A stretch of 32,000 nucleotides of DNA, taken from Candidatus Iainarchaeum sp. Its GTDB lineage: Archaea > Iainarchaeota > Iainarchaeia > Iainarchaeales > JACQJH01. This document shows positions 1 to 32,000 of this stretch, in pieces. A program made the translations under genes and the position numbers. Positions within the stretch are counted from its first letter, which is position 1. Each line of letters begins with the position of its first letter. Where the stretch lies: assembly GCA_016205145.1 (NCBI GenBank), contig JACQJH010000001.1, positions 300,001 through 332,000 on the forward strand, read 5' to 3'. The notes beneath the pieces are model-generated. The model had not been told where the DNA came from and searched no databases. It was given only the letters and a program-made list of their open reading frames with translations.

Positions 1-1116
1 GATGTCCGGTGCGCCCGGAAGCGAGGCGGCAAGCCGGGCATTCGACTGCGCGATTTTGCACACGCGCCTTTTCACCATCGTTGTTATCCTCTGCCGCAGA
101 TCGGACTGGTTGGACTGGCTTGCAGGATAATTGAAATTGTCGTTTGGGTCTGAGGCATTGCACATTCCGCGCTGCTGCATGTCCGGCGTGCACGGCACGG
201 TTATGTTGCCTGTGAAACAGCTGCTGCCCGGAGTGCCCGCAATCCTGTCGGTTTGCGGCGCAGTGAAAGGGTTTGTGCGCCAGTTGCAAACGCTTTCATC
301 GCACATCCCCAATTGAATCTGCTCTATTTCATTGTGCACGCGCGGCGAAAACAATCCGAAATCCGCGCCGGTGTTGTCCTCGCCGTAATCGTGCGCAAAA
401 CTTTTCGCGATTGCTATTGCCCTGAAAATCCTCAGTGGAACGTAAATCTTGAAATTGGTTCTCGGCAAAATCGATTCCTTGCGCACGTTGCCCCTGCCGT
501 CCGACACCACTATTTTTGGAAGGCTTTCGAATTCCGCGTCCGTAAGCCCTGACATGTTGAGGTTCACGTAAAACGTGCCCTGCCCGCAGTCATCCGGGTT
601 TCCGTCAGGGCAGCCGACGACGCTGAAAAAGTTTCCCGCGTTCACGCTGTTCCTCACTGCGGAGGCAAGAACCGGTTTTGTGGAATCCGCGTTGCCTTCC
701 AGGCTTATCGCATATTCCGCGAAAAAGCTTGGAGTAGATTCAAGCAATACCTGCAGATCGTTCGCCATGAAGTCGACAAAGCGCGTGCTTGTCGCGTCGC
801 CGAAATTCGCCCTTGCGAAATCCTGCTGTATTTCCTGCCACGACCTGTCTTCCAGGTTCAAGGTGTAATAGTTTGTAGGCGAGGAAAGCCAGTTTGAAAT
901 CGTCTTGCGCAGAGTGTAATTGAAGGACTGCAGTGCATCCGCCTTCACAAGGTCAGTGACTGCCTTCAGCTCGGCCTGCGTCTGTATGTTGGTTATGTTC
1001 TGCTGCGCGTTCCTTTCGGTTTCAATCATGCTGTTGACGAGCAGCGCCGCCAGGAGGATGAGCATGAATGACAGCAGGGCGGTGAAAAGGTTGAATGCTC
1101 GCTGGTTCAATTGCAA
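1..1116 (-). CDS. Partial CDS (3' end off the left edge): Cys-rich extracellular protein with a type IV pilin-like hydrophobic N-terminus
   Basis: Absent from the supplied ORF track because it runs off the window. I translated the reverse complement codon by codon, and it is open from the in-frame stop at 1144-1146 down to nt 1 (>370 codons). No in-frame ATG lies upstream of or within the hydrophobic N-terminal helix (the first ATGs are Met codons inside and just after it); candidate starts are TTG 1116, TTG 1110 and GTG 1134. The N-terminus reads (L)QLNQRAFNLFTALLSFMLILLAALLVNSMIETERNAQQ, a short polar head followed by a ~20-aa hydrophobic helix. The remainder is polar with at least 8 Cys (GCPDGNPDDCGQG, GMCDESVCNW, SSCFTGNITVPCTPDMQQRGMCN). 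Start codon is uncertain. Confidence 0.55.
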   Translation of the reverse strand, partial: MQLNQRAFNLFTALLSFMLILLAALLVNSMIETERNAQQNITNIQTQAELKAVTDLVKADALQSFNYTLRKTISNWLSSPTNYYTLNLEDRSWQEIQQDFARANFGDATSTRFVDFMANDLQVLLESTPSFFAEYAISLEGNADSTKPVLASAVRNSVNAGNFFSVVGCPDGNPDDCGQGTFYVNLNMSGLTDAEFESLPKIVVSDGRGNVRKESILPRTNFKIYVPLRIFRAIAIAKSFAHDYGEDNTGADFGLFSPRVHNEIEQIQLGMCDESVCNWRTNPFTAPQTDRIAGTPGSSCFTGNITVPCTPDMQQRGMCNASDPNDNFNYPASQSNQSDLRQRITTMVKRRVCKIAQSNARLAASLPGAPDI

Positions 1117-1276
1117 AACCGGAAAGATTAACACAGTTGAAGATTAAAAAGTTTGTCCGCGTTCGCCCGCCGGCCGTTCAGGCGCCGTCGCAGAAGGACT
1201 CTGCCTTGTTTCAACAGGCGGATGAATTCCTGTATGCGCCGGCGCGTTTTTCAATTGCAAACCCGTTTAACGAACC

Positions 1277-1294
1277 GGCGGGCTTCAGCCCGCC
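1277..1294 (-). terminator. Perfect 7-bp stem / 4-nt loop hairpin just after the giant-gene stop codon
   Basis: GGCGGGC-TTCA-GCCCGCC sits 5 nt downstream (minus sense) of the stop at 1300-1302. No long oligo-T follows directly; a T5 occurs near 1146-1150 in minus sense. Terminator function is therefore tentative. Confidence 0.3.
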
Positions 1295-1299
1295 GTAAT

Positions 1300-4200
1300 T
1301 CAGCATTTGAAAGTGCACTTGTAACTGTTCGCGCCGTCCCTGGTGTAAAGGTGCAGGCCGTTTCCCAAATCGCGCGGAAACCCCGTCGGCTCGGAAACCA
1401 ACCTGTTTGTTGAAGTGCAGCCGTGCCCGATGATGTTCCCTTCGGCAATGTTGTATTTTGCGGCAAGGCCCTGCACGAGCTGTTTCACTGCCTGCTGCTG
1501 TGCCGGGGGATAGGAATCAGAGCCGTTGCCCATGTTGACTATTTCTATTCCTATTGACCTTCCGTTCACGCAGTTTGCGTGCCAAGCCTTCTTGTCTTCG
1601 GGAATCACTTCGACTATTTCGCCCTGCTTTCCGACAATGTAATGCGAGCTTGCCTGGTGGGAGTCGGCCCACCAGCTTAACGCGCCGGAAATGTTCCCGC
1701 CCGCGGTGTGATGCAGGACTATAGTGTCAATCCGCGTGCCGTTCCTTGAACTCGAATTCGACTGCACTGATTTTGCCTGGCTTGCGGAAACAAAGTTTGT
1801 CATGGGAACGGTTTTGACATTGCCACTCAGTTCAGCTGAAGTTTTTTTTTTATCCGCAGGCTCCTGCATTGCGCCCTGCTGGCTCCGCCATTTTGCGACG
1901 TCGGCTTTCACGTTGCGGATGTATGCCCCGGTGTCGTTTTCGCTTGACGGCGCATAAATTGGCAGTATGTCGTCAACGGTTGTTTTGCCCTGCGGGAAAT
2001 AATGCTTTGAGGTTTTGATGTAAGCGAACCACGCCTCTATTCCGCCCTGCCATGAATTCCATCCGCAAAAGGCTCCGCTCATGAAATCGTATTTGATTGT
2101 GCTTTGCGGGCATTTTATGTTTCCGACGCTTTTTGTTTTATTTGCGACCCCGAATTTTCCGTATGTTGATTCCTGCTTGAAGAACGCAAGCGCGATTGCG
2201 TTGTCAATGCCGTACTGCTGGCCGTATTGCACGAAATATTTTCCTGTTCCTGCTGCGGGAGAGCCTGCGCTTGCAAGGATTTGGTCCACGAATTCGGCTG
2301 AAAGGCACGGCCTCTCGCTCAGCATTGAAAGTTTTTCGCCCTGCTTGGGCGGGGCGCAGCCGCCGGTTGCAACATTCGCGGTTCCGCCCTGGCCTGCGCC
2401 CGCACCTGCAGCGCTTTCAGCGGCCACAACGCTGTAGCGTTTCCATTCCTGGTATTTTTCGACAACCCATTTTGCCAGCGGGGAAGAGTTTTTCGGGTCA
2501 AGGGTTTTGGCGAATTCAGCCAAAGCATTTTCCGTGCTCCCCGTCTGGGTTTTGAGCTGTGCAAGCAACTGCGCTGTTTGCAGTATTGATTCCGGCGCGA
2601 GGATTTTTTCGCGCTGCTGCGAAGCCTGGCTTTGCGCCTGGCCTGCGGCAAGAGTAATTGTTCCGGTGACAGGGGTTTTCGTTTCCGCTTTTTCCTGCGT
2701 TTTCTCAGCCTCCGCCGCGTCAACGCCTTTCGCCTTCATTTCCGCAAGCACTGCAGCCATTATCGCAGCTTCTTCCACTTCGGTCTGGTCGGAAGCTGAT
2801 GCAATTGCTTTCTGCGCTTCCGGGTCATAATAAATTTTCATTTCCTGCGGGTCTGCGCCCGCTTCAACCGTCGGCAGCAATGAGCCGAAAACCGTGCTCA
2901 GGGTCCTTTGCGCGAATTCTCCTTTGCAGTCCGAGTCAAGGCGCTTTGCCTTTCCGCTTTTCAGCTCTTCCTGCATCTGGCTGAACTGCTCTGCGCCCTG
3001 AACTTCAACTATCGTCGTTGTTGCACCGCTGCCGCCATCGCCTTTCGCTGTCTTGACAATCCTGTAAGTGTGGTTTTTCTTGAGAATCACTTCAAGGCTG
3101 TCGCCCAACACTTTGCCTGTTTCGGGGTCGATTTCCTTTGCCCCGCCGTTTATTTCATCAATGCCCTTGTCCGGCGCCTTGAACATGTTTTTCATCCACT
3201 GGTCATAGCCTTCCATGCCGGCTGCAACCGAGAGCACGCTACAGCCAAGGCCTTTCGCCAGATCCCAGAACCGTTTCCTGCTGAAAGTGTCCCTCAAATT
3301 GCGCTTGAGCGCGTCAAGCCTGCCGAGTTTTGCGGCGTCGTCCAATGCAGAGGTGGCGCTTCCGCTTAGCGTGGATTCGGTAATCTGCCTGAGCGCAGCA
3401 TCGTCGAACAACGCGCCCCTCACAACCTGCCTGTCAAGGCTGTCAGCGCTTGAACCCAAAATTCTTCTCATTTCATCCTGCGACAAAGCCGCCTTTATCC
3501 TGAAAGCGCCGCCATCCCATTCTGGCGCTGTTGCAGTGCTGCTGAACGCGGTTTCAAGCCTTCTGCTTATCTGCTCCCTGAGCGGTGCCCTGAGCCCGTC
3601 GATTTTTGCGGCCTGCTCTACTGAAACGCTGTTTTTCAATTGCGCCATCACGTCATCCGTGAGTTCGTCGGCGAACGCGCCAACCCTGCCGCCGATTTTG
3701 ATGTTGTTGCCTGCAGTTTCAATCAATTGGTCCATTTCAGCTGCGCTTACAATCCTTGAAGTTCCGCTGCCTGCGGCGGTTTCAATCAATGGCCTGCCGC
3801 TTGTGGCGTCGATTCCTGTTATCAGTCTTCCATCCCTTGTCACTTGCCCGACCGGGTCCCATTCCAGGCCGGTTGCCTTGAAATTGAATTCAGCAGGCAA
3901 TGCAGTGTCGCCAACGGCTTTCTGCAATGGCGCTCTTGCAGACGCGTCGATCTGGTCCAACAGGTTTGTTCTCAGGGCCGGAGTTCCGCGCAAGCTTCTG
4001 AGTTGCGGGTCCCTCAGGAGGGTCGTGCCAACCTCGCTCAGGAGTGTGTCAGAGCCCTGCAAAGCGTTCTTGGCCGCAGTGTCGATTGATATTTTGGGGT
4101 CGAGCCTGTGCGCTTCCAGAATCCTTTTTTCCATTGCGCCCTTGAAAGTGCCTTTGAACTGCGCAAAGCCGCGGTTCTCGCTTTTTGCGACAAGCGCGTC

Positions 4201-7200
4201 AGCCCATCTTGCCGAAACAATGTCTGCCTGCTGTTCGAAGCTTAGGGTTTCAAGTCCCCTTGTAAGCGTTCTCACCGTGGCGCCGCCAACCGCCGCGTCA
4301 AGCAGCGCGTCCCTGTTGTCCTGGCTCTGCGGAGTGTCGAGGAATGAAAGCTGGTCCGCGCTTATTCCCTGCAAGTCCTTGCCTCCAAACCATGTTTTGA
4401 GTCCGTCAAACTGCCTTTGCATGAACGCCTTTGCGTCCTCGCCTTTTTCAAACGTGTCCGCTGCGGCAATCGACGCGGGCAAAACGCAGTTCAGGCCCAC
4501 ATCCCACAATGCGCCCACACCCGCCTTTGTCATCCCGCCGCAAATCGCTGCCGCTACACTGCACGGTGCCAGGAACCCTGCTTCAATCGCCTTTCTTTTT
4601 TCCGCATTCAATTGTTCCTTGTAGGTTTTCTGCTTGTCCAATGCCGGCCCGCCGGGAGTGCTGATTGCCTTGTTTGCCGCATCCAATGCCTTCTGCCTTG
4701 CCAAAGCCTTTGCCACATCCGCCAGGCTCACTGTTTCCGGCTGGCCTTTCCATCCGACCGTTGCATAATACGTGCCCGGCTCCATGCCGACAATTTTTTT
4801 GAGCAGGTCTTCCGGATGGATTCCGCAAACGCTGAATTTTACGTTGAAGGAATTGCTTTCAAGCAGTCCTTCGGAAACCCATTCGGATGGCTTTTTGTCC
4901 GCGCTTGCTCCGGATGCAGTGCCTCCCTGTGATCCGGAATTGTTTCCTGTTGCCTGCTGTGCTGATTGCGTTGAGCCGGATTCCTGCGTTTGTGCATTTG
5001 CCGTGCCATAACTGCCCGGGGCCTGCAGCCTTGCGATTGAAACAGTTGCAACCGCCTCATTCAGTGGCTGTGCGTTTGCCGTGGACGCGCCAGCCCTTTT
5101 TATCTGAACGCTTTTCGCCTTCACGTTCACATAAGGCGAGGTGGTCTGCGCCGCCAAAACAAACTGGTCGTTGCCGGAAACGCATAATTTGAAATCGTAT
5201 TTGTAGTTGCCGGTTTTCGCGTCCTTCGCGAGTTCGATTGTCTGGGTTGAAGGGATTTCTTTTCCGTCGGCCGAGCGCAATTGCACTGAATCTATTCCTG
5301 TTTTGTCCTCGTGCGTTTCCCAGTCCTGCGACAGGCGCACTTTCTGCGGGACTTCCGCCACAACCTTCAATTGCGCGCAGTTTTCGCCCACGTAAAGCGT
5401 TACGTTCTCGTCGCCCTCTATTTTGAGGCTTCCGACCTGTGAAAAGCTTTTTATGAGCAGATAGCTTTCGTCCTTTGAAATGCAGCCGTCAACCTGGTGC
5501 TGTGTGAGTTCGGCGATTGCCTTTGCCGCTTCCGATGCGATGTTTCCGGAAGTCGAAAGCGCAGTGCCTTGCGTCTGCTCCGCGGGCTGTGTTGCATTGC
5601 CCGCGTTCTGCGCCTGCGCCTTTGCAACGAAAACAGTGCCCGTCATTCCGGGATGCAAGGTGCACTTGTAATCGAATTTGCCTTCCTCGGTGAAAGTGTG
5701 CGATGTCGCCTCGTTTGCCTTGAGTTTCACGTTGAAGCCGATGGACTCGATTGTAACTGTGTGCTCGACAGTGTCGTTGTTCACCCATTCAACGGTCTGT
5801 CCGGGCTGGATGTTGACTGTTGACGGGCTGAACTTCAAGTCCTTTATGTTGATTGTGATGTCTGCTGCGGGCAGCTGTCCCTGCGTTGCATTGCCCGGCG
5901 CCTGTCCCGCGGGCGGGGCAGCTGCAGGGGTTTGCGTTTGCGTGGGCTGCGTTGGCGCAGTCGTGCCTGTTTGCGTTCCGCCTGGCGCCTGCAGCATTGC
6001 AGTTCCATTGCCCTGCCAGTTCAATGATTGCGATTTTGCGGTTGCGGGCTGCTGTGCATTCTGGCCTGGCGGCGTTGCCGGAACATTCGTGCTGCCGGTT
6101 TTCTGGCTTTCCGCTTTCTTTTTTTCAGAATAAACTTTCGGGATCGTCGCGAACACTGTTTTCGGTTCGTCTGATTTTTCGGTTTTTTCTATTTCAAGCT
6201 TGACCAGGCTGCCGTTGGTTTCTCCGGCCTTGATGACAATCTTGTTTCCGCCTGCCGTGCGCGCAACCCTCTGCTCCGAACCGAAAAGGCTTTGCGAAAA
6301 GCTTTTCCCGATTTCTTCAAGGCCTTCTTCCGGCTGGACCATGCCGGGCCAGGAGCCGAAGCTTTGGCTTTGCGAATAGCTTTTGTCTATCGGCAAAAAG
6401 TTGGAAACGTTCTGCACGGCATTCAGGCATTCGCCTGTCACTTTCCTTTCGCTTTCATGCCTGACAAGCAGTACAAAGCTGTCCTTGATGATCTGGCCGT
6501 TCTTGACCTGCACCGCGCCTTTCACGGAAAGCAGGTATCTGCCGCAGCCTTTGAGCGGCTTTGACATGATTACCTGTTTTGTGAGGCCGGTCGCGGCAAT
6601 GTCCGATATTTCCTGTTCGCTTGTTTCGCCGGCCTGGATCTTGTAGCCTTTCAGTTCGGAAATGTTTTCGGTTTTGACTGCGTTTTCAATGCCTGCGCTT
6701 GTGACAAAGTCGTTCTGCAGGAAAACCGGGAACGGAGTCGAGGCAACGTTCATGTTCGAAAACGTGCAGTAATCCTTTCCCTGCCCGCAGCCCGCAAAGC
6801 TTTTCGCATCCGCTGATGATGCTGAAATCCTTTCCTGCGCCTGCTTCACAGCATCCTGCATTTTTTTCGCCAAAAACTTTGCAGCTGTTTCAGCGTCGCA
6901 GTAGCCCTCGGAACAGTTGTCCTGCGAAAGCAGCGGGAATGAAACCTTTGCCGTGCCATCAGCGTCGCAGTAAGGCAGTTCTATTTCGGATGTCTTGACT
7001 CCCGCGCCTTCAACAGCTTTTTCCCCGAGGCTGATCCTGAAGGGAAGGGCATTGCTTTCCATGAACTTCTGGCTTCGGATGAGCAGGCCGATTGCCTTTA
7101 TGCTGCCGGTTTCGTTTGAATAATCCTGTTTTTTCTGCAGCAACAGCTGGAATTTAGCTTCCGAATTCGGCGCCAGTATGGGGGTTGCAAGCGGGCTCAG

Positions 7201-10200
7201 CACAAGGGTGTTGCGCCCGAATTCCTTGGGCGCAATGTCGACTATCCTGATTTCTTCCGCGCATTCGTTCCTGATTGTAAGCTCTTTCGCTATCGTGCCG
7301 AACCTGCTTTCCTCGCTTTCGAATGCCGTGTCGTCGGAGAACGCCTTGAGGCACTTGAAGCCTGACACGTTCGCCCAGACGTCGATTGACTTGAACGCTA
7401 TTCTTGGCAGCCCCCCGCCATACGTTTCAAGGCTTGAAATCCTCTGCGCCTGCAGCTGGCTTGCCGCAAAGGCGTTGTAGCCGTACTGCTGTGCCGGGTC
7501 AAACGTTTCGCTTTGGCCTGCCAGTGCCGGCGAAGAAAAGCCGTAAGGGTACGATTGCACTGGCGTTGCGGACTCTTCCGTTGCGCCGTTGATTATTATC
7601 TGCCCGCGCAATGGCCTGTCAAAGCTCTTGTCCTGGCCGGTTTCCGCTATGACAAAGCGCGGGGGCAAAAGCACCTGCCCCGGCTTGAGCGATTCGAGTC
7701 CGGCTGTTTTCGGCATCACGTCCAGGGTTATGCCGTTCTGCCCTATTTCCATCGGGCTCACTGAAAAGCTGAGCGCCCTGATTTCAAACGGCGAAACGTT
7801 TTCAACGTGCAGTTGCGCTGCAGCAGTCGCTTTCTGCGCCTGCCTGTCGTGGCTGAGGAAGAGAACGATTGTGTCGTTCGAGGCGATTGAAAAGCGGCTG
7901 TCCCACAGCACAACTTTCAATGGCACGGATTTCGCGATTGAATCTGATTCAAGTATGACCGTGAACTGCCTTTCCTCTTTCTGCGGCAAAAACCTTTCAA
8001 CGCGGTTGCTCAATGTTATCGTGAAGGTTTTTGTCTCATCCTTTTTCAGGGTGATTGGCTGGGCCAGAACCTGGAGTGCGGGATCGTTTTTTTTCGCCAG
8101 AACCTTTGCCTGCAGTTCAAGGTCTGTGCCGCACCTGTTCTCGACCTGCAAGTCAAGGTTCTTGTTCGCGCCCGCAGTGCCGAGCAGATAGGCCTGCAGG
8201 CTTTCCCTGTCAAGCCTCAGGCAGCCGGATGGAAGGCTCTTGTTGTAGTACACCTTTATCCTGCCCTTCGCGCCCGTCATCTGCCTTCCGCCGGCAAGGC
8301 CTTTCACAATGATGTCCGCTTCGCCGAAAAGCGAGGCGCTTTCGGGTCCGGAATATTTTGCGGAAACCGATGCCTGGCTTGACTGCGATTGCGCAAGGCT
8401 TTCCGGCACCGATGCGGTCAGCTGGATTTCCTGCGGAAAGCCCGGCCCCGGGACCATTTCGTATGAAATGTTTTCAATGCCATAGCGCGAGAGGTTGCGC
8501 AATGCAATGAATGCGCTCGCCTCCTTTGTCTGCTTGTTTATGCTGAGGGTTATTTCCTGCGGAGTCAACTGCAATGAATCGAGCCCGCCGATTGCCATGG
8601 CCAGGGACTTCGGAGAATAGCCTTCAGCCGAAACTTCTGCGGTGTAGGCGCCTGCAGTGAAAGCGCCCCTGAAAAGGAATTCGCCGTTCCTGCCGGAGCC
8701 GATGCCTGAATTGCCGGCAACGCTTGCAACAACCCTTCCGCGGTCGTCCTTCAACTGCACCAATGCGTTTTCAACGCTCTTCAATGTCTGCGCGTCCTTA
8801 ACTGAAACAGTGAAGCTTTCGCCCGCCAGAATGGTTTCAGGCCTTACGCTGACGTCAAGGCCTTTTTCCTCGAAAATGTTGAATGAGAATTCCTGCGGCA
8901 CAACTGCCTGCCCGGCAATGACCTGCGTTTTTATGGACGCGCTTCCGCCCGCAACAGTGCGGAAGAAAACCGATGCCTTGGCGCTTTCCTGTCCGGCGAC
9001 GCTTATGCCTGAAACTTCGATCGAGGTTTCATTTCCGTTCGTGTCGGGAAAGTTTTCCGCCGTTCCTTTCGCGCTTCCGGTGAAGAAGAGCTTCGGGTCG
9101 GTTTTCGAAGTGTCTGCTTTGACAGTGACGCTCGCCGGTTCGCTTGCAAGCAAGCCGATTTCAAGCGCGAATTTCCTGTTCGCTGCAGGCTTGAAGTCCT
9201 GCGGCAGGATCTGCGCGCCATTGTCAGCGACAAACTTGTACGTGAGGCAGACCGGCCCCTGGCACAATGCGTCGGATTCGAAAACAAGCAGGCCAAGGGT
9301 TTTTGTTTCCGCGTACAATCCGAGCCTGTTGCGGTTGAACTCGTCTCCGCCGAGAACGCTGTCCTCCGGGTCCCTGAAATAATTCGGCCCCCCCACAGCC
9401 CATGCTCGGTAATGGAATTCGGTTTCCTTTGCCTGCGAGCCCGGCTTCAGCATCACCTTGACCCTGATGACTGCAGTATCAGCCGGCTTGTCGAATGAAA
9501 GCTCAAGCCATTTGCCGGGCTGGCCCGGCCTTGAAAGGTTTTTCCTGTCAACGCCCTCGTTGCCCGGCGAGGGCGTGGCATTGTAAGTCGAGCCGAACGC
9601 GGCCTTTGCGCCGGTTGCGTCATAGCCGTAAATGCCTGTGTCCTGCGCATCAACGAACTTCACGTTGTCCGGCCCCGCCCTGAAATGTATCCCTGATTTG
9701 AAGTTTTCGCCCGGCCATTTGGCCTCGAATTCAAGCCAGTAAAACTTTCCCGGCACTATGCCTTGAACCGGCTGGTTCCTTTCATTGAGAATGCGCACGA
9801 ACCTTATTTCCGGCTCTATGCCCGCGGCGCCCGAAACCCCTTCATCGCCGGCCCTGACTTCCGCGGAATTCTGTTCGTCAAGCGAAACCTTTGCAGCCAG
9901 CGTCTTTCCGTCCGGGGTTTTTATCTGCACGCTGAAATCCTTTTTGCCCCTGTTGTCAAACAGCACTTTGCCGTTCTCGATGTTGCCGTCAAAAACGTTT
10001 TCGCCGTTCGCCGAGATTATGGAAATGGTTCCGCTTAACGGCAATCCGTCAGCGTCAACAAGAATGAGTTCAGCAACGGATGCGGACTTCTGCAAAGTTA
10101 TCCTGACGGCATTGCGCTTGTTCGCCTCGATTGTTTTCCTTCCATCCCCTTCTTCAATGCCCCTTTTCGCCTTCACAAGAATGGTCTTGTTCACGGGCGC

Positions 10201-11634
10201 CCTCACTGATGCAAAGCCTGCCACGTCCGCAGTGAGGGCAGGAATCCCCAACGGAAGAACCGTTTCATCAGGCAGAATCTCGTAAAATGAAACCGTTGCG
10301 TTGTTCGCCGGCACGCCGTCTGAATCCTTTATGTATGCTTCAAGCGTCGAGGCGTTCTGGCCCGAAACCGGAACGAGATTCAGCCTCGCTTCCTTTGCCG
10401 TTGCCAGGTCGACCTTTTCGGCAACGGGCAGATAGTTTTCAATGAAGCCCGTCACAACCAGCTTTTTTCCCGGCTCAAGGCCTGAAAACTCGGAGAGGCC
10501 GCCGAAACCAGTCGGCTTTGACGCAAGCACTGTCGTTCCATTCGCATCAAAAACCTGCACTATGACATCCGGCAATGGAATGCTGTTCGAATAAGCCGTG
10601 ACCGAAAGCTTTTCGCCGCCCTTTTTGAGCTGCACTTCAAACTGTTCCTCGCCCTTCCTGATTGTCAGCGCTTTGCCATCCAACAGAGAATCATATTCAA
10701 GATAGCCGTCCTTTGAAACTATTATCCTCGCGGAAACGCCCCTCTCCACGTCCAGTACAGCCGTGCCGTCAGCCGCAATGGTGTCGCTCACAACAATGTC
10801 CTTTTCCTTGTCCTTGACCGTTACCTTCGCGCCCTTCACAAGCTCTTTTGTGGAATCGTCGAAAACCGAGACTATGAGCTTGGACGTTCCCTGCAATGCA
10901 ACGCTTCTCGGACTCAATGGAACGCTTCTTTCCTCATTTCCGGAAAAAGACATTGGCTGCTGCAAGTCCTCATAGCCGTCGGCTGAAATCGAGACAAGCA
11001 GTTCCTCGTTTTCCGGCACTGCATTGAGGACAAAGCTGCCGTTGCCGTCTGGAATGGCCTGGAAAGTCGTTTCCGCGGCATCCCATTCAGCGACAATCTG
11101 CGCGCCGCTAATCCTGTCCTGTGTTCCGGAATCAACGAGAACAATTTTTGCGTTGACGAGATTCCTGTTTTTTTCAAGGCTCAGACGCACCGGAATGCTT
11201 GCCGAAGTCACTGCAGCAGATGCCTCCGCGCTCTTATACCCGGATTTTTCCCCGACTATCCGGATTGCCGTGCCAACCGGAATGCCTTTCAGTTCGATTG
11301 CGCCGGAACCGCTGACAGCCGATTCGCCCAGCTTGTCGCCCGAAACATTGTCGAACACTGTTACCTTGACGCCGCTCAAAGAAGCCTTCAAATCATCGGC
11401 AATGGAAATGTTGACCTTTGCGTCAATCCTGCCGCCGACAAACAGCAATCCGAATGCCAGGGCAATGACCAGAAGCAGGACGCCGATTGTGAACGGCAGG
11501 CTTGGAATGCCCCTGTTTTCAAGCGCATCGACATAGCCGTAAACCGGAATGCCCTTGGCGTCAAGCGCGTCGAGAAAGCCATACCACTTGTCCTCGACGC
11601 CCGCGTAAAACGAGCCGATTTTTTCAGACAGCAT
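1300..11634 (-). CDS. Giant (3,444 aa) N-terminally membrane-anchored surface protein: six CarboxypepD_reg/PEGA-like repeats, many beta-sandwich modules, a cupredoxin domain, a helical module, and a C-terminal GH73 glucosaminidase + Amidase_2 (N-acetylmuramoyl-L-alanine amidase)
   Basis: Single uninterrupted 10,335-nt ORF with ATG at 11632-11634. One TM helix lies at aa 46-68. Domain motifs are listed in the sub-features below. All plus-strand ORFs in this interval are compositionally odd antisense shadows. Confidence 0.9.
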   Translation of the reverse strand: MLSEKIGSFYAGVEDKWYGFLDALDAKGIPVYGYVDALENRGIPSLPFTIGVLLLVIALAFGLLFVGGRIDAKVNISIADDLKASLSGVKVTVFDNVSGDKLGESAVSGSGAIELKGIPVGTAIRIVGEKSGYKSAEASAAVTSASIPVRLSLEKNRNLVNAKIVLVDSGTQDRISGAQIVAEWDAAETTFQAIPDGNGSFVLNAVPENEELLVSISADGYEDLQQPMSFSGNEERSVPLSPRSVALQGTSKLIVSVFDDSTKELVKGAKVTVKDKEKDIVVSDTIAADGTAVLDVERGVSARIIVSKDGYLEYDSLLDGKALTIRKGEEQFEVQLKKGGEKLSVTAYSNSIPLPDVIVQVFDANGTTVLASKPTGFGGLSEFSGLEPGKKLVVTGFIENYLPVAEKVDLATAKEARLNLVPVSGQNASTLEAYIKDSDGVPANNATVSFYEILPDETVLPLGIPALTADVAGFASVRAPVNKTILVKAKRGIEEGDGRKTIEANKRNAVRITLQKSASVAELILVDADGLPLSGTISIISANGENVFDGNIENGKVLFDNRGKKDFSVQIKTPDGKTLAAKVSLDEQNSAEVRAGDEGVSGAAGIEPEIRFVRILNERNQPVQGIVPGKFYWLEFEAKWPGENFKSGIHFRAGPDNVKFVDAQDTGIYGYDATGAKAAFGSTYNATPSPGNEGVDRKNLSRPGQPGKWLELSFDKPADTAVIRVKVMLKPGSQAKETEFHYRAWAVGGPNYFRDPEDSVLGGDEFNRNRLGLYAETKTLGLLVFESDALCQGPVCLTYKFVADNGAQILPQDFKPAANRKFALEIGLLASEPASVTVKADTSKTDPKLFFTGSAKGTAENFPDTNGNETSIEVSGISVAGQESAKASVFFRTVAGGSASIKTQVIAGQAVVPQEFSFNIFEEKGLDVSVRPETILAGESFTVSVKDAQTLKSVENALVQLKDDRGRVVASVAGNSGIGSGRNGEFLFRGAFTAGAYTAEVSAEGYSPKSLAMAIGGLDSLQLTPQEITLSINKQTKEASAFIALRNLSRYGIENISYEMVPGPGFPQEIQLTASVPESLAQSQSSQASVSAKYSGPESASLFGEADIIVKGLAGGRQMTGAKGRIKVYYNKSLPSGCLRLDRESLQAYLLGTAGANKNLDLQVENRCGTDLELQAKVLAKKNDPALQVLAQPITLKKDETKTFTITLSNRVERFLPQKEERQFTVILESDSIAKSVPLKVVLWDSRFSIASNDTIVLFLSHDRQAQKATAAAQLHVENVSPFEIRALSFSVSPMEIGQNGITLDVMPKTAGLESLKPGQVLLPPRFVIAETGQDKSFDRPLRGQIIINGATEESATPVQSYPYGFSSPALAGQSETFDPAQQYGYNAFAASQLQAQRISSLETYGGGLPRIAFKSIDVWANVSGFKCLKAFSDDTAFESEESRFGTIAKELTIRNECAEEIRIVDIAPKEFGRNTLVLSPLATPILAPNSEAKFQLLLQKKQDYSNETGSIKAIGLLIRSQKFMESNALPFRISLGEKAVEGAGVKTSEIELPYCDADGTAKVSFPLLSQDNCSEGYCDAETAAKFLAKKMQDAVKQAQERISASSADAKSFAGCGQGKDYCTFSNMNVASTPFPVFLQNDFVTSAGIENAVKTENISELKGYKIQAGETSEQEISDIAATGLTKQVIMSKPLKGCGRYLLSVKGAVQVKNGQIIKDSFVLLVRHESERKVTGECLNAVQNVSNFLPIDKSYSQSQSFGSWPGMVQPEEGLEEIGKSFSQSLFGSEQRVARTAGGNKIVIKAGETNGSLVKLEIEKTEKSDEPKTVFATIPKVYSEKKKAESQKTGSTNVPATPPGQNAQQPATAKSQSLNWQGNGTAMLQAPGGTQTGTTAPTQPTQTQTPAAAPPAGQAPGNATQGQLPAADITINIKDLKFSPSTVNIQPGQTVEWVNNDTVEHTVTIESIGFNVKLKANEATSHTFTEEGKFDYKCTLHPGMTGTVFVAKAQAQNAGNATQPAEQTQGTALSTSGNIASEAAKAIAELTQHQVDGCISKDESYLLIKSFSQVGSLKIEGDENVTLYVGENCAQLKVVAEVPQKVRLSQDWETHEDKTGIDSVQLRSADGKEIPSTQTIELAKDAKTGNYKYDFKLCVSGNDQFVLAAQTTSPYVNVKAKSVQIKRAGASTANAQPLNEAVATVSIARLQAPGSYGTANAQTQESGSTQSAQQATGNNSGSQGGTASGASADKKPSEWVSEGLLESNSFNVKFSVCGIHPEDLLKKIVGMEPGTYYATVGWKGQPETVSLADVAKALARQKALDAANKAISTPGGPALDKQKTYKEQLNAEKRKAIEAGFLAPCSVAAAICGGMTKAGVGALWDVGLNCVLPASIAAADTFEKGEDAKAFMQRQFDGLKTWFGGKDLQGISADQLSFLDTPQSQDNRDALLDAAVGGATVRTLTRGLETLSFEQQADIVSARWADALVAKSENRGFAQFKGTFKGAMEKRILEAHRLDPKISIDTAAKNALQGSDTLLSEVGTTLLRDPQLRSLRGTPALRTNLLDQIDASARAPLQKAVGDTALPAEFNFKATGLEWDPVGQVTRDGRLITGIDATSGRPLIETAAGSGTSRIVSAAEMDQLIETAGNNIKIGGRVGAFADELTDDVMAQLKNSVSVEQAAKIDGLRAPLREQISRRLETAFSSTATAPEWDGGAFRIKAALSQDEMRRILGSSADSLDRQVVRGALFDDAALRQITESTLSGSATSALDDAAKLGRLDALKRNLRDTFSRKRFWDLAKGLGCSVLSVAAGMEGYDQWMKNMFKAPDKGIDEINGGAKEIDPETGKVLGDSLEVILKKNHTYRIVKTAKGDGGSGATTTIVEVQGAEQFSQMQEELKSGKAKRLDSDCKGEFAQRTLSTVFGSLLPTVEAGADPQEMKIYYDPEAQKAIASASDQTEVEEAAIMAAVLAEMKAKGVDAAEAEKTQEKAETKTPVTGTITLAAGQAQSQASQQREKILAPESILQTAQLLAQLKTQTGSTENALAEFAKTLDPKNSSPLAKWVVEKYQEWKRYSVVAAESAAGAGAGQGGTANVATGGCAPPKQGEKLSMLSERPCLSAEFVDQILASAGSPAAGTGKYFVQYGQQYGIDNAIALAFFKQESTYGKFGVANKTKSVGNIKCPQSTIKYDFMSGAFCGWNSWQGGIEAWFAYIKTSKHYFPQGKTTVDDILPIYAPSSENDTGAYIRNVKADVAKWRSQQGAMQEPADKKKTSAELSGNVKTVPMTNFVSASQAKSVQSNSSSRNGTRIDTIVLHHTAGGNISGALSWWADSHQASSHYIVGKQGEIVEVIPEDKKAWHANCVNGRSIGIEIVNMGNGSDSYPPAQQQAVKQLVQGLAAKYNIAEGNIIGHGCTSTNRLVSEPTGFPRDLGNGLHLYTRDGANSYKCTFKC
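1303..1740 (-). other. Amidase_2 (PGRP / T7-lysozyme-type N-acetylmuramoyl-L-alanine amidase) domain, last 145 aa of the giant protein
   Basis: TRIDTIVLHHTAG...SSHYIVGKQGEIVEVIPEDKKAWHA...GRSIGIEIVN...QQAVKQLVQGLAAKYNI...NIIGHGCTS. This matches the HHTA / SxHY / AWHA / GIE / GH motif order typical of Pfam Amidase_2 (PF01510). The position of the third zinc ligand is not clear by eye. Confidence 0.8.
1842..1851 (-). repeat. A10 homopolymer (coding sense) in the linker between the GH73 and Amidase_2 domains
   Basis: The plus strand reads g-tttttttttt-a. In coding sense this is GAT AAA AAA AAA ACT (D-K-K-K-T). It is the longest homopolymer I found inside any CDS in the window. Confidence 0.9.
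1879..2360 (-). other. GH73 / Glucosaminidase (mannosyl-glycoprotein endo-beta-N-acetylglucosaminidase, FlgJ/AcmA/Atl-GL type) domain of the giant protein
   Basis: GGCAPPKQ...RPCLSAEF...IDNAIALAFFKQESTYGKFG...SVGNIKC...FCGWNSWQGGIEAWFAYIKTSKHY...ILPIYAPSSENDT. This resembles the family pattern ESGWG...NNLFGIK...FRxYxSxxxSxxDYxxLL of PF01832. It is paralogous to the N-terminal domain of the 12314-14725 protein. Confidence 0.75.
5624..5860 (-). other. Cupredoxin (type 1 blue-copper, amicyanin/plastocyanin-like) domain embedded in the giant protein
   Basis: ITINIKDLKFSPSTVNIQPGQTVEWVNNDTVEHTVTIES...SHTFTEEGKFDYKCTLHPGMTGTVFV. Putative ligands are His in VEHTV and the C-terminal loop C-T-L-H-P-G-M, which has the same C-x2-H-x2-M spacing as the amicyanin loop CTPHPFM. 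The domain is flanked on both sides by P/T/Q/A-rich low-complexity linkers. Confidence 0.8.
9850..11421 (-). other. Six tandem ~80-90 aa CarboxypepD_reg/PEGA-like beta-sandwich repeats (aa ~72-595 of the giant protein)
   Basis: A recurrent pattern occurs six times: 'VKVTVFDNVSGDKL...', 'AKIVLVDSGTQDRISGAQIV...ADGYE', 'VKGAKVTVKD...VSKDGYLEY', 'DVIVQVFDANGT...', 'NATVSFYEILPD...', 'AELILVDADGLPLSGTISI...'. Each is a short strand, a D/N-x-G turn and G-[YF] near the end. Confidence 0.65.
11431..11499 (-). other. Single N-terminal transmembrane anchor of the giant protein
   Basis: LPFTIGVLLLVIALAFGLLFVGG (aa 46-68), preceded by a 45-aa polar head and followed by R-I-D-A-K. No signal-peptidase-like A-x-A site is evident, so a signal-anchor is likely. 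Confidence 0.75.
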
Positions 11635-11699
11635 CCGGACCAGTTAAACGATTAAGTTCAAGCTACAACAATTAATGCTTCATCTATTAATAACTTTTC

Positions 11700-12230
11700 T
11701 TATCGCCGCAGGAATTGGCATTTTATTTTTCCCGTCGCCCACAAAAACCACAAAGCGTAGAATCCGGCGATGACAACAAACAATGTCAGCCTGAACAGGA
11801 CGTTGTGCGTGAATTCAACCAGCTGCAAATCCCCGCCAGCGGAAATCACTGCAACCGTTATTGCAATGCGCGCGATGTTGAAAGCGAATGCGACTGCAAC
11901 CCCCACAAATGCGCCCGCAACTCTTTTCTTCCACGAAATGCCCCAGGAAGAAAGAATTGCAGCCACAATAATCAGGGTTTCGGTTTTGCCCGTGCAAAGT
12001 TCTGAAATCTGCGCGACAACGCCGTTCGAAAACTGCATCAGCACCGGTTCCTGCAAAACGATTTTTCCTGAAAAGCCGAAAAGAGAAAGCACGAGCATCA
12101 CGGCATTCGCCACAAGCGCTTCGATTGCCTGCAACGGCAGCAGGATGCCCGACAAAAACAGGATTGCAATGTACGCGGCCGCGAAAGTCAGGACGAACCT
12201 TCCGGCTTTTTTCGCTTCTTCAACATCCAA
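11700..12230 (-). CDS. Small (176 aa) exosortase/archaeosortase-family transpeptidase-like membrane protein
   Basis: Polytopic hydrophobic protein carrying the family's three signature residues in order: Cys79 in ISELCTGKTETL (the CSG/CTG motif), Arg121 in AFNIARIA (the N-x-x-R-I motif), and His142 in EFTHNVLF. There is no ATG near the 5' end; the first canonical start is TTG at 12228-12230, with an upstream in-frame stop about 40 nt away. Confidence 0.8.
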   Translation of the reverse strand: MDVEEAKKAGRFVLTFAAAYIAILFLSGILLPLQAIEALVANAVMLVLSLFGFSGKIVLQEPVLMQFSNGVVAQISELCTGKTETLIIVAAILSSWGISWKKRVAGAFVGVAVAFAFNIARIAITVAVISAGGDLQLVEFTHNVLFRLTLFVVIAGFYALWFLWATGKIKCQFLRR

Positions 12231-12261
12231 GTTTTTTCCCTTGCCTGGCAGAAAGTATGCT

Positions 12262-12313
12262 TTAAGTTGTTAAAAAACCAATCTGCCGGCCCGGCCATGG
12301 CAGCCAATTTTTT
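12262..12313 (-). terminator. Imperfect GC hairpin followed by a T6 run, downstream of the 821-aa hydrolase gene
   Basis: Minus sense after the stop: TAAAAAAAATTGG-CTGCCATGGCC-G-GGCCGGCAG-ATTGG-TTTTTT. The ctgcc/ggcag and ggcc/ggcc segments pair. Confidence 0.4.
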
Positions 12314-14725
12314 TTAAGCGGCTGTTCCGGCTTGCGCAATCGTTACGCTTGCAATGCCGGATGATGCAATCGTTTTTCCTGCCGCGTCGACAGCCTTCAC
12401 CTGATAGGAATACGTTCCAGGCGCAAGGCCTGCGCCGGTTTCGCCCGCATCAATTATGCTTGTGTTCGGTTTCGGAATGCTTGACGCGATCTTTCCGTTC
12501 CTGAACACGTCGTATTTTTCTGCCCCATCCACTTTTGCCCATTCAAGCTTGACGCCGATTTCATTTCCTTCGCCGATTGTTTTTGCGCTGAGCGGAAAGC
12601 CCGGGATTTTTCCCCTCCATGCAATCGTTTCCTCGAAAACCCTGCGCCCGGAATCCGGCGCCTGCCTTGACGCAACAGCCTTTATTTCAAAGGTTCCGCC
12701 CGCCGTTTCAGCCGGAAAAGTGTAGCTCAAAGCCTTTCCGTTCAGTTTTTCGGACACGATCCTGCTGCCGGAGCGGTCTGTCGCGCTCACATTCCATTCG
12801 AAGCCGAAGTCCTCGGATTTTGCGCCGATGACTGCCTGCAATCTTACCGGTTCGCCGGCTTCAATGCTTCCATCCTCTGCGCTTTTCTCCAGCGACTTTG
12901 AAACAGCCGCCTGTGAAACGATTATCCTGAAATCTGCCGGCATCACGCTTACCTCGATCGACGGGAATGTTTCGCCGTCATACTCCGCAACCGCCCTGTA
13001 CGCATAAGTTTTTCCGTTTGAAACGGTTTCGTCGAACCAGTTTTTCGGCCCGTTTACGGTGAACGACGCAATTTCCTCAAACGCCCCTGAAGGCATTTCC
13101 CTGCGTTCAACCGTGATTGTTGCGGGCGTTCCCCTGAAAATTACCAGTCCCCCGTCCCTGACCACGCCGATTATTTTGAATAAAACCTTTCCGTCGCCTG
13201 CCTTCACATCCAAAGGCAAAAAGCCGGGCCTGCTTTCGTTTGAAGCGTAAGTGAAACCGTTGCTTTCCTGCGTTTCCCCGGAGCTTTGCGTTGCCACAAG
13301 CAGGATTTCCCCGGAGTCAAGGCCGCTTAATGCGGGATAGTTTGCGCGCAATGTAGTCTCCTTGCTGTACTCGCCGGCCGAAAATTCAATGTCGCTTTTA
13401 GCGGAAACCGAAACAGTGTACGGCGCCCCCAATGAAATGATTCCGGCTTCGCTCAATGCGTCATACGCGTTTCCGAAGCCCTCGCGCGCGGATTTTTCAA
13501 GGAAATAATCTTCAGTATAATACGTTCCGGCGCCCTTTCCGGTTTCAATGGATGAAAGCGCCGCAATAAGCTGTGTCGAATTCACGCCCTGCTCCCGCCT
13601 TATGGGCGATTCGGCTGGCAGGCATTCCTGCGCTGAAATGTTTTGCACGCATTCCGGCCTTTTGACAATTACTGCAGGCAGCTGTTCCGACAATTCAAAC
13701 AATGAGCCGTCGCTCAATTCGAGTTCAGCCTTGTCCGGCAAAACGATTGCCTGCGACTGCCCCGGCTCGAGGACAACGCTTTCCGGCACCTCCAAACCTG
13801 AAGGCGTTACGCCGCCCGAAGAGCCTCTTTTCACTTCGATTGAAAGTCTTCCCGCGGACGAGGACAAAACAGTCCTGCCATCCGCGTCAATGTAAGCGTA
13901 AGGAACCTCGGCACCGTTTTTGAACAGCCGCACGCCGTACCTTCCCAACGGAACGCTTTTCGGCAGGAAATCGTTGAGCACGGAAAAGACCGCGGACAGG
14001 TCCGGGCGGGTGAATGCAGAATTGCTTGCATACGCGGGTCCTGGGTCGGGAGCATCACTGTTCTCTGCATACAACAGCCTTTGCAATCGGATGCGGTTGC
14101 TGACTCTTTCGCGCTGCATGTTTCTCCAGCTGCGCACGTCGCTTTTCACGTTTTTGATGTAAGTGTCGGTGTCGTTTTCCGAGGCAGGCGCGTAAATCGG
14201 CAGTATTTCATCGATTGTTGTCTTGCCTGCCTTCACATAGTATTTGCTGTTTTTGAGGTAGTCAAAGAACCCTTTTATCGAATCCTCCCACGAATTGTAT
14301 GCGCTCCACGTTCCGCACCTGAAGTCCGGCATGCCCGAATTGTATTTTATGTTGCCTATTCCCTTGGTGCCTTTGCTGCACGCGCCGCCCGGCCTGCCGA
14401 CCCACCGGGAATTTGTCCCCCACGTGGACTCGTATTTGAAAATCGCCAGTGCGACAGCGTTGTCGATGCCGTAATCGTGCGAGTATTTGACGAACCACTT
14501 GCCATTGCCTTTTGCCGGGGAATTGTACTTCTCAAAAACATCGTTTATGAATTCCACTGAAAGGCAGGGCCTGTCGGAAAGCACCGGCATCGGCTTGTCC
14601 AGTTCAGGCAGGGGGCAGCCGCCGGAAACGATTGTCTGGACGTATGACTGCGACTGGGCAAAGGCGTTGGCTGAAAGCAGGGCAATGAATGCGAGCAGCA
14701 CTGCGGCCAGGGCGATTTTTTTCAT
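12314..14725 (-). CDS. Secreted GH73 glucosaminidase (murein hydrolase) with C-terminal beta-sandwich / fibronectin type III-like domains
   Basis: I prefer ATG 14723-14725 (M19 of the track ORF). This gives a classic signal peptide MKKIALAAVLLAFIALLSANAFA|QSQ and sits 28 nt from an A/T-rich TATA-like element. The GH73 motifs are GGCPLPEL...RPCLSVEF...IDNAVALAIFKYESTWGTNS...GIGNIKY...WSAYNSWEDSIKGFFDYLKNSKYY...ILPIYAPASENDT. The C-terminus is FN3-like: VKLEWAKVDGAEKYDVFRNGK...GTYSYQVKAVDAAGK. Confidence 0.85.
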   Translation of the reverse strand: MKKIALAAVLLAFIALLSANAFAQSQSYVQTIVSGGCPLPELDKPMPVLSDRPCLSVEFINDVFEKYNSPAKGNGKWFVKYSHDYGIDNAVALAIFKYESTWGTNSRWVGRPGGACSKGTKGIGNIKYNSGMPDFRCGTWSAYNSWEDSIKGFFDYLKNSKYYVKAGKTTIDEILPIYAPASENDTDTYIKNVKSDVRSWRNMQRERVSNRIRLQRLLYAENSDAPDPGPAYASNSAFTRPDLSAVFSVLNDFLPKSVPLGRYGVRLFKNGAEVPYAYIDADGRTVLSSSAGRLSIEVKRGSSGGVTPSGLEVPESVVLEPGQSQAIVLPDKAELELSDGSLFELSEQLPAVIVKRPECVQNISAQECLPAESPIRREQGVNSTQLIAALSSIETGKGAGTYYTEDYFLEKSAREGFGNAYDALSEAGIISLGAPYTVSVSAKSDIEFSAGEYSKETTLRANYPALSGLDSGEILLVATQSSGETQESNGFTYASNESRPGFLPLDVKAGDGKVLFKIIGVVRDGGLVIFRGTPATITVERREMPSGAFEEIASFTVNGPKNWFDETVSNGKTYAYRAVAEYDGETFPSIEVSVMPADFRIIVSQAAVSKSLEKSAEDGSIEAGEPVRLQAVIGAKSEDFGFEWNVSATDRSGSRIVSEKLNGKALSYTFPAETAGGTFEIKAVASRQAPDSGRRVFEETIAWRGKIPGFPLSAKTIGEGNEIGVKLEWAKVDGAEKYDVFRNGKIASSIPKPNTSIIDAGETGAGLAPGTYSYQVKAVDAAGKTIASSGIASVTIAQAGTAA

Positions 14726-14748
14726 GGCAGTCAACAACACACTTTTTT

Positions 14749-14758
14749 GGTTAAAAAA
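14749..14758 (-). promoter_or_regulatory. TATA-like element for the 821-aa hydrolase gene (leaderless geometry)
   Basis: Minus-sense TTTTTTAACC is centred ~28 nt upstream of ATG 14725. This matches archaeal TATA-to-TSS spacing for a leaderless mRNA. It is a motif match only. Confidence 0.4.
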
Positions 14759-14873
14759 ATTTCTTAATACCAATTGCAATTTTCCGGTTAATAAATCCTG
14801 CGCAAATCCCCGCCGGCCGCATAATTCATCTTTGGGATTCAGGGTTTTTCGGTTTTGCCGTTTCCGGGCTTGG

Positions 14874-14887
14874 ATATTTATAAATAT
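14874..14887. promoter_or_regulatory. Perfect 14-nt A/T palindrome containing a TATA box (ATATTTATAAATAT) in the divergent intergenic region
   Basis: It reads identically on both strands. It contains TTTATAAATA, close to the archaeal TATA consensus, and lies ~50 nt upstream of the ATPase TTG start at 14938. Confidence 0.5.
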
Positions 14888-14937
14888 AAGAAACCAGTTT
14901 TATCTACCTGGCAGCTTTTGTCTGGCGGTGTTGGCTT

Positions 14938-17220
14938 TTGAAGATCGGCGGTTTTGAGGTTGGCGAGTTTGCGGTCAAGGAGTCCGGCGGAAAAAGGCAC
15001 TGCGTTTTCGACTGCCGCAACTGCGTTTATTCGGCTTCGATTTCGGACGACAAGGCGTGCCGCTACCATGTAGTCCATGCTTTGGGCGAAGTCGATGCCG
15101 ATGACGTTGTCCTGTCCGAGGTTTACCAGCGCGTTTATTCGGAGGACCAGACTAAACTGCTTGCCGAAATTTCCGCCCTGGCCGAAAGGTTCGAGGCCGA
15201 GGGAGTGTGGAGCCTCAAGCATCTCGGCCTGGAGGGCAAGGAATCTGAACCATTTTTGCCGCAGAGGCATGACGCTTTGGTGAGGATCTGCCACGACCTT
15301 CTGCGGTTCGACCCGATTGCGGCTTACATTGCGTGCCTCAACGAGCTGAAGCGCGAGACAAGCAGGTTCAATGAAAGCGATGACGTTTACAGGAAGGCGA
15401 CGCAGCCGTACATCGAAACCCTTCAGATGGTAAGGCGGCTGTTCGAGTCCACTGATCTCGTGCAGCGCTCGAAGGGCCTGATTGCAAGGCTCAAGGAAGC
15501 GCCGGACACAACTGAATTGTACCGGGGCTTTTTCGAGGCCGAAATCAAGCCGAGCTTCATCGGCTCGCGCATTACCTTCGGCGAAACCGAAAAGCTCGAT
15601 CTCCTCGACGAGTATGCTGTGCAGAAGTCCACTGTCCAGATTTTTTCGCATCCCGACAAGGTCGAGAACCTTTACTTTGTCAACCCGCCGGAATATTCCC
15701 TGCCGCCGGACAAGTATTTCATCCTGAGCAAGACGCGCGAAATTGTTTCAGGCTACCAGCCCGGCAGGACGTCTTTGAGCGATGTCAGCAAGTCAAGGAG
15801 ATATTTCGAGCGCATTTACGTTTCGACAATCAAGGATGTAGCGCGCACGGCCAACATTTCCCTGTCGGGCGAGGAGGTTTCCGAACTCGCAGAAATTGTC
15901 GCGCGTTACACCGTCGGCTATGGCACGCTTGAAATCCTTTTGTCTGACAGGAAGCTTACGGACGTTTACCTTGACGCGCCCATCGGCTCGAAGGCGATGT
16001 ATGTGGTGCATTCGGATTTCGGGCAATGCCAGACAAACGTCCTGTACAATGACACTGAAGCGAAGTCGATGGTTTCAAAGCTGCGCGCAATGTCGGGCAG
16101 GCCGTTTGACGAAGCGCATCCGGTCCTTGACTTTGATCTGCCGAGCCTTGAAACGCGCGTAGCAGTAATAGGCCCTCCGCTTTCCCCCGATGGCACGGCT
16201 TTCGCGTTCCGCCTTCACAAGGTTACGCCCTGGACTTTGCCGCAGTTCATTGACCTCAATTTCATCAGCCCGCTTGCCGCCGGCCTCGTAAGCTTTTTGA
16301 TTGACTCGCAGGCGACAACAATCATTACGGGCAGCAGGGGCTCCGGTAAAACTTCTTTGCTTGGCGCGTGCATGCAGGAAATCCCGCAGAATTCTCGCAT
16401 ACTTGTGCAGGAGGACACGCTCGAGCTTCCCGTGGATTACCTGAAGCGCATCGGCTTCAACATCCAGAGGCTGAAGACGCGTTCGCCGATTTCAGTGAGC
16501 GCGACCGAATCGGAGGTTGACCCCGCAGAATCATTGCGCACGGCATTGCGTTTGGGCGACTCCGCGCTCGTGCTGGGCGAAGTGAGAAGCAAGGAAGCCA
16601 AGGTATTGTACGAGGCCATGCGTGTCGGCGCGGCAGGCAACATTGTAATGGGCACTATTCACGGCGATTCCGCTTACGCTGTCTGGGACAGGGTTGTGAA
16701 CGACCTTGAAGTGCCGACCACTTCTTTCAAGGCAACCGACCTCGTGGTTGTCGCCCGTCCCATCAGGTTCGGCGGCTCGCTGAAGCGGCACAGGCGGGTG
16801 GTGCAGGTCACTGAAGTGAAGAAGCACTGGACCGAGGACCCGGAAAGCGAAGGCGGCCTTCTCGACCTAATGCTTTACGACGCGAAAAAGGATTCTTTGG
16901 AACTGCTGGAGGATAATTTCAAGGAATCGGAATTGTTTGAAAAAATTTCGCGCGTTTCCGGACTGTCGATGAAGCAGATGTGGGCCGAGATAAGGCTGCG
17001 CGCCGAATCCAAGTCCTTCCTTGTCGAGCTCAGGCGCAAGCAGAACGTTCCGCAGCTGCTGGAATCCGAGCATTCCATTCTTGCGGCCAACAAGCTTGCA
17101 TTGCTGAAAGAGCAGCAGCTTGAAGAGCACGGTTCGGTTGAAACGGACGAGGTTCTCGGAAAGTGGAAGTACTGGGCGAAGAACGTGCTTTTGCCGAATG
17201 TTTCGAAGAAGAAAAGCTGA
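14938..17220 (+). CDS. Type II/IV secretion system ATPase (GspE/PilB/FlaI-ArlI/VirB11 superfamily), 760 aa, pilus-assembly motor
   Basis: Walker A GSRGSGKT at 16330-16353. An ILVQEDTLELP acidic box, Walker B-like DSALVLGEVRSKEA and a GTIHGDSA His box follow in the canonical order. There are long N-terminal (~300 aa, with CVFDCRNC...ACRYH) and C-terminal (~130 aa) extensions. The only start in frame after the upstream stop (14887-14889) is TTG 14938. Confidence 0.9.
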   Translation: MKIGGFEVGEFAVKESGGKRHCVFDCRNCVYSASISDDKACRYHVVHALGEVDADDVVLSEVYQRVYSEDQTKLLAEISALAERFEAEGVWSLKHLGLEGKESEPFLPQRHDALVRICHDLLRFDPIAAYIACLNELKRETSRFNESDDVYRKATQPYIETLQMVRRLFESTDLVQRSKGLIARLKEAPDTTELYRGFFEAEIKPSFIGSRITFGETEKLDLLDEYAVQKSTVQIFSHPDKVENLYFVNPPEYSLPPDKYFILSKTREIVSGYQPGRTSLSDVSKSRRYFERIYVSTIKDVARTANISLSGEEVSELAEIVARYTVGYGTLEILLSDRKLTDVYLDAPIGSKAMYVVHSDFGQCQTNVLYNDTEAKSMVSKLRAMSGRPFDEAHPVLDFDLPSLETRVAVIGPPLSPDGTAFAFRLHKVTPWTLPQFIDLNFISPLAAGLVSFLIDSQATTIITGSRGSGKTSLLGACMQEIPQNSRILVQEDTLELPVDYLKRIGFNIQRLKTRSPISVSATESEVDPAESLRTALRLGDSALVLGEVRSKEAKVLYEAMRVGAAGNIVMGTIHGDSAYAVWDRVVNDLEVPTTSFKATDLVVVARPIRFGGSLKRHRRVVQVTEVKKHWTEDPESEGGLLDLMLYDAKKDSLELLEDNFKESELFEKISRVSGLSMKQMWAEIRLRAESKSFLVELRRKQNVPQLLESEHSILAANKLALLKEQQLEEHGSVETDEVLGKWKYWAKNVLLPNVSKKKS

Positions 17221-17233
17221 AGGTTTTTTTGAA

Positions 17234-19525
17234 ATGATGCGCAAAACCCGCGATGCCGGCGATTCGTTTTCTTTGGGGCGGCTGTATAGGCAGATTCCTG
17301 GCGAGGACCTGTCCGAAGGCGACCTTGAACGCAAGCTTTTCAAGAAGCCCGTCCCGTTTTTCGTGCGCTTCTGCAGGAACATCCACAAAGCGTTTCCTTC
17401 GCTCGGCAGGGGCGCAAAGTTTGAAAAAAAATTCGCGGAGGCAATCAGCTTCCTGGGCTGGGACCTCAAGGCGGAGGAGCTGTCCGCCGCGTCAAAAATA
17501 GTGCTGCTCGGCTCTGTTGCCCTGGGCTTCATTTTTGTCCTGCTTGCGGTTTTTTCGCCTTTGCGGGACATTTTTTCCGGCATTTTCGGTCCGTTCGGGC
17601 TGATAATGTCAGGCGGCTTTGCCGTGATAATTGTCCTCATGGTTTCCAGTTTTTTCCAGAACTATCCCCTGGGCGTTGCCGAGAAGGAAAAAACGCGCGC
17701 CCTCACGTATGTTCCGGAAATAATGGGCTACATGATAATGTCCATGAAGCTTGTGCCGAACCTTGAGAAGGCGGTCGAGTTTGCCGCCGGCCATGGAAAG
17801 GGGAAAATCGCCGATGATTTCCGCGATGCGATCTGGAACGTTCAGATAGGCGTTTTCTCATCGCTGTCCGAAGCTTTGGATGACCTGGCTTTGCGCTGGG
17901 GAAAATTTTCCGAAGAATTCAAGCGCTCCATGATGATGGTGCGCGCCTCCGTGCTGGAGGGTTCGGAGGACAAGCGCTTCGAGGTACTGGACAAGACAAT
18001 GGACATAATCCTGGATTCGGTGCGCGTCAAAATGGAACGGTATGCACGGGATTTGCAGCAGCCCGCAACCATACTGTTCTATCTGGGCGTCATATTGCCG
18101 CTGATTCTCGTCATCATACTGCCTGTCGGAAGCGCTTTCACGGGCCAGGCTTTTGCCAGGCCGGAAATACTGGCGTTCATCTACAACCTTGCCCTGCCCG
18201 CCCTGACAATTGTTTTTGCGTTCAAGGTAATCAATTCCAGGCCCCCGACTTACGAGCCGCCTGTAATCCCGGACAATTTTCCGTCTCTGCCGCCGAAAGG
18301 CAAAATGAAAATCGGCGGGTCGTTTTTTGACATACGGCTTGTGGTGGCAACAATTTTCCTGATCGGCCTGCTCGGCTCGGTTTTCCTTTCAGCGCAGGGC
18401 ATTCCCCCCAAGTCGATGATTTCCCTGGACGACGTGCAGTTGCTCAAGGCCGACAGGAACAGGGAGGAACTTCTGAAGCAGAAAACCAATTATGAAAACT
18501 ATTTCAGCGAGGGCGGGCCGCTTTACCTGCAGAAGCTCTCGCAGGGCGTTGCTCCTGAGGCTGCAATGGAACAAGTCAGGCTTGAAGAGCTCAAATTTTA
18601 TCTTGCGCCGGAAAACGACGTCACGCCGTACAACCTTTTCTTCGGCCTGATAATAACCATCGGACTGTGCTTTTTCATTTTTTTCCATTTTTCAAGCGTT
18701 TACAAGTTCGAGGCCCAGCAGAAAATAATGCAGATGGAATCAGAGTTCAAGGATTCGCTGTACATTCTTGCCTCGCGGCTCGGAGAAAACAAGCCGATGG
18801 AGGAAGCCTTGCGGCACACAAAGGAGTTTTTGCCCGAACTCACGATTTCCAACCGCGTTTTCGGCCGCACAATGGACAACATAAACCTTTTGGGCATGCC
18901 ATTGGAGGCGGCTGTGTTCGACAAGACTTATGGCGCGATGCGCGACCTGCCGTCAAAAACAATCGGCAGCGGCATGAAACTGATCGTGGATGCCGTGCAA
19001 TTGGGCGTCAACGTTGCAGCGCGCACCCTCATTTCTTTCTCATTGCAGCTTTCCAACATGGAGAAAGTGAACAGGCTCCTGAAAGACCTGATAAACGACA
19101 CAACATCTTCAATGAACACAATGGTGACTTTCGTAATGCCGATCGTCCTTGGCATAACGACCGCGCTGCAGAGGATTGTCCTGAACACTCTCGCAGGAGT
19201 CGCGTCAAGCGGAACGATCCAGAATGCCGGTTCGCAGTCGTCTTTGGGTGGGACGCCGCTGGCCGGCTTTTCCGGAATCTCAACCCAGTTCGCAAGCCCG
19301 GAAGTTCTGCCATCCCTTGCCACGCCATTGCAGTTCCTTTTCATTATCTCGCTTTATGTCCTGGAAATAACAGTAATCATCACCTATTTCAACACTAAAA
19401 TCCAGGAAGACAATGACCTGGCGACAAGGCTTGCAATCGCAAAATCCGTGCCCATAGCTTTAAGCGTTTTCATTCTGGCGGTCATTGTTTCCAACATTGT
19501 CGTGGGCGGCGCGCTGGCAAGCTGA
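17234..19525 (+). CDS. Polytopic pilus/archaellum platform protein (T2SS-F / TadC / FlaJ-ArlJ family), two-domain, ~763 aa
   Basis: Two T2SSF-like helical cytoplasmic repeats are each followed by TM clusters: 'YVPEIMGYMIMSMKLVPNLEKAVEFAA...IADDFRDAIWNVQIGVFSSLSEALDDLALRW' and 'ESEFKDSLYILASRLGENKPMEEALRHT...VFGRTMDNINLLGMPLEAAV'. I prefer ATG 17234, 13 nt after the ATPase stop, over the track start 17120, which overlaps the ATPase gene by 100 nt. Confidence 0.85.
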   Translation: MMRKTRDAGDSFSLGRLYRQIPGEDLSEGDLERKLFKKPVPFFVRFCRNIHKAFPSLGRGAKFEKKFAEAISFLGWDLKAEELSAASKIVLLGSVALGFIFVLLAVFSPLRDIFSGIFGPFGLIMSGGFAVIIVLMVSSFFQNYPLGVAEKEKTRALTYVPEIMGYMIMSMKLVPNLEKAVEFAAGHGKGKIADDFRDAIWNVQIGVFSSLSEALDDLALRWGKFSEEFKRSMMMVRASVLEGSEDKRFEVLDKTMDIILDSVRVKMERYARDLQQPATILFYLGVILPLILVIILPVGSAFTGQAFARPEILAFIYNLALPALTIVFAFKVINSRPPTYEPPVIPDNFPSLPPKGKMKIGGSFFDIRLVVATIFLIGLLGSVFLSAQGIPPKSMISLDDVQLLKADRNREELLKQKTNYENYFSEGGPLYLQKLSQGVAPEAAMEQVRLEELKFYLAPENDVTPYNLFFGLIITIGLCFFIFFHFSSVYKFEAQQKIMQMESEFKDSLYILASRLGENKPMEEALRHTKEFLPELTISNRVFGRTMDNINLLGMPLEAAVFDKTYGAMRDLPSKTIGSGMKLIVDAVQLGVNVAARTLISFSLQLSNMEKVNRLLKDLINDTTSSMNTMVTFVMPIVLGITTALQRIVLNTLAGVASSGTIQNAGSQSSLGGTPLAGFSGISTQFASPEVLPSLATPLQFLFIISLYVLEITVIITYFNTKIQEDNDLATRLAIAKSVPIALSVFILAVIVSNIVVGGALAS

Positions 19526-19537
19526 ATGGTGAGTTGA

Positions 19538-19969
19538 ATGGACGAGCGCGGGCAGTATTTTGAGGGCTTCCGGCTTATAGTGGAAGCGGTAATGGCGCTG
19601 GCAATCCTTGCGATAATTGTCGGGGCAATATCCTATTTCGAGCAATTGCGGATTGACGTCAGCATCAGCCAGATTGAACAGGGCTTTTTCGACTCGTTCG
19701 AGGCATCGGACGGCAGTGTCATAAAAAAATCCGGCCTGGAGATTCCGCAGATGGAGCTTTCCTCGGTTTATTTTGCAAAACAGGTCAACCTCGGCCAGGA
19801 ATGCATTGAATTCGATTCATCCGGCATTTCGAATTATTCCGTTTTTCCCGGCAGGCACGGCATAAAAATAAATTCTCTGACAAAAGCCGACGTTTTCTTC
19901 AAATGCCAGCGCGACACCCTGGGCTGTGACAGCCATTGCACGATCAGCTTCGGCAAAAAGCTTTCCTAG
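19538..19969 (+). CDS. Type IV pilin-like protein (class III signal peptide), 143 aa
   Basis: MDERG|QYFEGFRLIVEAVMALAILAIIVGAI has a short basic head, G-Q, then a ~22-aa hydrophobic helix. GGTGA lies 5 nt upstream of the ATG, which is 12 nt after the platform gene stop. There are 5 Cys in the C-terminal half. Confidence 0.75.
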   Translation: MDERGQYFEGFRLIVEAVMALAILAIIVGAISYFEQLRIDVSISQIEQGFFDSFEASDGSVIKKSGLEIPQMELSSVYFAKQVNLGQECIEFDSSGISNYSVFPGRHGIKINSLTKADVFFKCQRDTLGCDSHCTISFGKKLS

Positions 19970-20081
19970 CCGTTCCGCCGGTTCCCTTTTTTACGAAAAC
20001 GCTTAAATAGTAGTTTCGGGCTTTTACATAGCAAATCAAATGGTTGTTTTCAGGGTGATTTTTTTGGTGCGAAAGTTTTCC

Positions 20082-20645
20082 ATGAACGAAAAAGGCCAGG
20101 CCTTTGACACTTTTAAGCTGCTGATTGCGGCAATCGTTGCAATCGCAATCCTTACAATTCTTTTCCAGATTTTCGGCCTGATTCCGACCAATCTCCTGCA
20201 GTCGAATCCGACCGAGGCCGCGGCCGACAAGCTCAAGACCGCGACGAACAAGCTTGCCTTGGCGCAGACGACCAAGGACGTTGTTTTTGACAGGACGAAC
20301 AACGAGTTCTCGAACAGGCCGATTTCCAAGGTTTCAGGCGTGCCGATCGGGCCGGAACAGATTTGCGTGTTGAGGGGCTATTTTGCCGACAACCCGGAAT
20401 TTGAATTTATATCGGAAGGCCAATCCATTAGCTACAAGGGCAACAGCCCCAAGCCCGCCAAGATAACGGTTTTGTGCGACAGCGGCGCGGGCGAGCTTGC
20501 AAGCGATTTGGAACAGCAGCCACTGCTTGCGGCGGATGTCGAGAAGGACGGCGGCCTTGCTACCTGCGGCAGCCTGCCTGCCTGCACCGAGTCAAGCACT
20601 GAAACCTGCTGCATCATTGTTCTGAGAAGCGGAGGCGGCGCGTAA
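20082..20645 (+). CDS. Type IV pilin-like protein (class III signal peptide), 187 aa; candidate major pilin
   Basis: From ATG 20082 (M15 of the track ORF): MNEKG|QAFDTFKLLIAAIVAIAILTILFQIF, a textbook archaeal prepilin N-terminus. GGTG lies 12 nt upstream. The gene is bracketed by oligo-T tracts (19987-19992 upstream, four tracts downstream). The tail is Cys-rich (...CGSLPACTESSTETCCIIV). Confidence 0.8.
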   Translation: MNEKGQAFDTFKLLIAAIVAIAILTILFQIFGLIPTNLLQSNPTEAAADKLKTATNKLALAQTTKDVVFDRTNNEFSNRPISKVSGVPIGPEQICVLRGYFADNPEFEFISEGQSISYKGNSPKPAKITVLCDSGAGELASDLEQQPLLAADVEKDGGLATCGSLPACTESSTETCCIIVLRSGGGA

Positions 20646-20728
20646 AGCCGCTTCTGTTTTTTTTTCCCGGCGGCTTGTTTTTTTCCTCCCGTCTCCCCGT
20701 TTTTTTTCTTCCGCCTGCCTTGTTTTTT
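20646..20728 (+). terminator. Compound oligo-T terminator region (T9, T7, T8, T6) with one hairpin
   Basis: T runs at 20657-20665, 20678-20684, 20700-20707 and 20723-20728. AGCCGC...GCGGCT pairs across the first T run. Oligo-T tracts in the non-template strand are the known archaeal termination signal. Confidence 0.65.
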
Positions 20729-20738
20729 CCTGCTAAAC

Positions 20739-20748
20739 CTTTATATTC
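20739..20748 (+). promoter_or_regulatory. TATA box (CTTTATATTC) for the downstream pilin-like operon
   Basis: It is centred ~29 nt upstream of ATG 20773, which is leaderless-mRNA geometry, and it directly follows the compound terminator. Confidence 0.5.
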
Positions 20749-20772
20749 AACTTTCTCTTTCTATTATTCTGC

Positions 20773-20952
20773 ATGTTTTCGTTTTCCGAATTGCTGTCCG
20801 AGGAGCGCGCGCAAGGCGAATGGAGTTCGCTTTACATGCTCATCGTGCTCATAATTGCCGCGCTTGTCCTTGTCTCGGTTGTCAAGCCCATGTTCAGGCA
20901 GTCGCAGAAAATCGTCACGCAAAAGGTTGCCGACGCAAAGCAGGGTGCTTAG
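20773..20952 (+). CDS. 59-aa small class III signal peptide protein (minor pilin-like); not in the supplied ORF track
   Basis: My translation: MFSFSELLSEERAQGEWSSLYMLIVLIIAALVLVSVVKPMFRQSQKIVTQKVADAKQGA*. The G-E-x-S-x-x-Y-M-L-I-hydrophobic pattern resembles the short archaeal Class_III signal family (G-Q-x-S-x-E-Y-L-L-I...). The TATA box is at -29, and the stop lies 4 nt before the next pilin start. Confidence 0.55.
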   Translation: MFSFSELLSEERAQGEWSSLYMLIVLIIAALVLVSVVKPMFRQSQKIVTQKVADAKQGA

Positions 20953-20956
20953 CATT

Positions 20957-21529
20957 ATGGACAGCAGAGGCCAGGAATCCGCGCCTTTCGAGTTGCTTGT
21001 TGCGGTCATTGTCATGGGCTTTGTCATCGCCATCGGCTACCAGGCCTTGGGCATTCTGAACAACCAGCTTTGCGAGGGCAAAATCGAGGCTTCCCTGAAC
21101 AATTTCCGGTCAAAGCTTGAAATCGCAGTGACGCAGAAAACCCCGCAGGAATTCTCATTCGAACTGCCATGCTACAACAAGGCGAAAAGCTCGGTGAAAA
21201 TTCAGGAGTGGCGCGATGCGAAGATTTGCGCGAACGAGTGCCAGCGCTCGTCCGACGCGTGCACTTTGCTGACTTACACTTATTCGGGCAGCGAGAACCC
21301 GGATTTTTCCGTGCGCACCTGCCTTGAAATTCCCATCACGACCAGTTTTCCTTCACAGGAAAACTGCGGCACCGGAAGCAAGTGCGACTGCAGGGATGCT
21401 CCGGACCAGGGGGGATTCATTTTGCAGAACTTTTCAATCGCGGTTCCGGACGGGAAATACCAGCTTGTGAACAAGACCGACGTGCAGGACCCGAATCCGA
21501 CTGTCTGCGCGTACTGGAAGGGGCGTTGA
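20957..21529 (+). CDS. Type IV pilin-like protein (class III signal peptide), 190 aa, very Cys-rich
   Basis: From ATG 20957 (M35 of the track ORF): MDSRG|QESAPFELLVAVIVMGFVIAIGYQALG. There are ~11 Cys in the globular part (KICANECQRSSDACTLL, ENCGTGSKCDCRD). Confidence 0.8.
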   Translation: MDSRGQESAPFELLVAVIVMGFVIAIGYQALGILNNQLCEGKIEASLNNFRSKLEIAVTQKTPQEFSFELPCYNKAKSSVKIQEWRDAKICANECQRSSDACTLLTYTYSGSENPDFSVRTCLEIPITTSFPSQENCGTGSKCDCRDAPDQGGFILQNFSIAVPDGKYQLVNKTDVQDPNPTVCAYWKGR

Positions 21530-21573
21530 AGAATGCGTTTTGCTTGGGTTCGTGCGCTTGGAGGTGTTGAGTC

Positions 21574-22215
21574 ATGCTCGGCTTTTCCTTGAGCAAACTG
21601 AACCTGCTGATCTTGGTTGTGGCGCTGTTCGCGATTGTTTCCTATTTCTATCTGGGCCTTTCCGACATTCTCGTGGCGGACAAGGCAAGGCAGGTTGCGG
21701 ACAAGTATTACGGCGAAATCCTGAACAGGGCGCAAACCGATTCCCTGTGCAATTCCAAGACCGGGATAATTTTTCCGCGCTCAATCAGCGTGTCCGGCGG
21801 CGACAGGTTTTACGTGGCGCAGATTTCAAAGTTCGAGCCCGCGGATCCGGACAAGCTGGATTCCGTGGTTTTCAAGGTCGTGAACAGGAAGGACCGGAAA
21901 CTGGTGTATGCCGCGAAATCCTTTGACGTCAACGCGACAATCCGGCTTTTCAGCTGGGACCCGAAGACAAGCACGGTTACCGAGGAACCGCCTGACGGCA
22001 TGATTTCAATCGACCCGCAGTCGGCTCCAAGGCCCGTCGACGGCATGAACGTTGTCAAGGAAACTTTCCAGGGCCAGAATTTCGTTTACGTCATTGCATG
22101 CTCGTCGGTTTCCGGGATTTGCGAGCTTAACTCCGGCATTGTCGGCTGCAAGGTCAAGGCGGAGCGCGGCATTGCGTCAAGCTGCATTGCGCCGGCCGAC
22201 CCGTGCCCGGCATGA
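21574..22215 (+). CDS. Pilin-like / pseudopilin-like membrane-anchored protein, 213 aa
   Basis: MLG|FSLSKLNLLILVVALFAIVSYFYLGL has a very short head with G-F-S-L, then a hydrophobic helix. A strong SD GGAGGTG at 21560-21566 lies 7 nt upstream of the ATG. There are 7 Cys. Confidence 0.7.
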   Translation: MLGFSLSKLNLLILVVALFAIVSYFYLGLSDILVADKARQVADKYYGEILNRAQTDSLCNSKTGIIFPRSISVSGGDRFYVAQISKFEPADPDKLDSVVFKVVNRKDRKLVYAAKSFDVNATIRLFSWDPKTSTVTEEPPDGMISIDPQSAPRPVDGMNVVKETFQGQNFVYVIACSSVSGICELNSGIVGCKVKAERGIASSCIAPADPCPA

Positions 22216-22227
22216 AAAGGTTTTTTT

Positions 22228-22788
22228 ATGCACAGGATTTTTTCGCAGTCAGGGTTTCTTGGCCCGATCGGCGACGATTTGCCCAGCTTAATCCCGCTCA
22301 TTGTTTCGCTTATGGTTTTCTTTTCGACTTTTTCGTTTTCATTCAACGCTTTCGATTCGAAAAAGGAAAGCTTTGATGCCGCGGTTTCCATTCTGCGGGT
22401 TTCAGGCGCTTTGAGGGGCAACTCGTATTTTTCGGGCCTTGCCGACTTCAAGGCGAAATGCTCGCAGATTTCGGACCGGCGCTTCAACTTTGTCGCAGGC
22501 CTGATGGAACTGCCTGAAAACCCTTTCGATCCAGCCGATCCGGCGCATTTCAGGGGCGTGGACATCGCAGATCTCGGCGGAGGCTTTTACAATACGCCTT
22601 CCGACACGGAAAAATTCGAGTGCTCGAACGTCCTGGATCCGGCATCCGATTATCCGGACATTCACAGCAGGGATTTGATTGTGAGGCTTTTTCCGGTCGC
22701 ATTGGAGCTTAACGCGGACGACGGCATTCAAAGCGGCTTTGCAATAAAGCCAATGGTCCTGGTGGTGGCAGTATGGCGCCCCGGCTAG
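22228..22788 (+). CDS. Pilus-operon membrane-anchored protein of unknown function, 186 aa
   Basis: MHRIFSQSGFLGPIGDDLPSLIPLIVSLMVFFSTFSF has one N-terminal hydrophobic helix. The gene starts 12 nt after the preceding stop and overlaps the next gene by 16 nt. I recognise no family motif. Confidence 0.6.
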   Translation: MHRIFSQSGFLGPIGDDLPSLIPLIVSLMVFFSTFSFSFNAFDSKKESFDAAVSILRVSGALRGNSYFSGLADFKAKCSQISDRRFNFVAGLMELPENPFDPADPAHFRGVDIADLGGGFYNTPSDTEKFECSNVLDPASDYPDIHSRDLIVRLFPVALELNADDGIQSGFAIKPMVLVVAVWRPG

Positions 22789-23534
22789 GCGAGAAAGGCC
22801 AGGCTTCACTGACCGACTCGATGTTTTTTCTCATAATCGTTTCGGCTTTGTCGGTTTTCCTTTTTTCGTTTTCGGTTTCCTATGGCATGGGCGTAAGCCA
22901 GCAGCTTGTCCGCGAGTACAGGTCCGAGTTTGCGGCTTCCGCCATGAAATCCATTCTTTATTCGAGCGTTCCGAGGCAGGCATCCGACAGGCTTGAAAAC
23001 GCTTCCGAAGTCGACTATCTTCTTGCGGCAATCAAGGAGGATTACGCGGATGACCAGCTTCTGGACCTGACAAGGGAGACGATTGCAAGGCGCGTGGTTT
23101 CCGTAATGGAACCGTTGTCGGATTCGTTCGACTACGTTTTTTTCATTTACCTTCCTTCAACCACTTCGCCTTCAGGCAGGTTTCCGTTTGTGCTGTTTTA
23201 CCACAACGATTTTTCCTTTCCGGCCGGGCGAAGATCCACTGATGCAGGCAATCCCATTGTGGTTTCTTCGGGCAGGGCCTATTTCTGCGACCCGGTTTCA
23301 AAGGACGTCATAACGAACAGGCTTCTGCCTGCGGTGGGCGACGTGGCTTTCGCAAGCAACAGGCTTGAGCTTTTCTCCAACAACGCCGCCGGCCCGAATC
23401 AAAAGGTTTTGGCTGAAATCGGCCTGGCAATGTGGCCGACAACCGTTCTGCCGGAAAGCGTCTGGGACCCGGCCAACAATCCAGGCAACCTGAACTGCGA
23501 TTTGGCGGCCCCGATGGAAGTGCGCACGGGCTGA
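22773..23534 (+). CDS. Type IV pilin-like protein (class III signal peptide), 253 aa
   Basis: MAPRLGEKG|QASLTDSMFFLIIVSALSVFLFSFSV. The 16-nt overlap with the upstream gene suggests translational coupling. Confidence 0.75.
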   Translation: MAPRLGEKGQASLTDSMFFLIIVSALSVFLFSFSVSYGMGVSQQLVREYRSEFAASAMKSILYSSVPRQASDRLENASEVDYLLAAIKEDYADDQLLDLTRETIARRVVSVMEPLSDSFDYVFFIYLPSTTSPSGRFPFVLFYHNDFSFPAGRRSTDAGNPIVVSSGRAYFCDPVSKDVITNRLLPAVGDVAFASNRLELFSNNAAGPNQKVLAEIGLAMWPTTVLPESVWDPANNPGNLNCDLAAPMEVRTG

Positions 23535-23568
23535 AAAAAAAGAATTGCGATTTTTTTTTGGCAATTGC
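23534..23568. terminator. Bidirectional terminator between convergent genes (A8 - hairpin with T9 loop region - )
   Basis: AAAAAAAA-G-AATTGC-GATTTTTTTTTG-GCAATT-GCC. A 6-bp stem is flanked by an A8 run (T8 on the other strand) and T9. It sits between the stop at 23532-23534 (+) and the stop at 23585-23587 (-). Confidence 0.55.
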
Positions 23569-23584
23569 CGGTTTTGTCCTGCCT

Positions 23585-25825
23585 TTACGCGCGCGCCCTG
23601 ACTTCGGTTCCGCATTGCGGGCAAGTGTATTTGACCATTCCGTCCGGCTGCTTTTCCATTTTTTTCGCGCAGTGCGGGCAGTAGGCTGTTCCACACCCGG
23701 AACAGAAGACAAGCTCCTCGGTTTTGCTTTTGCAGTTCGGGCACGTGTTCTTGTCGGTTTCAACGGTTTTCTTGAAGCCAGTGCCCTCGTCAAGCTCTGA
23801 AATCCTAAGCTCTTCGTCTTTTCCGAGGTTCAGCTCGGATAGGTCGAATTCGTCCACGGGCTTTCCTTCATTGCCTTCGATGCCGATGCTTTCACTGCTT
23901 TCGGCTTCGGGAATCTCAAGCACTTCTTCCGCGTCTCCGGACCCGCTTTCATCTTCTTCGGGGAGCTCCGCGTTTTCAGCGCCCTCTTTTTCACTGTCCT
24001 GTTCATCTTCCTCTTTTTGCCGCGTCAATGCCCTCTGCCTTCTTGTCATGAACCCGCCGGATTTTTCTGCGGCAACTGCTTTTCCGGTGATTTGCGCTTC
24101 GCCTTCCTCCGGCTCATTGCGCAGCCTGCTTTTTTCAAGCTGGCTGTAAACGTTTTCGGCTATTTCGTCAAGCTCTTTTCTTGTCGGCTCGCGGTTCGCT
24201 TTCTCCCTGAACCTTTGGATCTGGCTTTTGGCCTCATTTTTGATTATCTGGCTTTCAATGTCGTTTTCGCGCCTGTCCGCCTCGGCCCTGTCTTCGACGC
24301 CCATCTGGCCTTCAAGGTCTTCTTCCATTTCTTTTTCTTCGGGCCCGCTTCCGGAAAAGCGCGCGCCAGCGCCCTGCATTGTTTCATGGCGCCGCCTCAG
24401 CCTTCTTGGAACAAACTCTTCTTTCGCCGTCTGGCCCATGGCGGGTTCCCTGCCTTTTGGCGCCGCCTGTCCGCCTTTAAGCGTTTTCATTGCCTCGATT
24501 ATGCGCCTGATTTCCTCCTTTTTTTCCCTGTCGGAGCGGCTGTCCACGCGGGTTTGAACACTGCCGGAAACAGTTTCAGGCTGTGCGGCTTTTTCCGCGG
24601 TCTGTGATTCCGATGGCTTTCCGAAGAATAATCCGAAAAGCGGTTTGCCCTGCCTTTCATCCCTTGCCTGTTCCCTGGTTGCTGACCTGTCCGCGGTTTG
24701 AAGTGCGGGTGCAGCTTTTGACTGTGTTTCTTTTGCCTGTGCCGCTTTCTCCTGCCCGGCCTTTTCCGCTTCCGTTTTTTTGCGCTCCTCAAGCCTTGCC
24801 TTGACGCTTTCCTGCCGGGGCTCTGCGATAATTTTTTTAAGCGCTGACAATTCCTTTTGCGGTTCTCCCCCGCCAAGTTTTGCGGCAGGCTTTCCGCCGT
24901 CCTTCGGCTTCAGCTTTTCCCATTCCCTGTCCAGCGCCTTCACGTCCACTTTTTGTTCAGGCTTGCCCGTGCCGAACAGGAAAGGCTTTTTCTGTTCGGC
25001 TTTCCGCTCTTCGGCTTTAGCGGTTTCCGGCTGCTCAGGCTTTTCGGTTTCAATTTTTTCCCGTGCCGGCGCTTCAACCATTGCAGGCTTCGGCTTTTTT
25101 GCGAACACCGCGGAAATGCTTTTGCGCAGGCTGTCAGCGAGGCTTTCCCCGCCGGTTTCCTTCTGCTTCGCGCCCTGGACTTCCGCGGGCTGTGCGGCAA
25201 GGATTTTTTCCCTTGCAACCTGGCTCGCGCTCTTCGCCGAACGCCCGGCGGGTGCGCGTTGAGGGGTATCGCTGACGCTCAACCCCTCTGCCTGCACTGC
25301 TGCAGCTGTCAGAGTTGTGTTTGCTGTTGGCATTTGCGTTTTCAGCGTCCCGGTTTTTTCCTGCGGCTTTGCCTTCAGCATTTTTTCCGCGGCAATGCTT
25401 TGCACGGCTTTTTCCTCGCGCTCTTTTTTCTTGTCAAGGAACCGCTCAAGCCTTGACCTCTTCTCCTCGGTCAAAGGCGAGGCGATGAGTTCCGAGCCGA
25501 ACGCCTTTTTTGTCACGACAACGTCGACTTTTTTCGGCCCGACGACTTTTCTGCGCAATGAAAGGAATGCGTGCGTTCCGATTGCCGCGGCTGCAAGCAC
25601 CGGAATGAAAGTTTCTTTCGCACCGGCGAATTCCGCGGCAAAGGAGACTGCCGAGACCGCTATTGAAAAGCCCGCGCCTATGAGAACGGCCCATCCGACC
25701 TTGTAGCTTGTGTCGATGCTCCTCACTTTTGGCCAGCCGGAGCGCAGGAAAAGGTAGCCTATGGAAGCGGAACCGGCAAAAGCGTAAGCAGGCAGGATTC
25801 CGAGGATTTCCATCTGCACGGCCAT
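23585..25825 (-). CDS. Membrane protein (3 N-terminal TM helices) with a ~550-aa K/E/A/Q-rich low-complexity region and a C-terminal double zinc ribbon
   Basis: The N-terminus MAVQMEILGILPAYAFAGSASIGYLFL...VGWAVLIGAGFSIAVSAVSFAA...IPVLAAAAIGTHAFLSL is hydrophobic. The middle is highly charged (EKAGQEKAAQAKETQSKAA..., EEDEQDSEKEGAENAELPEEDE). The C-terminus has four CxxC pairs: CPNC...CSGC...CPHC...CPQC (23588-23749). Confidence 0.8.
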   Translation of the reverse strand: MAVQMEILGILPAYAFAGSASIGYLFLRSGWPKVRSIDTSYKVGWAVLIGAGFSIAVSAVSFAAEFAGAKETFIPVLAAAAIGTHAFLSLRRKVVGPKKVDVVVTKKAFGSELIASPLTEEKRSRLERFLDKKKEREEKAVQSIAAEKMLKAKPQEKTGTLKTQMPTANTTLTAAAVQAEGLSVSDTPQRAPAGRSAKSASQVAREKILAAQPAEVQGAKQKETGGESLADSLRKSISAVFAKKPKPAMVEAPAREKIETEKPEQPETAKAEERKAEQKKPFLFGTGKPEQKVDVKALDREWEKLKPKDGGKPAAKLGGGEPQKELSALKKIIAEPRQESVKARLEERKKTEAEKAGQEKAAQAKETQSKAAPALQTADRSATREQARDERQGKPLFGLFFGKPSESQTAEKAAQPETVSGSVQTRVDSRSDREKKEEIRRIIEAMKTLKGGQAAPKGREPAMGQTAKEEFVPRRLRRRHETMQGAGARFSGSGPEEKEMEEDLEGQMGVEDRAEADRRENDIESQIIKNEAKSQIQRFREKANREPTRKELDEIAENVYSQLEKSRLRNEPEEGEAQITGKAVAAEKSGGFMTRRQRALTRQKEEDEQDSEKEGAENAELPEEDESGSGDAEEVLEIPEAESSESIGIEGNEGKPVDEFDLSELNLGKDEELRISELDEGTGFKKTVETDKNTCPNCKSKTEELVFCSGCGTAYCPHCAKKMEKQPDGMVKYTCPQCGTEVRARA

Positions 25826-25850
25826 GGTTTTTCCGCCTTTAAAAGAAACC

Positions 25851-25860
25851 TTTTATATTA
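25851..25860. promoter_or_regulatory. Shared A/T element (TTTTATATTA) in a 63-bp divergent intergenic region
   Basis: Its centre lies ~30 nt from ATG 25825 (minus gene) and ~33 nt from ATG 25889 (plus gene). It is compatible with TATA boxes for leaderless transcripts in both directions. Confidence 0.4.
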
Positions 25861-25888
25861 GTTTTAACATAGTCCTTTGGATGGCTCC

Positions 25889-26419
25889 ATGGCACAATCC
25901 CTTCTTGATTCAATCGTTTTTCCATCAATTTCCCTTCTCGTGCAGGTACTTTTATTGTCGGTCCCGGTTTTTTTTCTAGCGCTTTTTTCGGGCATGATTT
26001 CCTCGAAGCTTTCAAAAAAATTCAGGTTCAACTGGCTCCAGTCGACAGTGGTTTCGACATATTTAGTTGTTTTCCTCTTAATATTCTTTTTGTATTTGTT
26101 CCCGGTTTTTTCCGTTGCTCCCGATGTCAGGGCGGGAACGCCGCCCGAAGGCCTCCGGTTGTCATTCATGGAGCAGGCTTTCCAGTGGATTGTAATCTTC
26201 GCCGGCCTGCTTTTCAAGGCAATTGTCTTCTCGGTACTGCTCCTGCCGCTCGAATTTGTCGCCGCCCTGATTTTTGATTATTCGTCGAAACGCATTTCAA
26301 AGACGGCCTGGTTCAGCGTCTTTGTTTCGGTTTATGCAACCACTCTTTTCGGCTTTCTCGTGCTGCTGTTCAATCCATGGCTCGCAGAGGGCCTCATTTT
26401 TTTGCTTTATTGGGGGTAA
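25889..26419 (+). CDS. Polytopic (about 5 TM) membrane protein of unknown function, ~176 aa
   Basis: Very hydrophobic: SISLLVQVLLLSVPVFFLALFSG, VVSTYLVVFLLIFFLYLFPVF, WIVIFAGLLFKAIVFSVLLLPLEFVAALIF, WFSVFVSVYATTLFGFLVLLF. I prefer ATG 25889 over the TTG 25877 used by the track. The stop lies 9 nt before the next gene, and a GGGGG SD-like run overlaps its 3' end. Confidence 0.7.
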   Translation: MAQSLLDSIVFPSISLLVQVLLLSVPVFFLALFSGMISSKLSKKFRFNWLQSTVVSTYLVVFLLIFFLYLFPVFSVAPDVRAGTPPEGLRLSFMEQAFQWIVIFAGLLFKAIVFSVLLLPLEFVAALIFDYSSKRISKTAWFSVFVSVYATTLFGFLVLLFNPWLAEGLIFLLYWG

Positions 26420-26428
26420 AGGATTTTC

Positions 26429-29400
26429 ATGCGCCGACATTTTGCTGACAGGATTTTTTCGCTCTTTGCAGTCTTCCTGATGCTCGGCGCCAACTTTTCC
26501 TTTGCCGCCGCGCAGCCGCAGCCTGCAGGCGCACAGGCAAATGCGCCCGGAAGCATTGGAAGCGCGGGGAACGCTTCAACACCAAACCTTGCACCAACCA
26601 CGCAAGCGCAGTTTGCCTGCTCATCCGAATCGATTTCGCCGCAGGAACTGCAAAAACTGATGGACGCCACCACTAACAACGGCTTCGAGGGCAAGGAACT
26701 CTCTTCGGGCACGGGCGCGAAAAAAGACAGGGGAGAACTGGACCAGAACACGCTTGTTTTGCCGACCGGCGAGGGAAGCAATGCCGTGAGGCGCAATGTT
26801 CCAAGCCAGGAGATTTCCCCCGATGAGACTGCGCATTTGCTCAACTCGTTTGTTGCAGGGCCGTTCGCTTTCGGCCTCGTGCTGTCCGACACTTTGCGCG
26901 TGGGCAGGTGCAAGGACCAGGATTCGAACGAGAACTGCGCATTGCAGGGCAAAAACCTTGCCTACCGCAATTCAGGTGCGGGCATAAAGGAAGATTTCCG
27001 CAATGTCTGGGACGATTTCAAGACAATTTTCGTGGAAAAGCCGGCCGAGATTTCAAACGACGAGTATGACGCGTTGCGCGCCAACTTCGCGCAGTCGACT
27101 GGAATTTCTCCCGAGCAGCTAAATCAGCTGCAGGATGCGCAGGACGCGAACAAAGCGGTTTCAAATGAGGACAAGAGCCTGCTTGCGGGCGTTTCCGACG
27201 GCGTCAAATCCCTGAAGTACAGGTTTTTCAAGCGCGAGCCGCTTGACGTGATTCCCAACAGCATCCTTTCGGATTCGTTCACGGCTTCCACGCAGACAAA
27301 CTGCGACAATGCTGCGTGCATAATTTCCAGCTACAGCTTTTTCGACAAGATGTACAACAGCTGGTTTTCCTCGCAGCTCGTGGTTTCGAATTTCGGCCCT
27401 TCGCTTTTCGGCGTTGCGCGCAACATGATGAATTGGACCATGACGCGCAACTGGCCGTGGAACATAGAGGACAGCAAGCTCCTGCAGAAAATCCGCACCA
27501 AATTCCTCGACCTTGAATTCCTGCCCACGCAGCTAAAAGCGGGTGCGATGCAGCAGAGGGCATACGCCCACGGCCTCGATGATTTGTGGGTTCCGATGAT
27601 GGAGAACAAGGGCGGATGGGACGGCGGCTATTACCTGTTGAAAGGTCAGAGTTTCAGGAGCTGGGCAAAGCAGATTTTCGACCCGAAAGACGGCGCCTAT
27701 TACAAGCTCAGCCCAACGCAGAAATCCGAGTTCGGAAAAATTGTCAGGGACCTCAAGTCTTACGCGAAAAGGAAGGAGGCAATCTGGAACGCGGCGGAAG
27801 AGGAATACACAACTATTGCAAAGGCCGCTGGAGTAGGCACGCAAGCCGAGATACAGGCAAGGATTGAATTCGGGAAAACTTCCGCCCGGCTCATGCAGAA
27901 CGACGACGAGTTCCTCAATCTTGATGTTCCGGAATGGTGGACGCGTGATTCAATGGCGGGCCTCTACGATGTCGCGGTCAAGGAGAATTTTTCCGGCCAC
28001 TACCAGATGCTGAACAAGGACTCGAAAAACATTGACATGATACAGAAGGCGTTCATGGACAAAGGCGACTGGTCGTCTTTTGCGGGCAGCGGATTGAACA
28101 CCTACGAGGTTTCCAAGCTGGCGGACGGGCGAAGCGCATTGCAGTTCTACAGGGTCGGGCCGAAAGGCCAAGCGACAGAGGCGCATGTAGAGGACCTTGA
28201 AAAGAACCTGCCTTTGTTCCATGACAAAATGGTCGTCAACGACAAGGGGGAAAACCTAATCCTCACCGAAACCACTTTGCCTTACATCAAGGAAACCTCG
28301 ACCGGAACAGTCAAGGTTTACGATGCCGGATGGGAAAAGGCAGAGGCAATTTCACCGGAAGATTTTGCCGGCAAGCTGCTGCACCCGCGCGTGAAGTCGA
28401 GGACAATTTCCTTGTTCAACAAGAACGCCGACCAACTCTACCAGTCGCTGATGGAGCAGGGCTTTGTCGACCGGCGCTATTTCTCGCTGCTTGACAAGTA
28501 CATCACCAACGAGAAGAACGTTTTGCAGGAATACTTTTCCGTTAAGGGCGGGGCAAAGTGGACGCTGTACCCGTTCGGCTACTGGCAGGCAAAGCGCGGC
28601 TTCGGCTTCGAGGGCCTCTCCGCCTACCAGCTCCCCGATTCGTGGAGTTCCATCATAGTCTACCACGGCGACGAAAAGATTTTCGACGACGCCTACATCG
28701 ATTTCTTCTCAAACGAGGGCTCGGACCAGGGCGACATTTTCGTGCAGGTTTTGAACAAGCTGCCGATAAAGATCATTTTGAACGAGGTTTCGGACAAGTA
28801 CAATCCCGTGAAAAAGCTTTATGATGCTGTGACCGGCAACACCCTGCGCGGCAAGGTCGAGGACATAGCAATCTATTCCTCGACTCCGCCTGAATGTCCG
28901 GGCTGCGGCGTTTCCCTGAACTCGGAAAAGCTTGAAACTTTTTCCCCGGCGTTCACGGTAACCAAAAAGTTTGACGCCTACATCCTTGAAAACCCGCAGA
29001 GCAATGCCGCCAAGGAAAAAGGCACTACGCTTGTATCGTATGCGCATCACGCTAACCTGAAAGGCAAATCTTCTGAAATCGAGGGGGGCGCGATCGACCT
29101 TGTCAAGGCGATGCAGGAAAAGAAAACATGCTCGGACGCAATCAAGGAAGGCGCTTTGGGCTGGACCGCGGGATGGGTCGGAGGCATTGGCAAGGAAAAA
29201 AGCGCGTCAAGAGTCGGGGCGGTGCTTGCCTTGGAAGAGTCTGCGGCTTACGCGATTTTCAGTTTCTGGGGCGCAGGGGAAGCGGGCATAATCGCATCAC
29301 TCGTGCAGCAGACGGTTCTCGCGCCGAAGCTTGCGGACTGCGTCGACTCCGAGGAAGGCTATTACATCCATTTCACCGTGCCGAAAAAAGAGGAGCAGAA

Positions 29401-31030
29401 GGAAACCGCCAGCTCGGAACAGCTTTCAACCGACAAGGTCAGTGAAATGATTGATTCGGGAACAAAGCAGGTTCTCGGTTCGCTGTCAAACAATCCTGAT
29501 TCCCTGCTCGGCAAGCAGGCCGAGGAGCTCAAGGGAAAGATAGAAGACCTTGTCGGAAACGCGGCCAAAAACGATTTTGTCGAAGCGATTGTGGGCATGG
29601 ATGGAAGCTCTTCCGGAAAACTGTCGGGAAAAAAACTGTTTTATTTCTGGTTCAAGGGCATTTTGTCGCCGGCAAAGTACAAGACCGATGGCAGGCGCGT
29701 CATAGTCGACCCCAAGACAGGCACGACTCTTGACATAGACTTTGCGAACGGCCGGATTTCCGTCAACGGCCAGCCCACCGTGACAAATCCGGACATAGTG
29801 CGGCTTGCAACCACGAACTCCGAAGTTCCGGCAGAGGAGATTCCGCACACCATAACAAAGGTTTCTTTGCCGGACTCGAATGCCGTGATGTTTGAAATGG
29901 GCCTCAACTCGGACACCGTTGTTTTGGACCAGGCAGTGCTGAACTGCATCAAGGCAGGCGTTCTGGAGCAGACGGGCGTCGGGCTTTCTTCGAACAACCT
30001 TTCCGAGGTTTTCGGCAAAACGCTTGCGATTGCAACCGACTCGCATCCGAACATTCACGCCGACGCATCCGCCAAGCAGATAATTGCCGAGGGCACGCCC
30101 AGGCAGATTGTCAGCGGCCAGAATGCGAAAGCTGGCATTCTCGGCAACCGCGAAACCATTTTGAGGGGCGATTCCGAAAAGAGAGTCGGCCTGCTTGAAT
30201 CAATTCAATTTGAGAATGGCGTAATCATTGTGAAGCCTGAAACAAAGCAGTTGATTGTCTGGCTGAGGCACAACGAAAAAGCCGTTCTTGACCAGAAGGA
30301 CGTCAGCGGTTTGAAGGCGAAATTGGAAAGCGTGAAGAATCCTTTGACGAGCTGTTCCGAGCCTGCAATAAGCCTTGAGGCACTGCCGACGCAGGGCTCC
30401 GACTTAGCGGCCTTCAAGACCCAGCAGTTCAACCAGTCCATTCAGAAGCTCGGGCCGTTCCAGGTCTTTGACACCGACAAAAAGCGGTTCATTCTTTACT
30501 CCAAGCTTGAGGGTGGCAAATGCGTTGACTATTTCAAGGTAATTGACAAGGCAACGGGCGAGGTCTATGAGTCGCCCATATCTTCGATTACGCAGACGCC
30601 GGACGGCGTGCAGATACAGACTGCGGACGGCCAGACGCACTCACTCGGCTTTTCCGCGGAAAACGGCATTCCGAAAGTTACGTTTGACGGCGGCGCGCCG
30701 GAAACCCTGCTTTCCGCGACAGGCAAGAACGGCTCGTTCTATTACAATCCGGACAAGGGCTTGTGGTATCCTGAAAACGGCCAGTTCATTCCGTTGAGCG
30801 ACGCGTTCAGGCAGCAGGGCGTTACGACTCAGGCCAATCCCGACGGCACGGTTTCAAGCCAGCCCGGCGGAAACGTAATGAACCTGAACATAGGCGACAA
30901 GGGTTCGGGCACGCCCTTCAACCTGCCCTCATTGCCGGAATCCGCGGCAATGCAGTTTGCATTCATTGCATTGCTGCTGCTGTCATTCCTTTTCGTGCAG
31001 GCGCGTTTTTCGCGTCGCACCGGACCATAA
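26429..31030 (+). CDS. 1,533-aa secreted surface protein without recognisable domains; N-terminal signal peptide and C-terminal tripartite sorting signal
   Basis: Signal peptide MRRHFADRIFSLFAVFLMLGANFSFAAA|QPQ. It is a long mixed alpha/beta polar protein, and I could not match any family motif by eye. The C-terminal signal is described in the next feature. Confidence 0.85.
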   Translation: MRRHFADRIFSLFAVFLMLGANFSFAAAQPQPAGAQANAPGSIGSAGNASTPNLAPTTQAQFACSSESISPQELQKLMDATTNNGFEGKELSSGTGAKKDRGELDQNTLVLPTGEGSNAVRRNVPSQEISPDETAHLLNSFVAGPFAFGLVLSDTLRVGRCKDQDSNENCALQGKNLAYRNSGAGIKEDFRNVWDDFKTIFVEKPAEISNDEYDALRANFAQSTGISPEQLNQLQDAQDANKAVSNEDKSLLAGVSDGVKSLKYRFFKREPLDVIPNSILSDSFTASTQTNCDNAACIISSYSFFDKMYNSWFSSQLVVSNFGPSLFGVARNMMNWTMTRNWPWNIEDSKLLQKIRTKFLDLEFLPTQLKAGAMQQRAYAHGLDDLWVPMMENKGGWDGGYYLLKGQSFRSWAKQIFDPKDGAYYKLSPTQKSEFGKIVRDLKSYAKRKEAIWNAAEEEYTTIAKAAGVGTQAEIQARIEFGKTSARLMQNDDEFLNLDVPEWWTRDSMAGLYDVAVKENFSGHYQMLNKDSKNIDMIQKAFMDKGDWSSFAGSGLNTYEVSKLADGRSALQFYRVGPKGQATEAHVEDLEKNLPLFHDKMVVNDKGENLILTETTLPYIKETSTGTVKVYDAGWEKAEAISPEDFAGKLLHPRVKSRTISLFNKNADQLYQSLMEQGFVDRRYFSLLDKYITNEKNVLQEYFSVKGGAKWTLYPFGYWQAKRGFGFEGLSAYQLPDSWSSIIVYHGDEKIFDDAYIDFFSNEGSDQGDIFVQVLNKLPIKIILNEVSDKYNPVKKLYDAVTGNTLRGKVEDIAIYSSTPPECPGCGVSLNSEKLETFSPAFTVTKKFDAYILENPQSNAAKEKGTTLVSYAHHANLKGKSSEIEGGAIDLVKAMQEKKTCSDAIKEGALGWTAGWVGGIGKEKSASRVGAVLALEESAAYAIFSFWGAGEAGIIASLVQQTVLAPKLADCVDSEEGYYIHFTVPKKEEQKETASSEQLSTDKVSEMIDSGTKQVLGSLSNNPDSLLGKQAEELKGKIEDLVGNAAKNDFVEAIVGMDGSSSGKLSGKKLFYFWFKGILSPAKYKTDGRRVIVDPKTGTTLDIDFANGRISVNGQPTVTNPDIVRLATTNSEVPAEEIPHTITKVSLPDSNAVMFEMGLNSDTVVLDQAVLNCIKAGVLEQTGVGLSSNNLSEVFGKTLAIATDSHPNIHADASAKQIIAEGTPRQIVSGQNAKAGILGNRETILRGDSEKRVGLLESIQFENGVIIVKPETKQLIVWLRHNEKAVLDQKDVSGLKAKLESVKNPLTSCSEPAISLEALPTQGSDLAAFKTQQFNQSIQKLGPFQVFDTDKKRFILYSKLEGGKCVDYFKVIDKATGEVYESPISSITQTPDGVQIQTADGQTHSLGFSAENGIPKVTFDGGAPETLLSATGKNGSFYYNPDKGLWYPENGQFIPLSDAFRQQGVTTQANPDGTVSSQPGGNVMNLNIGDKGSGTPFNLPSLPESAAMQFAFIALLLLSFLFVQARFSRRTGP
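30923..31027 (+). other. C-terminal sorting-signal-like tail: short motif + hydrophobic helix + basic cluster
   Basis: LPSLPES-AAMQFAFIALLLLSFLFVQA-RFSRRTGP* has the same tripartite architecture as PEP-CTERM / PGF-CTERM / LPXTG signals. The exact motif class is not one I can name. Confidence 0.6.
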
Positions 31031-31080
31031 GGGGGCTGACAGCAATTTTTTTAAGCCTGTCCGCCGAACCTTTTCCTTAT

Positions 31081-31473
31081 ATGCCTGCAAAACTAAAAGA
31101 GCCGCGTGCATTTGAAGGCACGGTGGTTTCGGGAATGCAGAAGGCGCAATCGTTTCTCTCCAAAGATTTTTATGCAGCAGAAATGCTTGGCTGTTTCGGC
31201 TTTTCGCCTTTTCCCGGAACGCTTAACATTCGCGCGGACGATGCGGAAGTGCAGCGCGCTATCGCCGGCGGAAAATGCGTTGAAATCGCCGGCAAACACG
31301 GGCACGGCGGCCTGAAATGCTACCGCGCCCTGCTGAATGGAACCGAGCCGTGCATTCTTGTCTTTCCCGAAAAATCGTTGCGCGGGGGCGTTGTCGAGAT
31401 AGTTTCAAAAGGGTTTCTGAGGACAAAATTTTCCTTGAAGGACGGCTCAAAAGTCAGGGTGCTCGTCGAATGA
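31081..31473 (+). CDS. ribK: CTP-dependent riboflavin kinase (archaeal type, MJ0056 family)
   Basis: FEGTVVSGMQKAQSFLSKDFYAAEMLGCFGFSPFPGTLNIRAD and ...VVEIVSKGFLRTKFSLKDGSKVRVLV align with M. jannaschii RibK ([43 protein letters not shown] ... [26 protein letters not shown]). Size is 130 aa. Confidence 0.85.
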   Translation: MPAKLKEPRAFEGTVVSGMQKAQSFLSKDFYAAEMLGCFGFSPFPGTLNIRADDAEVQRAIAGGKCVEIAGKHGHGGLKCYRALLNGTEPCILVFPEKSLRGGVVEIVSKGFLRTKFSLKDGSKVRVLVE

Positions 31474-31492
31474 ACTGTTTCAATTATTCTGG

Positions 31493-31987
31493 GTGCATGC
31501 AATGAAGCGCATAGGGATCGCGGACACGACTTTTGCAAGGGCCGACATGGGCTCTTTCTGCGAAAAAACCCTGCTTTCCGGAGCAAAGGCAATGGGAAAA
31601 AAAATTTCCATTGAACGGTATACCGTTCCCGGCATAAAGGATTTGCCGGTTGCGTGCAAAAAGCTTTTCGACGAAAAGAATTGCGACATTGTCCTTGCAT
31701 TGGGAATGGCCGGGCCGAAGCCGGTTGACAAGCAGTGCAGCCACGAAGCCTCGCTCGGCATCCAGGCGGTGCAACTGCTTTCAGGCAGGCACATTCTCGA
31801 GGTTTTCGTGCACGAAGACGAGGCAACCGGAAACGACGGACTGCTTGCAAAAATAATGGCAAACAGGACGAAAGGGCATGCAATCAACGCTTTATGGCTT
31901 TTGTTCGAGCCGCAAACAATGAGAAAAAGGGCGGGCACGGCGAGAAGGCAGGGCTTTGCCGACGAAAAACCCATCAGGCTCGAATGA
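31493..31987 (+). CDS. ribC: Archaeal-type riboflavin synthase (lumazine-synthase-like fold, MJ1184 family)
   Basis: [16 protein letters not shown]...[28 protein letters not shown]...CSHEASLGI...[12 protein letters not shown] is near-collinear with M. jannaschii RibC (KKVGIVDTTFARVDMA...[28 protein letters not shown]...[11 protein letters not shown]). The start could be ATG 31493 or ATG 31502. Confidence 0.9.
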   Translation: [164 protein letters not shown]

Positions 31988-32000
31988 TTTTTTTATTTTG

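Follow-up and report, generated by a model that had tools for sequence, protein, structure and literature searches.

Exported murein hydrolases are already known from archaea, which do not make murein. Halogranum salarium encodes the peptidoglycan hydrolases Woldo (M23) and Danwoldo (GH73), and a survey of 3,706 archaeal genomes showed that more than one such enzyme per genome occurs and that they are prominent among DPANN (PMC12352652). These enzymes are small, soluble, secreted by the Tat or Sec route and equipped with PG_binding_1 domains. In Woesearchaeota, GH23 lytic murein transglycosylases led, by genomic inference, to the proposal of "vampiristic" or predatory DPANN that attack bacterial walls (PMC9723730). 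The SPEARE proteins of Nanohaloarchaeota are membrane-anchored, mostly extracellular DPANN proteins of several thousand residues, which join adhesion domains with protease, toxin and restriction-enzyme domains, are proposed to breach the partner cell (an archaeal host), and occur in genomes that also carry FlaI/FlaJ/pilin-type genes (PMC6642349). The staphylococcal autolysins AtlA/AtlE unite an amidase and a GH73 glucosaminidase in a single polypeptide. Bacterial polymorphic toxins of the CdiA type have a long conserved stalk and an exchangeable C-terminal effector that differs between strains.

The locus described here lies in a window of 32,000 nucleotides, the whole stretch of DNA analysed (table 1), and shares features with each of these systems. 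Its GH73 domains are assigned to the PF01832 family, as in Danwoldo, but the GH73–amidase pair forms the tip of a membrane-anchored protein of 3,444 aa within a pilus locus. Because the published survey demanded a recognised wall-binding domain and we recognised no cell-wall-binding domain in the hydrolases of the window, these proteins would have gone uncounted (PMC12352652). No sequence relationship between SPEARE and the giant protein was detected, and the latter is anchored at its N-terminus and carries enzyme domains of murein-specific families. The Woesearchaeota enzymes represent another lineage and other enzyme families, with neither fusion to a conserved surface protein nor linkage to a pilus locus reported (PMC9723730), although an SLT/GH23 domain does occur on one orthologue of the giant protein. 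The tip cassette combines the two bond specificities of Atl, and its model matches the AtlE glucosaminidase and AmiA/AmiE amidase structures, but the domain order is reversed (GH73 before amidase) and R repeats are lacking; as its host is an archaeon, its role cannot be autolysis or cell separation. The stalk-and-tip architecture recalls CdiA without homology: the giant protein is held by an N-terminal TM helix rather than exported by two-partner secretion, its tips resemble wall hydrolases rather than toxins that act inside cells, and there is no evident immunity gene. The view in the initial annotation, that no archaeal system with this gene combination was known to have been described, is therefore only half right, since archaeal murein hydrolases (PMC12352652), vampiristic DPANN (PMC9723730) and SPEARE (PMC6642349) have been published.

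Table 1. Features of the window, with positions and strand
Feature	Position	Strand	Remarks
Pilin-like protein, 5' part only, >378 aa	1..1134 (<1-1134)	-	runs off left end
Giant surface protein, 3,444 aa	1300..11634	-	ORF, TM prediction, orthologues
Amidase_2 (N-acetylmuramoyl-L-alanine amidase/PGRP fold) domain, giant protein aa ~3299-3422	1369..1740	-	
GH73-like N-acetylglucosaminidase domain, giant protein aa ~3105-3253	1876..2322	-	
All-helical "common tip" domain of giant family, aa ~2930-3080	2395..2847	-	alignment A7
Cupredoxin (blue-copper) domain inserted in giant protein, aa 1923-2003	5626..5868	-	Pfam Cupredoxin_1 2.5e-10; amicyanin model
Short exosortase/archaeosortase-family protein, 176 aa, ~5 TM	11700..12230	-	
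Secreted 803-aa GH73 protein	12314..14725	-	ORF 12314-14779; start most likely ATG at 14725
Divergent spacer, 212 bp	14726..14937	.	TATA-like box TTTATAAATATAAGAAAC at 14877-14894, upstream of ATPase start
Type IV pilus/FlaI-like assembly ATPase, 760 aa	14938..17220	+	
Polytopic T2SSF/PilC-like platform protein	17120..19525	+	start uncertain; conservation from near aa 40-50
Pilin-like p1	19538-19969	+	K/R-G-Q class III signal
Pilin-like p2	20082-20645	+	K/R-G-Q class III signal
Pilin-like p3	20957-21529	+	K/R-G-Q class III signal
Pilin-like p4	21574-22215	+	N-terminal hydrophobic helix
Pilin-like p5	22228-22788	+	N-terminal hydrophobic helix
Pilin-like p6	22773-23534	+	K/R-G-Q class III signal
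Zn-ribbon membrane protein, 746 aa	23585..25825	-	E/A/K-rich middle, C-terminal double CxxC zinc ribbon
Small TM protein, 176 aa, 4-5 TM helices, no Cys	25889..26419	+	gene call in Logan contigs
1,533-aa secreted protein	26429..31030	+	signal peptide; C-terminal signal at 30905-31027
CTP-dependent riboflavin kinase	31081-31473	+	housekeeping
Archaeal riboflavin synthase	31493-31987	+	housekeeping

A Conserved Surface Locus in Iainarchaeota

The contig is archaeal, neither bacterial nor chimeric. NCBI names it as a Candidatus Diapherotrites (Iainarchaeota, DPANN) MAG, the database record of the 803-aa protein, whose contig measures 613 kb, reads "MAG: ... [Candidatus Diapherotrites archaeon]", and independent Logan assemblies span the pilin-to-rib junctions as well as the ATPase/GH73/sortase junctions. 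G+C is even across the window (0.51-0.55 in every gene), with no compositional sign of recent transfer among its genes. All genes listed by the initial annotation are present, including the two riboflavin housekeeping genes at the right end.

The backbone of the locus recurs in the same gene order in about 60 Iainarchaeota loci, among them that of Ca. Iainarchaeum andersonii. One arm encodes a pilin-like protein, the giant surface protein with its N-terminal anchor and the short exosortase-family protein; the facing arm encodes the type IV pilus ATPase, the platform and six pilin-like proteins, and beyond these lie the genes for the Zn-ribbon protein, for a TM protein and for the 1,533-aa surface protein. 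The record titles of the ATPase-anchored loci are archaeal with a single exception. Of 54 loci, 38 have the exosortase-family gene in divergent orientation to the ATPase gene; among the 39 whose upstream sequence extends to 1.5 kb or more, 36 do. Where the upstream flank measures 7 kb or more, the giant gene was found in 18 of 24 loci, and where the downstream flank is long enough, the platform gene was found in 35 of 39. The p1-p6 genes form a conserved ordered block, present in 17-21 of the 23 loci that extend far enough. The backbone (pilus, giant protein, sortase and 1,533-aa protein) is thus lineage-wide and nearly always lacks any murein hydrolase, so that the proposed dedicated cell-wall-breaching island does not hold, and the murein hydrolases are an accessory part of the locus.

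The type IV pilus-like machine was recovered as described, with a T2SSE/FlaI-like ATPase, a T2SSF platform and seven pilin-like genes. The ATPase carries Walker A (GSRGSGKT) at aa 465, its TTG start is conserved as "MKIGG", and full-length matches from the 54 Iainarchaeota-type loci share 59-72% identity with it in 51 cases and 52% in the other three. Each of p1-p6 has an N-terminal hydrophobic helix, four of the six have a canonical class III signal, and none has a Pfam match. In its FlaI/PilB-like ATPase, PilC-like platform and class III signal peptides the machine resembles archaeal type IV pili, but no prepilin peptidase was found within the window. The 212-bp spacer reported between the two arms is exact, and many orthologous loci have a related box, aGTATAATAATAAGaa, ahead of the ATPase start, mostly about 40-60 nt upstream and in some cases further.

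The Exosortase-Family Protein and Its Likely Substrate

The short membrane protein encoded between the two hydrolase genes belongs to the archaeosortase family (TIGR04178, 38 bits against a cut-off of 23), and its C79, R121 and H142 are invariant in 39 orthologues. It does not reach the cut-off of any named subtype; XrtX comes closest (41 bits against 170). We rejected it as an anchor of the hydrolases, because neither of them bears a C-terminal sorting signal; the sortase gene is thus not there for hydrolase anchoring. The 1,533-aa protein is likely to be an exosortase substrate: it ends in "FNLPSLPES", a TM helix and RFSRR, and its family has the form "FNLPSLPE(S/D)", TM helix and basic tail, a PE-type sorting signal. 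A Cys/Arg/His exosortase-family protein with a motif–TM–basic-tail partner corresponds to known sorting systems (ArtA/PGF-CTERM, pacearchaeosortase, XrtX), but this sortase fits no named subtype and "PSLPE" matches no NCBIfam CTERM model. Both signals reported for the 1,533-aa protein were found, but it is no orphan, having orthologues in three loci (L007, L009, L015), of which the first is 41% identical over the full length with the same C-terminal motif.

Murein Hydrolase Domains at the Tip of the Giant Protein

Proteins of the giant family are ~2,600-3,400 aa long, and orthologues with 23-40% identity come from 23 genome loci and about 10 metagenome loci, with 21 more among database proteins. 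In the window protein a conserved N-terminal module of ~60 aa and a single TM helix (aa 48-66) are followed by a long Ig-like/CarboxypepD_reg ectodomain, a helical region and the C-terminal enzyme cassette. With one N-terminal TM helix and no C-terminal anchor, the cassette should lie at the distal end. The common helical tip, which bears a weak, non-significant resemblance to GH23/SLT, is the C-terminus in most orthologues; the cassette is an extra tip placed after it.

Profile matches, a family profile and AlphaFold/Foldseek support both domains assigned to the cassette. The GH73 match (Glucosaminidase/GH73, aa 3132-3214) is weak, at 19.3 bits against a GA of 30.2, but family relatives exceed GA (33-46 bits). 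The candidate catalytic Glu is E3155 in "FKQESTYG", and the "YAPSSEND..Y" motif is present; in the family profile the invariant Glu aligns with the catalytic "ALESNWG" of LytB, and this Glu and the YA..D..Y motif are invariant throughout the family, both window copies included. The fold and the catalytic Glu of GH73 are intact. The Amidase_2 match (aa 3299-3405) is strong (E 1.7e-28, 100 bits against a GA of 26). H3308, E3364 and H3404, that is, both His ligands and the AmpD-type Glu, are conserved, whereas the third Zn ligand could be either E3415 or D3422, its loop is modelled at pLDDT <50, and the canonical Lys is absent. The closest relative, P0005, has the same variant motif, which suggests a conserved functional variant rather than decay; the nearest named relatives are murein amidases of Myxococcota. 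The cassette model (pLDDT 78.7) matches the GH73 structures LytB, AtlE and Ecd09610 and the Amidase_2 structures AmiD, AmpDh2 and AmpD (Foldseek, E about 1e-5 to 1e-6), and all of its structural neighbours are murein enzymes.

It is also evident that this tip varies. GH73 occurs on 3 of ~31 full-length giant orthologues, two of which also carry Amidase_2: the distant orthologue P0006 ends in GH73 and Amidase_2, and P0121 (the L021 orthologue) in GH73 alone. A fourth wall-directed tip, on the L068 orthologue, is an SLT domain at the same position (Pfam-significant, 50.7 bits), in which Gly apparently replaces the catalytic Glu. L036, L080 and about 25 other orthologues have no murein-directed tip domain. 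Since only about 10% of the orthologues bear a recognisable hydrolase, the core function of the locus is not wall cutting. The best evidence for a functional link is that wall-directed domains have been captured repeatedly at a single tip.

Proposed Attack on Bacteria and Alternative Explanations

A locus equipped with wall-cutting enzymes suggests that this archaeon physically attacks or feeds on bacteria. We consider it probable, as a whole, that the window represents normal chromosomal DNA of a DPANN archaeon of the Iainarchaeota (Diapherotrites) with the lineage's conserved cell-surface locus, to which murein-cutting additions used on bacteria have been made: in this genome the cassette is appended to the giant protein and a separate 803-aa GH73 gene is inserted in a variable slot. 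The pili would bring the archaeon to a bacterial surface, and the giant protein, rooted in the archaeal membrane, would present its tip enzymes to murein, where they would locally cut GlcNAc-MurNAc glycan bonds and MurNAc-L-Ala stem-peptide bonds; the free 803-aa enzyme would add diffusible glycan cleavage. Contact, feeding and killing are all compatible with the data. Against this reading count the absence of any recognised cell-wall-binding domain and the interpretation of Ca. Iainarchaeum andersonii as an archaeon that may live freely (PMC6642349, citing Youssef et al.). Of the attach-and-open unit proposed earlier, the hydrolase pair as a covalent part of the giant protein of a pilus locus stands, while the hydrolases do not belong to the backbone.

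The 803-aa protein invites another explanation, in which the hydrolases are diffusible weapons or scavenging enzymes, acting in distant killing or on the murein of dead bacteria, their location is coincidental and the pilus is mechanistically unconnected. This protein has a Sec-type signal peptide and no anchor, and comprises a GH73-like domain (aa ~49-205, "FKYESTWG", 26.4 bits, below GA) that is 48.6% identical with that of the giant protein, ~600 aa of beta-rich sequence and a weak FN3-like end. Of its earlier description as a secreted GH73-FN3 protein, GH73 and secretion are upheld, while FN3 depends on one weak match (3mpc, E 0.007, last ~80 aa). Its gene is absent from all 54 related genome loci, and the slot between sortase and ATPase holds unrelated PPDK, toxin-antitoxin, adhesin and DUF7544 genes in relatives; it behaves as an insertion hot spot, so that the position may be fortuitous. 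Archaea are documented to secrete murein hydrolases that kill bacteria (PMC12352652), and the majority of loci with the same pilus lack hydrolases. However, the bifunctional cassette is part of the chain of a membrane-anchored protein and could not diffuse unless cleaved off, and chance insertion is hard to invoke for three kinds of murein-directed domains at the same tip of four orthologues. We therefore regard this explanation as unlikely.

The tip domains could instead be catalytically impaired murein-binding lectins, comparable to non-catalytic PGRPs, that give an adhesin bacterial-surface specificity. The noncanonical third Zn ligand and Lys of the amidase, the L068 SLT tip without the expected Glu, and the common helical tip, which looks like a degenerate lysozyme-type fold without Glu, fit such a role; the invariant GH73 catalytic residues, the retained amidase His ligands and Glu, and the variant motif shared with P0005 make it distinctly improbable. 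Least of all do we expect a substrate other than bacterial murein, such as envelope glycans of the archaeon itself or of an archaeal host, pseudomurein or chitin-like GlcNAc polymers. To our knowledge, all DPANN hosts so far established in culture are archaea (e.g. PMC6642349, PMC5498576). GlcNAc-containing glycans are recognised by GH73-fold enzymes, and the target is not narrowed by any wall-binding domain. Amidase_2 chemistry, however, is specific for the MurNAc-L-Ala lactyl amide, a bond absent from archaeal envelopes, and both the Myxococcota relatives of the amidase and the structural neighbours of the cassette point to murein, which makes such a substrate very improbable.

Other Genes and Domains of the Locus

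The left-edge pilin-like protein has a single N-terminal hydrophobic helix and 8 Cys, and its gene lies directly downstream of the giant gene also in L015, L067, L068, L071, L074, L080, L082 and L086. The Zn-ribbon membrane protein gene is kept after p6 in 12 of 23 loci, and the small 176-aa TM protein encoded beyond it has orthologues in 6 loci and pairs with the 1,533-aa gene. Within the 54 related genome loci, some of whose flanks end before this part of the giant gene, nothing matched the cupredoxin domain of the giant protein, which retains all four type-1 Cu ligands (H1958, C1991, H1994 and M1997).

Gene content and origin of the locus

The gene content listed in the initial annotation is confirmed, with a minus-strand and a plus-strand arm facing away from a short spacer (see table). 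An Rfam scan of the window returned no RNA family, and every gene, the hydrolase parts included, has a G+C content of 0.51-0.55, so composition gives no signal of recent horizontal transfer. Whether the contig might be bacterial or chimeric had been raised earlier; it is archaeal. At NCBI the 803-aa protein is entered as a glucosaminidase-domain protein encoded on a contig of 612,963 bp, from the MAG of a Candidatus Diapherotrites archaeon (Diapherotrites is the present-day Candidatus Iainarchaeota, in the DPANN kingdom Nanobdellati). Moreover, three sequencing runs independently yield assembled fragments of the locus in Logan, and these cover the pilin/Zn-ribbon/TM/1,533-aa/riboflavin and the ATPase/GH73/sortase junctions. 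Together with the archaeal relatives described below and the even G+C content, these rule out for practical purposes a misassembled, chimeric or bacterial contig.

Features of the window, with genes called from ORFs, translation and hydropathy
Feature	Coordinates	Strand	Remarks
Left-edge pilin-like gene	<1-1134	minus	runs off left end; Cys-rich product
Giant protein, 3,444 aa	1300-11634	minus	N-anchored; cassette at aa 3092-3444
Giant, helical domain	2395-2847	minus	aa ~2930-3080
Giant, cupredoxin domain	5626-5868	minus	aa 1923-2003
Giant, N-terminal module	11431-11634	minus	aa 1-68
Sortase, 176 aa	11700-12230	minus	multi-TM
Secreted GH73 protein, 803 aa	12314-14725	minus	ATG at 14725 as start
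Spacer, 212 bp	14726-14937		between minus-strand and plus-strand arms
TATA-like box	14877-14894		upstream of ATPase
ATPase, 760 aa		plus	
Platform protein, ~770-800 aa		plus	polytopic
Six small pilin-like genes (p1-p6)	19538-23534	plus	one N-terminal hydrophobic helix each
Membrane/Zn-ribbon protein, 746 aa	23585-25825	minus	
TM protein, 176 aa (tm176)	25889-26419	plus	gene called in Logan assemblies, not overlapping minus-strand ORF
1,533-aa protein, then two riboflavin genes			right part of window

A conserved backbone with a variable slot

The ATPase was used to search a genome set in which each GTDB species is represented once. This gave 54 archaeal loci and one distant bacterial match, and every window protein was compared with the 54 loci by tblastn. 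ATPase identity, taken over full-length matches, is 59-72% in 51 archaeal loci and 52% in three; the record titles of the 54 are archaeal, many of them Iainarchaeum, and the Ca. Iainarchaeum andersonii reference single-cell genome is among them. In 38 loci the sortase gene sits upstream of the ATPase in divergent orientation; among the 39 loci whose upstream sequence reaches 1.5 kb or more, 36 have this arrangement. Where 7 kb or more is available upstream (24 loci), the giant comes next after the sortase in 17, and in one more an inversion has put it on the other side. Of the 39 loci whose downstream flank is long enough, 35 have the platform gene; p1-p6 stand in order in 17-21 of 23, and the Zn-ribbon protein comes after the last pilin-like gene in 12 of 23. 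The TM protein is detectable in six loci and the 1,533-aa protein in three; its orthologue in locus L007 shows 41% identity over the full length and the same 'FNLPSLPE', TM and basic end. Metagenome loci, obtained in a scan seeded with an alignment of the giant N-terminus, keep the gene order and always have the left-edge pilin-like gene behind the giant. This gene directly follows the giant in at least eight loci, and thus the conserved block extends beyond the window and beyond the interval initially annotated.

Because the backbone is conserved across the Iainarchaeota lineage, the locus is not the island that had been proposed. Of the functional unit also proposed, half stands: the genes of the pilus arm, the sortase, the giant and the 1,533-aa protein are conserved together as a unit, but almost everywhere without murein hydrolases, which are its variable part. 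The 803-aa GH73 gene has no match in any of the 54 loci. It sits in a slot between the sortase and the ATPase that ranges from 99 bp to 8 kb across loci, and the slots of relatives hold unrelated genes (for DUF7544 membrane proteins, PPDK, a MutY-like glycosylase and PIN/MazF toxins) as well as YadA-, laminin-G- or Ig-type adhesins. A scan of 49 ORFs in these slots showed no murein-hydrolase family among the 25 families listed, with eleven weaker single-member families standing outside that list.

The pilus machine and the sortase

The ATPase matches T2SSE at 65.6 bits (GA 24.9), with a Walker A motif GSRGSGKT at aa 465, and the platform protein matches T2SSF at 26.4 bits (GA 25.2). The FlaI model gives 146 bits, far under its cut-off of 550; the system is therefore of the pilus type and no archaellum. 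A class III signal start (K/R-G-Q) followed by a hydrophobic helix is found in p1, p2, p3 and p6; the starts of p4, p5 and the left-edge gene deviate from this pattern. Pilin Pfam models gave no match to the small pilin-like proteins, and no prepilin peptidase of the PibD/EppA type is encoded within the window. Upstream of the ATPase, a TATA-like box, aGTATAATAATAAGaa, recurs across Iainarchaeota (L010, L015, L016, L024, L029, L042, L046, L053, L056 and other loci), mostly ~40-60 nt before the start; the window version is TTTATAAATATAAGAAAC, and the box is a candidate lineage-typical promoter element. The 746-aa protein consists of N-terminal TM helices, ~590 E/A/K-rich residues and a C-terminal double CxxC zinc ribbon.

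The sortase scores 38 bits with TIGR04178 (cut-off 23), and 39 orthologues all retain its Cys-Arg-His catalytic residues, C79, R121 and H142. It fits no named subtype, reaching 41 bits for XrtX (cut-off 170), 21 for pacearchaeosortase (80) and 18 for ArtD (125). The substrate of the sortase is probably the 1,533-aa protein, since a conserved PE-type C-terminal signal is found there and in neither hydrolase; this 'PSLPE' signal matches no CTERM model. The possibility that tm176 is a second sortase was rejected, as it has no Cys, no family match and no sortase similarity. In the slots of relatives, large secreted proteins also end in a terminal motif, a TM helix and a basic tail (L045, 6108-8351 on the minus strand; L010, 5849-9889 on the plus strand), with the L045 protein terminating in 'VPET'-TM-RQKKR. 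Such termini would fit a sorting signal of the PE type that the short exosortase next to them uses.

Repeated murein-directed domains at the giant tip

An exact look-up of the 3,444-aa giant found no match, and only a 1,077-aa fragment (P0002) is on record. Because the 10-kb flanks of the loci usually do not extend to the giant's 3' end, full-length orthologues were brought together from different searches: the protein database gave 21, genome loci two (L015 and L036), metagenome loci five, and a search with the cassette P0121 and P0006. A GH73-like domain occurs in three of the ~31 full-length giants, namely that of the window, P0121 (the L021 orthologue), which has GH73 alone, and P0006, a distant orthologue with GH73 and Amidase_2. 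A fourth giant, in L068, bears a terminal SLT domain (50.7 bits, Pfam-significant) with a Gly apparently at the catalytic Glu position. The remaining giants terminate at or soon past a conserved 'W..DC' point, usually with a common ~150-aa helical domain, which in the window giant is followed by a Gly/Ala linker, GH73 and Amidase_2. The entire cassette is also present on P0007 and P0008, proteins unrelated to the giant. Murein-directed domains of three kinds are thus found at the same distal end of four orthologues that are not closest relatives of one another, and this repeated capture at one tip, not gene proximity, is the strongest argument that the unit would meet bacterial walls.

In most giant orthologues the helical domain (alignment A7) is all-helical and C-terminal, with conserved Cys pairs and no obvious catalytic Glu; in L068 the SLT domain stands at this place. 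Its identification as an SLT/GH23 domain is kept only as a lead, the resemblance being weak: hhalign gives 24% probability against GH23/SLT, the top Foldseek matches (g-type lysozyme, Slt and MltF) all have E>1, and a PDB profile search was negative. Elsewhere in the giant, a cupredoxin domain with a complete type-1 copper site (H1958, C1991, H1994, M1997) is inserted between Q/T/P-rich linkers, which would put a redox-active domain on an extracellular stalk; none of the 54 related genome loci shows a counterpart, though their flanks do not extend to that part of the gene in every case. The first ~60 residues of the giant form a module, EDKxYGxLDxL..KGIPVY..LE..GIPxFPFT plus a TM helix, that is common to otherwise unrelated large metagenome surface proteins in L087, L088 and L094 (1,532 aa; 1,282 aa with dockerin; >3,370 aa), and a family of DPANN surface proteins may share it as membrane anchor or targeting signal.

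Catalytic domains of the two hydrolases

With Pfam GH73 (N-acetylglucosaminidases, PF01832), the giant scores 19.3 bits and the 803-aa protein 26.4 bits, both below the GA of 30.2; their relatives P0003, P0007, P0008 and P0009 (40-55% identical) exceed it at 33-46 bits, so that GH73 membership of the two proteins is by transitivity only. The 353-aa cassette as query found 6,709 relatives in an exhaustive HMMER search. Across a 36-sequence GH73 family alignment, the general-acid Glu, E64, which corresponds to E3155 of the giant, is invariant and lines up with the catalytic Glu in 'ALESNWG' of LytB from pneumococcus, and the 803-aa protein has its Glu within 'FKYESTWG', on an 'ES.(W/Y/F)G' helix. 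The AlphaFold model of the cassette has a mean pLDDT of 78.7 and exceeds 90 over most of the GH73 half, which has the lysozyme-like alpha fold of solved GH73 enzymes. Foldseek E values are ~1e-5 to 1e-6 against both GH73 and Amidase_2 structures, the former including LytB 7pj3 (8.8e-6), AtlE 4pi9/4pi7 and Ecd09610 8yxk, the latter AmiD 3d2z (3.9e-6), AmpDh2 (4.1e-6) and AmpD.

Amidase_2 (PGRP; PF01510) is recognized in the giant at 100 bits (GA 26, E 1.7e-28), with sequence matches to AmpDh2, AmpD and AmiD. The His zinc ligands H3308 and H3404 are in place, and E3364 stands at the position of the catalytic Glu, E116, of AmpD. A 6-residue insertion after the second His makes the third Zn ligand uncertain (E3415 or D3422 are candidates), the insertion loop is modelled at pLDDT <50, and the usual Lys is replaced. 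The nearest amidase relative, P0005, is 51% identical and has the same variant motif; the nearest named amidases are from Myxococcota. Given the Amidase_2 score, the GH73 relatives that pass the GA, the invariant Glu and the Foldseek matches to both folds, we accept both enzyme assignments, the amidase active site being putative.

As for the remainder of the 803-aa protein, its 'FN3' label has one weak match as its sole basis. The full-length protein retrieved only itself from a word-indexed protein database, and its GH73 relatives were found with a domain-level query; small GH73-like relatives such as P0156 are located in an integrase/primase element. No LysM, PG_binding_1, SH3 or similar wall-binding domain was found in the giant or the 803-aa protein at E<=0.01.

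Possible function of the unit

Because the unit is without murein hydrolases almost everywhere, its core job should be more general, most plausibly surface attachment. For the window, the most economical reading is that the pilus would mediate approach, the tethered cassette would locally cleave glycan and stem-peptide bonds, and the 803-aa protein would assist as a diffusible glucosaminidase. An Atl-type autolysin combines the same two activities as the tip of the window giant, next to which a free GH73 enzyme is also encoded here. Judged from sequence, the outcome may be anchoring, feeding or killing. The earlier interpretation, that the genes serve to attach to a bacterium and locally open its wall, is partly supported, by the conserved unit and the murein-directed tip, but the hydrolases are not part of what is conserved. 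More broadly, we tentatively suggest, as a possibility still open to considerable doubt, that the giant is a conserved pilus-linked surface protein that reaches out, with a modular tip socket that has repeatedly captured GH73, GH73+Amidase_2 and SLT domains, and that Archaea would have in it their first candidate for a contact-dependent device that breaches cell walls. If true, some members of a supposedly free-living DPANN phylum would have bacterial, not archaeal, partners or prey.

The hydrolases could instead be a diffusible weapon or serve necromass scavenging, their position being coincidental; the 803-aa enzyme makes a plausible case for this, the cassette fused to the giant a weaker one. 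The tips could alternatively be degenerate and only bind walls, a reading supported by the odd amidase site and the L068 SLT domain without its Glu; the invariant GH73 Glu argues against this, and we consider it quite improbable. A substrate other than murein is unlikely in view of the amidase chemistry and the structural neighbours of the cassette.

Relation to known systems

For most DPANN lineages neither host nor lifestyle is known, and the hosts established in culture to date are, to our knowledge, archaeal. Archaeal cells contain nothing that murein hydrolases could cut, so that such enzymes, rarely for sequence data, point to a partner among bacteria. A survey reported murein hydrolases in ~5% of archaeal genomes; two of them, of halophile origin, kill bacteria (PMC12352652). 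The survey counted only enzymes with a recognized wall-binding domain and would have missed the giant and the 803-aa protein. In Woesearchaeota, GH23 transglycosylases have been interpreted as signs of 'vampiristic' predation (PMC9723730), and the giant, membrane-anchored, enzyme-bearing SPEARE proteins have been proposed as host-breaching tools of Nanohaloarchaeota; the paper on these also records that Ca. Iainarchaeum was considered able to grow autonomously (PMC6642349). The open-access literature yielded no paper on the Iainarchaeota locus, the giant family or its hydrolase-tipped variants. The initial view that no comparable system is described therefore holds for the locus, but not for archaeal murein hydrolases, DPANN giant surface proteins or type IV pili, which are known; what appears new is that a giant protein, conserved and pilus-linked, has a modular tip that is murein-directed in repeated cases.

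If the enzymes are active, they would provide a testable molecular handle on archaeon-bacterium contact in the form of a single protein whose locus and catalytic residues are specified, and the type of giant tip could serve as a marker sorting Iainarchaeota genomes by likely lifestyle. Archaeal antibacterial enzymes would then extend from small secreted to surface-tethered proteins, a class overlooked by current domain-architecture surveys. Another possible archaeal murein-hydrolase cluster is found at L061 (652-6161), the contig of the amidase relative P0005, which looks archaeal (Alba, archaeal-type phosphoglycerate mutase) and where the P0005 gene lies two genes upstream of one for a 1,163-aa Peptidase_M23 protein.

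What the first reader, a model, noticed from the sequence alone, without database searches (positions are those of the whole stretch)
1300..11634. 3,444-aa giant protein that places a bifunctional murein-lytic head at the far end of a very long membrane-anchored tether
Seen in sequence, in N-to-C order: a 45-aa polar head, one TM helix, six CarboxypepD_reg/PEGA-like repeats, and more than 1,500 aa of further beta-rich modules (for example LDLQVENRCGTDLELQAKV..., ELTIRNECAEEIRIVDIAPKEF...). These are followed by P/T/Q-rich linkers, a cupredoxin, a ~900-aa helical region, then GH73 and Amidase_2 as the last ~350 aa. There is no C-terminal anchor.

Established knowledge: GH73 plus Amidase_2 are the two activities of the staphylococcal autolysin Atl (there in the order amidase then glucosaminidase). 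Horizontal acquisition of a bacterial lysozyme by an archaeon as an antibacterial weapon has precedent (a GH25 muramidase in Aciduliprofundum).

Inference: the architecture suggests a reach-out enzyme displayed distally from the archaeal membrane rather than a freely diffusing lysin. The protein might also be proteolytically processed to release the head.
Basis: partly seen in the sequence, partly recalled or inferred. Interest (0 to 1): 0.85.

Follow-up and report, generated by a model that had tools for sequence, protein, structure and literature searches.

The report
Giant archaeal protein with murein-cutting tip
A 3,444-residue surface protein of an uncultivated DPANN archaeon (Iainarchaeota) carries two enzymes that cut bacterial cell wall, added to the far end of a conserved giant protein of a pilus gene cluster, which suggests that this archaeon attacks or docks onto bacteria by contact.

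Summary
The ORF is real: 1300..11634, minus strand, 3,444 aa. It is identical to NCBI MBI4052691.1 from a Candidatus Diapherotrites (Iainarchaeota) MAG. A separate Logan assembly reproduces window 1-4536 exactly, across the junction to the lytic head.

Confirmed parts: one N-terminal TM helix, Amidase_2, a cupredoxin with all four type-1 copper ligands, a divergent GH73-like domain with its catalytic Glu, and no C-terminal anchor.

New context: residues 1 to about 3076 belong to a giant-protein family (2,500-2,960 aa) found only in Iainarchaeota. Wherever the adjacent DNA is held, its gene lies in an archaeal type IV pilus-like locus with a FlaI-like ATPase, a TadC-like platform, pilins with class III signals, and an archaeosortase-family gene.

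About 30 relatives lack the head and the cupredoxin. Two others (P0061, P0172) gained lytic heads at different junctions, and P0061's amidase belongs to a different subfamily. Unrelated giant archaeal proteins also end in such heads. The window also encodes a secreted paralogous GH73-like protein at the head of the operon.

Best reading: a contact-dependent device that breaches murein on a bacterial partner or prey. It is a new variant of the known giant DPANN murein-lytic proteins. Enzyme activity, tethering and the target are all inferred.

The parts
1300..11634 (-). Giant ORF, 3,444 aa plus stop codon
   Evidence: Identical to NCBI MBI4052691.1.
11494..11634 (-). N-terminal 47 aa. Holds a tandem motif Y-x-x-[LV]-D-x-L-x-x-[KR]-G-I-P (residues 18-30 and 32-44). 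This is the most conserved part of the family, and [KR]G directly precedes the TM helix.
11437..11493 (-). The only strong TM helix, residues 48-66
   Evidence: Kyte-Doolittle 2.89; 2.2-3.6 in 16 of 16 relatives
9820..11427 (-). Six repeats of about 88 aa (residues 70-605). Repeats 1-3 are CarboxypepD_reg-like. Repeats 4-6 give only faint Ig/prealbumin-like hits.
6100..9819 (-). Conserved body, residues 606-1845, with conserved Cys pairs and one more CarboxypepD_reg-like domain at 926-1030. No solved relative was found.
5530..6099 (-). Insert specific to this window: P/T/Q linker, cupredoxin, second linker (residues 1846-2035). Alignment occupancy among family members is about 6%.
5626..5889 (-). 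Cupredoxin of the amicyanin/plastocyanin type, with ligands H1958, C1991, H1994 and M1997
5050..5529 (-). Conserved family module after the insert (residues 2036-2195, '...VDGCISKDESYLLIK...')
2455..4884 (-). Mostly helical region (residues 2251-3060), conserved in the family. It includes a Cys-rich, moderately hydrophobic hairpin at 2345-2395 and the ancestral C-terminal module, which ends '...EKYQEWKRYSVVAAES'.
2335..2454 (-). End of the family scaffold, then a Gly/Ala-rich linker to the head (residues 3061-3100). The fusion point is at about residue 3076.
1870..2334 (-). Divergent GH73-like (lysozyme-like) domain, residues 3101-3255, with catalytic-motif Glu E3155 and Y3227 in 'IYAPSSENDT'
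1765..1869 (-). Polar linker between the two enzyme domains (residues 3256-3290)
   Evidence: pLDDT below 50
1375..1764 (-). Amidase_2 domain, residues 3291-3420. H3308, Y3332, E3364 and H3404 are kept. The third ligand region reads 'RLVSEP' (E3415).
1303..1374 (-). C-terminal tail with C3440 and C3444. No TM helix and no sorting signal.
11700..12230 (-). Exosortase/archaeosortase-family gene (176 aa). C79, R121 and H142 are conserved. An orthologue lies immediately upstream of the giant's orthologue in 19 of the first 22 related loci, and also in L024.
12314..14725 (-). Secreted 803-aa protein: Sec signal peptide, GH73-like domain paralogous to the giant's (about 50% identical), then beta-rich, FN3-looking modules (by eye; no Pfam hit). 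It is the first gene of the operon and is absent from the related loci.
   Evidence: P0062 is identical
14938..17220 (+). FlaI/TadA-like secretion ATPase, 63-70% identical to those of full-length Iainarchaeota relatives
17120..19525 (+). TadC/T2SSF-like platform protein
19538..23534 (+). Seven small proteins with N-terminal hydrophobic helices; four carry a clear class III (pilin-type) signal ('[KR]GQ' plus hydrophobic helix)
   Evidence: the same array is seen
1..1131 (-). The first 372 aa of a pilin-like protein of about 560 aa ('[KR][GA]FNLFTAL...'). It follows the giant in 16 loci. Here the gene runs off the window.
26429..31030 (+). 1,533-aa secreted protein with a C-terminal tripartite sorting signal ('FNLPSLPES', then a TM helix, then 'RFSRRTGP'). 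It is a likely archaeosortase target and has a homologue in L023.

Best explanation
The gene encodes a member of a giant surface-protein family specific to Iainarchaeota. The family belongs to an archaeal type IV pilus-like surface apparatus.

In this lineage the complete scaffold (residues 1 to about 3076) has been extended at its distal C-terminus by two peptidoglycan hydrolases: a GH73-like glycosidase and an Amidase_2 MurNAc-L-Ala amidase. A type-1 copper cupredoxin has also been inserted mid-chain.

The proposed mechanism is as follows. The N-terminal hydrophobic helix holds the protein in the archaeal membrane or in the pilus-like filament. The beta-rich body and the helical region project the C-terminus outwards. 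On contact with a bacterium, the head cuts both the glycan strand and the stem-peptide link of murein. This opens the sacculus locally, for attachment, for penetration by pili, or for lysis and feeding. The co-transcribed secreted GH73-like protein helps.

Shown: the ORF, the domain identities, retention of most catalytic residues, the archaeal origin, the conserved synteny, the add-on nature of the head, and recurrent independent fusions.

Inferred: extracellular topology, tethering rather than release, enzymatic activity, and a bacterial target.
For: - Domains: Amidase_2 at 100 bits. The GH73-like profile hits LytB, Atl and FlgJ. The AF2 model of the head has pLDDT 75 and matches LytB 7pj3 (4.9e-6), AmpDh2 and AmiD by Foldseek.
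- Catalytic residues: E3155 is invariant in the domain family. H3308, Y3332, E3364 and H3404 are kept. The unusual '[KR]x2-3[DS]EP[TR]G' tail is conserved in five other proteins, which argues for selection rather than decay.
- Scaffold: homologues of 2,500-2,960 aa occur only in Iainarchaeota. Where the adjacent DNA is held, they lie beside the ATPase, platform, pilin and archaeosortase-family genes.
- Add-on: none of the first 22 related loci, nor 6 further metagenome loci, carries a head, a cupredoxin or the 803-aa enzyme. The head starts just after the ancestral C-terminus.
- Recurrence: P0061 (GH73-like plus a different Amidase_2 subfamily) and P0172 (GH73-like only) are family members with different fusion junctions, and each one's nearest relatives are unarmed. 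Unrelated giant proteins also end in these heads; P0104's gene context is clearly archaeal, while the origin of the others was not established.
- Foreign target: archaea make no murein (established knowledge), so the hydrolases have no self substrate.
- A second, secreted GH73-like paralogue sits at the head of the same operon.
- Assembly: an independent contig is identical across the junction.
- Literature: archaeal PG hydrolases kill bacteria (PMC12352652). Giant DPANN lytic-transglycosylase proteins have been proposed for attachment to bacteria (PMC8204110). Pili from ultrasmall cells have been seen entering host cells (PMC7906910).
Against: - No activity, localisation or expression data exist.
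- GH73 is below the Pfam gathering score (19.3 and 24.8 against 30.2 bits).
- The canonical third zinc ligand (D/C) and the catalytic Lys of Amidase_2 are not at their usual positions, and that segment has low confidence in the model (pLDDT below 50 from residue 3410).
- No known cell-wall-binding domain was found.
- The helix at 48-66 could be a cleavable signal, because small residues follow it. The protein could then be released.
- Low-complexity linkers would allow proteolytic release of the head.
- No bacterial partner is known.
- Only about 3 of 30 family members are armed, so the scaffold's core function does not depend on murein.
Confidence: 0.5

Rival explanations
1. Released lysin. 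The giant is a carrier or precursor. The head is cut off at the Gly/Ala-rich or polar linkers, or the whole protein is shed after signal-peptidase cleavage. The head then acts as a diffusible bacteriolytic enzyme, like the secreted archaeal PG hydrolases Woldo and Danwoldo.
For: - Low-complexity, low-pLDDT linkers lie at 3061-3100 and 3256-3290.
- Small residues (GG) follow the TM helix.
- The same operon already encodes a freely secreted GH73-like enzyme.
- Secreted archaeal PG hydrolases are documented (PMC12352652).
Against: - The head is fused three times independently to the distal end of the same 2,700-aa scaffold, when a simple signal peptide would suffice for secretion.
- No processing-protease gene or cleavage motif was identified.
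Confidence: 0.2
2. Nutrient scavenging. A surface-tethered enzyme pair digests murein debris or muropeptides from dead bacteria, so that a metabolically limited DPANN cell can harvest amino sugars and amino acids close to its surface. No live target is involved.
For: - The closest solved relatives of the Amidase_2 domain (AmpDh2, AmiD, AmpD) include muropeptide-recycling enzymes.
- A second secreted GH73-like enzyme is present.
- Use of peptidoglycan from dead cells has been proposed for DPANN (PMC11537232).
Against: - The head sits on a conserved protein of a pilus/adhesion locus, not on a generic exo-enzyme.
- Uptake and catabolic genes for MurNAc or GlcNAc could not be examined, and none lies in the window.
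Confidence: 0.15
3. Adhesion module rather than enzyme. One or both head domains are catalytically impaired and serve as murein-recognition modules, like non-catalytic PGRPs. They would dock the archaeon onto bacterial walls.
For: - The canonical third zinc ligand and the Lys are missing, and the C-terminal segment of the amidase is poorly modelled.
- GH73 is below the Pfam cut-off.
- No separate wall-binding domain is present, so the head itself would have to bind.
Against: - The GH73 Glu, both His ligands and the Glu and Tyr of the amidase are kept.
- The 'EP[TR]G' Glu is conserved in five relatives and can plausibly ligate zinc.
- P0061 carries a fully canonical amidase at the same position.
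Confidence: 0.1
4. Artefact. The long ORF is a chimeric or collapsed assembly that joins an archaeal surface-protein gene to a bacterial or phage lysin gene.
For: - The source is a MAG.
- The head's nearest sequence relatives include short bacterial-type hydrolases and phage endolysins.
Against: - An independent Logan contig is 100% identical over window 1-4536, across the junction and into the next conserved gene.
- GC, GC3 and codon use are uniform, and there are no repeats.
- Synteny continues on both sides of the gene.
- The same architecture occurs in two other Iainarchaeota contigs.
Confidence: 0.02

Closest known systems
Giant extracellular murein-like lytic transglycosylase proteins of Pacearchaeota and Woesearchaeota (fam00969, up to about 3,000 aa; PMC8204110; also noted in PMC9723730 and PMC10936187)
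   Same: Very large extracellular proteins of DPANN archaea that carry a bacterial-type murein-cleaving domain. They have been proposed to bind or degrade the walls of bacterial hosts.
   Different: - The phylum here is Iainarchaeota.
- The catalytic modules are GH73-like plus Amidase_2 (two bond specificities), not GH23/SLT.
- The scaffold is a conserved protein of a type IV pilus-like locus that is usually unarmed.
- A cupredoxin is inserted.
- I did not test homology of the scaffolds. P0102 and P0160, which have an SLT-like motif (read by eye) plus Amidase_2, may belong to that group.
Secreted archaeal peptidoglycan hydrolases (Woldo and Danwoldo of Halogranum salarium, PMC12352652; GH25 lysozyme of Aciduliprofundum, cited there as Metcalf 2014)
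   Same: Murein hydrolases of bacterial type in archaea, with a patchy phylogenetic distribution. They are interpreted, and in part shown, to be antibacterial.
   Different: - Those are small secreted enzymes with wall-binding domains and Sec or Tat signals.
- This one is the tip of a 3,444-aa protein and has no recognisable wall-binding domain.
- It would therefore have been missed by that survey's filter, which required both a catalytic and a binding domain.
Staphylococcal bifunctional autolysin Atl/AtlE (amidase plus GH73 glucosaminidase)
   Same: The same two enzyme families in one polypeptide. AtlE and Atl structures are among the sequence and Foldseek matches.
   Different: - The domain order is reversed.
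- Atl acts on the producer's own wall, has repeat wall-binding domains, and is processed into two enzymes.
- Here the producer has no murein.
Specialised lytic enzymes of trans-envelope machines and phage virions (FlgJ GH73 of flagella; tail or tape-measure-associated lysins)
   Same: A murein hydrolase attached to a long structural element, so that it opens a local hole where the machine must pass. The GH73-like profile hits FlgJ and a 1,295-aa phage Gp29.
   Different: - FlgJ-type enzymes cut the producer's own sacculus.
- Phage lysins sit on virions.
- There is no homology outside the catalytic domain.
Large adhesin-like proteins and modular pilins of type IV pilus systems (archaeal loci in PMC4858521; bacterial PilY1 and modular pilins, from my own knowledge)
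   Same: A large surface protein encoded within a type IV pilus locus, with an N-terminal hydrophobic helix preceded by [KR]G. A functional module sits at the distal end.
   Different: - The leader is 42 aa long and highly conserved, unlike ordinary class III signals.
- No prepilin peptidase lies in the window.
- Incorporation into a filament is untested.
- I know of no pilus-associated protein that carries murein hydrolases aimed at another cell.

Membership tests
Amidase_2 (PF01510; N-acetylmuramoyl-L-alanine amidase, AmpD/T7 lysozyme/PGRP fold) | Profile match above the curated cut-off | tested here: met
   100 bits against 26, residues 3299-3405. PDB hits: AmpDh2 2e-8, AmpD, AmiD.
Amidase_2 (PF01510; N-acetylmuramoyl-L-alanine amidase, AmpD/T7 lysozyme/PGRP fold) | Fold | tested here: met
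   AF2 model blocks have pLDDT 59-90 over model residues 221-330, i.e. protein ~3299-3408. Foldseek matches to AmpDh2, AmiD, AmpD and endolysins at 6e-6 to 1e-3.
Amidase_2 (PF01510; N-acetylmuramoyl-L-alanine amidase, AmpD/T7 lysozyme/PGRP fold) | Zinc triad His, His, Asp/Cys, plus catalytic Glu, Tyr and Lys | tested here: inconclusive
   H3308, H3404, E3364 and Y3332 are present. All 14 aligned relatives that reach this region, and T7 lysozyme, have D or C at the third site, whereas the window has 'RLVSEP'. E3415 and R3411 fit a motif '[KR]x2-3[DS]EP[TR]G' shared with P0063, P0065, P0102, P0104 and P0160. Coordinates of the model were not available, so ligand geometry could not be checked.
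GH73 / Glucosaminidase (PF01832) | Profile match above the curated cut-off | tested here: not met
   19.3 bits in the whole protein and 24.8 bits for the domain alone, against 30.2. All 9 members of the domain family match PF01832, with best E 2.3e-7. Several relatives carry precomputed PF01832 hits.
GH73 / Glucosaminidase (PF01832) | Lysozyme-like fold related to solved GH73 enzymes | tested here: met
   Profile A5 against the PDB: LytB 2e-4, Atl 8e-3, FlgJ 0.02, Ecd09610 glucosaminidase 5e-6. Foldseek: LytB 7pj3 4.9e-6, AtlE 8.5e-5, 8yxk 2.4e-3. Model pLDDT is 75-96 over most of the domain (one block at 61).
GH73 / Glucosaminidase (PF01832) | Catalytic Glu in the E-S/T-x-x-G helix and the downstream Tyr motif | tested here: met
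   E3155 ('FFKQESTYG') is invariant in 9 of 9 and aligns with the Glu of LytB 'ALESNWG'. Y3227 in 'IYAPSSENDT' is invariant. That this Glu is the general acid comes from my own knowledge of GH73.
GH73 / Glucosaminidase (PF01832) | Endo-beta-N-acetylglucosaminidase activity on murein | not testable with these tools
   Needs an enzyme assay and muropeptide analysis.
Type-1 copper cupredoxin (PF13473 / PF00127) | Profile match above the cut-off, and the His-Cys-His-Met ligand set | tested here: met
   40.8 bits against 27 and 39 against 21.2. Amicyanin E 4e-11, with H1958, C1991, H1994 and M1997 aligned to the amicyanin ligands.
Iainarchaeota giant surface-protein family (unnamed) | Conserved N-terminal motif plus TM helix, and colinear body through '...Y.xW..Y' at the C-terminus | tested here: met
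   E = 0 and 27-35% identity to 15 giants over roughly the first 60% of the query. The colinear alignment has occupancy above 0.9 over most of residues 1-1845 and 2050-2150, and lower occupancy (0.4-0.9) with weaker conservation beyond that. The N-terminal motif occurs in 22 loci. For the C-terminal motif.
Iainarchaeota giant surface-protein family (unnamed) | Position next to an archaeosortase-family gene, divergent from the T4P-like ATPase, platform and pilin genes | tested here: met
   In the window, the 803-aa GH73-like gene is inserted between the two blocks.
Archaeal type IV pilin-like proteins (class III signal peptide) | [KR]-[GA] cleavage site directly before a hydrophobic helix of about 20 aa at the N-terminus | tested here: inconclusive
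   [KR]G before the helix in 16 of 16. But the leader is 42 aa and the +1 to +7 positions ('IPSFPFT') are atypical. The locus's own pilins use '[KR]GQ' with short leaders.
Archaeal type IV pilin-like proteins (class III signal peptide) | Processing by a PibD/FlaK-type prepilin peptidase and assembly into a filament | not testable with these tools
   No peptidase gene lies in the window. This needs the whole genome and proteomics.
Archaeosortase substrates (PGF/PEF-CTERM-type) | C-terminal motif, TM helix and basic tail | tested here: not met
   The giant ends '...SYKCTFKC' with no TM helix. The 1,533-aa protein at 26429-31030 does have such a signal.

The most novel reading that the evidence does not exclude
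The giant is itself a substrate of the type IV pilus-like machine. Its invariant [KR]G-plus-helix N-terminus would be a long class III signal. After cleavage, the helix would plug into the filament, producing an enzyme-tipped pilus. The GH73-like and amidase head would drill through a bacterium's sacculus. The conserved Cys-rich hydrophobic hairpin (2345-2395) would then engage the bacterial membrane. This would be an archaeal contact weapon or docking harpoon against bacteria, and it would imply that some Iainarchaeota, often considered free-living, prey on or parasitise bacteria.
Probability: 0.15. Interest if true: 0.85.

Novelty: new variant of a known kind. Interest (0 to 1): 0.55.

Why it matters
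Hosts and lifestyles of most DPANN archaea are unknown. Iainarchaeota in particular are often regarded as possibly free-living (PMC10936187).

Here a conserved giant protein of a pilus locus has been armed at its distal end with murein hydrolases. This happened three times independently and with different enzyme subfamilies. That points to the C-terminus as the working end of the scaffold. It also points to bacteria as the partners or prey of some lineages.

The finding yields concrete experiments: activity of the head, the cleavage state of the protein, and imaging of cell contacts. It also gives a simple genomic marker for spotting archaea that interact with bacteria, namely the family scaffold plus a lytic head.

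It adds an architecture that the published survey of archaeal peptidoglycan hydrolases would have skipped, because that survey required a cell-wall-binding domain (PMC12352652). The head could also be a source of new antibacterial enzymes.

Tried and rejected
1. Chimeric assembly: rejected. An independent contig is identical, the composition is uniform and there are no repeats.
2. The idea that unarmed relatives end in a degenerate lysozyme-like domain (motifs such as 'ILKSGLG'): rejected. hhalign of their tails against the GH73-like profile gave probability 3%.
3. Window 1-1299 as non-coding DNA, an RNA gene, or a third decayed GH73 copy (a 31-nt repeat): rejected. Rfam and tRNA scans found nothing. 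blastx shows the conserved pilin-like gene of about 560 aa, which runs off the window and was therefore not listed as an ORF.
4. The giant as the archaeosortase substrate through its N-terminal motif: set aside. The topology is wrong for the known mechanism, and proteins with conventional C-terminal signals lie in the neighbourhood.
5. Fold of the helical region: AF2 gave pLDDT 45, so no fold search was run. A family profile against the PDB gave only weak CnaB/Ig-like hits in the N-terminal repeats.
6. Technical dead ends:
   - The single-sequence genome scan found nothing.
   - Alignment A3 was too divergent for pattern design.
   - Alignment A7 (a segment against whole proteins) was smeared and was discarded.
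   - The exact look-up of the giant failed, although the identical protein is on record.
7. PHROGs gave only generic endolysin and amidase families, with no sign of a provirus.


Full report
**1. Is it there?**

The window holds one ORF on the minus strand, 1300..11634, with an ATG start and 3,444 aa. The protein is 100% identical to P0205, which is NCBI MBI4052691.1, 'MAG: N-acetylmuramoyl-L-alanine amidase [Candidatus Diapherotrites archaeon]', on a 612,963-bp contig. NCBI places Diapherotrites under Candidatus Iainarchaeota, kingdom Nanobdellati, i.e. DPANN.

A contig assembled separately by Logan from run SRR12113385 matches window 1-4536 at 100% without gaps. It therefore crosses the helical region, the junction to the enzymes, the stop codon and the next gene. 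There are no long repeats in the gene. GC, GC3 and codon use of the head and of the cupredoxin insert resemble the rest. An assembly artefact is very unlikely.

**2. Anatomy, N to C**

- Residues 1-47 are polar. Residues 48-66 are the only strong TM helix (Kyte-Doolittle 2.89).
- Six repeats of about 88 aa follow. Pfam supports repeats 1-3 as CarboxypepD_reg, and one more such domain at 926-1030. Repeats 4-6 give only faint hits to other Ig/prealbumin-like families.
- The body up to about residue 1845 has no informative family or solved relative. It is conserved among relatives and has many invariant Cys residues.
- Residues 1846-2035 are P/T/Q-rich linkers around a cupredoxin. The cupredoxin passes two Pfam cut-offs. 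It aligns with amicyanin, with the four type-1 copper ligands in place: H1958, C1991, H1994 and M1997.
- Residues ~2251-3060 are predicted mostly helical, but the model is poor (pLDDT 45).
- The last ~350 aa are a GH73-like domain (3101-3255), a polar linker, and Amidase_2 (3291-3420).
- There is no C-terminal TM helix or sorting signal. No known wall-binding domain was found.

**3. The enzymes**

Amidase_2 is unambiguous: 100 bits against a cut-off of 26, and AmpDh2, AmpD and AmiD among solved structures.

PF01832 is below its cut-off: 19.3 bits in the whole protein and 24.8 bits for the domain alone, against 30.2. But the domain belongs to a well-defined subfamily with the consensus 'GSPAAGTGK..YGID..ALAFFK.EST...GNI...W..GIE.W...LPIYAPSSENDT.AYI.NV'.

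- All nine aligned members match PF01832.
- The subfamily profile hits LytB, Atl, FlgJ and a clostridial glucosaminidase in the PDB.
- An AF2 model of residues 3079-3444 (pLDDT 75) matches LytB, AtlE, AmpDh2, AmiD and AmpD by Foldseek.

The GH73 motif Glu (E3155) and Tyr (Y3227) are invariant.

In the amidase, H3308, Y3332, E3364 and H3404 are kept. The third zinc ligand is D or C in the 14 aligned relatives that reach this region and in T7 lysozyme, but the window reads 'RLVSEP' there. That stretch is poorly modelled. However, the motif 'GHGC[TS]x3-4[KR]x2-3[DS]EP[TR]G...C-x2-4-C' is shared with five other large proteins (P0063, P0065, P0102, P0104, P0160). E3415 and R3411 are therefore probably the subfamily's equivalents of the Asp and the Lys. 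This is an inference.

**4. Surroundings**

The whole window is a cell-surface island.

Upstream of the giant, on the same strand:
- A 176-aa exosortase/archaeosortase-family gene. It scores 38 bits on TIGR04178 against a cut-off of 23. C79, R121 and H142 are conserved in 20 orthologues.
- Before it, an 803-aa secreted protein. Its N-terminal domain is a paralogue of the giant's GH73-like domain, about 50% identical, including the flanking Cys pair.

Divergently transcribed:
- A FlaI/TadA-like ATPase and a TadC/T2SSF-like platform protein.
- Seven small proteins with N-terminal hydrophobic helices; four carry clear class III signals ('[KR]GQ' plus a hydrophobic helix).

Downstream of the giant, running off the window, is a conserved pilin-like protein of about 560 aa.

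Further on lie a 746-aa membrane protein with zinc ribbons and a 1,533-aa secreted protein. The latter has a classical C-terminal tripartite sorting signal and is a likely archaeosortase target. A CTP-dependent riboflavin kinase, the archaeal type, closes the window.

**5. Relatives**

Residues 1-3028 find 15 clear giant relatives (2,473-3,025 aa, E <= 1e-185), plus weaker hits. Those that carry a name come from Diapherotrites.

A pattern scan of GTDB species representatives found 19 loci. All are Iainarchaeum, Diapherotrites or unnamed archaeal MAGs. A metagenome scan added six more family loci.

In the loci that reach the neighbouring genes, the giant follows the archaeosortase-family gene (19 of the first 22 loci) and faces the ATPase, platform and pilin block. 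Full-length ATPase matches are 63-70% identical.

The N-terminal 65 aa are the best conserved part. They hold a duplicated 'Y..[LV]D.L..[KR]GIP' motif that abuts the helix.

None of these loci has the GH73-like domain, the amidase, the cupredoxin or the 803-aa enzyme. An alignment of C-termini shows that the window keeps the complete ancestral end ('...EKYQEWKRYSVVAAES'). In P0039, P0045 and P0037 that motif lies at the very C-terminus. The head follows it through a Gly/Ala-rich linker.

**6. The design recurs**

An exhaustive search with the head returned the window's own fragment (P0057), the neighbour (P0062), and several large proteins that end in such domains.

- P0061 (2,838 aa; its gene context includes Alba and PAC2) and P0172 (2,778 aa; NCBI 'glucosaminidase domain-containing protein [Candidatus Diapherotrites archaeon]'; same synteny) are members of the same scaffold family.
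- P0061 has a GH73-like domain 51% identical to the window's. Its Amidase_2 is from another subfamily, only 29% identical, with the canonical 'KNDP'. P0172 has only the GH73-like domain.
- Their heads join the scaffold at other, earlier points.
- Each armed protein's closest scaffold relatives are unarmed.

These are therefore three separate fusion events.

Two other families of large proteins also end in GH73-like, SLT-like (motif read by eye in P0102/P0160) and/or Amidase_2 domains. One has a signal peptide (P0099, P0114, P0178, P0104). The other has several TM helices (P0065, P0102, P0160). P0104 lies among archaeal ribosomal, TFIIB and GINS genes; the origin of the others was not established.

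**7. Mechanism**

Archaea have no murein (established knowledge), so the substrate must be foreign. The repeated, independent placement of murein hydrolases at the distal end of one scaffold argues that this end meets other cells, and that in these lineages those cells are bacteria.

I therefore favour local, contact-dependent breaching of the sacculus, by a glycosidase and an amidase acting on the two kinds of bond, helped by the co-transcribed secreted GH73-like enzyme.

Three points cannot be decided here:
- whether the protein stays in the membrane, is loaded onto the pilus-like filament (the invariant [KR]G-helix resembles a class III signal, but the leader is 42 aa), or is shed;
- whether the head is released;
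- whether the purpose is killing, feeding or docking.

The role of the cupredoxin is unknown.

**8. Comparison with what is known**

The literature already describes the following:
- Giant extracellular lytic-transglycosylase proteins in Pacearchaeota and Woesearchaeota, proposed to engage bacterial walls (PMC8204110, PMC9723730, PMC10936187).
- Secreted archaeal peptidoglycan hydrolases that kill bacteria (PMC12352652).
- Large adhesin-like proteins in archaeal type IV pilus loci (PMC4858521).
- Pili from ultrasmall cells entering host cells (PMC7906910).

The present case is a new variant. It differs in phylum, in scaffold (pilus-locus family, usually unarmed), in enzyme set (a bifunctional GH73-like plus Amidase_2 head), in having a copper domain, and in the evidence for convergent fusion. 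The gene is in GenBank under a generic amidase name. I found no paper that discusses it.

**9. Verdict**

- Novelty: new variant of a known kind.
- Interest: 0.55.

Noticed in passing
window 12314-14725 (-): An 803-aa secreted protein (Sec signal 'MKKIALAAVLLAFIALLSANAFA') with a GH73-like domain paralogous to the giant's, followed by beta-rich, FN3-looking modules (by eye; no Pfam hit). It is inserted between the ATPase and archaeosortase genes. It is absent from the first 22 related loci and the further metagenome loci searched. It is identical to P0062.
   Followed up: partly
window 11700-12230 (-); orthologues in 19 of the first 22 related loci, plus L024: A short (176 aa) exosortase/archaeosortase-family gene with the Cys-Arg-His triad conserved (C79, R121, H142). 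It immediately precedes the giant gene in the loci that reach that far, although the giant has no C-terminal sorting signal.
   Followed up: partly
window 26429-31030 (+); L023 10547-14866: A 1,533-aa secreted protein with no Pfam match that ends in a tripartite sorting signal ('FNLPSLPES', TM helix, 'RFSRRTGP'). The homologue in P0061's locus ends 'FDLPLFEG', TM helix, 'FRRY'. These are likely archaeosortase targets with a possibly undescribed C-terminal motif.
   Followed up: partly
window 11494-11634 (-), residues 1-47 of the giant: A tandem duplicated motif Y-x-x-[LV]-D-x-L-x-x-[KR]-G-I-P, whose second copy abuts the TM helix. This is the most conserved stretch of the whole family, which is unexpected for a mere signal n-region. 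Its function is unknown.
   Followed up: partly
window 4450-4600 (-), residues ~2345-2395: A conserved 45-aa segment that is moderately hydrophobic, Gly/Ala-rich and carries three conserved Cys ('..AC....C.......DC..P'). It occurs in all 16 family members. It might be a buried core or a membrane-interacting hairpin.
   Followed up: no
window 5530-6099 (-): The cupredoxin with an intact type-1 copper site, flanked by P/T/Q linkers, occurs only in this member of the family. Its best solved match is the C-terminal cupredoxin of a copper nitrite reductase (9cck, 6.7e-13). Why a surface fibre would carry a redox copper domain is unexplained.
   Followed up: partly
window 1-1131 (-): The stretch that seemed to have no ORF encodes the first 372 aa of a conserved pilin-like protein of about 560 aa ('[KR][GA]FNLFTAL...'). 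This protein follows the giant in 16 loci. The ORF list omitted it because it runs off the window.
   Followed up: yes
window 23585-25825 (-): A 746-aa protein with three N-terminal TM helices, a long Lys/Glu-rich middle and two C-terminal zinc ribbons. Partial homologues flank the pilin array in L001 and L004.
   Followed up: no
P0099, P0114, P0178, P0104 (L026); P0065 (L027), P0102, P0160: Two further families of large proteins (1,600-2,400 aa) that end in GH73-like, SLT-like (by eye) or Amidase_2 domains. P0104's context is archaeal; the origin of the others was not established. Several share the window's unusual amidase tail 'GHGC..K..[DS]EPTG...C..C'. This points to a wider, largely undescribed class of giant proteins, at least partly archaeal, tipped with murein hydrolases.
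   Followed up: partly
L024 1948-5967: In P0172's locus, a 1,339-aa Peptidase_S8 protein is inserted between the platform and ATPase genes. It is another enzyme recruited into the same surface-apparatus locus.
   Followed up: no
PDB 9vvp chain L (Gp29, 1,295 aa): The best solved sequence match of the GH73-like subfamily profile (7.6e-7) is the N-terminus of a large phage Gp29. The match covers only the 'GNI...W...YAP.ENDT.AYI' half of the domain. This hints at a link to virion-associated lysins.
   Followed up: no
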